Shown here piece after piece: positions 1-56,751 of a stretch of 56,751 bases of DNA. Under the pieces are notes generated by a model that was given only the letters and a program-made list of their open reading frames with translations, searched no databases and had not been told where the DNA came from. Source of the DNA: a virus (Duplodnaviria > Caudoviricetes); the IMG/VR virus record IMGVR_UViG_3300023174_000197, positions 1 to 56,751 of that record, one strand, 5' to 3'. Made by a program: the position numbers and the translations under genes. Each line of letters opens with the position of its first letter. The stretch's first letter is position 1.

Positions 1-942
1 CAAACCTCTTTGTTTCAAATCAGTGATGAGCATTGCATATGCTTTATCAAAGTTAATCATGTTGGTTTCAAATGCGCTTTTGAGATTGCTGTGATGATCC
101 CACCCACCATAAGTCACTGTCACCATGCGCACTCCTGCTTCCACCAGTCGGCGAGACAACAACAATCTTTGGCCAGCAGCATTTCTACCATATGCATCAC
201 GCATCATTTCTGTTTCTTTGCTCAATTCAAATGCTTCTCGTGCTTGTGTTGATGAAACCATGCTGTATGCATCATTGTAAAATGAGTCCATGGCCTTGAC
301 TGCATCCACATGTGATTCTTTGGTTCTGAAATAATCATCCACTGCACCCAGCAATGATTTGCGGCGACTCAACATTTGATCATCTGCACCGCGTGGAGCG
401 TTCAAGTCCTTTACGGAGAACGATGGATCCTCTGGGTTTGCCCCTGTGGCAAATGGTCCGTAACGTGTTGATAGATATCCTGTGCCGTTCTCAGGAGCAA
501 ATTGATTTGGCACTAATACATATGCTGGCAAATTGTTTCTGTTGCCCAATTGATGATTGACAACTGTACCAAAAGATGGATATGCCAAAGCAGGTGAAGG
601 TTTGTATCCAGTCAGCATGTTGTGGACGCCGCGCTCATGAGCTGCTTCACCATGAGTCATGCTTCTGATGATGGTCAAGTTGTCGCTGATGTTGGCTGTG
701 TTTTGCAGCAATGCACCAAAGTGCACATCAGCAATTTTGGTCTTGATGCCTGCAAATGGTCCACGATATTCAGAAGAACCATTGGGTTTGTAATCCCATG
801 CATCTTGATGCGCAATGCCACCAGGCAAAAAGATCTGAATTACAGAAGTGGCACGAGCTTTGGATGGTTGTTGACTGCGCAACATTGTTGGTAATGAGAT
901 GCCAGCTGCTGCACCAATGCGGAGAATTTCTCTACGATTCAT
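1..942 (-). CDS. DUF1501 domain-containing protein (partial, runs off left edge)
   Basis: Not in the ORF track. Manual translation: MNRREILRIGAAAG...SVIQIFLPGGIAHQDAWDYKP...IRSMTHGEAAH...GQRLLLSRRLVEAGVRMV...GGWDHH...LITDLKQRGL, which carries typical DUF1501 motifs and a Tat-like RR N-terminus. TAAATA lies 5 nt upstream. Confidence 0.85.
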   Translation of the reverse strand, partial: MNRREILRIGAAAGISLPTMLRSQQPSKARATSVIQIFLPGGIAHQDAWDYKPNGSSEYRGPFAGIKTKIADVHFGALLQNTANISDNLTIIRSMTHGEAAHERGVHNMLTGYKPSPALAYPSFGTVVNHQLGNRNNLPAYVLVPNQFAPENGTGYLSTRYGPFATGANPEDPSFSVKDLNAPRGADDQMLSRRKSLLGAVDDYFRTKESHVDAVKAMDSFYNDAYSMVSSTQAREAFELSKETEMMRDAYGRNAAGQRLLLSRRLVEAGVRMVTVTYGGWDHHSNLKSAFETNMINFDKAYAMLITDLKQRGL

Positions 943-968
943 AACTGTATTTAATATACAGCAATGTC

Positions 969-1403
969 TTAGCTTTGCAACACTTTGACTGCATTTGTTA
1001 GCTCTTTGACAGATGCTTGCAACATTTGCTGAGCCTTGATGGGCACAAACTGACCAATGAGAGACAGTGCATTGAGCAAGTTTTGCATTTGTGGAGCCAT
1101 TTGCTGAACAATTTGTACATCAGAAGGAGCCAAATACAATGATGCAAATTGAGGAGAGCTGAAAATTTGATCAGCTTGTTGAAATGCTTGTGCAACTTGC
1201 GCTTGTTGTTGCTGCACTGCAGCTGCATCTGGATTTTGAGTCAATGTATCCATGATGTTATTTTTGCCAAAGTAGTTGATGAATGCATCTGTAGCAACCA
1301 TGGCACGATCCAGTGCTGCTGTCTTTTGAGGTTCAGATGCTGCACCTTTGCGTAAATTTTGCAACACTTGCTCGTATCGTTCTATGATGTTGTAGTATCT
1401 CAT
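969..1403 (-). CDS. hypothetical Gln-rich protein, possible virion protein
   Basis: 144-aa ORF coupled to the upstream lysozyme gene. Confidence 0.7.
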   Translation of the reverse strand: MRYYNIIERYEQVLQNLRKGAASEPQKTAALDRAMVATDAFINYFGKNNIMDTLTQNPDAAAVQQQQAQVAQAFQQADQIFSSPQFASLYLAPSDVQIVQQMAPQMQNLLNALSLIGQFVPIKAQQMLQASVKELTNAVKVLQS

Positions 1404-2062
1404 TACATTTTAGATGCTAAGTCTGCTTCTGCATTGCGGCGATTCACAAGTCCTTGCAGCACCTGTCCATTTGCTGTTTTGATGCCATTACGAATTGCTT
1501 GAGGGATATTGTTGGGATCTCCACCAGCACGTTTAAACACACCTTCAACTCTGCCTGTATTAAAATCATAACTTATGAGAGCAGCACGTTGATTGCTGTT
1601 CAATTGCATGTTGTTTTGTGCAGCATATTTATCAACACGCTGTTCATGTGCTTTGAGTTCTTGACGCAGCCTTGCATCTGCTTGTGCAGGTGTAATGGTT
1701 TCATTTGGTTGGCCTCTGGTGCCATACCCAATAGAATGCTGCGCATAATCCCAAACTGCTTTAGGAGCAAATCCTTCTGCTTTTTTAATGAAGTCAACAT
1801 AGTCACCACTGCTTGTTGATGGAGCAGTTGATGGAGCAGTTAAAGTTGATTGCGAACCTACAGTTGCAGTACTTGTACTAGGTGGTTGTGTACCAGCACC
1901 TGTTTGCTTTGCACCTGATACATTGACATTTATTTCAGGTGCAACATCAACAACTTGCTTTTGCATTGTTGGAGTGTATACACCTGGAATAGCAGGCAAT
2001 GAAACAGCTTCTGTCAGCTGCAAATGTAGTTCTGCTCGTTGCACCAATTGTTGCCAATTCAT
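1403..2062 (-). CDS. lysozyme (GH24 family) domain protein with Ser/Thr-rich linker
   Basis: FIKKAEGF...WD...SIGYG, ALISYDFNTG, GLVNRRNAE motifs; TATAAATA 5 nt upstream. Confidence 0.85.
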   Translation of the reverse strand: MNWQQLVQRAELHLQLTEAVSLPAIPGVYTPTMQKQVVDVAPEINVNVSGAKQTGAGTQPPSTSTATVGSQSTLTAPSTAPSTSSGDYVDFIKKAEGFAPKAVWDYAQHSIGYGTRGQPNETITPAQADARLRQELKAHEQRVDKYAAQNNMQLNSNQRAALISYDFNTGRVEGVFKRAGGDPNNIPQAIRNGIKTANGQVLQGLVNRRNAEADLASKM

Positions 2063-2080
2063 GCAGTTATTTATAGCAGA

Positions 2081-2782
2081 TTACCTATTGAAAAGACCAC
2101 CTTTGCTAAACAATGGCTTGATGCTTGACTTGCCACCAGTCCGGGATGGTTGAGCATTAACATTACTAGCTGGTGCAGCTGGTGCTTTAGCAGGTGCTGG
2201 TGCAGGTTCATACACGGATTTAGCTGTTAATGGCGTTCCTGCCTTTTGAAGACCTTGAATACGCTCCATTTTCTTTTTATCCATACTGCTGTTGGCATCA
2301 TAAGTTGTCCCATGAAACTTCTTAAAAACATCTGCTCCTGCATCTTGTGGTGCTGGTTTTGGTGTTGGTGTTGGTGCAGGTTTTGCAGCTGGTATATCCT
2401 TTTGTGTTGGATACATGCCTGGTCCACCACTAGCCATTGGATTAACAGCTCCAGATGGTGAAGGTGCATTGAGACCTGCATTTAAAGCAGTTCCTAAAGC
2501 AGCTGCACCTGCAACAGGTGCTACTACACGAGTTGCTAATCTACCAGCTTCTTGGCCTTTGGACATTGCTCGACCTGTTGCTGTATTTCTGAGCTGCTTT
2601 TGTGCAACTGACATTGGCTTAGCTCCTAAAATTTTCTGCCCTACATTTGTTTTTCCTAAATATCTTGCACCTTTTGATCCAAGATTTATTGCTCCAGTTG
2701 CAAGGTCTCCAAACAGACCTTCATTTGCAATCTGTGTTGCATACTTTTCAAAAATTATTTCATTATCCTGTGAGTTGTTCAT
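2081..2782 (-). CDS. Ala/Pro-rich hypothetical protein, putative internal virion protein
   Basis: 233-aa ORF with late promoter; shares a ~40-aa domain with 2787..3998. Confidence 0.7.
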   Translation of the reverse strand: MNNSQDNEIIFEKYATQIANEGLFGDLATGAINLGSKGARYLGKTNVGQKILGAKPMSVAQKQLRNTATGRAMSKGQEAGRLATRVVAPVAGAAALGTALNAGLNAPSPSGAVNPMASGGPGMYPTQKDIPAAKPAPTPTPKPAPQDAGADVFKKFHGTTYDANSSMDKKKMERIQGLQKAGTPLTAKSVYEPAPAPAKAPAAPASNVNAQPSRTGGKSSIKPLFSKGGLFNR

Positions 2783-2786
2783 ACGT

Positions 2787-3998
2787 TTATTTATTCATGC
2801 TATGCTGCAAGTAATCAATTAATGCATTAAAATTATCAGCCAACATGCCAGCAGCTTTAGCTTTTTGCTGAGCTTTTGGAGTCAACGCAGAGCCTTGTTT
2901 AGCACCAAAATAACTTTTAGCTGCATCCCATATGGAGCTGCCTGTCTCAGCAGCTTTAACACCACCACGTGTAATAGTTTCAACTGGATTTACAGCAGCA
3001 TCATATGCTGTTTGTGCAGCCATTTGTCCATATTTGCCTTGATCAACTAAATCAATGTCTATTTGATTTTTTGACTGCAAGTTTTGTTTAAATGCTTCTG
3101 GATTCTTGTTGTAGTTGTATATCATCTTGCCCGCCTCAAAAGCTGGAGCTGCTACGCCTGCCAATTTAGCTCCTAATCCTGTGGTAGCTGCCTTTGCACC
3201 TACACCTAATAAACTCTTAGCACCAGCAATCTGTGCAGGTACATCTATTGAACCTCCAATAATATCTGCTCCTGTTGCAACTGGAGCTGCTTCAAATTCT
3301 TGTGCAACGGTTTTTGCAGCTGCTGCTGGTGTAGTACCAGCTGCTGGTACTCTGCCTTGAGATTGTGCAAATGCTGCTGTATCTACTTTTCCGCTCGCAT
3401 CTCTAAATTGATTAGCTGGTGCTGCTGGCTTAGCAGGTGCTGGTGCTGCTGGCTTAGCAGGTGCTGGTGCTGCGGGCGTTGCTGGTTTTGGTGCAGCTGG
3501 TGCAGCAGGTGTTGATGCTGGTTTAGCTGTTGAAGAAGCAGGCTTATTTTGCATAGCACTGTAGATGTTTTGAGCATTGAGTGTTTTGCCTTGGCTTTGC
3601 AAATCCTGAATAACCTTCATCTTACCAGCATCCATGGTGCTACCTGCATTGTATGCACCTGCTTTGCCGCCGCCCATGTATTTGTTGAAAGCAGCAATAG
3701 CACCTTGATTAGGTTTATTATTAGCTGCAGCAGCTGGTGCAGCTGGTGCAGCTGGTGTAGCAGCTGGTGTAGCAGCTGGTGTAGCTGGTGTAGCAGCTGG
3801 TGTACCAGTGATAGATGAAGATGCAGGTGCGCCTCTTGGTTGTGCAGCTGGTGCAGCATTCATGCGCATAACATCTTCTCCGCGTTGCTTTAACATTCCT
3901 GCTTGACCAATTCCAGGTGAATTTGTATATACAGGTTTTACTGCTTCTAAAATAGAATGTTCATACAATGCCCAAATTTTATTGCTCTCAGTCGACAT
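2787..3998 (-). CDS. Ala/Pro-rich hypothetical protein, putative internal virion protein
   Basis: Start moved to MSTESN (TAAATA-N5-ATG); PAA and PAPAK repeats. Confidence 0.7.
   Translation of the reverse strand: MSTESNKIWALYEHSILEAVKPVYTNSPGIGQAGMLKQRGEDVMRMNAAPAAQPRGAPASSSITGTPAATPATPAATPAATPAAPAAPAAAANNKPNQGAIAAFNKYMGGGKAGAYNAGSTMDAGKMKVIQDLQSQGKTLNAQNIYSAMQNKPASSTAKPASTPAAPAAPKPATPAAPAPAKPAAPAPAKPAAPANQFRDASGKVDTAAFAQSQGRVPAAGTTPAAAAKTVAQEFEAAPVATGADIIGGSIDVPAQIAGAKSLLGVGAKAATTGLGAKLAGVAAPAFEAGKMIYNYNKNPEAFKQNLQSKNQIDIDLVDQGKYGQMAAQTAYDAAVNPVETITRGGVKAAETGSSIWDAAKSYFGAKQGSALTPKAQQKAKAAGMLADNFNALIDYLQHSMNK
3412..3805. repeat. intragenic tandem repeats (24-bp x2; 9/12-bp gcagctggt units) encoding Pro/Ala linkers
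   Basis: gctggtgctgctggcttagcaggt x2 near 3415-3470; gcagctggt(gta) run near 3727-3800. Confidence 0.8.
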
Positions 3999-4002
3999 AT
4001 GG

Positions 4003-4365
4003 TTATTTAAGTAATTGATGCTGCAAAGAGTCAATTACATAGTTGAAATTGTCCTGCAGCGTTCTTTTTAGGTGAGCTATGTTGATGTTGCTGCGATGTT
4101 CTTCTTGTTCTTCTTGCTCATCTTGCGCTTGTTGTTCATCTTGTGATACAACAGATGGTGCAGGTGCAGCAGTCATTTGTGGCTGCGCACGTACAATGGT
4201 TTGTGGTTGTGGCATCACTTGCACATTGACTTGTGGTGCTACTTGTGGCTTTTGAGCTGCAGCATTCAACTGCGTTGCTTTTTTGTCATTGTTGGTGGGT
4301 TGGTATTGTGGAGGCTGTGCAGCAGTCTGTTCATACAAGGCCCAAATTTCATTGCATTCATTCAT
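4003..4365 (-). CDS. Gln/Pro-rich hypothetical protein
   Basis: Start MNECNEIWALYEQ after TAAATA-N5; both termini resemble 2787..3998 (IWALYE; DNFNxxIDxLQH). Confidence 0.7.
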   Translation of the reverse strand: MNECNEIWALYEQTAAQPPQYQPTNNDKKATQLNAAAQKPQVAPQVNVQVMPQPQTIVRAQPQMTAAPAPSVVSQDEQQAQDEQEEQEEHRSNINIAHLKRTLQDNFNYVIDSLQHQLLK

Positions 4366-4370
4366 GTGTA

Positions 4371-4394
4371 TATTTATGAAGGTGTTTATAAATA
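4371..4394. promoter_or_regulatory. back-to-back T4-like late promoters
   Basis: TAAATA on - (4371-4376) and TATAAATA on + (about 4387-4394) between divergent ORFs. Confidence 0.55.
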
Positions 4395-4405
4395 AATGAC
4401 ACAGC

Positions 4406-4762
4406 ATGCATTTTACCAAACCAACTGCCAAATCATACATTTATGATGCTCATTTGTCTCAACAAGAGATGTTGCAACTGTTGATGCGGCACGGCAGCAT
4501 CAAGCCTAAAAACATTTTGAGCATGAAGCCAGGTTTAAATAATTTGAATGCTGCAGTTTTGGACAACATTGAGAACATTGGTACAGCTGTTGCATGCACC
4601 ATTTTGATGCTGAGTTTACCGCCTGCAGCAGAGTATGCAGCAATGCAAAGTGCAGAGTATACTTTTCACAAAGCATTGGCTGACAACAACAGCATCATCA
4701 ATGCATTGCATGTGTACAGTGATGATGGTAGTGACATCTTTATAGCACCAGTCTATATTTGA
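4406..4762 (+). CDS. hypothetical protein
   Basis: 118-aa ORF downstream of TATAAATA. Confidence 0.55.
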   Translation: MHFTKPTAKSYIYDAHLSQQEMLQLLMRHGSIKPKNILSMKPGLNNLNAAVLDNIENIGTAVACTILMLSLPPAAEYAAMQSAEYTFHKALADNNSIINALHVYSDDGSDIFIAPVYI

Positions 4763-4784
4763 TGATGCTGTATAAATACAACAT

Positions 4785-5087
4785 ATGACTCAAGTACCAG
4801 TTGAAGAAGCTTTGCGCACCATGGTGTATGCATTCAATGATGCAGTGGAAGCTGTGTATGATGAAGCTCAGTACATGCCAGATTATGGTGCCACCATGCG
4901 CATGCAACATCACTTGGCATTGTTGGCTGGTGCACTGGAGACTGTGATACACATATTGTTGTATCCATTGAATCCTAGATTGGACATGAGCGATCGCAGC
5001 ATGGAGCAAGCTGAAAACTACTTGGGTCAATATGATGAGTTTGGCGTGGCCATTGTGTATCCCAGTGGTGAAGAAATGATGTTTTGA
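4785..5087 (+). CDS. hypothetical protein
   Basis: 100-aa ORF; TATAAATA-N6-ATG at 4771. Confidence 0.7.
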   Translation: MTQVPVEEALRTMVYAFNDAVEAVYDEAQYMPDYGATMRMQHHLALLAGALETVIHILLYPLNPRLDMSDRSMEQAENYLGQYDEFGVAIVYPSGEEMMF

Positions 5088-5231
5088 TCATTGCATGATT
5101 TCATCCAGCATGCTCTGAATTTCACTCAACAGTGCAGCTGTTTCTTCTTCTTGCAATTGTTCATTGGTCATGCACTCTGCAACATTGGTCAAATGTTCCA
5201 AACATTTTTCTAAACATGTGATGATGCTCAT
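5088..5231 (-). CDS. small acidic hypothetical protein (47 aa)
   Basis: Manual ORF MSIITCLEK...; TAAATA-N6-ATG. Confidence 0.55.
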   Translation of the reverse strand: MSIITCLEKCLEHLTNVAECMTNEQLQEEETAALLSEIQSMLDEIMQ

Positions 5232-5273
5232 TTGTGGTATTTAGATCCATGGGCATTGATTTAGCAGAAAAAT

Positions 5274-5474
5274 TTATGATGCAACTATGATGCGTGCAAT
5301 TTTGTTGCATTGCATGTGTACATCACGCAGCTGCCTGTGAAAGTTGTTGTTGACGAGGTCGCGAAGAGATGATTTCCACTGACGCAGCCTGGCAGCATGC
5401 GTCAATGTTGCTTTGGCATTGTCTGTTGTCATCTCAGCTGCAATGCGCAGGTTGTATTGTTGTTGTTGTGTCAT
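5274..5474 (-). CDS. helical microprotein (array member)
   Basis: 66 aa, ATGA overlap with neighbour. Confidence 0.65.
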   Translation of the reverse strand: MTQQQQYNLRIAAEMTTDNAKATLTHAARLRQWKSSLRDLVNNNFHRQLRDVHMQCNKIARIIVAS

Positions 5475-5674
5475 AGCAATATGATGCGAATGATGTCATT
5501 GCAATGCGTTGCAACTCGATTGATGCAGTAAATGATGTTTTTCTTGGACAGTTGATCAGCTGTTTGTATGTATTGTGCAGCATATATTACAGTTAACCTG
5601 CTGTTGGTGCCTGCTGAATTTGCTGATGCATTGATGCGGTGCAGTTGACTGCGGCTGAAGCGTTTGATGTTCAT
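5471..5674 (-). CDS. helical microprotein (array member)
   Basis: 67 aa; KNIxxCI...HCNxIxRI shared with 5696..5893. Confidence 0.7.
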   Translation of the reverse strand: MNIKRFSRSQLHRINASANSAGTNSRLTVIYAAQYIQTADQLSKKNIIYCINRVATHCNDIIRIILL

Positions 5675-5695
5675 ATTTTAAAAGATGATGATGTA

Positions 5696-5893
5696 CTACA
5701 GAATGCGAAAGATGGCATTGCAATGATGAACAATTTGGCTGATGCAAAACTTGATGTTTTTTTCAGCAGCATAATTGTTGTGTGCAATAGGATCACCCAG
5801 CCGGCGAGCATAAAGGAATGCCTTGATGGCATAGTCATTTATGATTTGCGCTGTATCATTCAGCTGATTCATTTGTTTTTGGACGATTTTCAT
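5696..5893 (-). CDS. helical microprotein (array member)
   Basis: 65 aa, ATGA overlap. Confidence 0.7.
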   Translation of the reverse strand: MKIVQKQMNQLNDTAQIINDYAIKAFLYARRLGDPIAHNNYAAEKNIKFCISQIVHHCNAIFRIL

Positions 5894-6123
5894 AGTTTAA
5901 AAGAGTGCATGCATTGCAACAATGCATCAATGATTGCGTTGCTCAAGTGTTGAATGTAATGCAATTGCAAATTGATTTGATTGCGAGTGTATTCAGTGGA
6001 TGAAGAATGTTGTGTTGGTTGAGTGTAAAGATGCATGGCATTGACATGGCCAAGGGCTTGAAGTGCATGATTGTAGATGACGTTGATGACGCGCAGCTGC
6101 TTGTTGTTGAAGTTTTTGCTCAT
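5890..6123 (-). CDS. helical microprotein (array member)
   Basis: Start MSKNF at the ATGA overlap. Confidence 0.65.
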   Translation of the reverse strand: MSKNFNNKQLRVINVIYNHALQALGHVNAMHLYTQPTQHSSSTEYTRNQINLQLHYIQHLSNAIIDALLQCMHSFKL

Positions 6124-6371
6124 ATGAACATGTTGGTGAGACTGTGCCACAATGCTAGTGCTGCATCAATGGCCAGCCGACACTGATGGTAATTCCATTG
6201 AGACACTTGCTGAGGACTCTGTGCACCTTTGGATGCTACATTGGGCTGCTTGTGAAACTCATGGCCACGATCAGCATACCATGCAGCTGTTTTGAAATTT
6301 TGAGTCATGTGTTGTGCTGCACTGTTGAAATATTTCAACTGTTGGGGTTGCATGGGCTTGTTTTTGCTCAT
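6120..6371 (-). CDS. helical microprotein (array member)
   Basis: Paralog of 6368..6631 (KTAxxYAxRG...WNYxxC). Confidence 0.7.
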   Translation of the reverse strand: MSKNKPMQPQQLKYFNSAAQHMTQNFKTAAWYADRGHEFHKQPNVASKGAQSPQQVSQWNYHQCRLAIDAALALWHSLTNMFI

Positions 6372-6631
6372 AATGATGCTGTTAATATTCTGATGATGTC
6401 CATCAATTCATGACCTGATGCTTCAATGGTGTATTTGCATTCTCTGTAATTCCATGCAGCCAATTTTTCTCGAGTGGAAAAGTTGTTGGCAGCAGATGAT
6501 TTGAAATTGGTATCTACTAGTGTTTCATCGCCACGTTGAGCATAATGCAGTGCTGTCTTGTATATACGAGTAATATAATCAGCTGTTGCATTGATGTGCT
6601 TCAATTGTTTGTAATGCATCTTTTTGTTCAT
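6368..6631 (-). CDS. helical microprotein (array member)
   Basis: Paralog of 6120..6371. Confidence 0.7.
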   Translation of the reverse strand: MNKKMHYKQLKHINATADYITRIYKTALHYAQRGDETLVDTNFKSSAANNFSTREKLAAWNYRECKYTIEASGHELMDIIRILTASL

Positions 6632-6659
6632 GCTTGCATGTATTTAAGCAGCAGCTGAT

Positions 6660-6905
6660 GTACAAATTCTGCATTTTTTGCGCAAAAAAATTTTCTCCCG
6701 GATTCAGAGATTGCGAAACCCATGTAGCGAGAGCGAAACCCATTATGGAATTTGATAGCGATTGCGAGCAAGAACCCTATATGGGAGTTGATAGCGAATG
6801 AGAGCCTATATAGCAATTTGTAGCGAGAGCGCTAAAAAAATTTGGCATGCGGTTCTTTCTAACTTTTCTACGCTGCGTCCTTCTGACAAAAATTCACGAC
6901 GACGT
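6660..6905. repeat. non-coding CpG-rich region with palindrome, A-tracts and degenerate direct repeats
   Basis: ttttttgcgcaaaaaa palindrome 6674-6689; tgtagcgagagcg x2; ttgatagcga x2; gcgaaaccca x2. Confidence 0.6.
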
Positions 6906-7081
6906 CTGCATCATCGCTGCTATCATCGCTCGCTGCACACTGCAGCAGCTGCATGTACGCCTGCATTATACCCTTGCAATGAAACTCAATCCACTGTACA
7001 TTACTCCACTGATGCACACATGATGGGACATGCTTAGCGTGCCATTGCATACCATGCTCACATTGCATTGCAATGATCTTA

Positions 7082-7279
7082 TTATAGTTGACTATGTGCA
7101 TCATTTATGATGTTGATCATCTGCTGTGTTAATGAACAGACATCTTCAATGAACCACCTGGTCATGCGTGCATTGCTGACCACATACTTGGTACCATTAG
7201 CAGTGTCAGTGATGCCGCGTGCCAGGTACCTGGTGATCGTTGCTGCATCAGCACGCCATTGCACTGATGAATCACTCAT
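7082..7279 (-). CDS. hypothetical microprotein
   Basis: Start MSDSS directly after the stop of 7281..7766. Confidence 0.5.
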   Translation of the reverse strand: MSDSSVQWRADAATITRYLARGITDTANGTKYVVSNARMTRWFIEDVCSLTQQMINIINDAHSQL

Positions 7280-7280
7280 G

Positions 7281-7766
7281 TTACTTGGCAAAGTATTGGC
7301 TGCGCCCTTCAACGGTGACTGTGACACCTGTGGTTGCTTTGTAGCGTTGAGTAGCATGGCTGGGGTGGCGCCACCAGTAGTCCAGTTTGCCATCAGGCAT
7401 TGCGACGAATACTTTGGCACAATCTTCTGCACTCATCTGCAATGCCGCCTGCTGCACATGAATGCTAGCATATTCAACGTTGCACGTTGCATCAATGGTC
7501 ACAGGCACTGCAGCTTTCATCACAGGCGCAGCAGCTTTAACAGCAACAGCACCATGTCCTTTGCTGCAGGCGCGGCACTTGAATTGCGTCAACAGTGCAC
7601 GCAGGCTGCCAAACGTCTGAATGCGCTTGTGCAGATTGCCATTCTCTTTATTACCAAACATGGTGGTCGCACCATTGCAACAGGTGCACATCACATGCGG
7701 ATGAGTCAGCAGCTTGCCAGTGGTTTCATATGATGTGATGTTGCTGAGGATGTCTGTTTCGTTCAT
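7281..7766 (-). CDS. putative zinc-binding protein
   Basis: CTCC and CRAC CxxC pairs; sigma70-like promoter directly upstream. Confidence 0.65.
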   Translation of the reverse strand: MNETDILSNITSYETTGKLLTHPHVMCTCCNGATTMFGNKENGNLHKRIQTFGSLRALLTQFKCRACSKGHGAVAVKAAAPVMKAAVPVTIDATCNVEYASIHVQQAALQMSAEDCAKVFVAMPDGKLDYWWRHPSHATQRYKATTGVTVTVEGRSQYFAK

Positions 7767-7811
7767 GCTATTAATATGGCGGCCTTTTGAATGTATGCAA
7801 CTGGTTCTGCT

Positions 7812-8015
7812 TTATTTCTTAGCACTATCAACGATGTCTTGCAGCAGATGCACAATGCCATCCAGTACATCATTGGCGCTGGCCAAGTGTGATGCTGCTG
7901 CATAAGAATCTTGACATGCACCTTTGGCCAAGTATTTCATCTCCCGTGCATTGTCACGCTGCTGCACTTTGAGATCTTTGATGAGGGCTTTGACTTGCTG
8001 GAGTGTTTCGTTCAT
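7812..8015 (-). CDS. small coiled-coil hypothetical protein
   Basis: 67 aa; TTGCAC-N17-CATAAT-N6-ATG. Confidence 0.7.
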   Translation of the reverse strand: MNETLQQVKALIKDLKVQQRDNAREMKYLAKGACQDSYAAASHLASANDVLDGIVHLLQDIVDSAKK

Positions 8016-8070
8016 GTATATATTATGGCGGCGTTATGAATTGGTGCAACTGTTCCCCTAAATAAATGCA

Positions 8071-8286
8071 ATGAAAAAAGTATCCAATGCATCAATACAA
8101 CGCATGCGAGTAACGCAACGAGCACAGCGCATAGCAAGAGATTTCCGTGACGTGGATTGGTTTAGTGGTCCTACCATGATGGGCCGCGATCCTTCCTACT
8201 ATAGATCATATCAAGCCAGCCTGCAACATGCTGTATCAAAAGCACAAATCATCGTTGATGCATTGTTGCAGATGATGCATGGGTAG
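8071..8286 (+). CDS. helical microprotein (array member)
   Basis: TAAATA-aatgca-ATG. Confidence 0.7.
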   Translation: MKKVSNASIQRMRVTQRAQRIARDFRDVDWFSGPTMMGRDPSYYRSYQASLQHAVSKAQIIVDALLQMMHG

Positions 8287-8307
8287 TGGCGCAACTAAAT
8301 AACTGCA

Positions 8308-8505
8308 ATGAAACCCATCAACGTTCGCAACCATGCGTATACCCATGCATATGCCAAGGTTATATATGATTACTTGGCCAAGCCAAGGTATGCTCACTTG
8401 TATGACTCACCAAATGGCTGTCATTTCATAGTCAAGCAATGCATAGATCAGAGTCAATACATTGCGCAGCGCATCATGTCCAGCATCATGATGATCAATA
8501 AATAA
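8308..8505 (+). CDS. helical microprotein (array member)
   Basis: TAAATA-actgca-ATG. Confidence 0.7.
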   Translation: MKPINVRNHAYTHAYAKVIYDYLAKPRYAHLYDSPNGCHFIVKQCIDQSQYIAQRIMSSIMMINK

Positions 8506-8509
8506 CTGC

Positions 8510-8752
8510 ATGAAAATGACCAAACAAGATCGCGCTGAAGCATGCGAAAGACTCATTTATGAAATCAACTCATGGGCAGAGATGGCTTACAACTACGCAT
8601 CCAATGCTGATTTGGCTGACAATCTCAAGTATGCTCAAAGTCTTCGCATCAGCAAACCTCATTTGTATCATTTCATACAGCATGAACTTACAGACCGCTT
8701 TGCTAATGTGGCTCAGCGATTCAGCAAGCTGTTCAAGTTGCCTAATAAATAA
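8510..8752 (+). CDS. helical microprotein (array member)
   Basis: TAAATA-actgc-ATG; paralog of 8757..8951. Confidence 0.7.
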   Translation: MKMTKQDRAEACERLIYEINSWAEMAYNYASNADLADNLKYAQSLRISKPHLYHFIQHELTDRFANVAQRFSKLFKLPNK

Positions 8753-8756
8753 CTGC

Positions 8757-8951
8757 ATGAACACTATCAGGCGCGCCAAGACCATCAGTCAAGTCACCAC
8801 CTGGGCTATGTTGGCTCACAACTATGTGGCTAATCCCAACTTGTCCAAGCTGTTGAGTCATGACAATCCACGGCAACGCAATTTCATACTCAACAGCTTG
8901 AATGAACAGTACACTGAAATGGCGCACTTATTCAGCAAGTTGTGCAGGTGA
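8757..8951 (+). CDS. helical microprotein (array member)
   Basis: Start moved to MNTIRR (TAAATA-actgc-ATG); WAxxAxNY...FSKL shared with 8510..8752. Confidence 0.7.
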   Translation: MNTIRRAKTISQVTTWAMLAHNYVANPNLSKLLSHDNPRQRNFILNSLNEQYTEMAHLFSKLCR

Positions 8952-8958
8952 GTCAGGG

Positions 8959-9213
8959 CTAATGAGTATGCACTGTATTGAGTACCCAATCATCAATCTG
9001 ACTGTGACTCACACCGTACAAGCCATCCTGTTGTGATCGCAGATATGCATTCATTAGATTGGGCATATCACGTGCACTTGCAGTTGCCAGATCACCTTCA
9101 AATCCAGCAGCATACAAGACGCACTCCAAAAGATCAGCAGCATCTTCATGTGAGAGTTTGTGTTTGACTGCTTTGGCTAGCAGCTCTTTGGTAATGTCAG
9201 CGTGTTGACTCAT
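8959..9213 (-). CDS. hypothetical protein
   Basis: 84-aa ORF. Confidence 0.65.
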   Translation of the reverse strand: MSQHADITKELLAKAVKHKLSHEDAADLLECVLYAAGFEGDLATASARDMPNLMNAYLRSQQDGLYGVSHSQIDDWVLNTVHTH

Positions 9214-9217
9214 GTTG

Positions 9218-9412
9218 TTATAATGCTTTGCCTTGATAAGTTAATGTAATGTTGCCGTGTTTGTTTTCAACCCGTGGATGTTGCAGAGCAATGTAACCAG
9301 TTGCATCGCCATTCCTGTCACCATAAACCATTATGTCTGGATACTTGGCCATGAGCTTCTGAAAATCCTTTTTGAATTTAGCAAGCTTCTTAAGTTTATC
9401 TTCGTCTTTCAT
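9218..9412 (-). CDS. hypothetical protein
   Basis: 64-aa ORF; TATAAT just upstream. Confidence 0.65.
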   Translation of the reverse strand: MKDEDKLKKLAKFKKDFQKLMAKYPDIMVYGDRNGDATGYIALQHPRVENKHGNITLTYQGKAL

Positions 9413-9421
9413 ATTATTATA

Positions 9422-9592
9422 TCACCTTTCCCTCTTGTTGATTAGCTCATTATACATGTCCTGATGGATTTTATTAACTGTCCAATTCAATTCATGATAC
9501 AATTTGTTGACCATCCTATCTTCGCGAGACCACATCATGATCAAGCAAATTTGCCAACAACGACGTTTGAACCTTGTATACAACTTACTCAT
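9422..9592 (-). CDS. hypothetical protein
   Basis: Start MSKLY after TTGATT...TATAAT-N6. Confidence 0.55.
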   Translation of the reverse strand: MSKLYTRFKRRCWQICLIMMWSREDRMVNKLYHELNWTVNKIHQDMYNELINKRER

Positions 9593-9793
9593 GTTGTTAT
9601 TATACATTGGTTCCGTCATTGAATCAACTACTCATTGCTGCACTGAGTCGTTTGTTGGTGTTGTGCAGACGATTGCTTTTACAGTATGCACAACCGCCAT
9701 GATTGCGACATGTCTTGTCAAAGCGTTTGGATTTGGTATATGGCTTGCGAATGGTCCTGCTCATGATACAATGTAGTACATTACACATGTTGT

Positions 9794-10009
9794 TCAACTG
9801 TTTCCGTCCAATGTATATCTGTGTATATTACGCACTGTATTGTCAATGTATGATAGAGCAAATTTGACCCATGTCTCTTCTTGTTGATCTGACCTGGCAG
9901 CAGTCTTAAAACAATGTGTGATGTATATAGCACTGGTAGTAGGAAGTTCTTTCATTTGTACGCAACAGTATTTAATGCATTCAATTGTTGCACATTGCTC
10001 AGCAGACAT
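9794..10009 (-). CDS. helical microprotein (probable array member)
   Basis: Start MSAEQ, 71 aa. Confidence 0.55.
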   Translation of the reverse strand: MSAEQCATIECIKYCCVQMKELPTTSAIYITHCFKTAARSDQQEETWVKFALSYIDNTVRNIHRYTLDGNS

Positions 10010-10037
10010 TATATTGTAGTGGTGCATAAATACACAC

Positions 10038-10214
10038 GTGTCTGCCGTTGAAAGATTACCCAAGTCAATTACAATTGAATTCAGAGATGCATGGAGTGCA
10101 TCATACTATGGTGATGAAGATGCACCTTATGATGAAACAGCTGAAGCATGCATATCATATGGTGTGAATGGTGCAGTACTGTTGGTTGAAGCATTAATCA
10201 AAATCATACAATGA
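10038..10214 (+). CDS. helical microprotein (58 aa, GTG start)
   Basis: Manual ORF; TAAATA-N5-GTG; ATGA overlap with next gene. Confidence 0.6.
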   Translation: MSAVERLPKSITIEFRDAWSASYYGDEDAPYDETAEACISYGVNGAVLLVEALIKIIQ

Positions 10215-10393
10215 GACAACCACAACTCCTCAAAATGCCACCAGCATATTATGCACAGCGCATACAAGTAAATGCTGCACAAGCTGATGCAATGATGATG
10301 GATGAGCAGCACCGCATTGTGCAGAAATTGCAAGTAGTCTATGTATATTGTGGTGCATTGACACAACATTTGGCCAACAACATCATAAAATGA
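10211..10393 (+). CDS. helical microprotein (array member)
   Basis: PxxxYAxRI...Q.V..Y..AL..HLAN shared with 10390..10572. Confidence 0.7.
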   Translation: MRQPQLLKMPPAYYAQRIQVNAAQADAMMMDEQHRIVQKLQVVYVYCGALTQHLANNIIK

Positions 10394-10572
10394 ATGCACC
10401 ACATTTTAAAACACCAGCAAATGAGTATGCAGAACGTATACTGCGTACAGCTAAACAAGCCATAGAAATGCATGATCTTAGCTGGAATCTGATGACTATG
10501 AGCAGAGTACAAACAGTTTGTACATATGCGTGTGCACTGTCAAAGCACTTGGCCAACAAAATCAAATATTAG
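10390..10572 (+). CDS. helical microprotein (array member)
   Basis: Start MNAPH at ATGA overlap; paralog of 10211..10393. Confidence 0.7.
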   Translation: MNAPHFKTPANEYAERILRTAKQAIEMHDLSWNLMTMSRVQTVCTYACALSKHLANKIKY

Positions 10573-10760
10573 TGTTGATGCTGTATTGCGTATTGGATTT
10601 CATGCACTATGAACTTCAACCAACCATCCAGGTAATCGCCAACCACAGTGTATGGCGGCACTGAGTGCTTTCTTGCGTCCAAGAATCTGACTTGATGTTT
10701 CACGTAATTGTGTACCATGCCAGCAGTCTGACGCAATTGAATTGTTGTTGTATCATTCAC
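10569..10760 (-). CDS. helical microprotein (array member)
   Basis: TAAATA-N5-GTG. Confidence 0.65.
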   Translation of the reverse strand: MNDTTTIQLRQTAGMVHNYVKHQVRFLDARKHSVPPYTVVGDYLDGWLKFIVHEIQYAIQHQH

Positions 10761-10775
10761 AACAGTATTTATTAC

Positions 10776-10826
10776 AACGCGGATGTGAGCGCAACGCGGT
10801 TATTAGCGCAGTGCGGTTATGAGCTA
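10776..10826. repeat. three degenerate 17-bp direct repeats
   Basis: aacgcggatgtgagcgc / aacgcggttattagcgc / agtgcggttatgagcta. Confidence 0.7.
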
Positions 10827-11069
10827 AGTGTGTTGCAAGTTGATGAGGTATTTGAAATCACGTGCTACAATAACAAAGTGATTGATGATGTCCAAGTTCA
10901 ATATAGAGTCTGAATCACCATAAAACACTGATGCACGATTTTGTTGCGCCCACTTGTTGAGTTCTTGTACAGTTAATTCTGCATAAATGCGTGCATTGTT
11001 GTTGCCATATTTTATAGCGTGCTCTTGTATTGCATTGATGAGGCTTTGTATTTGTGTTGCGCGTTTCAT
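10824..11069 (-). CDS. helical microprotein (array member)
   Basis: Paralog of 11066..11320 and 12386..12604 (AIxYG...SDS.L..D.INHFV..ARDF..LINL). Confidence 0.75.
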   Translation of the reverse strand: MKRATQIQSLINAIQEHAIKYGNNNARIYAELTVQELNKWAQQNRASVFYGDSDSILNLDIINHFVIVARDFKYLINLQHT

Positions 11070-11320
11070 AAGTTGATGAGTTGTGCAAAGTCGCGCGCTG
11101 CTCTGACGAAATGATTGATGACATCTGCACTCAATAAAGAGTCTGATGCACCCAGATGCATTGCAGAACGATTAATTTGCGCCTGATCATTGAGGTCCTC
11201 CAATGCATATCTTGAGTAAACGCCAGCAGCATCTGCACCATGACGCACGCCATATTTGTATATTGCATCCAAAAGAACGCGTTTTTGCATTTGAATTTTC
11301 GCTTGACTATTTCTTTTCAC
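11066..11320 (-). CDS. helical microprotein (array member)
   Basis: TAAATA-N6-GTG; paralog of 10824..11069. Confidence 0.75.
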   Translation of the reverse strand: MKRNSQAKIQMQKRVLLDAIYKYGVRHGADAAGVYSRYALEDLNDQAQINRSAMHLGASDSLLSADVINHFVRAARDFAQLINL

Positions 11321-11325
11321 AATGA

Positions 11326-11718
11326 TTATTTATCATGCGCGCAACACTCAGAACCACAGTGTTCATTTGTATTTGCACTTATTTCTGTATTTCCTTGATT
11401 ATCAACAGTATATATTTCGTTGATAATGAATGCATTACACGCACTCACTGGACACATTAAATCATCAACTTTTGTTGATATTTCTACTTTTTCTACATGT
11501 TTTTGCACAGTTTCAAAGTTGTTTATACATTGTATGAAGCTCTTGGCTGCACTGCTGAAATAATGTTGTATGCTGCGTTGTATAAAGCCAGCAACTACAT
11601 CATTTGGTATATTAGCAAAGTTTTGCGTCAAATGATGCACATAGTAATTGCCGCATATTATAGCATGCAGATTCACTGCATCTGTATCTGTATCCAGTTG
11701 CATAGCCATTTCATCCAT
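11326..11718 (-). CDS. hypothetical protein
   Basis: 130-aa ORF. Confidence 0.55.
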   Translation of the reverse strand: MDEMAMQLDTDTDAVNLHAIICGNYYVHHLTQNFANIPNDVVAGFIQRSIQHYFSSAAKSFIQCINNFETVQKHVEKVEISTKVDDLMCPVSACNAFIINEIYTVDNQGNTEISANTNEHCGSECCAHDK

Positions 11719-11737
11719 GCATCAATGTACCAGCACT

Positions 11738-11931
11738 CTAATGCAATGCAAGCATCAAACTCTTCAACAGTTGTTGCACTTTGTTGAATATGTATTCATT
11801 GGAATGTTTGCCATGAGGGTGCTTTGCAATGAATGCATCATGTATGCAATGATGTTGTGCAGATAGTTGACTCGTTGTTGCAGCATTGCAATGTACAGTT
11901 GTTGTGTAACATTGTTCATTGGTTTTTTCAT
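11738..11931 (-). pseudogene. possible frameshifted array member
   Basis: ATG followed by A6; adding one A gives a 64-aa family-like ORF ending NKVQQLLKSLMLALH. Confidence 0.35.
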
Positions 11932-12194
11932 GCGTTTCTACGTTTCAATGTTTTCAATTTTTTCAACAACTTTACAATGTTCTTGGCTACTGTTGCATAG
12001 CCAACATATACAGCATCATCCCAGTCAAGTGTATGCATTGCAACAAATGCATAATTGCCCATGAGATACTCAGCATTGTGCATGCTGGTGCTGGCATCAT
12101 TGTTGATGTTCCACAGCAGCATGCTGGTGCCAACATCATTGTTGATGTGCAGCAAAAAATCATCTTGATTGGGAGTGGTGCGTTGCTTTTTCAT
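11928..12194 (-). CDS. helical microprotein with internal duplication
   Basis: Start MKKQR (TAAATA-N5); INNDVGTSM / INNDASTSM repeat. Confidence 0.65.
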   Translation of the reverse strand: MKKQRTTPNQDDFLLHINNDVGTSMLLWNINNDASTSMHNAEYLMGNYAFVAMHTLDWDDAVYVGYATVAKNIVKLLKKLKTLKRRNA

Positions 12195-12202
12195 ACACTT
12201 AT

Positions 12203-12376
12203 TTAAGATTTGATCATGTGCATCATATGCTGAGCAATGCTTTTGCAACAATTGTATACCAGTGCAGCATTGAAATATGACTCTTTGAATTTGATTTGGT
12301 TGTACATTACCATTGCATGCATGCCCATGATCAACTCTGATGTCACTGCACCAGATGTATTGTTTGCATCATTCAT
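12203..12376 (-). CDS. helical microprotein (57 aa)
   Basis: Manual ORF MNDANN...CCKSIAQHMMHMIKS; TAAATA-N6-ATG. Confidence 0.6.
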   Translation of the reverse strand: MNDANNTSGAVTSELIMGMHAMVMYNQIKFKESYFNAALVYNCCKSIAQHMMHMIKS

Positions 12377-12385
12377 TGCATTTAT

Positions 12386-12604
12386 TTATTCTTGTTGCAT
12401 GTTGATGATGTTGGCAAAATGATGTGCTGCTCTTACAAACCTGCGCATTATGTATACATCAACAGTACTTTTGATGTTTTCAAATTGTTGCCATGCATCC
12501 AGCTTGGATGCTGGCATTTTAGCATAATATTGTGCACTGTGATTGCCATAATTGATAGCATACAAATAAACACTCTCCAGCTCTCTCAGTTGTTGTTCAT
12601 TCAT
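12386..12604 (-). CDS. helical microprotein (array member)
   Basis: TAAATA-N6-ATG; AINYG...FVRAA..F. Confidence 0.7.
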   Translation of the reverse strand: MNEQQLRELESVYLYAINYGNHSAQYYAKMPASKLDAWQQFENIKSTVDVYIMRRFVRAAHHFANIINMQQE

Positions 12605-12777
12605 GGCGTGTATTTATTGTATTCTTTCATCATGTCACATACATCAGCTGCAATGTATGCAGCATCTCTGATGATTATGTTCAATGTAACTTCATATTTT
12701 ATATAATTCATTCTGTTGGCATAATATGCTTCATGCAATATATTGTATGCATCATGTGACAATTGCTGTGCGTTCAT
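12601..12777 (-). CDS. helical microprotein (58 aa)
   Basis: Manual ORF MNAQQLSHDAYN...; ATGA overlaps on both sides. Confidence 0.65.
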   Translation of the reverse strand: MNAQQLSHDAYNILHEAYYANRMNYIKYEVTLNIIIRDAAYIAADVCDMMKEYNKYTP

Positions 12778-12968
12778 GACATTTTGAGCAGTTGTTGCAG
12801 TGCACTCATCAACAACCCAATTTTAGGATATACATCTCTCAAAAATAAACGTGTTGCAATTTTTGTTGTTTGTACATCTTTAAAGTCTTGATGCAATACA
12901 TTGGCATATGTTCTGCACGTGATGCTGATGTAATACTGCTGATGTTTGACTTGTTGTGCATTGTTCAT
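12774..12968 (-). CDS. helical microprotein (array member)
   Basis: 64 aa, ATGA overlaps. Confidence 0.7.
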   Translation of the reverse strand: MNNAQQVKHQQYYISITCRTYANVLHQDFKDVQTTKIATRLFLRDVYPKIGLLMSALQQLLKMS

Positions 12969-13165
12969 AGTGTGTTGATGAATTCTAATATGGTGTCTAC
13001 AATGTTGCTGCAGCGCCTGTTGGTGTGGTGCAATATATTTAGGGTTTCATGACGATCCAATGCATAAGCTGCAGGCTCATAATGGTTTATGATGCGCAAG
13101 TCTATGCGCATGGCTGCAGCATAATTACGCAGGGTGCCGGTGAGTACTTGTTGCTTATCGTTCAT
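12965..13165 (-). CDS. helical microprotein (array member)
   Basis: 66 aa, ATGA overlaps. Confidence 0.7.
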   Translation of the reverse strand: MNDKQQVLTGTLRNYAAAMRIDLRIINHYEPAAYALDRHETLNILHHTNRRCSNIVDTILEFINTL

Positions 13166-13368
13166 AAATTGATTAACTTGAGTAATTTGCGTATCAATGA
13201 CTCAATGTGCTTTTGTTCTTTGAAGTTGACCCAATTCCATTGTTGTTCATATGATCTGTAATTTATACGCTGTTGCTCTTTCAAGTGAACAAATTGATGC
13301 ATTGCATCAGTAAAATCTTTTGCATTTACGTTGACTGTTTGTATCAAGTTTCTGTATTGGGCGTTCAT
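13162..13368 (-). CDS. helical microprotein (array member)
   Basis: 68 aa, ATGA overlaps. Confidence 0.7.
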   Translation of the reverse strand: MNAQYRNLIQTVNVNAKDFTDAMHQFVHLKEQQRINYRSYEQQWNWVNFKEQKHIESLIRKLLKLINL

Positions 13369-13559
13369 AAATTAGTTAATTCTGCTATTCTGCGTGCACA
13401 TACAGCATAGTTTTGAATGGCATTGAACAAATGAAAGCTTTTCATGTGTTCATTCTGTGGATCCATCGTCACTTGTGCCCAACTGCTTTTGTAAAAAGCT
13501 GCATATGCACACTGGTTTATAATCTTAACATTGGCTTCAAATATTTTTTGTGTATCCAT
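13365..13559 (-). CDS. helical microprotein (array member)
   Basis: 64 aa. Confidence 0.7.
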   Translation of the reverse strand: MDTQKIFEANVKIINQCAYAAFYKSSWAQVTMDPQNEHMKSFHLFNAIQNYAVCARRIAELTNL

Positions 13560-13561
13560 AA

Positions 13562-13753
13562 TTATAATGCTTGTGTCAATTTGGTGATCAAATGATCTTG
13601 AATGAATTTCATGTTGCTGTTGATGGCTCTTGTTATTACGCCTTTATTTTCCTTGCGCATCATGGCAGTTACACCAGCTGAATTGACAAACAGTGCATTT
13701 TCTAAAACTTTTTCAGCAGTCCAGGCTAGGTATTCAATTTGTTCAGAGTTCAT
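13562..13753 (-). CDS. helical microprotein (array member)
   Basis: 63 aa, ATGA overlap. Confidence 0.7.
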   Translation of the reverse strand: MNSEQIEYLAWTAEKVLENALFVNSAGVTAMMRKENKGVITRAINSNMKFIQDHLITKLTQAL

Positions 13754-13947
13754 AAATTTTTGATGATGATGTGCAGTGCACTAGTTGCATCACGCACTGC
13801 TAGTTCCACTCCATTGATGTTCCAAAAACTTTGATTGTCTTGTGCACTTTGATGCGTCATCCAATGTGCATTGTTGTTTACTCTTGCAACAGCTGCATCA
13901 ATGCGACGCCACAGCAATTCATAATCTTGGTTTTTAAATTTTTTCAT
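13750..13947 (-). CDS. helical microprotein (array member)
   Basis: 65 aa, ATGA overlaps. Confidence 0.7.
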   Translation of the reverse strand: MKKFKNQDYELLWRRIDAAVARVNNNAHWMTHQSAQDNQSFWNINGVELAVRDATSALHIIIKNL

Positions 13948-14138
13948 TTGTTGTTGATTATGCTCATTGCAGCGTCCATTAAAACTTGCAACGGATAAAA
14001 TACACCATTGTTCATAAACAGTTCAGTGTGGCGTGGTGTGTATTGCAGCATGTTTCTGGTGTTGCGCCGCAATGTTTTGGCTTCCAGTTGCATTCTGAAT
14101 TGCATAGCGCGTTCATCAAATTTAGGCTTCCTTTTCAT
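13944..14138 (-). CDS. helical microprotein (array member)
   Basis: Start MKRKP, 64 aa. Confidence 0.65.
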   Translation of the reverse strand: MKRKPKFDERAMQFRMQLEAKTLRRNTRNMLQYTPRHTELFMNNGVFYPLQVLMDAAMSIINNK

Positions 14139-14146
14139 ATTATTAT

Positions 14147-14395
14147 TTACTTTTTCCTGTGCACTTGTTGCCAAGGTTCAATATTCAGTATATTATAGAC
14201 AATGGAGGACTGCAACATGTCTTGCACTTGTTCTGTGAACCTAGTTTTCAACACTTGTCTTGCAATTTCATCATTGCTCATTTTGTATCGTGTTGCAAAG
14301 TCTTGCATGCCATCCATAGCACGCAACAACAATTGACGCATGTTTTGACACACAACATTGAGTTTTTCAGCTTGCATTTGCTTCATGGTAATCAT
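14147..14395 (-). CDS. helical microprotein (array member)
   Basis: Start MITMKQ after TAAATA-N5. Confidence 0.65.
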   Translation of the reverse strand: MITMKQMQAEKLNVVCQNMRQLLLRAMDGMQDFATRYKMSNDEIARQVLKTRFTEQVQDMLQSSIVYNILNIEPWQQVHRKK

Positions 14396-14399
14396 AGCT

Positions 14400-14585
14400 T
14401 TATTTATTGATGATTCTTTGCATTGTTGCAGCAATGGCTTTGATCCACATGATGCATCTGTTCAAGCCATAATCACTGTGCTGTTCATCAGCTTCACGTG
14501 CATGGTCAGCTGCATAGCCAGCAGCATCTGACAAAAAGTTTGCTGTGTCACCAATGGAATTGTTTGTTGCAGAATTGATTTTCAT
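14400..14585 (-). CDS. helical microprotein (array member)
   Basis: 61 aa, ATGA overlap. Confidence 0.7.
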   Translation of the reverse strand: MKINSATNNSIGDTANFLSDAAGYAADHAREADEQHSDYGLNRCIMWIKAIAATMQRIINK

Positions 14586-14767
14586 AGTTGCACAAGTTTA
14601 CTTAAATTCTTAGCCACATATGCACAACAATCCATGGATTGCCTCAAATACTTCTCACGTTGAGTGACATGCCACCCTTCATTGCTGCATTCATTTGCGT
14701 ATAGAGCAAATTGCAATGCCCATTCAGTGTTTTTGATGATGGCTTGTTTGTGGACGGTGTTTTTCAT
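14582..14767 (-). CDS. helical microprotein (array member)
   Basis: 61 aa, ATGA overlaps. Confidence 0.7.
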   Translation of the reverse strand: MKNTVHKQAIIKNTEWALQFALYANECSNEGWHVTQREKYLRQSMDCCAYVAKNLSKLVQL

Positions 14768-14958
14768 TTTAGATGTATCAATGCAATGACTTTGCCAGGA
14801 AGTTCTCTGATCAAGTCTAACACTGCCTTTGAAAGATGATCTGGGTCATCTTCACTATGCAATATTCTAGCAATGTGTTCAACTCTCCAAGAGATAGAGC
14901 GTTGCATCTGGTGTATTCTGAATGCATCTGATGCGAGTTGATTGTCTCCTATTTTCAT
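14764..14958 (-). CDS. helical microprotein (array member)
   Basis: 64 aa. Confidence 0.7.
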   Translation of the reverse strand: MKIGDNQLASDAFRIHQMQRSISWRVEHIARILHSEDDPDHLSKAVLDLIRELPGKVIALIHLK

Positions 14959-14983
14959 GAGTTATTGTTCATACAGATTCATA

Positions 14984-15148
14984 TTACAGTACTTGTTTCA
15001 AGATTCTGATGATGCGCTGCACATACATTTGCATGTATCTAGTGCCATTGTACTTTTTGAAGCCTGAAGCAGTGATGCGTACATTGTTTTTTGCATCATG
15101 TGCATGCTTGAGCAGATAACTTATTTGTGGCTTGGATAGTTGTTTCAT
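14984..15148 (-). CDS. helical microprotein (54 aa)
   Basis: Manual ORF MKQLSKPQISYLLKHAHDAKNN...VQRIIRILKQVL. Confidence 0.6.
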   Translation of the reverse strand: MKQLSKPQISYLLKHAHDAKNNVRITASGFKKYNGTRYMQMYVQRIIRILKQVL

Positions 15149-15160
15149 ATTAGTAAGGAT

Positions 15161-15388
15161 TCATAATTCTGAAATTACTTTAACAAAGATGTTGGCAATA
15201 CTTTTGCATCTTTTGATGCAAAATTTGATGTGCAATTGGCAATCCATTGCAATGGGTGCCAATGACATGTTTATTTTGGCATACTTATTAGAGTACCTGG
15301 CATATGCTTGTGCATTTCTAGCATCGTGCTTGAGCTCGTTCAACTCAAATTGTGTATCATTATTCATTGTATTCATCTGTTGCATCAT
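15161..15388 (-). CDS. helical microprotein (array member)
   Basis: AYARY...IKFCIKRCKSI; IKFCI also occurs in 5696..5893. Confidence 0.7.
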   Translation of the reverse strand: MMQQMNTMNNDTQFELNELKHDARNAQAYARYSNKYAKINMSLAPIAMDCQLHIKFCIKRCKSIANIFVKVISEL

Positions 15389-15572
15389 ATCTTTTATTTT
15401 GCGTATGCATCATGAAAATGTATACGATTTCTTGGCAGCGTTGGCGAAACAAAGTGCAATAGTGCTTCACAGTAATTTCAGATTCATCTGCCTTGAGTGC
15501 ATACCTTAGTGCATACCTTATTGTTCTATCTGCTGCAAACGCTTGCATGCTCATTTCAATGTCATTGTTCAT
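15360..15572 (-). CDS. helical microprotein (array member)
   Basis: IRYALRYA...RCQEI. Confidence 0.7.
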   Translation of the reverse strand: MNNDIEMSMQAFAADRTIRYALRYALKADESEITVKHYCTLFRQRCQEIVYIFMMHTQNKRYDATDEYNE

Positions 15573-15760
15573 AGTTGTTGCAAAATTTCTTTGATGATAT
15601 CATTCTTGATGATGTTAATTTGCTGCACTGTTACTGCACTAATATGTTGATGCCTGGTTTCAAGAGTCTTGCAATGAGGCAGCAAACGCAATGCATATTT
15701 GATGTTATGGTTATACAGTTTGGCTGTTGTGTTTATGTACCTTATTTGCTCGCCAGTCAT
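15569..15760 (-). CDS. helical microprotein (array member)
   Basis: TAAATA-N5-ATG; IKYALR. Confidence 0.7.
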   Translation of the reverse strand: MTGEQIRYINTTAKLYNHNIKYALRLLPHCKTLETRHQHISAVTVQQINIIKNDIIKEILQQL

Positions 15761-15813
15761 GCTATTATTTAATCACTTGAATATAACAGCATTGATGTAC
15801 AAAGCAACAGACA

Positions 15814-17508
15814 CTACATTAAACTGGTCCAACCTGCAGCAATCAAATCTTGCATCTCATCACTCTGCATGGAGTCATTGCCAAAGCAAATGGGTGCAAC
15901 TGCATCAGCATCTTGAGCATATACAGCCAATGCATTGACTGGACGAGTGTAGTATTTGAGTCCAAAGTCCATGCCTTTGATGGCGCTGGGCTTGCCATTG
16001 TCATCCACACTCAAAATTTCAAAATAACGCTGGCATATGCCATTGTTGGCATCATTGTCCAGTGCCATCAATGCCCATATGAGACTCATAACGCAATCAT
16101 CTTTGTTGCTGCCACGTGCACTCCATGTACCATTGGCCTTGCGCACAAACTCTTTGAGCTCTTGAATGGTATTGACATCATTGAACCTGACGCATTGCAT
16201 TTCATTGACCCAATATCTCATGTTGAGTACACCTTTGTGCTTGGTATTGGTGTGTGCAATGACTCCCATCTGCTCTTTTTTGCGTCCAGCTACAGCAGCA
16301 CCATAGTTGATGATGTTTTCATATTTGTGCATGTGATACAAGTTGTCTACCACTTGAGCACCACAGTTGTTTCTTTCAATCATGGCCAATGGCTTGCCCC
16401 ATTGAGTCAATATTTCATGCAATTGTGTAGTGAAGTTGGGTACATCCACATCATTGCTTCTGAAACATGCCACTTGTTCAATGTTGGTCAAGTCTGTGAT
16501 GTCCAATATCTGTACAACGCTGTAATCTTGTCCAATGCCTTCAGCTACATCCACCCCTGCAATGTACAGTCTGTTGTCTTGCGGCATTTTCCATATTTTG
16601 TATCTATCATCTTGCAATGTCAAGACTGCATCACTGCACATGCTCTTGAATTTCTCAAACAACTCTGCATCAATGGATGATTCACCCTTTTGCAGAAACA
16701 CACAGTTGAACTCTTGTTCAAATGACTCTACACTGCCCAAGATCTTGATTTGCTCTTTCTTCCATTCTTCATCACGTCCTGGCACATCATCCCATTTGAT
16801 GATGCTGGTCACAAAGCTGTTTTCTCCACGCATGCTGCCATCATACAGTTTGTAAAACAAATTGTCTGTGCCATTGGGAGTAGATGCAATGAGCACTTTG
16901 GATTTCTTGGAGCGTGAAATGGTGGGCCATACTGAACGCCAAAAGTCTTCCATGATGGAAGGAGGATCAATGAAAGCCAACTCATCCAAGATCAATACAT
17001 TCAAAGAAGTACCACGAGCAGCACTGCCTGTTGTAGTTGAAATGCCGATTCTGGATCCATTGTCCAACATGAGGCTGGTCTTGCCATACTCAATGACGCC
17101 AGGCTTGAGCCAGTTGGGCAATTGCTCATAAGCCATGCGCACGCGGCGAAAGATTTCAATGGCTGTGCTCTCTTTGTTGGCTACAATGACTATGTTTTGG
17201 TCATCATTGAAGCATGCTACCCACAATGCATAAATGGTCAGCATGGTAGTTTTTCCAATCTGACGACTGGCCAACAAGATGTTGTATCTGTTGTCTCTGA
17301 GTGTTCTCAAAGATTGCTTTTGACATTTGAACAAGTTGATGACTGTTTTGCCTTCATCTGGGTCAATGATGTAAAAGAAATTCTCTGCAAAATGCAAAAT
17401 GTTTTGTCCACACTTTTTGATGTCTTGCACCATCTTTGGAGTGTACTCAAAACTGGCTCTGCTGGTGGGCAGAGCAGGGTTGTTGAGGTAGTATTGTTTG
17501 TCAGCCAT
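15814..17508 (-). CDS. terL: terminase large subunit (T4 gp17-like)
   Basis: YLNNP N-terminus, Walker A ASRQIGKT, Walker B ILDE, ASTPNG, FEQEF, nuclease GVDVAEG..DYS and DDCVMS; start MADKQ after TAAATA-N5. Confidence 0.95.
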   Translation of the reverse strand: MADKQYYLNNPALPTSRASFEYTPKMVQDIKKCGQNILHFAENFFYIIDPDEGKTVINLFKCQKQSLRTLRDNRYNILLASRQIGKTTMLTIYALWVACFNDDQNIVIVANKESTAIEIFRRVRMAYEQLPNWLKPGVIEYGKTSLMLDNGSRIGISTTTGSAARGTSLNVLILDELAFIDPPSIMEDFWRSVWPTISRSKKSKVLIASTPNGTDNLFYKLYDGSMRGENSFVTSIIKWDDVPGRDEEWKKEQIKILGSVESFEQEFNCVFLQKGESSIDAELFEKFKSMCSDAVLTLQDDRYKIWKMPQDNRLYIAGVDVAEGIGQDYSVVQILDITDLTNIEQVACFRSNDVDVPNFTTQLHEILTQWGKPLAMIERNNCGAQVVDNLYHMHKYENIINYGAAVAGRKKEQMGVIAHTNTKHKGVLNMRYWVNEMQCVRFNDVNTIQELKEFVRKANGTWSARGSNKDDCVMSLIWALMALDNDANNGICQRYFEILSVDDNGKPSAIKGMDFGLKYYTRPVNALAVYAQDADAVAPICFGNDSMQSDEMQDLIAAGWTSLM

Positions 17509-17536
17509 GCATGTATTTACATGCTGCATCATTTAA

Positions 17537-17884
17537 TCAATCATATTCAAACTCATACAATGCCCTGCCTTGATATACAATTTGAACCAGTGCTGCTGTT
17601 TCTTTGTATTGTTGTCTGAATTCAGGTGTATCAGAAGCGCCTGAGAAAATAGTTATATTAGTTATATTATTGCCATTATAATGCCTGATGGGCAGTGCAT
17701 AATTTAGTTTATTCAACATTTCATTCAGCAGTTGAGCCAATCCAACAACAACACTGCTGACAAATTCACCCATGGGTCTTTCATTCTGCACCATATTTAG
17801 TGTTATAACTATGCGACGGTTGAATCTGTCAACCAAAGTTTGTGCAACACTCTGAGCAGGAACTTGTATAGTAGCATTCATCAT
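17537..17884 (-). CDS. hypothetical protein, paralog family B
   Basis: PAQSVAQ.LV..FN.RI...DTPEF..Q...IV.QGR.LYEFEY shared with 18222..18563. Confidence 0.75.
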   Translation of the reverse strand: MMNATIQVPAQSVAQTLVDRFNRRIVITLNMVQNERPMGEFVSSVVVGLAQLLNEMLNKLNYALPIRHYNGNNITNITIFSGASDTPEFRQQYKETAALVQIVYQGRALYEFEYD

Positions 17885-17888
17885 AGCA

Positions 17889-18194
17889 TTAGTTATCTAC
17901 ATATCCAAATATCACTTTGCCATCATGCACTATTTGTATAAATTCTGCCCCAACATTTGCTTTGTACTCTGGTGTTGCTTTTGCAGCAAGGATTACTCTC
18001 TGCTCACCTTCTGCATTCAAAATGTCTCTGCCATCCACAACCAATTTTATCAATGCAACCATGTTAGCACAGTTGCTGACCAATGAACGAGCAATGACGT
18101 CTTGTGCGTAACTTGTATTTCTACTCACCATAATAACATATTTTGACATGCGATTCAAAACACTCTGCACTGGAATTTTTACTGTATCATTCAT
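17889..18194 (-). CDS. hypothetical protein, paralog family B
   Basis: IPVQSV...ATPEY...QIVHDGK; TAAATA-N6-ATG. Confidence 0.7.
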   Translation of the reverse strand: MNDTVKIPVQSVLNRMSKYVIMVSRNTSYAQDVIARSLVSNCANMVALIKLVVDGRDILNAEGEQRVILAAKATPEYKANVGAEFIQIVHDGKVIFGYVDN

Positions 18195-18221
18195 TGCATT
18201 TATTTAGATACACACCACTCA

Positions 18222-18563
18222 TCAACTGTATTCAAACTCATACAACTTTCTGCCTTGATGTACTATGTAAAATTTATCCAACATTACCTTGTGTTGTCGT
18301 TGAAATTCTGGTGTATCCATTGCAGATAAGAAGATGGTTACATTTGCATCATCATTTTCATGATATGATACACCATCATCAGTATCTTTCAACATTTCGC
18401 TCATGAGTTGAGCCAATGCAATTGGTACATTGCTGATGAATGTACCAATTTTGCCACTGGGCTGCTGCACAGCAAAGCCCTTGTTTTTGAGAGACATGGC
18501 TATGCGCTTGTTGAACTTGGTGACCAACATTTGTGCAACACTTGAAGCAGGAACTTGTTTCAT
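18222..18563 (-). CDS. hypothetical protein, paralog family B
   Basis: See 17537..17884. Confidence 0.75.
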   Translation of the reverse strand: MKQVPASSVAQMLVTKFNKRIAMSLKNKGFAVQQPSGKIGTFISNVPIALAQLMSEMLKDTDDGVSYHENDDANVTIFLSAMDTPEFQRQHKVMLDKFYIVHQGRKLYEFEYS

Positions 18564-18579
18564 AGCATTAGTTATTAAA

Positions 18580-18765
18580 TTATTTTATGCTAACCTTTTG
18601 ATATATCAATATAAGATCAACAATTCTGTAAAGGTCATAATAGATGTATGTAACAGCATCTTCTATACTTTCCCTACCCTTCATTGCATTTGCTCTTGTG
18701 CAATTGCTGAGCAAATTCTCTGAATAAACATTGAGGTTGTAAATTGTGTAGTTGATTGGACTCAT
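18580..18765 (-). CDS. helical microprotein (array member)
   Basis: C.RA...E.IE.AV..IYY motif shared with the next two ORFs. Confidence 0.7.
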   Translation of the reverse strand: MSPINYTIYNLNVYSENLLSNCTRANAMKGRESIEDAVTYIYYDLYRIVDLILIYQKVSIK

Positions 18766-18772
18766 GCTAAAA

Positions 18773-18982
18773 TTACTTGGTGAATTGTTTCCAATCTACA
18801 AGAGCAATGGTGTCAGCAATTTTATCTATTTCGTAGTAGATGTCAATGACAGCTTCTTCCAACCATTCATCTGCATCATATGTATCTGCTCTGTGACAAA
18901 GATCACTCACTTGCCATACATAAGCTTCCAGATAATAAAATGCGCGGTTCATAGGATCACGTGTTGGTATGTGAGGTGTCAT
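18773..18982 (-). CDS. helical microprotein (array member)
   Basis: DLCHRADTY...DIYYEID...DW. Confidence 0.75.
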   Translation of the reverse strand: MTPHIPTRDPMNRAFYYLEAYVWQVSDLCHRADTYDADEWLEEAVIDIYYEIDKIADTIALVDWKQFTK

Positions 18983-18988
18983 AAATTT

Positions 18989-19198
18989 CTAGGTGTAGTT
19001 ATTCCAATCCATGGACTTGATGGTGCCTACAATCCAATTATCTATCTCATCATAGATATCATTGACAGTTGACTCTATCAGTTCCACTCTAGCATATGAA
19101 TCAGCCATGTGACAAAGATCAGTCAAAGACCTTGCAAAAGAGTCCAAATAAAAAAGTCTGTAATACAAAGGACTACTTGCTGATGTAGGAGGTGTCAT
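18989..19198 (-). CDS. helical microprotein (array member)
   Basis: DLCHMADSY...DIYDEID...DW. Confidence 0.75.
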   Translation of the reverse strand: MTPPTSASSPLYYRLFYLDSFARSLTDLCHMADSYARVELIESTVNDIYDEIDNWIVGTIKSMDWNNYT

Positions 19199-19437
19199 AA
19201 ATGCTTGTGGATTGCTGCTGTTTGCTCTGTGTCTCGCTTGGTTTCATCTGCAATGATGTTGACAATGTATTTGCAGTTTATGCCAATGTCTTTCATGTAT
19301 TCTTTCATATAGTCTTTGATAGACAAGCGTGGTACAGGATTTTTCATTGCAGTGTATATACTATGCAACATGAATGCAATGTCCTGTGCAGAAGCAGTTA
19401 TTCTGGAGTTGATGGGGAGTGCGTAGTTGGCTTGCAT
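19195..19437 (-). CDS. helical microprotein (array member)
   Basis: Start MQANY; C..IVNIIA C-terminal helix. Confidence 0.6.
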   Translation of the reverse strand: MQANYALPINSRITASAQDIAFMLHSIYTAMKNPVPRLSIKDYMKEYMKDIGINCKYIVNIIADETKRDTEQTAAIHKHL

Positions 19438-19445
19438 GATGTATA

Positions 19446-19661
19446 TTACACGTCTATGTGAGGCTGTGAGTCTTGTTGCGCTGCATTGGCAAGGGTACCT
19501 GCAATGTGTTGACAATATTTACTCACAGTGCGTATTGTGCCTCTGTACCATGCATTTGATGCAGTCGGTTGCATCATATTGTACAAATGATCTGAAACAT
19601 CCAGCGCATAATAATCAAGCAATTTGAGTGTGTGAGCAGTGACTGGAAAGTTGGTTTGCAT
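19446..19661 (-). CDS. helical microprotein (array member)
   Basis: Start MQTNF; resembles 19195..19437. Confidence 0.6.
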   Translation of the reverse strand: MQTNFPVTAHTLKLLDYYALDVSDHLYNMMQPTASNAWYRGTIRTVSKYCQHIAGTLANAAQQDSQPHIDV

Positions 19662-19668
19662 TTTGTAT

Positions 19669-19866
19669 TTATTTAATGCTTGTGATGACACTGATGATGC
19701 GTTTCAAAGCATTGTCAATGAGCAGCTGTTGTGAACGATCAACATGAAGCTGCCTGTTATGATCTTCATTTATCACTTCAGCAATGTATTTGAACCAATG
19801 TGCATCATTTGCAAGTTTGGTAACATTGTTTTCATCATCAAATGGATCATCTTCAAAACTATTCAT
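19669..19866 (-). CDS. helical microprotein (array member)
   Basis: 65 aa, ATGA overlap. Confidence 0.65.
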   Translation of the reverse strand: MNSFEDDPFDDENNVTKLANDAHWFKYIAEVINEDHNRQLHVDRSQQLLIDNALKRIISVITSIK

Positions 19867-20048
19867 AGTTGTCTTTTCAACACGTGTTTGCTGGTGATGA
19901 GATCTGTAATGTTCACTGCCAAGTAATTTAAACGAGATGTTATAGCATTTAAATGTATAGCAGGCCGATGAGATGCTAGCTGCTGCAGATCATAATCTAT
20001 CAGCTGCTTTGCTATGCGTGCTGTATTGTTGAGTGTCAATGGAATCAT
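19863..20048 (-). CDS. helical microprotein (array member)
   Basis: 61 aa, ATGA overlaps. Confidence 0.65.
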   Translation of the reverse strand: MIPLTLNNTARIAKQLIDYDLQQLASHRPAIHLNAITSRLNYLAVNITDLITSKHVLKRQL

Positions 20049-20218
20049 TGTGCATTCATTGTTTTTATTACAGTGTCTTTAATAGATTTTACTCTGCGAA
20101 AGATCTCATTCATATTGAATGGCCTTTTTTCATAATGATCTCTGCCATAACCAGCATAAAAATTGCAGTAATATTTTAAATTAGCTGTTGTATATTCCAA
20201 CATCTCTTCTTCACTCAT
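20045..20218 (-). CDS. helical microprotein (57 aa)
   Basis: Manual ORF MSEEEMLEYTTANLKYYC...; TATAAATA-N5-ATG. Confidence 0.6.
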   Translation of the reverse strand: MSEEEMLEYTTANLKYYCNFYAGYGRDHYEKRPFNMNEIFRRVKSIKDTVIKTMNAQ

Positions 20219-20232
20219 ATCACTATTTATAC

Positions 20233-20262
20233 AAAAAGCAGGTGATGCATTACACCACCTGC
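20233..20262 (-). terminator. rho-independent terminator
   Basis: GCAGGTGGTG-TAATG-CATCACCTGC followed by TTTTT on -. Confidence 0.75.
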
Positions 20263-20288
20263 CTTTGGGTTTGTTGTTGGTTGTTGGT

Positions 20289-20678
20289 TTAAGCCTTTTT
20301 GTTGGATGCTACATGAGGCTCTGCAGCTTTGGCCTGCTTGGCCTGCTCACGTGCCATTTTGCGAGCACCAGCTGCTTGCTGTTTGGCTGCATCTTTGGCC
20401 TGCTTGGCCTGCAGCTTCAACTGCTGGCGTTGCAGTTTATCAGCAGCTTGCAGCTCCTGCTTGGCCTGCTTGTTGGCCTGCTGTGCATGTGCAATGCTGT
20501 TGTTGATGTCTGCAGCACGAGCAGCTACATCAACACCATTGTGAACAGCCAGTGCCACCAAAATGGACATCAGCTGCTTTTCAGTTACATTGTGTTGAGC
20601 GCGCAAGTCTTGAATGATTTGCTTGTCTTCAGGAGTTACAAGGCAGGCATTGAACTTGGAGTTGGCGTTGGTATTCAT
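20289..20678 (-). CDS. hypothetical protein with Ala/Lys/Gln coiled-coil tail
   Basis: 129 aa; followed by a terminator. Confidence 0.7.
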   Translation of the reverse strand: MNTNANSKFNACLVTPEDKQIIQDLRAQHNVTEKQLMSILVALAVHNGVDVAARAADINNSIAHAQQANKQAKQELQAADKLQRQQLKLQAKQAKDAAKQQAAGARKMAREQAKQAKAAEPHVASNKKA

Positions 20679-20760
20679 ATGTATTTGAGTTGGGTTTGTT
20701 TTGCTGTTTGTATTACACTATAGGCTAAAAATTGAATGATGCAACTTTTTTCCTAAAATT

Positions 20761-20907
20761 TTACTCTGCATTGTCGCTGCACTTGTTTTTGTGCTTGCTG
20801 TTGCGGCGATACTCAAGAGCACGATGCTTGAAGCTAGGAGGTGGCAAAGGCTTGCGCACTTTGTTTTTGATCTTCTTTGCACTGATGGTGCCAATGTAAA
20901 TTTTCAT
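20761..20907 (-). CDS. small basic hypothetical protein (48 aa)
   Basis: Manual ORF MKIYIGTISAKKIKNKVRKPLPPP... Confidence 0.45.
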   Translation of the reverse strand: MKIYIGTISAKKIKNKVRKPLPPPSFKHRALEYRRNSKHKNKCSDNAE

Positions 20908-20937
20908 ATACACAATGTATATGTTTCCTGGCAGCAA

Positions 20938-21156
20938 TCAACTGCAATGTTGTTTGATGTAATTTCCAAATTCTCTTGTAAAAGTACGAAAGTATGCCAT
21001 CCATGATGAATCCATCAATGGTTCACTATCTTTTTTTAAATATGGCTGGTTGGCCATTTTTGAGCTGGTTGTTAATTCTTTGTTGGCCAATCTAAAATCT
21101 TCCAAAGCCCATAATGCGCCTTTTCTGAATGGAAATAAATGTGCTGGTGGATTCAT
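20938..21156 (-). CDS. hypothetical protein, paralog of 21153..21359
   Basis: PFRKGAxWALEDFRxAN...SxWxxYF...RE.G.YIK.H. Confidence 0.75.
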   Translation of the reverse strand: MNPPAHLFPFRKGALWALEDFRLANKELTTSSKMANQPYLKKDSEPLMDSSWMAYFRTFTREFGNYIKQHCS

Positions 21157-21359
21157 ATGCGGTAGTGTTCTTTGATGACATATCCTAATTCTCTTGCCAA
21201 CACGTGAAAGTAGCTTATCCACAATGATTGTAACAATGGTGTTTGTGGTGGTATTGATTCATCTTGCCGCTTCTTCAAATGTATATTAGCTTTTCTAAAA
21301 TCTTCCAAAGCCCACATTGCACCTTTTCTGAATGGAGTTGATTGTGTTGGTGTATTCAT
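21153..21359 (-). CDS. hypothetical protein, paralog of 20938..21156
   Basis: Same motif; ATGA overlap. Confidence 0.75.
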   Translation of the reverse strand: MNTPTQSTPFRKGAMWALEDFRKANIHLKKRQDESIPPQTPLLQSLWISYFHVLARELGYVIKEHYRI

Positions 21360-21376
21360 ATGCTGTAATGTTGTTT

Positions 21377-21679
21377 CTATGGTGACACTCCTGGTACTTC
21401 TATGGTACGATCTTCATAATCAATCTCTACATAATCATACTTGGGTCTATAATCAATCAACACATATGATGAATCAAACAAATGTTTAGCATATTTGTTG
21501 GTATTGTCAGCTGCTGTGAAGAAGAATGCAATGAGCAATGCACAATCAACAACGTCACGTATGTAATACTTCATGTCATGAGGATTAACTTTCATGTGAT
21601 TGCTGTTGCAAAAGTTGGCATAGTTGTTGAGACTGTCTGCCAATTTATTAGTCTCTTGTGTTGCGGGGATGGCGTTCAT
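21377..21679 (-). CDS. hypothetical protein
   Basis: 100-aa ORF. Confidence 0.65.
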   Translation of the reverse strand: MNAIPATQETNKLADSLNNYANFCNSNHMKVNPHDMKYYIRDVVDCALLIAFFFTAADNTNKYAKHLFDSSYVLIDYRPKYDYVEIDYEDRTIEVPGVSP

Positions 21680-21680
21680 A

Positions 21681-21983
21681 TTATTTTACTTGTACTCTTT
21701 TGCCATCCAGCTGCATCAAATAAACTTTTGTTGGAAAAACAGCATATTTGTATTGATCTGCAATTGTAGCTTTGACAGCAGGTGACATATCTTTGACAGG
21801 AATGAACATGGCAGCTATGCGTTGTATGATCCTGGTGGCGATGCGCACACGCGTCTCGGTATTCACACCACCATTGGCGGCTGTCCTCAAATCGCCGCAA
21901 ACCTGCACGCTTTGCGCTTGCAAATATCCATATGCAGACCAGTTTTTAATGTGATACTTGGGTTGTTGATTCCATCTAGCCAT
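21681..21983 (-). CDS. hypothetical protein
   Basis: Start MARWN after TATAAATA-N5. Confidence 0.65.
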   Translation of the reverse strand: MARWNQQPKYHIKNWSAYGYLQAQSVQVCGDLRTAANGGVNTETRVRIATRIIQRIAAMFIPVKDMSPAVKATIADQYKYAVFPTKVYLMQLDGKRVQVK

Positions 21984-22000
21984 GCATTTATTTATACACA

Positions 22001-22035
22001 AAAATGGCGCTGCCAATATAAACTAGCAGCGCCAT
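22001..22035 (-). terminator. rho-independent terminator
   Basis: ATGGCGCTGC...GCAGCGCCAT stem then T-run on -. Confidence 0.75.
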
Positions 22036-22055
22036 GGTTTAGGTTGTTGGTTGAA

Positions 22056-22268
22056 TTACAGAGCAAAGACGCCTTTGCTGCGAATGTCCTGCGCCAGGTC
22101 ACGCGCATCTACACGACGAATGTCAGCGCTGTACTGATTGATGGGCAGCTGAACATCGCCACGGACGATGCGATAACCACCATTGGCATCACGCTCCAAA
22201 AGTACATTGACGAATTTTGGACGGACGTTTTTGCTCTTGAACCACTGTTTGTTGATGTTGTTTTTCAT
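22056..22268 (-). CDS. hypothetical protein
   Basis: 70 aa; has its own sigma70-like promoter and terminator. Confidence 0.7.
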   Translation of the reverse strand: MKNNINKQWFKSKNVRPKFVNVLLERDANGGYRIVRGDVQLPINQYSADIRRVDARDLAQDIRSKGVFAL

Positions 22269-22306
22269 ACACTAACAATATATGTCTCTGAGCAATAAAT
22301 CAACGG

Positions 22307-22693
22307 TTAAAGACGATTTAAATCTAAATTAATTATGGATCCATCCAACATTTGCAGAGGTGTCCATTTTGCCATTACAACAACTTCAAACCATGCTGCT
22401 CCTTTGTTCAATCTTGGAAAGAATGCACTAATGATGTCTGAATTGCCAAAGTTATATGCATGATACATCAGGCTACTCTCCATTGTATCTTTAAACTCCT
22501 CTTTGCTTTGCAAAGCTGCAGCCATTGGCTTTGTTATGTATTGAAGTTTGCGAATGAATCTGGTTGTTTCCAATTTTATAATGCGCTGTTGTGATGCATC
22601 TTCTGCTTCCAATTCAAACAACTCACCATAATTGCTCAACAATGCATCAGCAATGTTGCCAAAAGCATCAGATATTTTAACAGGATTATACAT
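22307..22693 (-). CDS. hypothetical protein
   Basis: 128 aa; TAAATA-N5-ATG. Confidence 0.7.
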   Translation of the reverse strand: MYNPVKISDAFGNIADALLSNYGELFELEAEDASQQRIIKLETTRFIRKLQYITKPMAAALQSKEEFKDTMESSLMYHAYNFGNSDIISAFFPRLNKGAAWFEVVVMAKWTPLQMLDGSIINLDLNRL

Positions 22694-22706
22694 GCATTTA
22701 TTTAAT

Positions 22707-22738
22707 AAAAAACCTCTCCAGAATAATCTAGAGAGGTT
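22707..22738 (-). terminator. rho-independent terminator
   Basis: AACCTCT...AGAGGTT stem followed by T-run on -. Confidence 0.65.
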
Positions 22739-22762
22739 GTTTGATTGTTTGTTGGAGCAGTA

Positions 22763-23224
22763 TTAGAACGCGTCGCCAATGTCAGCAAGTTCAGGACTAT
22801 CTCTTCTGATTTCATCACGAACAATGCGATGAGCTTGCATGTTGTCAAACTCTTGCTTGCTGAGGTTCTTGTCATTGATGTAGAATTCTTCATAACCGTT
22901 CTTGAGAAGAACAGCAGGACCATCTTCACGATGTTTCTTGCCATTTACAAAGTAAATTTCAATGAGGCCTTCATCATTGCCAGTGTACCATACAGCAGGA
23001 CCACTCTCATTGTTGAGCTCACCATTGGTAGTGAACTGAAGATTCAAACCTGTTTCTTCATGCAAGACATGAATGTCAGGGCCTACATATTCAAGCTGCC
23101 AGCCTGGAATTTGTGGCAGAGGCTTGCCTTGACCGCCTGCACCAGCCATCTCACGCAAAAGGTTGCCACCGTTTTGAATGTTTTCGTACAATTTAGAGAG
23201 TTTTTCAACGTCAGAGTGTTTCAT
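22763..23224 (-). CDS. HRxDGPA-repeat phage protein
   Basis: NGELNNESGPAV and YFVNGKKHREDGPAV repeats. Confidence 0.75.
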   Translation of the reverse strand: MKHSDVEKLSKLYENIQNGGNLLREMAGAGGQGKPLPQIPGWQLEYVGPDIHVLHEETGLNLQFTTNGELNNESGPAVWYTGNDEGLIEIYFVNGKKHREDGPAVLLKNGYEEFYINDKNLSKQEFDNMQAHRIVRDEIRRDSPELADIGDAF

Positions 23225-23249
23225 GTTGTTTTTATTTATAGCTCAATCA

Positions 23250-23381
23250 TTATTTTTTGCCAGCTGTTTCTGTTTTTTGCTGTGGTTTTTTGAAAATATT
23301 GTCATAGTTTTGCCAATATTTTTGCCAATCTTTGGTTCGATTGTCGTCACCTTTGCCTGCTTCAGATTTAGTAAATGCCAT
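23250..23381 (-). CDS. small phage protein (GKGD..R...Y..NYD.IF motif)
   Basis: Manual 43-aa ORF; TAAATA-N5-ATG. Confidence 0.6.
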   Translation of the reverse strand: MAFTKSEAGKGDDNRTKDWQKYWQNYDNIFKKPQQKTETAGKK

Positions 23382-23389
23382 GAATGTAT

Positions 23390-23623
23390 TTATTGCTCCA
23401 CCTTTTTATGCTTGTTGTTGGGCTTTGCAGGCTTCTTGTAATATCTGCTGAGCACTGCACTGTAGTAGTCATAGATGACGTCTGCAGCTTGATCTGGTGT
23501 CATTTGATCCAAATTGCCATTGGGATTGCCCAACATAGCACCAGCAATGCTCTGATAAAGATGCATGTTGATGGCTTGTTGATCTGATTGTGATACATCA
23601 TTATTCATTGCAGAGAGCTTCAA
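23390..23623 (-). CDS. hypothetical protein
   Basis: ORF track; true start probably MNNDV. Confidence 0.55.
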   Translation of the reverse strand: MKLSAMNNDVSQSDQQAINMHLYQSIAGAMLGNPNGNLDQMTPDQAADVIYDYYSAVLSRYYKKPAKPNNKHKKVEQ

Positions 23624-23972
23624 ATTGTTTGAGCGTCAATGGCTCTGGATATTGTGCTGCTTCATCTTCACTAGGAATCTCTACAACATACAATGGAGCA
23701 TAAAAAGGTTTCTGTTTTTCTTGCTCAATGGCTTCTTTGAACTCAGCTGCAATTGCACTGCATTTGAGTTTGAACTTTTTGAACTTGGTCATGCTCATTT
23801 GCATGCGCAGATGCTTGTTGCTGGCCAGCAAAGGCAATGGCGGAGGAGTGATTCGGCTGATGACTTCTGCTAGCTTGCTGTCACGACCCAGCACAGCAAT
23901 GGGCTCATGGCCGCGGAACAAATAATTGTATGCAGCAGATGAGGCATTTGAATCAGATGTATTTTGTTTCAT
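23601..23972 (-). CDS. hypothetical protein
   Basis: 123-aa ORF. Confidence 0.6.
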   Translation of the reverse strand: MKQNTSDSNASSAAYNYLFRGHEPIAVLGRDSKLAEVISRITPPPLPLLASNKHLRMQMSMTKFKKFKLKCSAIAAEFKEAIEQEKQKPFYAPLYVVEIPSEDEAAQYPEPLTLKQFEALCNE

Positions 23973-23991
23973 GTTATTAATATAGATGTGT

Positions 23992-24567
23992 TTAAGATAT
24001 GTTCAACTGTTCCGATACTTTTTTTCCATTGGCATCTGTATCATCAATGTAATGTTGTACATGCAGCAATGCATCTGGCACTGCATTGAAATTATCATCA
24101 TGATACAAATCAGTGAACCATTTGCGTTGCTGCAGCATGCGATGATGAGAGTACAAGTAAATGTTGGCCAGCTTGGCGTAACGTGCAGCATCAATGTCTA
24201 GCTTGTAATCCTTGATGCATTGCAATGCTCTGGCTTCACAATCGTGCTCCAGTGCAATGCATTTGTGCATGCTGTCTGCAGCTGATTCAGCACAAGCTTC
24301 CATGCCACTCAACCAATGTGTAAATGCCATGGAGCCACCTGCAACATAATCATTCCACTGTTTGCAGTTCTCAATGCATTGCTGCATGTGACAATATTCA
24401 TGCAGCAATATTTCAAAGCCTTGTACATTGTTGTACGCAACCACCAGCTCTTTGCCATTGAACCATCCTCCTGTTCTCTTGACAGTGCGCTTGTTGAGCA
24501 GCTTGACAGAGACTCCAGCCTGCATTGCTTCTGAGACTACTTTGGCAATAAATGCTTGACGATTCAT
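23992..24567 (-). CDS. putative zinc metallopeptidase (HExxH)
   Basis: LLHEYCH plus downstream LEHDCE. Confidence 0.6.
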   Translation of the reverse strand: MNRQAFIAKVVSEAMQAGVSVKLLNKRTVKRTGGWFNGKELVVAYNNVQGFEILLHEYCHMQQCIENCKQWNDYVAGGSMAFTHWLSGMEACAESAADSMHKCIALEHDCEARALQCIKDYKLDIDAARYAKLANIYLYSHHRMLQQRKWFTDLYHDDNFNAVPDALLHVQHYIDDTDANGKKVSEQLNIS

Positions 24568-24583
24568 ACATCAATATATAGGC

Positions 24584-25483
24584 TTATACATTGACTTCAA
24601 CAAATTTCCACACTGCATTTTCTGCGCGACCAAACTTTTGCAACTTATTTTCGGAAACCAGTTGACGCAGCAAGTAGTTGGCGCGAAACTCATCAATGCT
24701 CAGCTGCTTGCAGACTCGCTCTACATTGATGCAAGGAGGTTCAGTCATTTGCATGATGGCATTGAGTTGCTTGTCTTTTTGAGAGCTTTTGCCTTGTTTA
24801 GCATCAGCAACTTCAACAGCTTTCTCAAAATCATACCCCATGCTGCCAAAGAAGAACGTAAATGAACCAGCGCTGCCATATCGATTCTTATCAACTTCAA
24901 TGACGCGCACATTGTCTCCTTGTGCACTCAAGCGCATGTTGCAATCCACAGCATGCACAATGCCTGATCCACCTTTGTATGTACCGCCTTTGGTGGAGTG
25001 CATGATGATGCCAATGGCTGTCTTGTGATTCTTGGCAATGGTAACCAATGCATCAGCTTTGTATTGCTCTGCAGCAGCTTTGGATTCAACATCGCAATGC
25101 AGGCTTTGAAAAGAGTCAATGATGAGCACATCAACTTGCTCTGCAATTTCTTCAACAGTGCTGAGATCATTGTTGCTGGCAATGAGTACATCAACAGTCT
25201 TGAGACGGCGGCAAGTATAAGCTACCATGACTTGACTTTCTTCACCGCTCAAGTAAGCAGCTGTATAGCCTTGATTGGCCAATGCTTGGCAAATTTGCAG
25301 CATCAGAGTAGTCTTGCCGCAGCCTGGATCTGCAGAAATAGTAAACGTCATGCCAGGCAAGATGCCTTCTCCGAAAATGCGATCAACTTGCGCAATGCCA
25401 GTTTTGAGCCTGTTGAAGAACTCTTGCGGAATTTCAACGTCACCAGCGCGATTCAATGTTGTAGTTTTATGTTCAATTTTCAT
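24584..25483 (-). CDS. RadA/Sms-like RecA-family ATPase
   Basis: TGIAQVDRIFG, PGCGKTT, YLSGEES, IIDSFQ, HAVD, KNRYG; lacks the N-terminal Zn finger and Lon domain. Confidence 0.85.
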   Translation of the reverse strand: MKIEHKTTTLNRAGDVEIPQEFFNRLKTGIAQVDRIFGEGILPGMTFTISADPGCGKTTLMLQICQALANQGYTAAYLSGEESQVMVAYTCRRLKTVDVLIASNNDLSTVEEIAEQVDVLIIDSFQSLHCDVESKAAAEQYKADALVTIAKNHKTAIGIIMHSTKGGTYKGGSGIVHAVDCNMRLSAQGDNVRVIEVDKNRYGSAGSFTFFFGSMGYDFEKAVEVADAKQGKSSQKDKQLNAIMQMTEPPCINVERVCKQLSIDEFRANYLLRQLVSENKLQKFGRAENAVWKFVEVNV

Positions 25484-25552
25484 TGTCCATTAACATAGCT
25501 GATTCTGCAGTTTGTTCCAGCGGTTCCTGCTACTTTATGCGCCGCATCATGT

Positions 25553-25885
25553 CTACTCAGTATAAGGCATAGTGCTGCGCAATGTTTGCAGCTGCACTGT
25601 ATCATTGTAGATGGTGTAGTTGCGAGATTCCAGATAATCTTGCGCATCATTCAGAGAGTTGAACTTGCAAGCTTTGGTATACTTATCATTGTAACGACTA
25701 ACATTCTGCGCATCATCATTGCAATCAAAGATGTGTTCAAAATGAGCTTTGACAACCAGTTCTACATGATCTGCGTACATCTCTACAATGAGATCATTGC
25801 TGCGGATGCCAGGTTCAGTGCACAGTCCAATATAATTTGTAGTGTTGTGAGGAAACAGTGGCTTGTTGGGTGTATGTGTTTTCAT
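25553..25885 (-). CDS. hypothetical protein
   Basis: 110-aa ORF. Confidence 0.6.
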   Translation of the reverse strand: MKTHTPNKPLFPHNTTNYIGLCTEPGIRSNDLIVEMYADHVELVVKAHFEHIFDCNDDAQNVSRYNDKYTKACKFNSLNDAQDYLESRNYTIYNDTVQLQTLRSTMPYTE

Positions 25886-25900
25886 ATTTGTTGTGTAAAA

Positions 25901-26527
25901 TTACTTGCGTTCATCATAATTGAGATTGATCACCTTGAAGCTACCGTTCTTGTGCTTGATGACAACACCTTCAAATGCTTTACCATTTACTTCAGTCATT
26001 ACTTCAGCATACTCCTTGATAAGCTCTGGAGTTAGCGTAGCAGTTTCAAGCAAGTCAACTGCTGGCACACCAATTATGCCGCAAACGTTTTGATAATAAT
26101 GCTTGCTGCCTTTGTTTTCATACTCAAGAGTATCAAGATTGAAGATGCTATAAGCAGCAAAGCTAAGAGGTAGTTTGCTATGTGGATTAACCCCATGATG
26201 CTGAATACCACTACCATGCACCTCACCACGCAGAGCTAATGAAACATTATTAGATTCGCAATATGCTTGCAGCTTCTCAAGGATGTTGTACTTTGCTTCA
26301 GCTCTGGTATAATTGTTCAGGCATTCCTTTTTAAGTTCAAGAGAGCGAGAACAAACACCGGTTTGCCATTCATTTGTTTCTGGATCTTTGCGGCAGTAAT
26401 AAGTGGCGCTGGAGTTGTGTACTAGCATTCCGTTAGCGAAGAAGTTGTGATTCTTTGCTGTCTCAATATCGTAAAGCTTGGAATCGCATGAGACTTTACG
26501 GATGCTTTTAATTTTTACTTTTTGCAT
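25901..26527 (-). CDS. split-intein C-part fused to RNA ligase C-terminal half
   Basis: MQKVKIKSIRKV...YDIETAKNHNFFANGMLVHN|SS, then ligase motifs RGEVHG, EGVVIK, FKVIN. Confidence 0.9.
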   Translation of the reverse strand: MQKVKIKSIRKVSCDSKLYDIETAKNHNFFANGMLVHNSSATYYCRKDPETNEWQTGVCSRSLELKKECLNNYTRAEAKYNILEKLQAYCESNNVSLALRGEVHGSGIQHHGVNPHSKLPLSFAAYSIFNLDTLEYENKGSKHYYQNVCGIIGVPAVDLLETATLTPELIKEYAEVMTEVNGKAFEGVVIKHKNGSFKVINLNYDERK

Positions 26528-27608
26528 AAATTTTTGTTTCAATCAGCTTGATTAGTTGTTCGTTTGTGAGGTTGTTTATTTCTTTCTCCCACACAACAAT
26601 TATAGTGTATTTCCTTTCAAGAGCAACTGCTTTTTTGTGTTCATCCTTTTTCCATCTTTCTGCTGCAGTAGTCTGTCCAGATGGGTAATTGAGGACATCT
26701 CCAGCAATGTATAGTGCTGGATTAGCATGCCAGTAATCACCATTAAATTCAATCAACAAATTGAGTTCAGGAATGAATAAGTCATAGAAGTATCTACGCT
26801 TTTTTCCTTCTTCTTCATACTTGATAATAAATTGTCTTGTATGTGTAATTTGCAGAGCAGCAAGCGCTTCAGATATTGCTGCTTCGCCTTTTGATTCTCT
26901 ATAGCCTTTAATGGATTTTGTTCTTGATGCATCTGAATTGATTGACTTGTCAAGCCATTCTTGTCTTTCTTGTTCTGATTTATTAGCCCACACTTCCGAA
27001 TTACGCAAGCTCTTCCACTCACCACAACTCATCCCATACCGCTGCTGATAACTCTCTTCCTTTATTTTTTTAAAATCATGTCGTTTGAAAAAGTTATCAA
27101 CTCCAAACTCTGTTAAACATTTCTCAGCTTTCTTCTTTTTTGTTGCAGCAGCTTGTGAGATGTTTGTTTCTACACCATACTTGTCCTTGAGTGTAGCATG
27201 CAGCTTAGTTTTAAAAGCATCTGTTTTTGCAGCTTGCGAAATGCTACGCATTGGTATTTCATAATACTCAAGCAGCTTGTTTGTTTGATCATAATTGATT
27301 TCAAACTCTTGCATCAAATCTGGTAAGCTTTTTTGGTTAATTACATACTGCTTTTGCATAAATTCTTTTGTTGCAAAAGGATGTTGTAATAAGATTTTAT
27401 TAATCTTTTCTTCTTGAGATGTAATGCAGTGTGAACCAATTGGCTTACTTTGTATTTGATAGTGAGCGAATAGAGCTTTGAGTTTGTGTGAATGTATATC
27501 TTGCTCTCTGCAGATGCAAGCACAGCTTTTATTGTGAAATATATACTCCTTATCAATAAACTCTTTTGTGAGATGCGGGTAATTCGATAGTATATTAGAA
27601 ATGCTCAT
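26508..27608 (-). CDS. free-standing Vsr/DUF559-like homing endonuclease
   Basis: C-terminal SKGE...YDLFIPELNLLIEFNGDYWHANP...D..K...IVVWE; KYGV/EFGVDN repeats; lies between the intein halves. Confidence 0.85.
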   Translation of the reverse strand: MSISNILSNYPHLTKEFIDKEYIFHNKSCACICREQDIHSHKLKALFAHYQIQSKPIGSHCITSQEEKINKILLQHPFATKEFMQKQYVINQKSLPDLMQEFEINYDQTNKLLEYYEIPMRSISQAAKTDAFKTKLHATLKDKYGVETNISQAAATKKKKAEKCLTEFGVDNFFKRHDFKKIKEESYQQRYGMSCGEWKSLRNSEVWANKSEQERQEWLDKSINSDASRTKSIKGYRESKGEAAISEALAALQITHTRQFIIKYEEEGKKRRYFYDLFIPELNLLIEFNGDYWHANPALYIAGDVLNYPSGQTTAAERWKKDEHKKAVALERKYTIIVVWEKEINNLTNEQLIKLIETKIYAKSKN

Positions 27609-27631
27609 ATAGATATTTAGTCTATATGAGC
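27603..27631 (-). promoter_or_regulatory. perfect 11-bp hairpin with TAAATA late promoter in the loop and the HEG start codon in the 3' arm
   Basis: - strand GCTCATATAGA-CTAAATA-TCTATATGAGC. Confidence 0.85.
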
Positions 27632-27655
27632 CAAAAGATTGGTGTTTTCTATTTT

Positions 27656-28456
27656 TTATTTCACAGTTACCTCATCACCTACACACAACTCATCAGTACG
27701 CCTGTAGCATGCAAGTTCAGGCAGCCACACCCTATGATTTTCTGTAAGAGTAATGACTCGTCCATCATCAAGCTCAACTTCATACCACTGCTTACCATCA
27801 TTATCTTTAGCAGATGTGGAAAGGATAGGCTGATATTCCAGCTCACCTGTATTTGTATCAAGCGTTGCAACATGAGTTCCAACCATGTTATATTCAACCA
27901 ACTCTGCAATAGTAAGCTCACCCATCTCTGTAATCACTTTAGTGTTTCCCTTGAGACAGCCATCCACCTTAAGAGTAACATCAACAGTCTCACCAAATGG
28001 AAGAACATCAGTAAGATTCTGGTAGCGTTCTTCATCAGTCTTATTCAAGCCATACATCAGCGGACATTTAGCATCCAGAGTTTGTGGCATTGGAACTTCA
28101 TACTTAGTAACACCAATGAGATCAGACACTTCTTTACCGATATTGTCGCTGTAATTACCAAATTGATCTGCAAAGAAGAAAGAATCGATGATATCATATG
28201 GAGACATCACAATGCCAAAGCTATATACACCGCGGAGCTTCATAGCCTTGACACGATTGCCGCGCTTCTTGAACATTTCAGCCCAAGGTTCATCAGGCAG
28301 CACAGTATCAGGCTGAATGAGCACAACAGCATCTCCAACCTTGTATTTGTCCTTCTCAACGATGCAGGTATAACCCAGCACCTTGGCAAGGTCTAATTTG
28401 TCAGCATTTGGATGAGGTTTGATTTCAGAGATGAGTTCGATAGACGCTAATTTCAT
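27656..28456 (-). CDS. RNA ligase (DRB0094/Rnl2-like) N-terminal half fused to split-intein N-part
   Basis: MKLASI...HPNAD.L...KLRGVYS.G...KTDEER.QN...TLKVDG|CLKGNTKV...TENHRVW; intein starts at 27958. Confidence 0.9.
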   Translation of the reverse strand: MKLASIELISEIKPHPNADKLDLAKVLGYTCIVEKDKYKVGDAVVLIQPDTVLPDEPWAEMFKKRGNRVKAMKLRGVYSFGIVMSPYDIIDSFFFADQFGNYSDNIGKEVSDLIGVTKYEVPMPQTLDAKCPLMYGLNKTDEERYQNLTDVLPFGETVDVTLKVDGCLKGNTKVITEMGELTIAELVEYNMVGTHVATLDTNTGELEYQPILSTSAKDNDGKQWYEVELDDGRVITLTENHRVWLPELACYRRTDELCVGDEVTVK

Positions 28457-28493
28457 ATTATTATTATATTAACTTTCCTTAAAATTGTAATAG

Positions 28494-28724
28494 TTAGATA
28501 ATGTATATAGTCAAGGTTTTATCACAAGCGCTTTGAGTACAAATGTAGCTGCAACCACTTTGACCACTCCCATGAAGCCTTGTTGAAGTAATATAACCCG
28601 CTAACTTTGTTGATATTACAGAACCATCATCATAAACTGCTAACACATCCAACTGGATGGAGGAGTTTAAAATTGCTTGTTTGAACTTCTCAATGGTGCA
28701 AATGTAATGCAATGCTCTTTTCAT
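28494..28724 (-). CDS. hypothetical protein
   Basis: Start MKRAL after TTGACT-N16-TATAAT-N6. Confidence 0.55.
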   Translation of the reverse strand: MKRALHYICTIEKFKQAILNSSIQLDVLAVYDDGSVISTKLAGYITSTRLHGSGQSGCSYICTQSACDKTLTIYII

Positions 28725-28762
28725 ACTATTATTATACAATGGTTCTTAGTTTAGTCAACTGT
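28725..28762 (-). promoter_or_regulatory. sigma70-like early promoter (representative)
   Basis: cagTTGACTaaactaagaaccattgTATAATaatagtATG. Confidence 0.75.
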
Positions 28763-28945
28763 TATGCAGAAAACATTTCTGTAATCCATTCATTTACTAC
28801 ATCATCTCTTGCTCCATAATAGGATTCAATTTGCTCGGTGATGGCTTCTAAGAAGTTTGGGTTGTAATACTCCCATTTTGCATCTGTTTTGGATCGAAGC
28901 AATGCAAGGATTTCTTCACCAATGTTTGCATATTGTGGCATGATT

Positions 28946-29095
28946 TTACTTTTCTCTGTATTGTTGGATAATTCCTATGAAAATATAAACAATGGATACA
29001 ATGTTTGCAATGTCAGCAATCCACCCTGGTTCAACTACATTGCTATGAATTGAAAGAAGGGAACCGAAAATGAGATTGAATTGATAATCTTTCAT
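28946..29095 (-). CDS. small membrane protein
   Basis: Start MKDYQF; two hydrophobic stretches. Confidence 0.5.
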   Translation of the reverse strand: MKDYQFNLIFGSLLSIHSNVVEPGWIADIANIVSIVYIFIGIIQQYREK

Positions 29096-29109
29096 AATGT
29101 TATTTTTGT

Positions 29110-29337
29110 TTAATTGCCGCCATATCCCATTCGACTGCCTTGTGGCTCTGCTGGCGGAGTTGGTGTCTTTGAAGTAGTTTGCTGGTTTGTCAAGCTGTTG
29201 TGTATAGCAGCTTTCCAATCCTCAACCTCTTTTGTCAGCTTGGCAATGCGACGAGCAGCTTCCATAAAGACATCTTCATGATTAGCAGGATAATTGATGA
29301 GGAGATTGATAAAATCAGCGTTTGACATTTCGTTCAT
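29110..29337 (-). CDS. hypothetical protein
   Basis: 75-aa ORF. Confidence 0.6.
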   Translation of the reverse strand: MNEMSNADFINLLINYPANHEDVFMEAARRIAKLTKEVEDWKAAIHNSLTNQQTTSKTPTPPAEPQGSRMGYGGN

Positions 29338-29360
29338 ACAATTTGACTTTCCTAATTGAT

Positions 29361-29561
29361 TTAGTCTTCAAAAGGCAGAGCCTCATTGATACGCTCACTA
29401 GATAGAATGCGATCAAACAACTCCATGCCTTCATCTTCACTCAAGTCATTGAAAGGCTCAACATCAAGGTCGCCATTATCATTAAAGCTTACAAGACGTT
29501 CTTTGCCCATGTAATCAATTACAACACTCTTATCTTTGATATTAATTTGTTTGATTTTCAT
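29361..29561 (-). CDS. hypothetical protein
   Basis: 66 aa; consensus promoter upstream. Confidence 0.7.
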   Translation of the reverse strand: MKIKQINIKDKSVVIDYMGKERLVSFNDNGDLDVEPFNDLSEDEGMELFDRILSSERINEALPFED

Positions 29562-29600
29562 ACTATTATTATAGCAAGGTTCCAGATGCAGTCAACTGTT
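29562..29600 (-). promoter_or_regulatory. sigma70-like early promoter
   Basis: aacagTTGACTgcatctggaaccttgcTATAATaatagtATG. Confidence 0.8.
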
Positions 29601-30018
29601 ATTTCATCATATCAGCCAAATACTCCAGCAAGTAAACTTTTGGAGCCAACCAGATTTTGAGCCATTTGATGTTGATGTATTCAAAAAACGCTCCAAATCC
29701 TATGGCAAAAGACGCTATACCAGAAAAGGTTACAGGAAGCCAAAAGCCAAATTCATCTCCCCACTTTGCAACTTCAAGCTTTTGATGTATGTAGTATGCT
29801 ACTTTGCAGACAACAAAAGGAATACTCAATGCTAAGATGGCAGCAATGCATTGAATGAGAGATTCCACTGCATGCCACATGAGCAGTTGCTCAACTACTT
29901 CTGGTGCTTGTTGATAAAGAGCATCTACAAGCTCTGTACCTGTTTTCTGAATGCCATCAAGGCTCTTGATGAGTGCTTGCTCTAGAGTGTTTTGGATGGT
30001 AGGTGTTGGTTCTGCCAT
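29599..30018 (-). CDS. phage membrane protein
   Basis: QAPEVVEQLL.W, two TM segments, WLKIW.APKVYLLEY. Confidence 0.7.
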   Translation of the reverse strand: MAEPTPTIQNTLEQALIKSLDGIQKTGTELVDALYQQAPEVVEQLLMWHAVESLIQCIAAILALSIPFVVCKVAYYIHQKLEVAKWGDEFGFWLPVTFSGIASFAIGFGAFFEYINIKWLKIWLAPKVYLLEYLADMMK

Positions 30019-30041
30019 AATGTTATTTGTTTTGGAGGTTA

Positions 30042-30263
30042 TTATTTGTCTTTGTAATTGAAAAACTCTTCTGTATATTCATGCAGAAATCCTACTATAA
30101 AGGCGATGATGAATGCAAAGAAACAAATCCACGAAAGTATACTGAAACTTGGCGGATAGCATTCACATCTGTATTTTTCTTTGGCATTTAGCCTCCGAAT
30201 GATGAAAGCTGAAGCAACGACTCCAGTGATGTAAATGATTGAAGCTGTGAGTATTGGATTCAT
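30042..30263 (-). CDS. small membrane protein
   Basis: Two hydrophobic helices. Confidence 0.6.
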   Translation of the reverse strand: MNPILTASIIYITGVVASAFIIRRLNAKEKYRCECYPPSFSILSWICFFAFIIAFIVGFLHEYTEEFFNYKDK

Positions 30264-30306
30264 GATTGTCTGTATAATGTAACAAGGTTCCTGATGCAGT
30301 CAACTG

Positions 30307-30900
30307 TTATTCACTAATAATACCCATTTTTACACCAGGCAAATTGTCAAAGTTGTTCTCTTGCTGTTTGGTTGCCATCATTGCAAGAACTCTGTCCATG
30401 CTGATGGGGCGATAGGCCCAGCAATCCACACCTGTATCAAAGCTCTTGGAGTTTGCATCATCTGGCAAGGTGCCATGCGAATGACCATACAAGTGCAATG
30501 CTCCCCTGTGGCTTTGGTTCCATACGCGCATTGAGTAATGGCACAAAACAAATTGATGACCTTCAATCTTGGTTTCAAGGAAATGAGGATAAACAGTAAC
30601 CTTGCGAGCAAGCTCTTCATTGCCAAAGTTATGATACCAATCAATGAATGGCTTGTCATGATTGCCTTTGATGAAATGAAAATGCTTGAAGTTGAGGCGA
30701 CGCATCACCCTATCAATGCCAAGAGCATCACCAAATGCAAAGTCACCAAGATGATAAACAACATCATCAGGAGTCACTGCATTGTTCCAATTGGCAATGA
30801 GTGTTTCATTCATGTCATTGGCATCAGCAAAGGGCCGATTGCAGTACTCAATTATCCGAGAATGGTAGAAGTGTGTATCAGCAGTAAAGAATGTTTTCAT
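30307..30900 (-). CDS. metallophosphoesterase (calcineurin-like)
   Basis: FTADTHF, HLGDF, GNHD, LCHY, LYGHSH motifs. Confidence 0.9.
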   Translation of the reverse strand: MKTFFTADTHFYHSRIIEYCNRPFADANDMNETLIANWNNAVTPDDVVYHLGDFAFGDALGIDRVMRRLNFKHFHFIKGNHDKPFIDWYHNFGNEELARKVTVYPHFLETKIEGHQFVLCHYSMRVWNQSHRGALHLYGHSHGTLPDDANSKSFDTGVDCWAYRPISMDRVLAMMATKQQENNFDNLPGVKMGIISE

Positions 30901-31098
30901 ATTATTTTTTATTTCTTTCTGCTTCGTATTTTAAAAGATGATCATAAAGCTTTTTTGGTATTGGCTCATAGTTATCTCCATTCCAATTTTCGATTGACCA
31001 AGAGTACTCACCATCTTCTTCTTTTACTGACAATCCTCCATAATAATTGCCTATTGTTCCAATTGTGGTTATCTTCATATTATTATAGTATATAATTT

Positions 31099-31281
31099 TT
31101 AGTATCTATCTGTTTCAACTCCATCTATGTATAGTGTAACTTGACCACCTTCACTATCGAATCGCAATTTAGCATTGTCGCAGACTGCAGTGCGGGTATC
31201 ACTCGCAATCATTGTATTGCATATGACTTGAGTCTCAGGATCAATGCCTTCAAATAACTTAAGAATGTCTTTTACTTTCAT
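31099..31281 (-). CDS. hypothetical protein
   Basis: 60 aa; TTGACG-N16-TATAAT-N6-ATG. Confidence 0.65.
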   Translation of the reverse strand: MKVKDILKLFEGIDPETQVICNTMIASDTRTAVCDNAKLRFDSEGGQVTLYIDGVETDRY

Positions 31282-31301
31282 ACCATTATTATAGCAAGGG
31301 T

Positions 31302-31742
31302 TTACTGATCGTCAACTGGTTCCTTGAAGTCAGAGTCGCATGAAATGCTCACACTACCATCATAGTAGCCATTGGAAGAGTTGACATGACGCAGCAGTAC
31401 ATCTCCATTCTTGGTCTTGAAGACAACATCCCAAATGCTGAGGCAATCAGAATACCAACGGTCTCCACCGCAAAGATCTTCAGCTTTCTTGTTAACATAC
31501 ATTTCATCAGGCACTTTGCCATCGCGGTTCCAATCATCAAAGTCAATGATTTCTGCACCATAGCATTCTTCAGGAACAATGTAGTCATAGAAGATGGAAC
31601 TGGAGCAGCAATCGCCTTCCACATAGACATTGATGTTGCCTCTGTCTGTTTCAATGCGCAATGCATCTGTATCAATGCGGGATACACCACGCAGCTTAGC
31701 ACCAATGATTTTTTTCTTGAGAGATTCGTTGTAGCTGTACAT
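31302..31742 (-). CDS. phage hypothetical protein (GDCC...SNGYY motif)
   Basis: EGDCCS and NSSNGYYDG motifs. Confidence 0.7.
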   Translation of the reverse strand: MYSYNESLKKKIIGAKLRGVSRIDTDALRIETDRGNINVYVEGDCCSSSIFYDYIVPEECYGAEIIDFDDWNRDGKVPDEMYVNKKAEDLCGGDRWYSDCLSIWDVVFKTKNGDVLLRHVNSSNGYYDGSVSISCDSDFKEPVDDQ

Positions 31743-31746
31743 GTTG

Positions 31747-31977
31747 TTAGAATTCGATTTTGGTTACTTTGGGAAGGATGCGTTTGATTTTATCATATGT
31801 ACATGCATAGCCTACGCTGGTAGCATATAGTTCTCCATTGTTGTCTGCAATGGTGTGATATGAGCTGGTGCTGGCTTTTTGGCACAGATAACCATCTAAA
31901 TCCACAAAGAATTGATTCTCTTGCACATCACCAAATTTTGGTGTGTCGGGTACTTGTTGTTCAAAAATAATTTTCAT
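31747..31977 (-). CDS. hypothetical protein
   Basis: 76-aa ORF. Confidence 0.65.
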   Translation of the reverse strand: MKIIFEQQVPDTPKFGDVQENQFFVDLDGYLCQKASTSSYHTIADNNGELYATSVGYACTYDKIKRILPKVTKIEF

Positions 31978-32007
31978 GTTGTTATTATGGCTGGTTATAA
32001 GGATTAT

Positions 32008-32223
32008 TCAACTGTTTTTTGATACAACGGGAACATCAATGAATTTATCATCTGCATCCAAGTCTACCAATTGCAAATCCAAAGCTGCATCCTCTAGCTT
32101 CTCAATGTTGATAGCGCCATTTTTTACAAGCTGACGCACTACCAATGTACCAATGGCTTGCAAATGCATTTTACGCACTGCATGAGCTCTAGCTAGATCT
32201 TCATATATTTCTTCGTTGTGCAT
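32008..32223 (-). CDS. hypothetical protein
   Basis: 71-aa ORF downstream of the pseudoknot candidate. Confidence 0.6.
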   Translation of the reverse strand: MHNEEIYEDLARAHAVRKMHLQAIGTLVVRQLVKNGAINIEKLEDAALDLQLVDLDADDKFIDVPVVSKNS

Positions 32224-32234
32224 AGTGGTAATGT

Positions 32235-32278
32235 GCCTCGTTTATTCAACAACTGGCTCCGACGAGGCTCGCGGACAG
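32235..32278 (-). ncRNA. candidate H-type pseudoknot
   Basis: CTG-TCCG[CGAGCCTCGT]CGGA-GC-CAG; loop GCCTCGT pairs with downstream ACGAGGC. Confidence 0.4.
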
Positions 32279-32298
32279 CATGTGTCTTATTCTGTAAT

Positions 32299-32373
32299 TG
32301 GTGCGCAGTGAGGGAATCAAACCCTCCCCAAAGCGTTATGAGCGCTCCGCTCTACTCAGTGAGCTAACCGCGC
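32299..32373 (-). tRNA. tRNA with CAT anticodon (Met or Ile2)
   Basis: GCGCGGT/ACTGCGC acceptor plus ACCA; GCTC/GAGC D-stem; AGCG-CT-CAT-AA-CGCT; GAGGG-TTTGATT-CCCTC T-arm. Confidence 0.9.
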
Positions 32374-32388
32374 TTTGAATGTTGCACC

Positions 32389-32763
32389 TTAACTTCTAAC
32401 AACGCGGTCAAGCAATGCTGTAAAATCAGCGTCGATGTTTTTAATGAACTTCAATGCTTTGTTTTTGGCATAACTGTTGAGATGCGCAAGCATTTCTTCT
32501 CGTGTTGCGCCGCATGGAAAGTCAGAATAAGTTTGTAAACCACTCCACAAGCCAATGATGTTGTATAGCACTGTTTCACCATCATTTACAGAAGCATATC
32601 CGTGCTCTACAATGATGAGGGGGCTGCAATTATGCAACAGATACAAGTCTCCAACTTCAAAAGTCTTGATGGTTGTATCCTCTCTGAGGACACCCAAGCT
32701 CTTGGCTCTTTCAATGTCAAAGATGTATTCTACACCTTCAATAGTAATGTTGAGTTCTTTCAT
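32389..32763 (-). CDS. hypothetical protein
   Basis: Start MKELN. Confidence 0.65.
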   Translation of the reverse strand: MKELNITIEGVEYIFDIERAKSLGVLREDTTIKTFEVGDLYLLHNCSPLIIVEHGYASVNDGETVLYNIIGLWSGLQTYSDFPCGATREEMLAHLNSYAKNKALKFIKNIDADFTALLDRVVRS

Positions 32764-32764
32764 A

Positions 32765-33058
32765 TTATTTGTTTTTCTGTTTGAGTTTGCGTTGCTTGTT
32801 GATGCGATTGCGGTCTTCAATCATCTTGTGCCATTCCTTTTTGGTGATGCCAAAAGCTCCACCAATCCTGTTGCCCAGCATATGCAAGCCACTGTTGTTC
32901 CAGCAGCGATGATATGGTTCAATGTCTGCATTGATTGCAGCTCTATCTTTATTGCTGTTTGCGTTGTTTGTATTATTTTGTGCCATGTTGTTAATGTAAC
33001 GTTGTTGAGGATTATTGCAACTGTTTTTGTTAATCAATGGTAATGGTTGGTTCACCAA
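32765..33058 (-). CDS. hypothetical protein
   Basis: ORF track; true start probably MAQNN. Confidence 0.5.
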   Translation of the reverse strand: MVNQPLPLINKNSCNNPQQRYINNMAQNNTNNANSNKDRAAINADIEPYHRCWNNSGLHMLGNRIGGAFGITKKEWHKMIEDRNRINKQRKLKQKNK

Positions 33059-33275
33059 TGTGAATCATTTTTTGACTTGGTGGATACAAGACTATACAAA
33101 CATCTGCTCTGCACAGTCTCAAAAATGCAATTTTGTGACCACAAGCATCATCAAGCAAAGCACATACATTGATGCGCAGCAATGGATCAGCTCCTGCAGA
33201 AGTGCAGTAAACAGATCCTACAATAGTATCTTCTGCATTGATGTTGCTTGGAATAGTGTTAATTTTAACTTTCAT
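33030..33275 (-). CDS. hypothetical protein
   Basis: 81 aa; TTGAAC-N16-TACAAT-N6-ATG. Confidence 0.6.
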   Translation of the reverse strand: MKVKINTIPSNINAEDTIVGSVYCTSAGADPLLRINVCALLDDACGHKIAFLRLCRADVCIVLYPPSQKMIHIGEPTITID

Positions 33276-33279
33276 AATG

Positions 33280-33561
33280 CTATTGTAATGTATTTTGCAA
33301 TTTGTTCAACTTGTTTCCTGCGATTTTATACCAAATGATGACTATCAGCATCGCAAAATTGATGACGTAATTGGCCAGCAATGGCACTTGCATCATGGGC
33401 TGCATTGCTACATACCAAAAGCACAAAACTTCACCCAGCAACCACATGAGCAAAAAGCCCCATGACAATCCATGAGCATGCTTTTGCCTGCACACCATGA
33501 TGCATTGCGGCAATGCGCAAAATGCAAACAGCATTGATCCAATCCATCCAATGATTTCCAT
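33280..33561 (-). CDS. PQ-loop / SemiSWEET-like 3-TM membrane protein
   Basis: IGWIGS...ALPQ...GLSW...W..G...Y...N pattern. Confidence 0.8.
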   Translation of the reverse strand: MEIIGWIGSMLFAFCALPQCIMVCRQKHAHGLSWGFLLMWLLGEVLCFWYVAMQPMMQVPLLANYVINFAMLIVIIWYKIAGNKLNKLQNTLQ

Positions 33562-33562
33562 G

Positions 33563-33784
33563 TTAGTTCATGTTGGGTTCACGAAAGTAATTGTCAATGT
33601 CTTTGAGACCTTCAATGACTGTTTTCTCACACCCTGCGATGCGTGCGTAATAGATGCGAGAGCAGATGGCTCGGAGCTTTTCATACTCTTGTCTGTACGG
33701 CATTGCATTTGGTTGATGATAATGTGAGGAGCTGGTGCATGTGCAATGGCGGTTCCAGCAATTGGGACATTCTGTAAGAGCCAT
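33563..33784 (-). CDS. small Cys-motif protein
   Basis: CPNCW..HCTC; C-terminus shared with 35908..36072. Confidence 0.65.
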   Translation of the reverse strand: MALTECPNCWNRHCTCTSSSHYHQPNAMPYRQEYEKLRAICSRIYYARIAGCEKTVIEGLKDIDNYFREPNMN

Positions 33785-33790
33785 AATAGA

Positions 33791-33997
33791 TTATTGATGC
33801 TCCTTCCATTTGAATTCTGTATAGTTCTCACCAATGACTATCCATTCTGCATAGTTGAGCTTCACTGCTTGTTCTTTTAATACATTGCGTTGTTCTGCAA
33901 CTATGGAAAGAATAAACAACGCAGCAATTAAAACAGCTGCTAATATAGTTGTCATACGCGCCCACATACTTTCATTTTCACTCATATTATTTTTCAA
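33791..33997 (-). CDS. small membrane protein
   Basis: One TM segment. Confidence 0.55.
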   Translation of the reverse strand: MKNNMSENESMWARMTTILAAVLIAALFILSIVAEQRNVLKEQAVKLNYAEWIVIGENYTEFKWKEHQ

Positions 33998-34385
33998 TTT
34001 TAAGTTTAACGTCTTTCATGTTCAAATCAGCAAGTAATTTCTTGGTGAGTTTATGGATGGTCAATCGACTTGGACGAGATTGAGTTGCACTGTCTTGATA
34101 CTCATAAAAAATACTCCTATCACCATCACCATAAGTGTGTATTGATTTTATGGTAACTTTTGCAAAAAAGGAATATGGAAAACTACCAACCCACATATGA
34201 ACATCACCCAATGATGCATAGCAGATGCTGTCGCTATATGTTCCAGCTTCTGACTTGAAACTATGCTCTTTGGCCAATGCATTGATTTTGGCATCCCATT
34301 CTTTATCATACTTGCCCAGCATGATCCAATAATGAGGCTTGAAGATGAATTGAAGGCTTTGAATGAGTGCAGAGATTTTTTTCAT
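33987..34385 (-). CDS. hypothetical protein, paralog of 34423..34785
   Basis: IQSLQFIFKP.YWIM...FPY.FF...RPSRLTI. Confidence 0.75.
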   Translation of the reverse strand: MKKISALIQSLQFIFKPHYWIMLGKYDKEWDAKINALAKEHSFKSEAGTYSDSICYASLGDVHMWVGSFPYSFFAKVTIKSIHTYGDGDRSIFYEYQDSATQSRPSRLTIHKLTKKLLADLNMKDVKLKIEK

Positions 34386-34422
34386 GTTGTTAACATACAG
34401 AGGTTCCTAAAACATTCAACTG

Positions 34423-34785
34423 TTAATAGTGCTTGCAATTGTATTTTTCAAGATCACTCACAAGCTTTTTGTAATATTTGGCAATGGTGAGTCGGCTGGG
34501 GCGTATATCATTTGCAATATAACACTCATCAACTTTGCCAGAATAACTGAAAAAAGCATATGGAAAGTTACTCACCCAGACTCTGTAATCACCAAGTAAA
34601 GCAGTATGAGTGTGATTACCAAATTCATTTCTTAAATTCCAGGAGTAAATTGGGATAAAATCGTAATTTTCCGCAAGTTCTTGAAATTTTTTATCCCATG
34701 CTGCGTCATATGATGCGGTCATGATCCAGTAATCAGGCTTAAAAATGAATTGAAGGCTTTGAATGAAGTTAATGATTTTTTTCAT
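34423..34785 (-). CDS. hypothetical protein, paralog of 33987..34385
   Basis: Same motifs. Confidence 0.75.
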   Translation of the reverse strand: MKKIINFIQSLQFIFKPDYWIMTASYDAAWDKKFQELAENYDFIPIYSWNLRNEFGNHTHTALLGDYRVWVSNFPYAFFSYSGKVDECYIANDIRPSRLTIAKYYKKLVSDLEKYNCKHY

Positions 34786-34953
34786 AAATTAGATTTTGAT
34801 GAATGATTCTGCTGCTCTTTGATAGTTGCGCGTTGCTCCGTTCTTGCAAAGCGTTGATACACATTTGCAATGCCACAACAGCTTGATTGTGACCATGTAG
34901 CACCAACACCATATGAAGTGTATTGTTTGAACTATAAATGTTAGCATATGATA

Positions 34954-35250
34954 CTATAACGACTTCCAAATGTTAATCAAGCGCAAAATGTAGTCATATG
35001 CAGCTTTTGCAAGGTACCAGACAATGTATGCTGCAGCATGAATAATAACGAGAAACATAAAGATCCAACTTCCTCTTGCAAAAAAATCTAAATCTGGTCT
35101 AAAGTTGCATAAACTGCCAATGCAGCCTAAAATTGCAATTATACTAAACATAAAAGAAAAGAAAACAGCCATAAAAACAATGGCATCACATGCCATTCTG
35201 ATCTTGAGGTCTTTGATGACCAATTTGATGAATTTAGTAATTTTTTTCAT
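34954..35250 (-). CDS. membrane protein
   Basis: Two TM segments. Confidence 0.6.
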   Translation of the reverse strand: MKKITKFIKLVIKDLKIRMACDAIVFMAVFFSFMFSIIAILGCIGSLCNFRPDLDFFARGSWIFMFLVIIHAAAYIVWYLAKAAYDYILRLINIWKSL

Positions 35251-35255
35251 AAGTT

Positions 35256-35534
35256 TTACATGCAGGAAGTAGTTTTTGTTACTCTATGTAACCCTGATCC
35301 TCTACCGGTATGCCGCCCGTATGGATTATATTTACGATGATTAATAAATTGCTCAGGAGTTAGCACCTGAATTTCTGCGCCAGTTTTGTGACCATAAATC
35401 ATTACACCTTTGGGCTTCTGCCAGTTCTTTTGAGTCATCTGCGCACATGATGCACAAATGCGACTATTGAGCAAAGTTACGCGTTCATCTTCTACGCATT
35501 TGCCGCATCCACAATATACAAGTTGTTCGTTCAT
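35256..35534 (-). CDS. TraR/DksA-type C4 zinc-finger protein
   Basis: CGCGKCVEDER...CASCA. Confidence 0.6.
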   Translation of the reverse strand: MNEQLVYCGCGKCVEDERVTLLNSRICASCAQMTQKNWQKPKGVMIYGHKTGAEIQVLTPEQFINHRKYNPYGRHTGRGSGLHRVTKTTSCM

Positions 35535-35654
35535 GATAGTAATATATAGGTAAAGATGGTTCAGTCAACTGTTTCCTGTTTTAGTTGCAAGTATTGTTGC
35601 AGTTCCTGTTCGCTCATATCAAAGTAGCACAAGGGATGAATGTCCATATGTTTA

Positions 35655-35894
35655 TTATTGTGGTGGTAATTGGCCAATGTGGTAAATTAAGTCTTCTGCT
35701 TCACAATACCCCATGGCGCCGAACTCCTCAACAGGTATTGTGAAGTCATAGAAGAAATCTTTGACATCATCAATGACTGCATTGTGCTTTTTGCAATAAT
35801 CACACTCAACGCCATCACCACGAGTAATCTTCTGTCCATCTAAGAACTTGATGATCTGTTCATTGGTCCAATTGTCTCTCTTAAATGTTCTCAT
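35655..35894 (-). CDS. hypothetical protein
   Basis: 79-aa ORF. Confidence 0.65.
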   Translation of the reverse strand: MRTFKRDNWTNEQIIKFLDGQKITRGDGVECDYCKKHNAVIDDVKDFFYDFTIPVEEFGAMGYCEAEDLIYHIGQLPPQ

Positions 35895-35907
35895 ATTGTA
35901 TTATAGT

Positions 35908-36072
35908 TTAGTTCATATTAGGTTCGCGGAAGTAATTATCAAGTGCTACTAAGCTATCCTTTAAAGAATCAAAGTCACCAGTAATACGCGCATAATAAAT
36001 GCTCAAACAAATGCTTCTGAGCTCGATATATAGTTCCTTGTATGTATCGTCTTCTGATATTTGATCGTTCAT
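35908..36072 (-). CDS. small protein paralogous to the C-terminus of 33563..33784
   Basis: Manual 54-aa ORF LRSICLSIYYARITG...DNYFREPNMN; TATAAT-N6-ATG. Confidence 0.65.
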   Translation of the reverse strand: MNDQISEDDTYKELYIELRSICLSIYYARITGDFDSLKDSLVALDNYFREPNMN

Positions 36073-36105
36073 ACTATTATTATATCGACTTTCCTTTTAA
36101 AATAA

Positions 36106-36215
36106 TGAGCGTGGCAGGATTTGAACCTGCATTCGACTTGGTTGCCCAGCTGTGCCAAATACTGCTGTTACTGTATTTCATAGCCGGTAGTGTCTTTACA
36201 TTCCACCACACGCTC
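36106..36215 (-). ncRNA. tRNA-like RNA with expanded anticodon domain
   Basis: Acceptor GAGCGTG/CACGCTC-A; D-arm TGGTGGAATGTAAAGACAC; T-arm GCAGG-TTCAAAT-CCTGC; about 59 nt between D- and T-arm; no CCA. Confidence 0.7.
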
Positions 36216-36228
36216 AAATTGTTACACG

Positions 36229-36726
36229 TTAATCGTGTTCGTATTCGTCTGTGGTAATACCTTCGCGAGTAATAGTTACTTTGACGTGATCACCAACCAT
36301 TTCTTCCCAATTGTCTTCATCAACAACTGCAAGAGCCTCGCGGAAAGCGTCAACAGCTTCTTTGTAAAGAGGGTTGAAGTTGGGGTTAGGCTGGCGCTTA
36401 TAACTACCACCCACGTTAACATAAATTGTTTCTTCAGCCAGCTGCAAGATGTTTTCACCTTCACCTTTACCATCATCATCATATTCACTATAACCATTGA
36501 AATCACAGTATTCATGGTTAACGCTATATTCACATGTGTTGCCGTCATTAAAATATGGCTGATACGCTGTAAATGAAACACTATTTATAAAAGGGTATTC
36601 ATCAAACAGTTCAGAGAGAGCTCCGTTGAATTCTGCTCGTAACTCCTTCTGCACTTGATTTTTAAGCTCGTTGATGCGGTCATTAGCTTCGGAGATTTTA
36701 GTTTTTAGTTCGTCGATCTTTTTCAT
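36229..36726 (-). CDS. phage hypothetical protein (YQPYFNDG..C motif)
   Basis: Start MKKID; C-terminal GDH..V..TR.G...EYEHD. Confidence 0.7.
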   Translation of the reverse strand: MKKIDELKTKISEANDRINELKNQVQKELRAEFNGALSELFDEYPFINSVSFTAYQPYFNDGNTCEYSVNHEYCDFNGYSEYDDDGKGEGENILQLAEETIYVNVGGSYKRQPNPNFNPLYKEAVDAFREALAVVDEDNWEEMVGDHVKVTITREGITTDEYEHD

Positions 36727-36727
36727 G

Positions 36728-37147
36728 TTAGTCAATATGGATTCGGGTTTGTGTTTGTTCAACTGATTCTTTTGTTTTTCTTTGCTTTAAAATGAGTGCG
36801 TGTGATGGAGGTGCACCCTTGCCATTCATCATCCAATCTGGAACATTCATGCAGTCCAAATAGTCAGAAGCACTTGGAATGAATCCATTGAAGTCTTCTG
36901 CAATGTGCTGTTCACCAATGTCGCGAGTGGAGATGAGCTTGCCATCAGATTTGCGTTTGAACACTTCACCAAAAATGCGTGTCAAAATAACACTCACAAA
37001 ATACGTATTATGAGTGAGCGCGCGATGTGTTGGAAGTGAGGTTGCAACTTTTGAACTATCCATTATAGAATGTATGTCAAGATAATCTTCTGGTTCTCCA
37101 CCAAATTTACGGGCTGATGACCGAGCATGAATCCAAGGTTTACTCAT
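36728..37147 (-). CDS. DUF6915-like protein
   Basis: PWIHARSS.RKFGG..EDY..IH..MD.SK...HRAL.H...EQH..ED. Confidence 0.7.
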   Translation of the reverse strand: MSKPWIHARSSARKFGGEPEDYLDIHSIMDSSKVATSLPTHRALTHNTYFVSVILTRIFGEVFKRKSDGKLISTRDIGEQHIAEDFNGFIPSASDYLDCMNVPDWMMNGKGAPPSHALILKQRKTKESVEQTQTRIHID

Positions 37148-37150
37148 TTG

Positions 37151-37891
37151 TTATTTGTTATTTGTATTGTTATTATCGACTACCAATCTACAGTATTTTA
37201 AAAATTGTTCAACTGAAAAATCTTGTTTCATGAAGTTTATTTGCTTCATTACAATGCAGCAATTTTCTTTTGTATATCCTTTGCTGCTATCTATTCTATC
37301 TACACTTGCAGAGCTTGATCTCGTACCACAAGGAGTACGCTTATCATAAAACGCAACAGGCTCTTTCGTAAAGATGCAACACTTGTTTTGTTTGATGTAT
37401 ATATCCCAGATCTCTTGAATTGTAATTGTAAACTCATAACCTCTAGCTAGTGCTTGTTTTTTGAGTTTAGATATATACGCAGCAGGTATTTCTTTATACA
37501 TTAATGGCTTCTTCCACAGCTTTACCATTTCTTTATGAAGACATTTGCACGAGTTGCTTTTTCCTAAGTTGAGTGATTGAGCTAATACGCTTACTATATT
37601 ACCGCAGTCACATTTACAATTCCACTTTACAGGATGTCTTTTGCTAAAATCTCTATCAATCACCAGAAGTCTTCCAAAACGCATACCTGTCAAATCTTTT
37701 GTTCTTGTTCGGTCTTTTAGACATCCGCACGATTTGGTTTGATTTCTATTAAGATACACACCAAAAACATCTTTGTATTTGCCGCATTCACATTTACATT
37801 TATATTTGCGCCGACCATGTACACGGCCTATATACTGCTCAACTTCTAATTTACCAAATTTTGTGCCGTTCGGAATAATTGGACTACTCAT
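37151..37891 (-). CDS. HNH/His-Me-finger homing endonuclease
   Basis: Two G.KFG.L.V...CKC.CG...SC.C repeats; C-terminal SVDRIDSSKGYTKEN...INFMK. Confidence 0.85.
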   Translation of the reverse strand: MSSPIIPNGTKFGKLEVEQYIGRVHGRRKYKCKCECGKYKDVFGVYLNRNQTKSCGCLKDRTRTKDLTGMRFGRLLVIDRDFSKRHPVKWNCKCDCGNIVSVLAQSLNLGKSNSCKCLHKEMVKLWKKPLMYKEIPAAYISKLKKQALARGYEFTITIQEIWDIYIKQNKCCIFTKEPVAFYDKRTPCGTRSSSASVDRIDSSKGYTKENCCIVMKQINFMKQDFSVEQFLKYCRLVVDNNNTNNK

Positions 37892-37934
37892 TTAAGTATT
37901 TATGCAAATGCATACTATATTTTAAATGGTAGTT
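37882..37934 (-). promoter_or_regulatory. imperfect hairpin hiding the HNH start codon, with internal CATAAATA late promoter
   Basis: - strand ACTAC-CATTTAA ... TATGC-ATTT-GCATA-AATAC-TTAAATG-A-GTAGT. Confidence 0.65.
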
Positions 37935-37983
37935 CAAATATAATCTTACTGCATACCTACGCGTGTTGAAATTTACTCATGTG

Positions 37984-38490
37984 TTATTGATTAGCAATTG
38001 CTTCAATGGCATCCCAATCTGGCTTGAAATCACTAGGTGTTTCCCAATAACAAAGCCCTTGATCTTCTGGATCATCAGGCAAACCATTCATAAGAAACCA
38101 TGCACCACGAAGTGCAGCTGCATCTTTGCTGTTTTTGTGATCTTCAGCGAATAAAAAATTATATGCATCAGTAGAATACGTAGGTGGATTCCCACTATAC
38201 ATGTTGATGCCAAATGCTCGCATGCTATAATCTCTCCATTTTTCTTGCTTGCGTGCTTTGATGCCTGCAGGAATACCATATCCAAGAAAGCATGCAGTGG
38301 TACCACATTCATATTCTTTGATGCTGGGACAAATGCTCAATGCGGTATGATCACGACCATTTTTCTCGCTTCGGAAAAACCAATTGAGGTTGAAGCGAGG
38401 CGGCTCAGCCTTGTCGCGCACATACATGGTAAGCTTGGCAAGATTCTTGCGTTGAGTAGGAGTAAGTCCAAGTTCGTTTGCTGTTTTCAT
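37984..38490 (-). CDS. hypothetical protein (CGTxAC motif)
   Basis: ECGTTACFLG; TTGACT-N16-TACATT-N6-ATG. Confidence 0.7.
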   Translation of the reverse strand: MKTANELGLTPTQRKNLAKLTMYVRDKAEPPRFNLNWFFRSEKNGRDHTALSICPSIKEYECGTTACFLGYGIPAGIKARKQEKWRDYSMRAFGINMYSGNPPTYSTDAYNFLFAEDHKNSKDAAALRGAWFLMNGLPDDPEDQGLCYWETPSDFKPDWDAIEAIANQ

Positions 38491-38516
38491 TGTTGCAATG
38501 TATATGTGTTCTCAGT

Positions 38517-39095
38517 TCAGTCAACTTGATTTTGATTTTTGGGATATTTGCAAGGACCCATTCCACATGTCATACATGTTCGTGGACTTGCAAAACCTGC
38601 TTCGTGCAGCAATTGACTGCAATTGAGCGTCTGTACAGCAATGGGATTCATATCTGGCTTGTCTGATTGAGGTGCCATTGCTTCTGGTTCACGACTATTC
38701 TGGATGTTGTCCAGGAAGATCTCCAGTGCATCTAATGCTTGCCCCAATCCTGCGCGGTCGTCTAGCAAAATATTGTAGTAGATCTTACCATTGTTGCCAA
38801 ACGGGAGCTTGATAGGGTTCTCATTGATTGCATCTACATGAATACCGTGCTCATGCATATACTCATTCATGAGGATGTATCGTTCAGGAGCAGATGCAGT
38901 CCAAAGAACCACATAGAATCCATGTGCATTGCATTGCTTCACAACATTGATGGCTCTTTCATGCAGAGCACCTAGTTTGTGAAAGTCGTAGACTGTATCA
39001 TCAAAGTCCACTGCAACGACGAGCTTCGGATGTTTGTTGTATTCTTTATGAAGCCGCTTGACGATGTTGCTGGTGCTGGTAAATGGGTCCATCAT
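38517..39095 (-). CDS. HAD-superfamily phosphatase
   Basis: VAVDFDDTV, LWT, K.Y..ILLDDRA. Confidence 0.8.
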   Translation of the reverse strand: MMDPFTSTSNIVKRLHKEYNKHPKLVVAVDFDDTVYDFHKLGALHERAINVVKQCNAHGFYVVLWTASAPERYILMNEYMHEHGIHVDAINENPIKLPFGNNGKIYYNILLDDRAGLGQALDALEIFLDNIQNSREPEAMAPQSDKPDMNPIAVQTLNCSQLLHEAGFASPRTCMTCGMGPCKYPKNQNQVD

Positions 39096-39096
39096 A

Positions 39097-39357
39097 TTAG
39101 TGTTCAGTGAAAATTACTTTGCCTTCTACGAAACCAAAAACGGAATCTTCTTGCATGGTAACAACATCAGCAGTCTCACCTGCTTTGCGAGGACGGTGAA
39201 TGTACCAAAGCTCATCACTCTTCCAGGTTGCAGTTACAAACTTTGTATTTGGTGGCAGATCCACATTCATGGTACCACCAAACGTTTTAGCCCTTTCGTT
39301 TTCTGTGCAGCTGACCAATGATAAAGCAGCAATGATGGGAAGTAGTTTCATTTTCAT
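39097..39357 (-). CDS. phage lipoprotein
   Basis: Lipobox LVSC; R..GG....LP...K....TWK...LW. Confidence 0.75.
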   Translation of the reverse strand: MKMKLLPIIAALSLVSCTENERAKTFGGTMNVDLPPNTKFVTATWKSDELWYIHRPRKAGETADVVTMQEDSVFGFVEGKVIFTEH

Positions 39358-39359
39358 TT

Positions 39360-39641
39360 TTATTTTTTGTTGTTGAGTTTGTTGATGAGCTGAATGTGAT
39401 CACGACGACTGATGTCTAATTCATGTTCAATGAATGAATTATCTGGTTTACAGAAAACAGCTACAGTGCATTCACCAATCCAATTAGGATCATTGCCATC
39501 TTCGTTGATGTTGGCTCTTGTTACACTCAACAGCTTAACATCTGTCAATGCATCAAAATTGATGTAGCCACCAAGAACATCACGCACTGCATCAATTTCT
39601 TGATATTCTTCTTCTTTTGTTTTCTTTTTAAAATTGAACAT
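39360..39641 (-). CDS. hypothetical protein
   Basis: Start MFNFK, downstream of the terminator. Confidence 0.6.
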   Translation of the reverse strand: MFNFKKKTKEEEYQEIDAVRDVLGGYINFDALTDVKLLSVTRANINEDGNDPNWIGECTVAVFCKPDNSFIEHELDISRRDHIQLINKLNNKK

Positions 39642-39699
39642 ATTACAGTATAAATGCATTTTGATTTTGTGCAACAAATATCTTTGAGTTTCCGAACAT

Positions 39700-39728
39700 A
39701 AAAAAGGGTGCACCGAAATGCACCCTTT
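39700..39728 (-). terminator. rho-independent terminator after the NAMPT-like gene
   Basis: AAAGGGTGCA-TTTCGG-TGCACCCTTT followed by T-run. Confidence 0.85.
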
Positions 39729-39735
39729 GATTGGC

Positions 39736-41343
39736 TTAGACGTATTGAGCAAGGTTGTTGCGAACTTCTTGCAATGTCCAGTCTTTGATTAGTTGACCAT
39801 TTTCAAACACTTTGACGAATTCGCAATTGTTGACTTCCTCCCAAGTAGCTTGATCTTTGAGATAAAACTCACCATTTGCATCTTTGAATACAGCAGTAAG
39901 GCCTTTGGCGCTCTTCTTGAACTCAGCACCTTTGGGTGACTTGAAGATCTCTTTGTCAACGCCATTGATCTTAGCATATGTAGCCTTGACTGCATATCCA
40001 TCAGTATCACGAGTTGCATACTGGTAAGTGAAGCTGCCAATGCCAAACACAATGTTGGTGCTGGCAAAGCCTTTGCGCTTGAGACCTTCACAGATCTGCT
40101 GAGCACGCTCCAAAGTGATGCTGTCGCCATAGATCAATCCTACATGTGGATCAAGCTCTTTGAAGCCTTTGTCATTGACTTTGCCACCAAAGACTTCCCA
40201 CAGACACTCAATGGAGCCTTTGACTTCTGCTTCAGAGAGTTTTTCACCAAGAATAAAACCATGCATATCTGTTTCAACTTTGTAGAAGTCGTTTGTTCCA
40301 GTGACCCGAACAACATCATGCTCCGGTGCAAAGCTGATATATGTTTTGTCTCCACTTTCTTCAAAATGGCTGATATGAATAGTATCATAATCGTAACCAA
40401 CAACCACTTTGACTGGATCTCCAGTATCAGGACGGAAGACTACCTTGCCATCACGATTCATGATTTCACTCTTGAGCTCACGAGCAATGTTGGTAATGGT
40501 GTTAAAATAGTCCCAAGTGTCTGCCACCACGCTGACGATACCTTTAGGATACACCTCATTGATCAATCGACGGAAGGTACCAATCTCATCATCAGCACCG
40601 CCTGCTGCCATTACTGAGTGCTCAGTTGCAGCAACGCTGCCACCAACAAGCTCCTTGGTTGCATCAGCATTGTAGTATTGCTCCAAGAAGTCAATGGCAG
40701 GAATGGTATCAGTGCCAGTGAAGCTGAACAAGTGAGCAGCACCACTCATGCAAGCTGCCTCCATCCCAAACATGCCACGGAAGCTGAAGTCATGACCCTG
40801 CCATGCAACGAAATCAGTATTGCCAACAGTCTCTGCAGCATATTTGGTCAACAACTTCTTGTATTGATGAGCAGTAGTAGCACTGGTGCACATGCCCCAA
40901 ACGCTGGTAGAGAGAATGGTCTCCAAGTAGTTGGTGAACCAACCAAAGCGTTCATCAGTATTCCAAAGCACCAAACTTGGCACCTTGAGAGCATGTTCAC
41001 TGCCTTCTGGCAGAGCCAAGATCACAACAGGCAAATGGCCCAATGCATGCAAGTCACGAATGTGCTGTTCACCAACATCATTAGGACCAAGATAGTTGTT
41101 GATGCGATTGCTGAACTTGGCAATTACTTCATCAATGGGCTTGTGAAAGAAGTTTTCATTCCATTGCTTGATGAGATATTCTTTGACGAAGTATTGCAGG
41201 CCAGCAAAGACAACTTTGTTGGTATTAGGACGGCGAGTGCTTCGAGCAGTCAGATTGCTGAAGATGATTTCAGTGTTGTCGGGGTATTGGCGGCGATGGT
41301 CGCACTTGTAGCCATCGATGAGCGTTGCGGGGTTTGTAATCAT
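39736..41343 (-). CDS. nadV: nicotinamide phosphoribosyltransferase family protein (NadV-like; probable Namat)
   Basis: DGYK..H..QYP, HDFSFRG, GTDT, ATEHSVM, SVVADTWD, RPDTGDP, GLIYGDSIT, FGIGS, KKSAKG. Confidence 0.92.
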   Translation of the reverse strand: MITNPATLIDGYKCDHRRQYPDNTEIIFSNLTARSTRRPNTNKVVFAGLQYFVKEYLIKQWNENFFHKPIDEVIAKFSNRINNYLGPNDVGEQHIRDLHALGHLPVVILALPEGSEHALKVPSLVLWNTDERFGWFTNYLETILSTSVWGMCTSATTAHQYKKLLTKYAAETVGNTDFVAWQGHDFSFRGMFGMEAACMSGAAHLFSFTGTDTIPAIDFLEQYYNADATKELVGGSVAATEHSVMAAGGADDEIGTFRRLINEVYPKGIVSVVADTWDYFNTITNIARELKSEIMNRDGKVVFRPDTGDPVKVVVGYDYDTIHISHFEESGDKTYISFAPEHDVVRVTGTNDFYKVETDMHGFILGEKLSEAEVKGSIECLWEVFGGKVNDKGFKELDPHVGLIYGDSITLERAQQICEGLKRKGFASTNIVFGIGSFTYQYATRDTDGYAVKATYAKINGVDKEIFKSPKGAEFKKSAKGLTAVFKDANGEFYLKDQATWEEVNNCEFVKVFENGQLIKDWTLQEVRNNLAQYV

Positions 41344-41373
41344 AATGATATTATAAATGGTTCCTGTTTGTTT

Positions 41374-41865
41374 TCAACTATTGAGTTTAATGATTTGCTC
41401 CAAAAGATCTTGCTTGGAAAACACAATGCGCCTAGCAAGCGTTTTGTTTCGCAATTGTGTTTGAATAATCACATCATTCTTGCGCTTATACTCTGGATCA
41501 ATGCCAATGTAAATTTTGCTATGATCATGAGTATGCAATGCACTACCCAGTTCAAACAATGTAATGGGTGCAAGAGTTTCAGGTGCGAACCAGAATAGAA
41601 TGTGTTCACATTTTTCGTGAATGCAATGGTACTCCCAAGTAATCTGTTCTAGCTCCAATGCAGGATCAAGTGCATTGTAATTGGCTCTCCGTGGATTGAA
41701 TACATTGAACAAATCAATGATTCTAGGATAATCTCGGAGCCTAGCATAAGCCAATTCTTTCTGCCAATCTTGAGCTCCTGTGATGCTGCCTGCAAGAAAG
41801 ATATTTACATGTGCAGGAAGTCTACTAATCTCTACGCTGTATTGTGGTGCTTCGATATACTTCAT
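41374..41865 (-). CDS. nucleoside 2-deoxyribosyltransferase-like protein
   Basis: IFLAGSI...DWQ...FNPRR...EQITWE...FWF...PITLFELG. Confidence 0.8.
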   Translation of the reverse strand: MKYIEAPQYSVEISRLPAHVNIFLAGSITGAQDWQKELAYARLRDYPRIIDLFNVFNPRRANYNALDPALELEQITWEYHCIHEKCEHILFWFAPETLAPITLFELGSALHTHDHSKIYIGIDPEYKRKNDVIIQTQLRNKTLARRIVFSKQDLLEQIIKLNS

Positions 41866-41866
41866 A

Positions 41867-42727
41867 TTACATGTATGCTTTGATACTTTTTACAACTAGA
41901 GAGTCATTGACATCTACAAATGGCTTGCTGTTGGTAGTAAAGACTAAATCAATGCCACTGTCTTTGAGCGTTTGAATATTGGCTGTACCTTCATAGTGAC
42001 TCACAACCAAGTAAACTTTGCTGGCTCCTTTGGCTTTGAGTACCTTGGCAAGTGCACAAAACGTTCCACCTTTGCTGCAAATGTCATCAATGATGTAGCA
42101 CTCTTTGCCAGTCAAGTCATCAGCATAAACAGTAGTCTCAATGATTTGACCTGTAGCAACATTGCGCAGCTTGTCAGCACGAACAACACAGATGTCTTGA
42201 CCAGAGATGTTGTTCAAATACTTGGCAACATTGGCAACCTTTTTGTTGCTGCCAGCATCAGGAGACACCAGCACAGTTTTGCCTGTTCCATCAAGGGCAT
42301 TCATCTCACCCAAGATGGCACCAACAAACTTAGTATTATCAACAACTTTAACTTTGTTGAGCAATGCAGCAGTTACATCACTATGCGGATCAAAGATGGT
42401 TACTCTGTTGAAGTTCATAGCGTTGATGAAATCAGCAAACACTTTGACAGTCAAAGGCTCACCATCAACACATACTCGATCTTGACGAGCAGCAGGAAAG
42501 TAAGGAATGTTCAATCGCATCGTCAAAGGATGTGAACGGCGCAAAGCATCAACAATCAAAGCAAGCTTCCAAATCTCAGCATCTTGTGCATAGTGTAGCC
42601 AAATGGTAGCATTGAAGGTATCCAAGAGATCCTCATTATTAAACTTAATGTGCTGTTCACCACCTCCAAAGAAGAAGTGTTCATATGCAATGGGACGATT
42701 GGTAGTATGCGAGATGATTTCGATCAT
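41867..42727 (-). CDS. prs: ribose-phosphate pyrophosphokinase family protein (probable Adps)
   Basis: F.GGE, PYFPAARQDR, DPHS, SPDAG, K.R, IIDDICSKGGTF. Confidence 0.88.
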   Translation of the reverse strand: MIEIISHTTNRPIAYEHFFFGGGEQHIKFNNEDLLDTFNATIWLHYAQDAEIWKLALIVDALRRSHPLTMRLNIPYFPAARQDRVCVDGEPLTVKVFADFINAMNFNRVTIFDPHSDVTAALLNKVKVVDNTKFVGAILGEMNALDGTGKTVLVSPDAGSNKKVANVAKYLNNISGQDICVVRADKLRNVATGQIIETTVYADDLTGKECYIIDDICSKGGTFCALAKVLKAKGASKVYLVVSHYEGTANIQTLKDSGIDLVFTTNSKPFVDVNDSLVVKSIKAYM

Positions 42728-42770
42728 GTATAATTATATTATAGGTTTAGGTGTTGTGCAACTAATTACT

Positions 42771-43151
42771 TTATTTGTCTGCAGTATCAAAGATTTTAAC
42801 CAACTCAAAGTCTTTGATGAGTTTCTCTGCAGGTTCTGTATCAACATTGATCCACAAAAAGTAATCAGTGTCTTGAGTATTCATTGTGGATGCTCCAATG
42901 TCGTAGTACATCTTGCCTGTAACATAATCTCGCTCATCTCTCAAGATGCATACATAGTGAGAGTTTTTTGCAGCTAGGCACAATTGCAAGACTTCTTCAA
43001 CGGTTTTGCTGGTGGGTCGTCTGCACCAAGATTCTCTACAATTCAATTCATCGACTCTGACGTCAAAAGCAACACTCATTGCTTTGCGCAAGAAGTCTTC
43101 TTTTGCATCAAGAGTATGTAGATTATAAGCTGCTTGTCTGATTTGATTCAT
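42771..43151 (-). CDS. hypothetical protein
   Basis: 126-aa ORF. Confidence 0.65.
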   Translation of the reverse strand: MNQIRQAAYNLHTLDAKEDFLRKAMSVAFDVRVDELNCRESWCRRPTSKTVEEVLQLCLAAKNSHYVCILRDERDYVTGKMYYDIGASTMNTQDTDYFLWINVDTEPAEKLIKDFELVKIFDTADK

Positions 43152-43413
43152 GGTTTAATTGTTCTTTGAGCTTTCGTTTGTTAAATTTTTCATGTGGCCT
43201 CATTCGAGACCTATGAGCCATGTTGCTGATGTTGCCACATTTGTCTTCCATTCGCATCATGCTTTGGATTTCTTTGCCAATGTCACTTTTGTCTTCAACA
43301 AAAGCTTCCTGGTTAATTTCACCGTTGAGCATGATGCGTATGCCATAACCTTTGCCAAGAAAGGTTACTTTGACATCATACTCAACGGGTCCTTGCAATA
43401 CCTTCTTTAGCAT
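43123..43413 (-). CDS. hypothetical protein
   Basis: 96-aa ORF. Confidence 0.6.
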   Translation of the reverse strand: MLKKVLQGPVEYDVKVTFLGKGYGIRIMLNGEINQEAFVEDKSDIGKEIQSMMRMEDKCGNISNMAHRSRMRPHEKFNKRKLKEQLNHESNQTSSL

Positions 43414-43421
43414 GTTGTATA

Positions 43422-44576
43422 TTACTCTATTTCCTTTGACTCTGCAACTTCAAAATCATCTTTGCAGAGACTTTGTAGTACATGCTTCTTGAGTTGACTT
43501 GCATCATATCCCAAGTCGGCATATTTGAATGCAAATTTTATGACGTCAGTGCCTTTGTAAAATTGCTGCAAGTAAAGAGCAAATTCTTTGCGTGACTCTT
43601 TTGGAGCATCTGCAACAACCAATGCAACCTTGAGAACAGTTTCTTGTACTTTGCAGTTGATTGCATCAACGTATGCATCAAACTCAGGAATGAGTTCTTC
43701 TGGTAGTGCTTTGCGAATCTCTTCTTGTTCACCTTGCTGCACAGCTTCAAGCACACGCTTGAAAGTGAACTGAGCAATGATGCGATGCAAACGCATGTAG
43801 TCTTCAGATTTGAACTTGAAGATGCTTCCATCAGAGAAATGTACTACAAAGCCTTCGAATTCAGTGCCCTTGGTAGCATTGAGCCACATGAGCATGTCTT
43901 CTTGAGAATTGAATTGACGATTGTGTGAATAGTATGGCCAATTAGGAATTGCATTACCACCATAGAAGCATTCACCAGTTTGTCGATTGCGCTGACCTAA
44001 AAGAATTAGTTTGCTTCGATCATACTTCACAACAATCTGGCAGATTGGATCAATGATTTCAAACAAGTAGGTATTCTTTGGGTGCAATACTGCTTTTTCA
44101 GACACCACCAGTTCATCAAAGATCTTCTGACCTACAACACCAATATCAGAGTTGAGAGAGCCGCGAGTAGTGATGTGCCATTTGTCATGCCAATGAAAGC
44201 AAATGCCAAGCGAACCATCTTCTTTATCAAAAATTTGCTTGATAGATGCACCAGCAGCAGGATAATGAATACCACCTTCACCATAGTTGAAGAACTTGGA
44301 GAAAGGAAGAGCTACAATGCGATAAGGAGAAAGAGTATCTGCAGCATCAAAGATGATGCCACGGCAATGTTGCACCAGAGGATCCCAAGCAACAGCATTA
44401 TGCTCGTACTGATAGGTCTTGGAGTAAGTAACAAGCACGAGACCTTGACGTTCACCTTGACCAACATTGACAATGAGCTCTCCTTTTTCGATATGAGGTT
44501 GCAAGGCATTCCACAATGCTAATCCATCAATTGAATTGGTTTCGTAGTTCCAGAAATGTTGTGCTAAGTAATTCAT
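43422..44576 (-). CDS. RNA ligase 1 (T4 RnlA family)
   Basis: CRGIIF, PFSKFFNYGE, KEDGSL, TRGS, TYLFEI, EGFVV, KFKSEDY. Confidence 0.88.
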   Translation of the reverse strand: MNYLAQHFWNYETNSIDGLALWNALQPHIEKGELIVNVGQGERQGLVLVTYSKTYQYEHNAVAWDPLVQHCRGIIFDAADTLSPYRIVALPFSKFFNYGEGGIHYPAAGASIKQIFDKEDGSLGICFHWHDKWHITTRGSLNSDIGVVGQKIFDELVVSEKAVLHPKNTYLFEIIDPICQIVVKYDRSKLILLGQRNRQTGECFYGGNAIPNWPYYSHNRQFNSQEDMLMWLNATKGTEFEGFVVHFSDGSIFKFKSEDYMRLHRIIAQFTFKRVLEAVQQGEQEEIRKALPEELIPEFDAYVDAINCKVQETVLKVALVVADAPKESRKEFALYLQQFYKGTDVIKFAFKYADLGYDASQLKKHVLQSLCKDDFEVAESKEIE

Positions 44577-44650
44577 GTGTTAATGTTTGTTGTCTACAGC
44601 AATACTATATATTAGGAAGCACACCCATGCAACTAAAATTAAATATAACA

Positions 44651-44947
44651 TTATAGTTCCTCGTTGAGTTCTTTGATTTTCATCTTTGCATATGACTTGA
44701 GTATCTCATTTAGTTCTTGTGAGGAACCATTGTACTCAGCACCAAAGACAGTAAGCAAATTGCTGCGCAATGCACTGTCAGGCATGTCTACAACATAATC
44801 TGCAATGAGTTCAGCTGCATTGCTGTTGGTAACTGGTTCCTTGCTGAGATGTACTCCAATAAAATATGGTGTACTTATTGCTAACAAAATAGTTGCAAAT
44901 ATTAAAGCTGCAAAGCATCCTTGTTTGATTTTTGTTGTAGTGTCCAT
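44651..44947 (-). CDS. membrane-anchored hypothetical protein
   Basis: N-terminal TM segment. Confidence 0.6.
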   Translation of the reverse strand: MDTTTKIKQGCFAALIFATILLAISTPYFIGVHLSKEPVTNSNAAELIADYVVDMPDSALRSNLLTVFGAEYNGSSQELNEILKSYAKMKIKELNEEL

Positions 44948-44964
44948 GTCTTGTTTTCTATATG

Positions 44965-46062
44965 TTATTCATACGTTCTAATTGCTGTCACAAAAGGAAA
45001 GCGGGGGATGTTGTCTGGCGTTAAGTTGAAGAATTTAACTGTAGCTGGTTTGCCAATGAGATCAACTTTTTCTTTGAGAAGTTGTGCACAATATTCACGA
45101 GAGCCTTTGATGTTACTGTTAAAACGAACACCTTGCTCATTTGCAAACGTCATGGCTCCTGCACCACCTGCACGATTGCCTTCACCTTCAATGACGTCAA
45201 GAATAATGTACTCCTTGTCTTGAAATTCTTTGCGCTTCAAAAGGTTTTTGCTGCGCTTGTTCTCATAGGGTTTATCCAGGCGAACCATTTGACCCTCATA
45301 ACCTTCATTGATGTACTTCTCATACAACTCATCCAAATAATGTCGCTGCTGTACAAATTCAGTTGGCACTTCTTGAATGCATCCTCCAACTCTATCAACA
45401 ACTTCTTGCACAATGTGATAAAAGCGCTTGCTGAAAGCTTTGCTCGCATCAACTGCATCATAAATCCAATACTGAATGCTAGCTGCAGAGTCAGCTAAAT
45501 CTTGAGCAGTAGGCTTGGTCTTTTTAACAAGAGAACAAATAGCATTGAAGTCATTGCTGAACTTGTCGCAATACAATTCACCATCCAAAACTAAATTTGG
45601 ATTGGATGCAAAGATGTGTTCTAATGCTTGTTCAATGTGAGGCACACTTGCAAACTTCTTACCATTGCGGCTCCACAAACCATCTTTGCGAGCAATGCAT
45701 CGAATACCATCCAGCTTGAATTGCGAATAAACAGGGAATTGAATTTCATTAGCATAGTCCTCGTACTTCTTGGCCAACATGGGCTCAGTGAACGTCATGT
45801 TGTCAATGTCATTGATGTTTTCAAAACATCCACCATCTTTCTTTTTCTTCCACAGAGCCTTGGCATCTTTCAAAGCCTGCTCTTGCGCTGTGGTTGCATT
45901 AGCTTTGCCTTCGTTTTTAGGTTTGCAATGCGTTAGCTCAGTAGTCTGCTGCTTGCCATCAACTTGGCCAAAGTGAGTGCAGTAAGCATCACCAATGATT
46001 TCAATGGTCCAGTTTTGAACAGCACCAGTTGAAGTGCGAGAGTAGAGAGTGGGTAGTTTCAT
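44965..46062 (-). CDS. lig: ATP-dependent DNA ligase
   Basis: PMLA, Q.KLDGIR, SRNGK, LDGELY, YEGQM.R, KRSKNLLKRK, PRFP. Confidence 0.92.
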   Translation of the reverse strand: MKLPTLYSRTSTGAVQNWTIEIIGDAYCTHFGQVDGKQQTTELTHCKPKNEGKANATTAQEQALKDAKALWKKKKDGGCFENINDIDNMTFTEPMLAKKYEDYANEIQFPVYSQFKLDGIRCIARKDGLWSRNGKKFASVPHIEQALEHIFASNPNLVLDGELYCDKFSNDFNAICSLVKKTKPTAQDLADSAASIQYWIYDAVDASKAFSKRFYHIVQEVVDRVGGCIQEVPTEFVQQRHYLDELYEKYINEGYEGQMVRLDKPYENKRSKNLLKRKEFQDKEYIILDVIEGEGNRAGGAGAMTFANEQGVRFNSNIKGSREYCAQLLKEKVDLIGKPATVKFFNLTPDNIPRFPFVTAIRTYE

Positions 46063-46065
46063 AAA

Positions 46066-46380
46066 TTATGCTTCGTAAACATTATATTCTGTTGCTTCGT
46101 CTTCAGAAACTTCTTTGTAGTGTTCAACTTCAATGTCTTGAGGGTATTCATCCTCCCAGTCATAGCTTCTGATATTTTTTTCAACTGCAGCTTCTGCAAT
46201 TTCCTGTGCATTCTTCCAATCAATTGGATTATCAGCAGCAACACGCACATTGACATATGCAATTTGCTTGCGACTCACTTGAATCTCATAGTAGAGATAT
46301 TGAGGCTCTTTGTCTTTGATGGTGTCTACCGTATCGTAGACCTTGTCTGGCTCAGTGTATTCTAGTTTGAAGTCTTGCAT
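46066..46380 (-). CDS. acidic hypothetical protein
   Basis: 104-aa ORF. Confidence 0.65.
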   Translation of the reverse strand: MQDFKLEYTEPDKVYDTVDTIKDKEPQYLYYEIQVSRKQIAYVNVRVAADNPIDWKNAQEIAEAAVEKNIRSYDWEDEYPQDIEVEHYKEVSEDEATEYNVYEA

Positions 46381-46381
46381 G

Positions 46382-47470
46382 TTATTGATTGATGAGTTGT
46401 TTGTGCATCTCCTTTACAAAGACAATTATAGCAGCTTGAGTCATTTCAAGCAACTTGTATTTGTTGAGTTCCCTAACTTTGTTCATGATTTGACCAACAA
46501 GTTTGCCATCATTTTCAGATAGATCAAGCCACTGCATGACCAGCTTGCCATTGACTTTCTCTTTGATGACTTTGTCAACTTCATAAAGCAAACGGAATCC
46601 GTCAATGGCACGCTGCAGATGAGAATACTTGCATTGCATCAACAAACTATACTCATGCTTGCTACGAAATGGTTCACCAACTTTGTCAGAGTCAGCAACA
46701 TATTCCATGAAACGCATGTACATGCCACGCTTGCGATTGCGAGTGCGATTGGTGTGGTTGAGATTTTCAAGCTTGAATAGATCAGGATCAAAGTATTTGC
46801 TGTCAACAACAAATTCAAAAGCATCTTGCTCTGTATCAAAGCCTTGCTTCCAGCGACTGTAATCAAAGCCACCAATTGCACAAATCTCTTGCATGTCTCT
46901 GGTCAATACAACTTTGTCATAGATGTGATCACTGTCACTCCATTGCAAGTTGTTGTCAAACAAGCCTTGACGAATCCAGAAAGAAAGACCAGAGTGGCCA
47001 AAGTGCAGACCCATTTTATGAAATACACGGCCCATGATGTTGCCCAGATCGCCCCATGAAGAGTAATCAACAGCCATGTTAAATTCTGACATGGGGTGAA
47101 AGGTTACATCCACTTGAAAGCCATTATAAGGAAAAGAATAAACATTGCTGTTCTTGAATGGCTTGTAGCCAAATTCCTTCTCAAGATATTTGCCAAAGTC
47201 TTGTTCATCTCTCCACTCAACAACAACGTCTGAGTCTTGATAACTACCCATGATGATGTCTAAGTCGCCATGAGTCTCTTTGTTTCGGATACAAGGAGCA
47301 ACAATGCCTCTTGAAGATCCTACCACCTTGATGCTACTAGGGCCTACCAGCCTGCTAATGGACCGATCTTGCTGAAACTTATTCAGCAATTCATCCTTGA
47401 TGCGATTGTATTCATCTGTAGGAATACGTTTTTCTGGAAGATTCCAGGTTTTAAGAAGATTTCCGCCCAT
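46382..47470 (-). CDS. putative Pol-beta-family nucleotidyltransferase
   Basis: MGGN N-terminus; K.THGDLDII, FQVD, DLGN..GR motifs. Confidence 0.6.
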   Translation of the reverse strand: MGGNLLKTWNLPEKRIPTDEYNRIKDELLNKFQQDRSISRLVGPSSIKVVGSSRGIVAPCIRNKETHGDLDIIMGSYQDSDVVVEWRDEQDFGKYLEKEFGYKPFKNSNVYSFPYNGFQVDVTFHPMSEFNMAVDYSSWGDLGNIMGRVFHKMGLHFGHSGLSFWIRQGLFDNNLQWSDSDHIYDKVVLTRDMQEICAIGGFDYSRWKQGFDTEQDAFEFVVDSKYFDPDLFKLENLNHTNRTRNRKRGMYMRFMEYVADSDKVGEPFRSKHEYSLLMQCKYSHLQRAIDGFRLLYEVDKVIKEKVNGKLVMQWLDLSENDGKLVGQIMNKVRELNKYKLLEMTQAAIIVFVKEMHKQLINQ

Positions 47471-47632
47471 TGTTAAGCTACGTTGTTGAGATTGTTGATG
47501 AAGATGTTGTTGAAGTCAGGAACTTCAACGGATACTGGCCAATGCCAAGCAAAGCCGCCATGCAGAATCATTGCAAAGCAACCAATGCCAATGAGCAGCA
47601 AAGCAAAAAAGCGGCAGACTGAATTAACAATG

Positions 47633-47872
47633 TTACCATTTGATGTACCAGTAGTTTTCATATGTGTTGTTGTTTCCATTGAAGATACTATACTCTAGTT
47701 CCCGTAGCTCATCAACAACTTTTTCACAAAGTTTGCCTGTATATACAAAAGTAAACAAGCCTTTGAGAGTATGCTGATGAATTTCGTCCATGATTTTATT
47801 CATTTGCATGGCGCATTCATCAGCATACTGTTCAGATTGTTTTCTGGCTTCAGCAGCAGATATCTTATTCAT
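47633..47872 (-). CDS. hypothetical protein
   Basis: Start MNKIS; ELRELEY...I.W C-terminus. Confidence 0.6.
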   Translation of the reverse strand: MNKISAAEARKQSEQYADECAMQMNKIMDEIHQHTLKGLFTFVYTGKLCEKVVDELRELEYSIFNGNNNTYENYWYIKW

Positions 47873-48128
47873 AATTTTTGCAGATGATGACATCATTTTT
47901 CATATCATAAATCACAGTTTTGATGACTTTGTCACCATGCATGGTGGTATTCTGCGTTACCAACGGATCACCATGCTCATCAGTTGCCAAGGTTTCTGTA
48001 TAGTAGTGGTGGCCTGTGATTTTAATTGGAACTGTTTTGGCTGTTTTTTTGTATTTGAACAGCTCTTTGACTTTGGTTGGTTTCTCAACCTTGACTTTGG
48101 CTTTTTTGGTTTTGATTTTGCGTTTCAT
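47865..48128 (-). CDS. basic hypothetical protein
   Basis: 87 aa, Lys-rich N-terminus. Confidence 0.55.
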   Translation of the reverse strand: MKRKIKTKKAKVKVEKPTKVKELFKYKKTAKTVPIKITGHHYYTETLATDEHGDPLVTQNTTMHGDKVIKTVIYDMKNDVIICKNYE

Positions 48129-48381
48129 GTTGCAATACTATGTCTGCTACTTTTGCATAACCGCAGATGTCAATCAAGTTATCACGCTTGCTTTGATGCA
48201 TCTGACGACATACTTTAGTGGCAATATTGCACAGTGCAACTTGTTCCGCAGTTACAGGTGTTCTGAGAATTATACTCCACATGGCTGCAATTTCAGCCAT
48301 GTTGATGGATGGATGACCATATTGCTTGCAGCGGTCTTCAGCAGTCAACTGCTCTGCTATGATGCAAACAGAATCACTCAT
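48085..48381 (-). CDS. DUF6378 domain protein
   Basis: DR..QYGHP..N..IA.MWS...VA.C....K..R...KRDN.IDI.GYA. Confidence 0.8.
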   Translation of the reverse strand: MSDSVCIIAEQLTAEDRCKQYGHPSINMAEIAAMWSIILRTPVTAEQVALCNIATKVCRQMHQSKRDNLIDICGYAKVADIVLQHETQNQNQKSQSQG

Positions 48382-48649
48382 TGCTGATGAATGTGTTGGT
48401 TTGTTCATCATATTCAGCTTCACCAATGCACTCCACTGGCTGAGTCAGTTCACCAAAGTTGATGATGCGGATGCCTTGATTTTCAATGTCCCAAACTCGC
48501 TCATTGTCTTGAGCCAGTGGTACACTGCGAATGCCTTTGACGTTTTTATCAAAGAACTGCGCTACAGCATTTTCTGAAAATGGTTTGACGAATTTGATGT
48601 CGCGCAGTTGTCCGCTTTTCTTTTTGAATTGTGTTTGATAAACTTTCAT
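48374..48649 (-). CDS. WYL-like / SH3 beta-barrel protein
   Basis: F.KK.G..R...VWDIE..G.R pattern. Confidence 0.55.
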   Translation of the reverse strand: MKVYQTQFKKKSGQLRDIKFVKPFSENAVAQFFDKNVKGIRSVPLAQDNERVWDIENQGIRIINFGELTQPVECIGEAEYDEQTNTFISNE

Positions 48650-48697
48650 ACACACAATGTGCATGCATTTGTATCTTAATCAACTCAAAATTTTAGG

Positions 48698-48868
48698 TCA
48701 TTTGTTTACAAATTGCAAATCATTTGCAAGCACTGTTTCTTTCTTATCTGTTGCTTGATTCAAAAGAGGATTAAGAATAGCTTCTAATTGAGCAGTAGCA
48801 ACACCAAGCTGAAATTGAGCATTGGCGAAATTTGATAATGCTGTTTGGATTTCTTTAGATGTAGTCAT
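48698..48868 (-). CDS. small coiled-coil protein
   Basis: Manual 56-aa ORF MTTSKEIQ...; TAAATA upstream. Confidence 0.5.
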   Translation of the reverse strand: MTTSKEIQTALSNFANAQFQLGVATAQLEAILNPLLNQATDKKETVLANDLQFVNK

Positions 48869-48930
48869 AAAACTTTATTTAGCAGTGATGAATTAAACAT
48901 CAACAACAGCTATAATAATTAGTAATTAAC

Positions 48931-49203
48931 TTATAAAATATTTTTAGGTGTTTCTAGAAGTTGAGCTTCGATTTGTGCAATAAGAGCTTTTCTATCTTCA
49001 TACGAAAGAGAAGCAGCGGAAGCACCAATGCGAGCAACTTCTGCGTCAAACAATGCTTTTACTTCAGCACCGATTGCACCATTTAAAATGGCAGCAAGAT
49101 ATTCTGGCTCGGTTAAAGTTACAGACGCGGACTCGTTGTAGCGAGCTAGCATCCCATTGAGGGCGTTCTGATATTCAGTGTCGAGTGTTAGTGGTATATT
49201 CAT
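48931..49203 (-). CDS. hypothetical protein, possible tail-fibre chaperone
   Basis: Directly follows the fibre gene. Confidence 0.55.
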   Translation of the reverse strand: MNIPLTLDTEYQNALNGMLARYNESASVTLTEPEYLAAILNGAIGAEVKALFDAEVARIGASAASLSYEDRKALIAQIEAQLLETPKNIL

Positions 49204-49208
49204 AGAGA

Positions 49209-51206
49209 TTAAGGATTAATGATTAGATAGCTAACGATAGAAGTATCTAGTGTAGCAGTTGCATTAGCGGTCTTGCTTGTGATCGTAAAGCTAGTTCCTG
49301 CAATTCGGGTGATACTGTAACTGTCACCAATTGTTCCACCATCAGTTTGACGATTTACGAAGATTCGTGAGCCTGCTACAATATTAGTATCTGAAACGGT
49401 TACTGTGCCAGATACTAGCGTTGCTGTACCGTGTCTAATAAGACCAGATGGTGTACCATTTGTTCCAACCACAACACCTCCATTTGTTGTCGTACCGGTT
49501 CCACCCACAAGGATTAGATTTGCACCTGCTCCAGCAGTACCGTTACATGCTTTAATCGTCTGGTTGACTCCAGATGCTGCATTAATTCCAAGCTGCAGGG
49601 TCGCAGCTGCTGCACTATTTAAAGTTGTTGCTAGAGAGCCATTAGCTTGAGAGATTGTTATTTGTCCAGGCTCAGCATAAAAATACTGCGATCCAGGATT
49701 CGCCGCGTTTGCAAAAAGCCAATTTGCTGCAATGAGTTTTGAGAAAGTAGATGGTGAAGTTATAACTTGTTGAACACCACCTAAAATAATGCCACCATCT
49801 TTACCAACTCTAAACAACGTACCACCAGCAGTTGTACCTACATCAATTAAATTGGCAGTTGCACCACTTGCTGTATTTGCTACACGGCCATAGATTAATG
49901 TAGGGTTACCTGTTGTATTCCAGTTAGCTGAAAGATTGAGTGTGTTTGCAGATTGGGATCCGGTGAGAGTTGGTCCTGGTGCAGTAATGCCACCATCTTT
50001 ACCAACTCTAAACAACGTACCACCAGCAGTTGTACCTACATCAATTAAATTGGCAGTTGCACCACTTGCTGTATTTGCTACACGTCCATAAATCAATGCA
50101 GGATTACCTGTTGTATTCCAGTTAGCAGATACATTAAGAGTATTTGTTGCTTGAGAGCCTGTGAGAGTTGGTCCTGGTGCGGATATAGAACCAGTGATAG
50201 TTATCCCACCTGCTGCTCCAATATTGATTCTTTCAACAGTATCAGTTAAAAATGATATTGCTCTTGCTGTTTGTCCAGCTCCTAATCTTTCAGTCCCAAT
50301 TTGGAAAACATTAGAATTCCATCTAATAAATCCTCTTTCATTGTTAGAACCATTTGTGAATGTGTTGTATATACGAAAGATTTGTGCATTTGTACCGTTG
50401 CGTTGAGCTATTGCATTAGCTTCATCTCTATAAAACATAGCATCAGTCCAACCAATGGAGTTAGCATTTGGCCAGACGCTCTGATCTGTTAACATGTTAC
50501 CATTGTAAGATGGCCACGTAACATTTATTGCTAATCCATTATTTGGTGGTGTAACATATACACTACCACCACCATCAGAATTACTATAAGATATGGAGTC
50601 AGGAGATATTGTTGTGGATATTTCACCAGATGCATTACCTCTATAAATATTTATGAGATTATTTGCAATTGTATATCCGCTATAAGCAGTTAAATAATCT
50701 CCTGCAAAATTGGTAATATTACCTGTCATGGCGGCACCAGATAATGGTAAATATTTACCTACTGGATTCCATGAACCAGAAGTTGTTTGCACAGTGGAAT
50801 ATGCACTATTCCATTGATTGCTGTTGCCTGATAAACTATAAATGATGGATGATGCACTTATGGCTCCATTGACTGTAAAATCTACATTGGGTGATGATGT
50901 CTTGACACCAACATTGGGAAACGATCCATTGTTGCCACCCACATGCAATACTTCTACGTTCTGATCAATGTCGTAGAATGAAGCAATGTCACCTGTACCA
51001 TTGTTGCCTACCCATAATGCAGGGCCAGATCCAACGTGCACAACGCTGACTGCACTTGTTGTGGAAAATACTGTGTTGTTGAATGTCTGAGTACCACTGC
51101 ATGACAAGTTTCCAAAGATGGTTATATCACTATTGAATCTAGTTGGACCAACAAACGTTTTGTTGCTCAAGCTTTGTGTCGTAGTTGTTGTTACATGAAT
51201 TGGCAT
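49209..51206 (-). CDS. tail fibre / receptor-binding-like protein
   Basis: Gly/Thr/Asn-rich; YLPLSGAAMTG motif; 66-aa internal duplication; G.ATLV.GTVTV C-terminal domain. Confidence 0.75.
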   Translation of the reverse strand: MPIHVTTTTTQSLSNKTFVGPTRFNSDITIFGNLSCSGTQTFNNTVFSTTSAVSVVHVGSGPALWVGNNGTGDIASFYDIDQNVEVLHVGGNNGSFPNVGVKTSSPNVDFTVNGAISASSIIYSLSGNSNQWNSAYSTVQTTSGSWNPVGKYLPLSGAAMTGNITNFAGDYLTAYSGYTIANNLINIYRGNASGEISTTISPDSISYSNSDGGGSVYVTPPNNGLAINVTWPSYNGNMLTDQSVWPNANSIGWTDAMFYRDEANAIAQRNGTNAQIFRIYNTFTNGSNNERGFIRWNSNVFQIGTERLGAGQTARAISFLTDTVERINIGAAGGITITGSISAPGPTLTGSQATNTLNVSANWNTTGNPALIYGRVANTASGATANLIDVGTTAGGTLFRVGKDGGITAPGPTLTGSQSANTLNLSANWNTTGNPTLIYGRVANTASGATANLIDVGTTAGGTLFRVGKDGGIILGGVQQVITSPSTFSKLIAANWLFANAANPGSQYFYAEPGQITISQANGSLATTLNSAAAATLQLGINAASGVNQTIKACNGTAGAGANLILVGGTGTTTNGGVVVGTNGTPSGLIRHGTATLVSGTVTVSDTNIVAGSRIFVNRQTDGGTIGDSYSITRIAGTSFTITSKTANATATLDTSIVSYLIINP
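49788..50180. repeat. 198-bp tandem duplication within the fibre gene
   Basis: APGPTLTGSQ...GRVANTASGATANLIDVGTTAGGTLFRVGKDGGI x2; gccaccatct at 49791 and 49989. Confidence 0.9.
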
Positions 51207-51207
51207 A

Positions 51208-53283
51208 TTATATTAAAGTAGTTGTGAGTTCACCAGCATCTGTTACTGTTACTCTGTATCTAAAATTGCTGGGTGATCTTAAAATGATGCCTTTGGTGGA
51301 ATCTGTGATTTCAATATCTTGGTTGGTGGATACTGTCCCAGTAAGTGTGCCACCTGATAACTTTAAGAAATTACTATTTAAATAGTTTACTGTAGCATAT
51401 GCTGATAAATTATTAAGGAAAGCAGTAGTCTGTACAGTACCATTTGGAAATTTTAAACCACCGTCTCTACCAAAAGTCCACTCATAAGCAGATAATGGCC
51501 AGCTTGTTCCAATGAAAATGCCTTGATTGTTGTTTATTTGTATATACTGCTGACCATCTGTGCTAGCGATGCCACCTTGATCTGGTGGTGTTACAATCCA
51601 CCCTGGTGTACCATACTGAGAGCCAATGTAACCACCTCCAGGAAATGTTAAATTGCCATCACCACTCAATATCACTTGATAAGAGCCATTGACTAATCTA
51701 TCTGCAGATCCACCTCCTCCACCAAACAGTGTACTGATGTCGATGCCACCGGACAAAATCTGCCCATTGGTAACATTGAGTGAGCCATTCATGGTACCTC
51801 CATTGGCATATTGAACAGCTACACTGCCACCGCCTCCGCCCATGCTGTCTACATAAACTGCAAACTTGCGATACAACTCAGATTGCAAAGTTGCAGCTTG
51901 AGTTTGCAAGTCTTTGTTGAGCTGACTTTTGAATGCATTGATGGCATTGGAGATGGCTCTGTTTTGAGATGCTTCTTCAACAACTGTGTCTTGAGATGCT
52001 GCTTGTGAAAACTGCTCACGCAGAATCTGTTCCACCTGTTGTTCCACAGTTGCCAAGCGAGATGCATTGAGACTATCAACATGCAGTGTCAACTGTTGGG
52101 ATGCATCAGCAACTGCACTGGATACAATGTTGTCTACAGTTGATAATTTGCCATCAACTTGTTCACTGATTTGCAGCAAGTGTTGTTGTGTTTCACTCTG
52201 TGCATTTTGCATCTGTTGCAACAATGTTTGTTGCAACTCTTGTGACAAGCTCTGCAAAGATTCTTTGATGAATGTTATTTTGTTGTTGACAACATCATCA
52301 ATGAACATGGATTGATCATTCATCAATGCAGCAACAGAATCCTCAAAGGTCTTGATTTGCTGCAGCTTGATTTGCTGCTCCATGCTTTGCAACTGCTGTT
52401 CTACAAACACTTGCACCTGTTGTTGATGTTCAGTGTGTTGTGCAGACAGCTGCTGAAATTTCTCCTTGAATGATTTCTTGAGATTTTGCTGCAATGCATC
52501 TTTTGCATCAACTGCATTTTGCTTGATTTGCAATTGCAATTGCTCCAATTGTATAGCATTGTTTTCATACAACACTGCATTGCACTGCTCAACCACAGTA
52601 CTTTTGAATTTTGCTACAGCATCATCTGTGAATCTGCGTGCTACATTTTGCAGCTGATTGCTCAAGTCTTTGAACTCTTGTTGCAAGTCATCAACAGATG
52701 CATCCAGCTTTTGTTGAGATTGATGCTGCATTTGCATCTGAGATGCCAGAGTCTCTTGCAACATGCTGGTTTTGGCTTGCAACAACTGCTCATTGAGATG
52801 TTCATTGAGCTTGTTGTAAATGTTGCTCAGCGTCTTTTTGATGCGCTTTTCTTGGCTGTTGCGAGCTTGCTCTTTGAGAGCACCAGCATCTGGTACAGCC
52901 ATTATTTCCATGGTCTCTGGTGTATACTCAATGTATTGAGGCTCTTGTGCTATCTCACACAGTTGCTGCTCAATGCAAAAAGACTGCACTGGCGCAGCAT
53001 ATTCAAAGCCATGTTGCAACAAAGTTTCATTGATGAATACTTCATCTGCATCTGCTGCTACCAATTTGAACTCCACATCACGATACTCAATGCCTTGGTG
53101 TTCTACATTGAGCTTGATGACAGGACAACCATCAATGACGCGATCAGCTTTTTTGATGAATGACTCACCTTGAATTTCAACACTGTAAATATCAAAAAAC
53201 GCTTCCTGCAAACAGGAGCACATGATCAAGTTGTCTCCTGAATTTAAGATATTTGCACTTACTTGCTTGTTGTCCAGACGCAT
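51208..53283 (-). CDS. long coiled-coil structural protein with fibre-like C-terminus
   Basis: Gln-rich heptads, GGGGGSVAVQYANGG hinge, FLKLSGGTLTG, LRSP..RYRVTV.DAG.L tail. Confidence 0.7.
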   Translation of the reverse strand: MRLDNKQVSANILNSGDNLIMCSCLQEAFFDIYSVEIQGESFIKKADRVIDGCPVIKLNVEHQGIEYRDVEFKLVAADADEVFINETLLQHGFEYAAPVQSFCIEQQLCEIAQEPQYIEYTPETMEIMAVPDAGALKEQARNSQEKRIKKTLSNIYNKLNEHLNEQLLQAKTSMLQETLASQMQMQHQSQQKLDASVDDLQQEFKDLSNQLQNVARRFTDDAVAKFKSTVVEQCNAVLYENNAIQLEQLQLQIKQNAVDAKDALQQNLKKSFKEKFQQLSAQHTEHQQQVQVFVEQQLQSMEQQIKLQQIKTFEDSVAALMNDQSMFIDDVVNNKITFIKESLQSLSQELQQTLLQQMQNAQSETQQHLLQISEQVDGKLSTVDNIVSSAVADASQQLTLHVDSLNASRLATVEQQVEQILREQFSQAASQDTVVEEASQNRAISNAINAFKSQLNKDLQTQAATLQSELYRKFAVYVDSMGGGGGSVAVQYANGGTMNGSLNVTNGQILSGGIDISTLFGGGGGSADRLVNGSYQVILSGDGNLTFPGGGYIGSQYGTPGWIVTPPDQGGIASTDGQQYIQINNNQGIFIGTSWPLSAYEWTFGRDGGLKFPNGTVQTTAFLNNLSAYATVNYLNSNFLKLSGGTLTGTVSTNQDIEITDSTKGIILRSPSNFRYRVTVTDAGELTTTLI

Positions 53284-53353
53284 TTACAACTTATTTATGC
53301 GTCTCTGCAACTTATGCCATTATTCTCTTACATGTTTGCAAATATATACGTTT

Positions 53354-53638
53354 TCATTGATCGTTTTGATCACTCAATGTAACTGTATATTGTTCTTTAT
53401 TATTGAACATGTTTATGAGATAGAATTTAAATTGTTTTTCAAAATCTATTTGCTTGCTTTCAGGTACATGACTCAAAAATGCTTCATACAAGGTAATTAA
53501 AGAACCTGCTACAAACGCTGGATCAAAAGCTACATCTTGATGTTCATTTAAAATTTGAGCAGCAGGGTGAGGAATATTACTCTTCATATACTGACCAAGC
53601 ATTGCGATGGGTATAATGTCTTTAAAGCTTGTTGTCAT
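53354..53638 (-). CDS. hypothetical protein
   Basis: Start MTTSF. Confidence 0.6.
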   Translation of the reverse strand: MTTSFKDIIPIAMLGQYMKSNIPHPAAQILNEHQDVAFDPAFVAGSLITLYEAFLSHVPESKQIDFEKQFKFYLINMFNNKEQYTVTLSDQNDQ

Positions 53639-53933
53639 AAATTTTAAGTTTTCGAGATGGTGCGCTTTCCCATCCAAACATTTCTGCGATTTCTGCACGA
53701 TAATCATCTGGACCAGCAATTGCTGATTTTAATAATTCAAGACCATTACATGCTGCACTTCCACCACATCCTGCACCACAAATGCATATTGCTGCACCTC
53801 CTGCACCACGATGTTGTTTTGAACATGCAATAAACAATGCAGAAATATTTGATTGCATTCGATTGATACATTTGTCGCACCATCGAAATCTAATGGAGGT
53901 TACTTCACCTCCACAATAGCATTGTTTATTCAT
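53622..53933 (-). CDS. Cys/Gly-rich hypothetical protein
   Basis: CYCGG...WCDKC; ATGA overlap. Confidence 0.55.
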   Translation of the reverse strand: MNKQCYCGGEVTSIRFRWCDKCINRMQSNISALFIACSKQHRGAGGAAICICGAGCGGSAACNGLELLKSAIAGPDDYRAEIAEMFGWESAPSRKLKIYDNKL

Positions 53934-54394
53934 TGATTTAAAAGTTCTTTATTTTCAAAGATGTTGCCAATAATTTCCATAGATGGGATAGGAACTAATG
54001 GAGTTGATCCACTCTCAGTCCCATCAAAATGAAGAAGTACCCAACCATAACTCTCCCATGCAACTAAGTCAACCCAAGTAATGTCAGGTTTGTTAAAATA
54101 GTATTTAACAATATCGCCTTCGTAAATTTCTTTTCCATTTTTATCTTTCAAGCCTGTGTATTGCTGGATGACGTATCTAGGCTTTCTAAAGAATTTTCCA
54201 TAACGGATGCAATCAGCAGCAGGAGAGGCTGTAAAAGTGTCTCCATGATCACCATCAATTGTTCCGACATAATCAACAAGATTGCCTGTAAATGGGCAAA
54301 TTGTCCAATTGCTGTAGCAATGCAGACTGCTACTATTTTCAAGCCAATGACAGTATTGCTTGTCCCAGATTCGGAATTTTAATTGTCTATTCAT
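53930..54394 (-). CDS. YopX family protein
   Basis: KFR.WDK...QYTGLKDKNGKEIYEGDIV...EIIGNIFEN.ELL. Confidence 0.9.
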   Translation of the reverse strand: MNRQLKFRIWDKQYCHWLENSSSLHCYSNWTICPFTGNLVDYVGTIDGDHGDTFTASPAADCIRYGKFFRKPRYVIQQYTGLKDKNGKEIYEGDIVKYYFNKPDITWVDLVAWESYGWVLLHFDGTESGSTPLVPIPSMEIIGNIFENKELLNQ

Positions 54395-54493
54395 TTGTTT
54401 TAATTATTGAACCAAATATAAACTAAACCCAAGATCAATAAAATCCACACTATAACAGTTGGCCAGCCATCCATCACTTCATTATTTGGATCA

Positions 54494-54781
54494 TTATATC
54501 TGCTCATTTGTTTCCTCCTTTAACGGCCATTCAAACATTGAGCGGTGAAAGAAATGATCACCTTCAATTTCCTCTAACCATACAGCGCACCAGCTACTGT
54601 AAACTTCGCACTTGCGAACTGTATAAGTTTCACCAACCTTCAAGTTGTCTTTGGCGAATTGAATGACATTGGTGAAGTGTGGATAAAACATTCCTTCAGC
54701 ACTTTTGAAGCGAACTTTGTCACCAACGTTAGGCCATTTGCTATCTTGCAAATGCTTGAAGAATTCTAGGTTTTTATTCAT
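54494..54781 (-). CDS. hypothetical protein
   Basis: L.VG..YTV...EV.S...V.LEE..G...F...MF. Confidence 0.7.
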   Translation of the reverse strand: MNKNLEFFKHLQDSKWPNVGDKVRFKSAEGMFYPHFTNVIQFAKDNLKVGETYTVRKCEVYSSWCAVWLEEIEGDHFFHRSMFEWPLKEETNEQI

Positions 54782-54782
54782 A

Positions 54783-55112
54783 TTATTTGTCTCTCCAATG
54801 CTTATTTGGAATACCTCTTTTGTCTGCTACATATTGTAAAACGCCATTGCAGTCACTTTTACTTTGCCTATACATTTCAAATAGCTTCGGAATATCTTTG
54901 TGCGGAACTCCTTCTGCGTCAGCAGCAGGTGCAAAGTAATCATTGATGTTGATGTAAAGATTTACTGTGCCATTGCCATTATCATTGCCAGAAAACAAGA
55001 TACCTTCATCCAAGAGAAATGCCAGCATATCTTCTTCGTTTGGCACTTTTTCACCAGCAATTTCAAAGTAGTAATTGCGTTCGATTGTGACTGTTTCTGA
55101 ATATTCTAACAT
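54783..55112 (-). CDS. hypothetical protein
   Basis: IND.F..AADAE motif. Confidence 0.7.
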   Translation of the reverse strand: MLEYSETVTIERNYYFEIAGEKVPNEEDMLAFLLDEGILFSGNDNGNGTVNLYININDYFAPAADAEGVPHKDIPKLFEMYRQSKSDCNGVLQYVADKRGIPNKHWRDK

Positions 55113-55618
55113 GGTTTATTACTATAGAGTTTATCCCACAATTTGTCAACTTCATTTAGGGTTTCTTTGGCGTAGTCGCCAATTTTACCACCGCCACATT
55201 CTTCAGCAATGATTTTCAAAGCATTAAACATTACTTCCCACTGATCTTGGAAGCAATTATAATCTTTTAAATTTATTTCTCCGTACTTACAAACCACTGC
55301 TTCGCAGTTAATAGGAGGGCAGCAACCTGTCTCTCCGCAGCTATCGCATTTTCCGCAGTAGTCGTTTTCAGAATCAATTTGGTCTTGAATATCTGGGCTA
55401 TAATTTGCGTTCATTTTTTCATCATCACTAAACTCTGCAATGATTTCTTGGTGAATAAAATAACAAATTTCAGTTGTGCCAGGAATTCTGAAACCATAGA
55501 CTGTTTCTTCATCCATAATGTCTGTTCGACCTGTACAAATACCTTCCCCTTCATATTTGTTATAGTCGTATGGACCTTGACAGTAGATCATGTATTTTTT
55601 ATCTTTGATTGGAATCAT
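55106..55618 (-). CDS. Cys-rich hypothetical protein
   Basis: Start MIPIK; YC..C..CGE.GCC motif. Confidence 0.65.
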   Translation of the reverse strand: MIPIKDKKYMIYCQGPYDYNKYEGEGICTGRTDIMDEETVYGFRIPGTTEICYFIHQEIIAEFSDDEKMNANYSPDIQDQIDSENDYCGKCDSCGETGCCPPINCEAVVCKYGEINLKDYNCFQDQWEVMFNALKIIAEECGGGKIGDYAKETLNEVDKLWDKLYSNKPC

Positions 55619-55619
55619 A

Positions 55620-56228
55620 TTATTGTTTAGTTGACTTGTAATTATTGTATGGACTTTCTCCACATACCTTTGGTGACAAAGTTCTGAACCAGCCACCATT
55701 GGAGCATAGTTCACCCTTTTCACCGCTCACTTCGCAAGTCTTGCTGCAAAGATAACTTGCAAAAGTAACCATGCCATCAACTTTATCATTACCACCTGTA
55801 TAGTAAAACCTCAGACCACCAAATTTCTCCTTGATCTGATCAATCTTTACTGCTGGCGCATAAACTCTGTTAAACCCAACATATTTGCAATAGCGCTCTC
55901 TAAACTTGTCTGCAAATGTAAAATATGGTTTAGAATACTTCCACTTGTTATATTTTGGGAATATCTTGGCAAACTGTTTATGAATCCAGTCAAGTAATTT
56001 GTAACACCCAAACCAGAAGTAGTATTTTTTGCTTGTGATTACTCTCTCTGAGTGGTATGTACCTTTTACATAATTTGTGATAGCACCACACAACTCATCG
56101 ATGATGGTCTCCCATCCTTCAGGCACCCATGCACCACAAGGACATTCCAAACTTCCATCCTCTTTCTTGTAAAAGAGGTCTGGGTACTTCTCCATGAGAT
56201 ATTGTTCAAAGTTTTCCATGTTATTCAT
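55620..56228 (-). CDS. phage hypothetical protein (QIKEKFGGLRFY motif)
   Basis: GW..II..L, QIKEKFGGLRFY, S.TCEV.G..G. Confidence 0.75.
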   Translation of the reverse strand: MNNMENFEQYLMEKYPDLFYKKEDGSLECPCGAWVPEGWETIIDELCGAITNYVKGTYHSERVITSKKYYFWFGCYKLLDWIHKQFAKIFPKYNKWKYSKPYFTFADKFRERYCKYVGFNRVYAPAVKIDQIKEKFGGLRFYYTGGNDKVDGMVTFASYLCSKTCEVSGEKGELCSNGGWFRTLSPKVCGESPYNNYKSTKQ

Positions 56229-56433
56229 TGTTATATTCTATACCATCATTGTACAGAAGTTTGGTCTCTAGTTTGATTGCATAGTCATCACTACCATCTG
56301 GCATAAACCAACAATGGTCCCCACATGCTGATGCATTGGTGCTTATAACACCAGTTTGACCATAGTTTACGCGTTCTAATCCTCGTGCGAAGCATGCGCC
56401 ACGCGTGGTATAATAGTTTGTATTGTTATTCAT
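56221..56433 (-). CDS. hypothetical protein
   Basis: Start MNNNT. Confidence 0.5.
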   Translation of the reverse strand: MNNNTNYYTTRGACFARGLERVNYGQTGVISTNASACGDHCWFMPDGSDDYAIKLETKLLYNDGIEYNNE

Positions 56434-56751
56434 TGTAATGGTAGAGGTAATGTTCGTCGATGTTGATGCATCTAAATTTAGTATCTTCATATGTATAGAC
56501 ATCACTGCAATGGAAATGTCCATAAATCCAATGTTTGGGCTTTGTCCTTTCGTACAAATAATCCAGCTGCTGACTCTCATCAATGAGATCGTTTTTTAGA
56601 GTTGGATCTTGATCACACCAATATTGAATGTTGTCAAAGCCTTTGAATGCACCACACACTCCAGGACGAGTATGTGTCACAACCAAGTCATATTGGCGAT
56701 CTTTGTAAGGAAATTGATCTTCTAGCTTGAGGTTAAAGTCTTCATCACTCC
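56426..56751 (-). CDS. metallophosphoesterase (C-terminal part, runs off right edge)
   Basis: Frame open to the edge; VVTH..P and W.YGHFH motifs. Confidence 0.75.
   Translation of the reverse strand, partial: SDEDFNLKLEDQFPYKDRQYDLVVTHTRPGVCGAFKGFDNIQYWCDQDPTLKNDLIDESQQLDYLYERTKPKHWIYGHFHCSDVYTYEDTKFRCINIDEHYLYHYNE

Follow-up and report, generated by a model that had tools for sequence, protein, structure and literature searches.

The window, i.e. the whole stretch of 56,751 nucleotides analysed here (IMG/VR record IMGVR_UViG_3300023174_000197; all coordinates refer to it), is a fragment of the ~220 kb genome of an uncultured freshwater (lake) phage and represents about one third of that genome or less. 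Its large terminase subunit is distantly T4-like (~33% identity to cyanophage gp17), and around this DNA-packaging gene are packed about 50 very small genes encoding mostly basic, Gly/Pro-poor proteins. This array consists of real, fast-changing accessory genes that belong to several small families. After refinement of the start codons, positions 5274-20218 comprised 48 genes in tight tiling, with products of 54-88 aa (median 65), while the four blocks as first drawn held 45 ORFs, including one of 130 aa. The features are the following:

5274-6631, minus strand: block 1, an operon-like chain of six small genes (66, 67, 65, 77, 83 and 87 aa) with a TAAATA box at its head (6641-6646) and ATGA overlaps at four junctions; core of superfamily A (5274, 5471, 5696, 6120 and 6368; 5890 marginal)
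6868-7279, minus strand: two probable extra small genes between the first-drawn blocks
6868-7104, minus strand: the first of these, a probable small gene of 78 aa whose ORF is conserved in the relative L007
7082-7279, minus strand: the second, 65 aa from a predicted start at Met52 of a 116-aa ORF, also conserved in L007
7812-8015, minus strand: small gene (67 aa); the 49-nt cassette in front of it (8004-8052) recurs at 7755-7803, ahead of gene 7281-7766
8071-8951, plus strand: block 2, a set of four small genes of 71, 65, 80 and 64 aa that are individually preceded by TAAATA, 5-6 nt from the ATG; two of them, 8510 and 8757, form a paralogue pair to which 8308 has a weak link
8959-9619, minus strand: three small genes (84, 64 and 65 aa) of a composition unlike that of array members
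10038-10572, plus strand: chain of three genes (58, 60 and 60 aa), headed by a TAAATA box (10027-10032) and joined by two ATGA overlaps, with 10211 and 10390 as a paralogue pair
10569-15760, minus strand: main part of block 3, 24 tiled genes (23 of 54-88 aa and one of 130 aa), with family B (10824, 11066, 12386), superfamily A members (14400, 15161, 15569; marginal 15360 and 12601) and many singletons; TAAATA boxes end at 10771, 11332, 12205, 12388, 12616, 14149, 14406 and 15771
15814-17508, minus strand: large terminase subunit; the longest ORF runs to 17532
17537-18563, minus strand: three paralogous genes (115, 101 and 113 aa) immediately upstream of the terminase gene
18580-20218, minus strand: block 4, eight small genes (57-80 aa) with family C (18580, 18773, 18989) and family D (19195 and 19446, starts revised to an internal Met); TAAATA boxes end at 19675 and 20229

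The product of 7082-7279 resembles array members (A..YLA / C..INII), and the L007 counterparts of the two extra ORFs lie at 8468-8665 and 8284-8490. The three genes upstream of the terminase gene are related to each other (E 3e-30 and 3e-3) and vary in copy number among populations; they fall into no known family, and 17537 had no PHROG match.

The small ORFs of the initial annotation, with their tiling, ATGA overlaps and TAAATA boxes, were all recovered at their coordinates, and on sequence criteria they are coding genes. In 10569-15760, minus-strand ORFs of 54 aa or more (26 in number) covered 96.9% of the sequence, as compared to a mean of 10.6% and a maximum of 28.7% in 200 shuffles. In orthologue pairs of small genes, dN/dS was below 1 in 22 of 23 cases, with a pooled value of 0.50 (terminase, 0.10) that is equally compatible with relaxed constraint and with diversifying selection. 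In addition, nine of ten sampled small genes were called with identical ends in public protein sets produced by independent pipelines. The excess of ORF cover over shuffles, the pooled dN/dS and the agreement of gene callers thus indicate that the genes are coding. The opposite strand of 10569-15760 also carries long ORFs (59% cover), the highest single-gene dN/dS values reach 0.76-1.14 (10038, 10569, 12386 and 19669), and a close relative lacks half of the genes, as would be expected if many of these ORFs were nonfunctional, chance or decaying frames held open by composition. This explanation is very improbable, however, given the cover and dN/dS values above, the frames that stay open in relatives, and the signals at gene starts: the starts of 21 of the 48 genes fall in an exact ATGA overlap, 4 nt long, with the preceding gene, and in 16 a TAAATA box is found 5-9 nt 5' of the start codon.

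Sequence comparisons revealed that the array is made up of a single superfamily with 8-13 members, five families of two or three members each and approximately 18 singletons. All six paralogue groups that had been named from inspection were significant by blastp: 5471/5696 (E 9e-6), 6120/6368 (9e-15), 8510/8757 (6e-8), 10211/10390 (1e-6), 10824/11066/12386 (1e-20 to 4e-6) and 18580/18773/18989 (2e-15 to 2e-3). The comparison, which took in 52 proteins, gave 21 pairs at E<0.05, as opposed to 0-3 per shuffle (5 shuffles). The families appear to be lineage-restricted, and the earlier statement that no known family is recognisable still holds: none of the 52 proteins matched a PHROG, Pfam gave one weak match, and no PDB or fold match was found. 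A profile search of 1.84 billion protein representatives yielded 11 matches at E<=1e-3, and the 10 of them that were examined were all orthologues of query members.

The initial annotation had further proposed that one scaffold was amplified and diversified throughout, i.e. that all ~45 genes descend from a single diverged helical-hairpin ancestor and form a library of binding surfaces. The local groups and some kinship across blocks were borne out. Profile comparison linked block 1 clusters to 15569, 14400 and 15161 of block 3, so that the superfamily extends over both blocks; the 5274 and 6120 clusters were paired at 90% probability and 6120 with 15569 at 70%, with further links between 5274 and 14400, 5274 and 15161, 12601 and 15161, and 5890 and 8071. 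The IKFCI motif noticed in 5696 and 15161 was indeed common to both, which could be aligned within a single profile. The uniform size and the aggregate layout of the proteins also fit a single origin, as does a weak tail of similarity, in which 11 of 37 non-members scored at least 3.5 bits against the superfamily (7.0% of 740 shuffled sequences; 2 of 37 reversed decoys) and the mean cross-cluster Smith-Waterman score over 969 pairs was slightly raised (24.4 vs 23.3 reversed and 22.6 shuffled). A single scaffold for all ~45 genes is nevertheless rather doubtful. In the all-vs-all profile comparison only 8 of 595 cluster pairs exceeded the best reversed-sequence decoy and 587 did not, at a decoy rate of 1% the superfamily profile picked up only 2 of the 37 remaining array proteins, and iterative HMM searches stopped at clusters of 2-5 members, sometimes admitting reversed decoys. 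The ~18 singletons showed only a weak excess of similarity, and families C and D are acidic, with sequences of a different look.

The layout described initially for these proteins was seen in aggregate. Gly and Pro together made up 3.7% of residues, as compared to 7.7% in a set of 22 small non-array proteins of this phage, and both peaked at mid-length; the last 30% of the proteins was rich in hydrophobic residues (37-41% vs 25-26%), and the pI exceeded 8 in 31 of 48. The likeness of the termini is partly imposed by DNA signals, the overlap and the box, and to that extent does not reflect descent: residue 2 is N or K in 29 of 45 proteins, a C-terminal L occurs in 12 of the 21 proteins ending in an ATGA overlap, and a C-terminal K in 8 of the 27 others, several of which end in AAT AAA TAA, the TAAATA box of the next gene. 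Structure models were obtained for 2 of the 48 proteins, and both were all-helical. The 6368 model is a confident two-helix hairpin (pLDDT 87.3, pTM 0.71) with helices at residues 6-37 and 53-84 (the model lacks Met1; protein numbering is +1), which agrees with the proposed hairpin in the best-sampled family, whereas the family B model was poor (pLDDT 60.8) and had three helices. Since the modelling covered 2 of 48 proteins, the demonstration of a common fold is confined to one family.

Between close relatives, whole gene units are gained and lost rapidly. In L002 and L007, whose terminase is 93% identical, orthologues of at least 45% identity were present for 26 of 52 genes. The whole-gene deletions have breakpoints in two settings, namely the 5' ends of tandem paralogues, which are similar, and the repeated start-site cassette. 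L002 has one copy fewer of the trio 17537-18563, and contig X3 joins 17874 to 18188 within it; a joint of 19424 to 19649, between two family D genes, occurs in X3 and X5; and X3 joins 9213 to 9593, a population variant that deletes 9214-9592. The 49-nt cassette is the insertion site of extra genes in relatives, with three to four copies in L007, and X3 and X5 run over 8006-8056 a second time, with additional DNA separating the passages. Turnover by whole units is the part of the proposed accordion that stands. Its other part fails, as no recent near-identical duplicates were found among the paralogues; the best identity between them was only 46-48% (blastp), which argues for old amplification and turnover rather than an active accordion.

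The distribution of TAAATA pointed to a signal tied to gene starts. The hexamer is depleted in the window (57 sites vs 81 expected in shuffles), yet 36 of the 57 sites are followed, after 3-10 nt, by the start of an ORF that is 40 aa or longer (2.2 expected), two of these sites sharing one gene and at least 2 leading dubious TTG ORFs. The full T4 octamer TATAAATA was present in only 8 of the 57 boxes. The box precedes 28 of 68 gene starts in 1-23.3 kb but 4 of 44 in 23.4-56 kb, where 17 of the 44 starts instead carry a TANNWT hexamer 5-8 nt upstream; replication-type genes have a TATAAT-like hexamer at equal distance in place of TAAATA. In front of the terminase gene, the box (17514-17519) is separated by 5 nt from an internal ATG, which is Met9 of the longest ORF, and the relative L003 (terminase 52% identical) has an equivalent start and box. 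TAAATA is also found 5' of the endolysin gene. In L003, 11 of 17 TAAATA sites are at ORF starts, and the boxed genes include the terminase gene and an operon with a baseplate wedge gene, while the clamp loader gene has no box. The occurrence of the box in front of the terminase gene, the endolysin gene and the baseplate operon makes a late class plausible for the small genes, and the late-type promoters suggested in the initial annotation are plausible on the same grounds.

In T4, the late promoter consensus TATAAATA spans -13 to -6 and is read by gp55 with gp33 and gp45, as described in PMC1524935. A spacing of 5-6 nt would therefore put a T4-type late start on the ATG and give a leaderless mRNA. 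The array would accordingly be expressed as short operons, each headed by a T4-late-type box (A/C/T)TAAATA, with the predicted transcription start on the ATG or 1 nt before it, and the downstream genes would be read through ATGA stop-start coupling without Shine-Dalgarno sites. A late-gene signal directly at start codons is an unusual trait of this array. It is also possible, though unlikely, that TAAATA acts as a translation-initiation element or as a binding site for a regulator on a longer mRNA. The box is at the position of a ribosome-binding site, 5-6 nt from the ATG, and Shine-Dalgarno-like words were almost absent upstream of 45 gene starts; sigma-70-type promoters (49 vs 49.8) and intrinsic terminators (14 vs 13.6) were at chance level in the region, and the PHROG and Pfam matches of the 60 larger ORFs scanned in the window did not include a gp55-like late sigma factor. 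Against this, TAAATA is the core of a promoter conserved across T4-like phages, according to PMC1524935, and it is rare elsewhere in the window, limited to terminase, lysis, the L003 baseplate operon and the small genes, with the TATAAT-like hexamer at the same distance in replication-type genes. A search for RNA runs containing the window DNA found none. The distinction matters since, if TAAATA is no promoter, the small genes could be early, as in other T4-like phages, whose novel ORFs appear to be expressed with early genes in the account of PMC1524935.

The data are best explained, with a probability of roughly 0.55, by a hyperplastic, 'ORFanage'-type accessory-gene region in a ~220 kb freshwater phage with a distantly T4-like terminase. 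The initial interpretation keeps its real genes, its local groups and a plausible late class; the active accordion is not supported, and a single scaffold for all ~45 genes is doubtful. A hyperplastic small-gene region is an already known kind of variable phage region; those of T4-type phages were reportedly treated by Comeau et al. in 2014 (PMC4122927). According to Arbiol et al. (2010; PMC2839356), such regions are shuffled by PeSL cassettes, which consist of a strong sigma-70-like early promoter and a terminator stem-loop. As far as that description extends, the array resembles the T4-type regions in its clusters of small non-essential ORFans between conserved genes, in the insertions, deletions and replacements that separate close relatives, and in short repeated regulatory sequences that serve as recombination sites at gene boundaries. 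Unlike in PeSL regions, as they are described there, sigma-70-type promoters and terminators are at chance level here, what recurs at gene boundaries is either a late-type TAAATA joined directly to the start codon or the 49-nt start cassette, and many of the genes are mutual paralogues. The 'ORFanage' of cyanophage S-PM2 comprises 33 contiguous ORFans without homologues elsewhere, dispensable and costly in the laboratory and found in aquatic metagenomes, where it is freshwater-enriched (Puxty et al., 2015; PMC4503421). The array is likewise a contiguous ORFan run in a T4-like phage; it differs from the published ORFanage, as that article presents it, in its paralogue families, ATGA chaining and late-type box at starts. 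The words 'paralog' and 'late promoter' are both absent from the text of PMC4503421, and no sequence relation between the two regions was found.

The promoter arrangement likewise has partial parallels. The box has the same TAAATA core as T4 late promoters and is tied to packaging, lysis and virion genes as they are. Its variable first positions fit those described in PMC1524935, in which phage Aeh1 has a late-promoter CTAAATA and -13 is A or T. In the same account (Nolan et al., 2006), late promoters occur only before T4 late-gene orthologues; the array box differs in heading dozens of novel ORFs and in being locked 5-6 nt from the start codon, which would leave space for neither a leader nor a ribosome-binding site. 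A promoter element immediately before the ATG, with transcription starting there, recalls another lineage. Thermus phage phiYS40, a large myovirus, has middle and late genes with a -10 box at the start codon and leaderless transcripts. In Deinococcus-Thermus leaderless mRNAs, too, the -10 box adjoins the ORF (PMC12340547), and the present array differs from these systems, as described, in its phage lineage and in having a T4-type late box as the element.

As accessory genes that share their box with the terminase gene, the endolysin gene and the relative's baseplate operon, the small genes would be late genes. A putative role in host interaction or counter-defence is proposed tentatively; the products, made late, might, as a guess, bind macromolecules of the host or the phage and be dispensable, with a benefit under certain conditions. 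It seems quite unlikely that they are instead internal proteins, packaged in the capsid and injected with the DNA, although packaging would account for small, variable, basic proteins made late. The internal proteins IPI-IPIII of T4 are small, mostly basic, late products encoded at a polymorphic locus, one of which, IPI, inhibits a restriction system of the host after injection. The array is like them in its small, mostly basic proteins (pI above 8 in the 31 of 48), its high turnover between relatives and its late-type box common to terminase and endolysin; it differs in having ~50 genes rather than 3-6 and in matching no PHROG, internal-protein families included. Moreover, the N-terminal targeting/cleavage motif (L/I/V/M-x-E at residues 4-22) was not enriched, occurring in 8 of 45 proteins as compared to 6.5 +/- 2.3 in shuffled sequences. 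As a separate observation on the phage itself, the closest cellular homologues of one of its genes are in Verrucomicrobiota, which is the only hint of a host.

Between positions 5274 and 20218, 48 genes of 54-88 aa (median 65) were counted after a few start codons had been refined using orthologues and start-adjacent boxes; these genes are named here by their start coordinate in the window. The initial annotation had placed small ORFs in four blocks of this array (5274-6631, 8071-8951, 10038-15760 and 18580-20218), and ORFs are indeed present at the coordinates it gave, in the following setting:

Left end of the window: endolysin
5274-20218: small-gene array; besides the 48 small genes, one 130-aa gene, the terminase gene, a trio of 101-115-aa paralogues and one 161-aa gene
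6868-7279: two further probable small genes, conserved in a relative
15814-17532, minus strand: large terminase subunit, with gp17 of T4-like cyanophages as best matches
Right-hand 33 kb: genes of replication and nucleotide-metabolism type, including a helicase-like ATPase, RNA and DNA ligases, nicotinamide phosphoribosyltransferase, ribose-phosphate pyrophosphokinase and homing endonucleases

The small ORFs of the array are real and fast-evolving genes. On the minus strand between 10569 and 15760, ORFs of 54 aa or more take up 96.9% of the sequence, as compared to a mean of 10.6% and a maximum of 28.7% in 200 shuffles. The start codon overlaps the stop codon of the preceding gene in the four-nucleotide sequence ATGA at 21 of the 48 starts, a TAAATA box lies 5-9 nt ahead of the start codon in 16 genes, and one or the other of these signals explains 37 starts. 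Nine of ten genes looked up occur with identical ends in public protein sets, where several pipelines have labelled them "hypothetical protein". The initial annotation had suggested examining copy number and dN/dS in related genomes: dN/dS was below 1 in 22 of 23 orthologue pairs with a close relative, with a pooled value of 0.50 (23 pairs) compared to 0.10 for the terminase, and 26 of 52 proteins had an orthologue in a relative (45% identity or more, across 70% or more of the length).

Comparison of the 52 proteins by blastp revealed 10 pairs with E<1e-3 and 21 pairs with E<0.05, while five shuffled sets gave 0 and 0-3, respectively. The significant pairs recovered all six paralogue groups named in the initial annotation and added the trio 17537/17889/18222, as well as 19195/19446, linked via genes of the relative. 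Iterative HMM searches halted at clusters of 2-5 members, with reversed-sequence decoys sometimes entering. In an all-against-all hhalign comparison of 35 cluster profiles (595 pairs), eight pairs scored above the best of 595 reversed-profile controls (21.5), and two reached a probability of 50%, which none of the controls did. The 5274 cluster was linked to the 6120 cluster (90%), to 14400 and to 15161, and the 6120 cluster to 15569 (70%) and to 10038, thereby connecting block 1 with block 3; the other links were 5890 with 8071, 8510 with 8308, and 12601 with 15161. A 12-sequence alignment of this hairpin superfamily showed a convincing shared pattern, in order QQ(L/I)..IN..A, N.K.A..YA.R, a variable loop, N(I/Y)..C...I and C..I.RI; minus-strand rows in the three alignments built (A1-A3) start one codon late, without Met1.

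At a decoy rate of 1%, the superfamily profile picked up only 5890 and 15360 out of 37 further array proteins. A weak tail followed, in which 11 of 37 reached at least 3.5 bits, compared to 7.0% of 740 shuffled and two of 37 reversed decoys. The mean cross-cluster Smith-Waterman score (24.4) was slightly raised over reversed sequences (23.3), shuffled sequences (22.6) and the other small proteins of the phage (22.2), and a gapless EM motif finder applied to 45 proteins returned no meaningful motif. A single family for all members was not supported by these profile results: only eight of 595 cluster pairs beat the best reversed decoy and only two of 37 non-members passed the 1% threshold. In our reading, the array comprises a superfamily of 8-13 members together with five families of 2-3 members each; about 18 genes are singletons, and among these may be very distant superfamily members. 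The single amplified scaffold proposed in the initial annotation was supported for part of the array, namely the superfamily of blocks 1 and 3 that profile comparison brought together, but not for the clusters as a whole, in which 587 of the 595 pairs did not rise above the best decoy.

Structure models were obtained for two of the 48 proteins. That of 6368, built without Met1 from a 12-row alignment, is a confidently predicted two-helix hairpin (pLDDT 87.3, pTM 0.71; helices at model residues 6-37 and 53-84), for which homodimer prediction gave a score of 0.02; the model of the 10824/11066/12386 family (family B) was poor, with three helices and a pLDDT of 60.8. Glycine and proline make up 3.7% of residues in array proteins versus 7.7% in 22 other small proteins of the same phage. 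In the aggregate, their frequency has its maximum at mid-length, a profile that would fit a helix-break-helix layout, and the final three tenths of the proteins are strongly hydrophobic. The predicted pI exceeds 8 in 31 of 48 proteins. Residue 2 is asparagine or lysine in 29 of 45 proteins, and an ATGA overlap requires the second codon to begin with A (as checked against the overlap sequence, not codon by codon). At the other end, leucine is C-terminal in 12 of 21 proteins ending in an ATGA overlap and lysine in 8 of the 27 others, several of which end in AAT AAA TAA, i.e., in the TAAATA box of the next gene. Part of the family resemblance at the termini stems from DNA signals. Annotators should take this as a warning, because overlapping DNA signals influence the residues at both ends of a tiny protein and can thereby mimic family motifs.

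No known family had been recognised in the initial annotation, and this held in every database searched. Pfam gave a single weak match among the 52 proteins (PAC4, E 0.0065), PHROGs gave none, PDB sequence profiles gave a best E of 0.16 for one profile and nothing for a second, Foldseek found no match to the hairpin model at E<=0.001 in PDB and BFVD, and the best ESM Atlas score, 0.81, lay below the mark for recognition and gave no lead. Candidate relatives such as ESCRT-III, Vipp1, PE/PPE and AcrIIC4 were dismissed as generic hairpins, all at E >0.4. Against 1.84 billion representatives, the superfamily profile matched 11 proteins at E<=1e-3. Ten of them were retrieved and are orthologues of the query's own members; the eleventh, 999 aa long, was matched over four separate segments. 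Searching by words with the 10824 protein returned the query's own protein and five homologues at 72-77% identity, and the family B profile found only the already known contig in IMG/VR, to which a metagenome scan added one (L007, from a related phage). In these searches, the array families were confined to this phage lineage.

The window spans a whole IMG/VR virus record (56,751 bases) that is rated about 34% complete; proteins identical to its own also sit on a 220,619-base public contig, so that the phage genome is probably about 220 kb. Near-identical DNA was found in lake and freshwater metagenomes; parts of this DNA occur in 13 studies, and no RNA run was listed among the sequencing runs that contain it. 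Among 50,697 phage records, the best matches of the terminase, gp17 proteins of cyanophages, share approximately 33% identity with it across 98% of its length, and megablast of the array region against the same records gave no match.

TAAATA occurs 57 times in the window, fewer than the 81 expected from shuffles, and 36 of these sites are found 3-10 nt before an ORF start (ORFs of 40 aa or more), compared to an expectation of 2.2. The full octamer TATAAATA is present at eight of the 57 sites, and 5 or 6 nt separate the box from the start codon at 29 of 32 box-headed gene starts. The box also heads the terminase gene (at an internal ATG, Met9), the endolysin gene, two homing endonuclease genes and several larger genes without known function. 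Its use is regional, with 28 of 68 gene starts in 1-23.3 kb versus 4 of 44 in 23.4-56 kb, where a TATAAT-like hexamer (TANNWT) is found 5-8 nt upstream of 17 of the 44 starts; hexamers at 23400-56751 are often accompanied by GGAAC or GGAAA a few bases further upstream. The non-late genes of that right-hand region, where Shine-Dalgarno sites are lacking, look leaderless too. Shine-Dalgarno-like words are almost absent ahead of 45 gene starts. In a different phage whose terminase is 52% identical (contig L003), 11 of 17 TAAATA sites are placed 5-6 nt ahead of an ORF start, and the box heads the terminase gene and an operon with a baseplate wedge gene; the clamp loader gene has no box.

In T4-type late transcription, which takes place late in infection with a gp55-type sigma factor, +1 lies 6 nt downstream of the box. 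An octamer of T4 late-promoter type, with variable first positions, was found here upstream of late genes; no gp55-like protein was detected among 60 larger ORFs scanned in the window, which holds about one third of the genome. According to PMC1524935, T4 late promoters have TATAAATA at positions -13 to -6; the first positions vary in other T4-like phages, and phage Aeh1 uses CTAAATA. Since the T4 box spans these positions and the spacing is 5 nt, +1 would fall on the A of the ATG. The first genes of chains would then be leaderless and the downstream genes would be translated via ATGA stop-start coupling, a picture that is coherent at the sequence level and would give the region a scheme that dispenses with Shine-Dalgarno sites: an ATG-fused promoter, then ATGA coupling downstream. 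The surprise expressed in the initial annotation at late-type promoters on small genes is justified, because the same paper places late promoters only ahead of T4 late-gene orthologues and assigns novel ORFs apparently to the early class. Novel small genes of known T4-like phages belong with the early genes; those of the array bear a late-class signal, and if the late class is true, their products would be required at a late stage of infection or in the next cell. A literature search found nothing relevant joining leaderless mRNA, late promoters and T4-like phages.

Turnover of the array was followed in two contigs of a close relative, L002, whose terminase is 93% identical to that of the window, and L007, which continues it. 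Together they match the window as a mosaic, in which segments of 67-93% identity are interrupted by gaps and replacements. At some conserved positions, a distant paralogue replaces the gene in the relative for 15161 (34% identity), 15360 (33%) and 20045 (38%). Within the small-gene array of the relative, L007 1998-2368 (equal to L002 14713-15083) is an insert absent from the window; it is rich in G+C, about 370 nt long and open in several reading frames, with no Rfam match at the gathering threshold. Contigs from other lake samples (X2-X5) were interpreted where they cover the stretch, and those of X3 and X5 showed the following joints relative to the window:

17874 to 18188, X3: fuses the 5' ends of two trio paralogues
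19424 to 19649, X3 and X5: fuses the 5' ends of 19195 and 19446
9213 to 9593, X3: two genes lost
8006-8056, X3 and X5: contig doubles back over the segment, with extra DNA between

The 8006-8056 segment is a 49-nt start cassette with a second copy at 7755-7803 and three to four copies in L007, each ahead of a gene. In addition, a 24-nt box-plus-start sequence is repeated at 12365-12388, 18183-18206 and elsewhere. Recombination that adds or removes gene units takes place at the 5' ends of the genes, which resemble one another. Gene accordions, as in poxviruses, consist of near-identical tandem copies whose number shifts under selection. Recent tandem amplification of this kind was rejected here, as the best paralogue identities are 46-48%, with no recent duplicates. 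Since unit losses between paralogues do occur in X3 and X5, recombination of the accordion kind acts on old copies. The trio itself (17537-18563, minus strand) has no known family, lies directly upstream of the large terminase gene and has one copy fewer in L002 and X3. In T4, that position is held by the small terminase subunit gene.

The closest known counterparts are T4-type hyperplastic regions and the "ORFanage" of phage S-PM2 (PMC4503421). Like the hyperplastic regions, the window groups many small and variable genes, most of them ORFans, in a phage belonging to the T4 superfamily, and genes are inserted, deleted and replaced among close relatives (26 of 52 genes kept, unit deletions in X3 and X5). 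Three elements are new: a late-type box joined directly to start codons, chaining through ATGA overlaps, and the lineage-restricted hairpin superfamily among the ORFans. The promoter and stem-loop (PeSL) cassettes of coliphages (PMC2839356) are bounded by a sigma-70-like early promoter and a terminator stem-loop, whereas boundaries in the window are TAAATA boxes or ATGA overlaps. The array does not consist of PeSL cassettes, because sigma-70-type sites (49 versus 49.8 expected) and terminator-like sites (14 versus 13.6 expected) are at chance level; the two systems share the principle that repeated regulatory ends serve as recombination sites. Overall, the observation made in the initial annotation stood, and its interpretation did so in part.

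Small, basic, helical, late-class, dispensable and fast-turnover proteins fit putative accessory binders of host or phage macromolecules. The T4 internal proteins IPI-IPIII carry an N-terminal capsid-targeting sequence ending at a prohead-protease site (L/I-x-E). The array proteins might likewise be internal proteins, made late, packaged and injected, an idea that neatly accounts for their late class; the motif [LIVM]xE is nevertheless not enriched in residues 4-22 (8 of 45 proteins versus 6.5 ± 2.3 in shuffles), although the protease specificity of this phage could differ. The broader reading, to which we give roughly one chance in eight, is a recombination-driven library of about 50 late helical-hairpin proteins. 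A T4-type late promoter joined to every start codon would drive the library through leaderless mRNAs, and the proteins would either be loaded into the capsid and injected, or act as late decoys or inhibitors of host sensors for late phage proteins such as the adjacent terminase. If true, such a library would mirror, late in infection, the early anti-defence islands that other phages carry. Most of the unknown genes of large phages sit in variable ORFan regions, whose expression and renewal are poorly understood.

Further observations were made outside the array. Just beyond the array, at 20938-21380 (minus strand), direct repeats that recur every 205-218 nt or so (100 nt at 80% and 75 nt at 71% identity) indicate another tandem set of small paralogous genes, which begin MNPPAHLFPFRKGALWALEDF and have a composition unlike that of the array. 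For a TAAATA-headed DUF1501-family gene at 1-942 (minus strand; Pfam E 2.5e-66, the hit being assigned by ORF length only), the nearest homologues in cellular organisms (80 loci kept, 52-61% identity) are almost exclusively from Verrucomicrobiota, with a few from Planctomycetota, which gives a weak hint to the host. In the right-hand region, one protein at 25901-28456 (minus strand) matched an intein splicing domain (Pfam PF14890, E 2.5e-7), and a homing-endonuclease ORF with its own TAAATA box (26508-27608) lies between ORF 25901-26542 and an RNA-ligase-like ORF (27656-28456); the locus is probably an intein or homing-endonuclease insertion within a replication/repair gene. Rfam at the gathering threshold and ARAGORN detected no RNA gene within 5274-20218. 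Elsewhere, both agreed on a tRNA-Met gene (32299-32373, minus strand), and a second stretch of 110 nt (36106-36215, minus strand), without an ARAGORN call, aligned to the full length of the Rfam tRNA model with 35.7 bits and may be a tRNA with an insertion.
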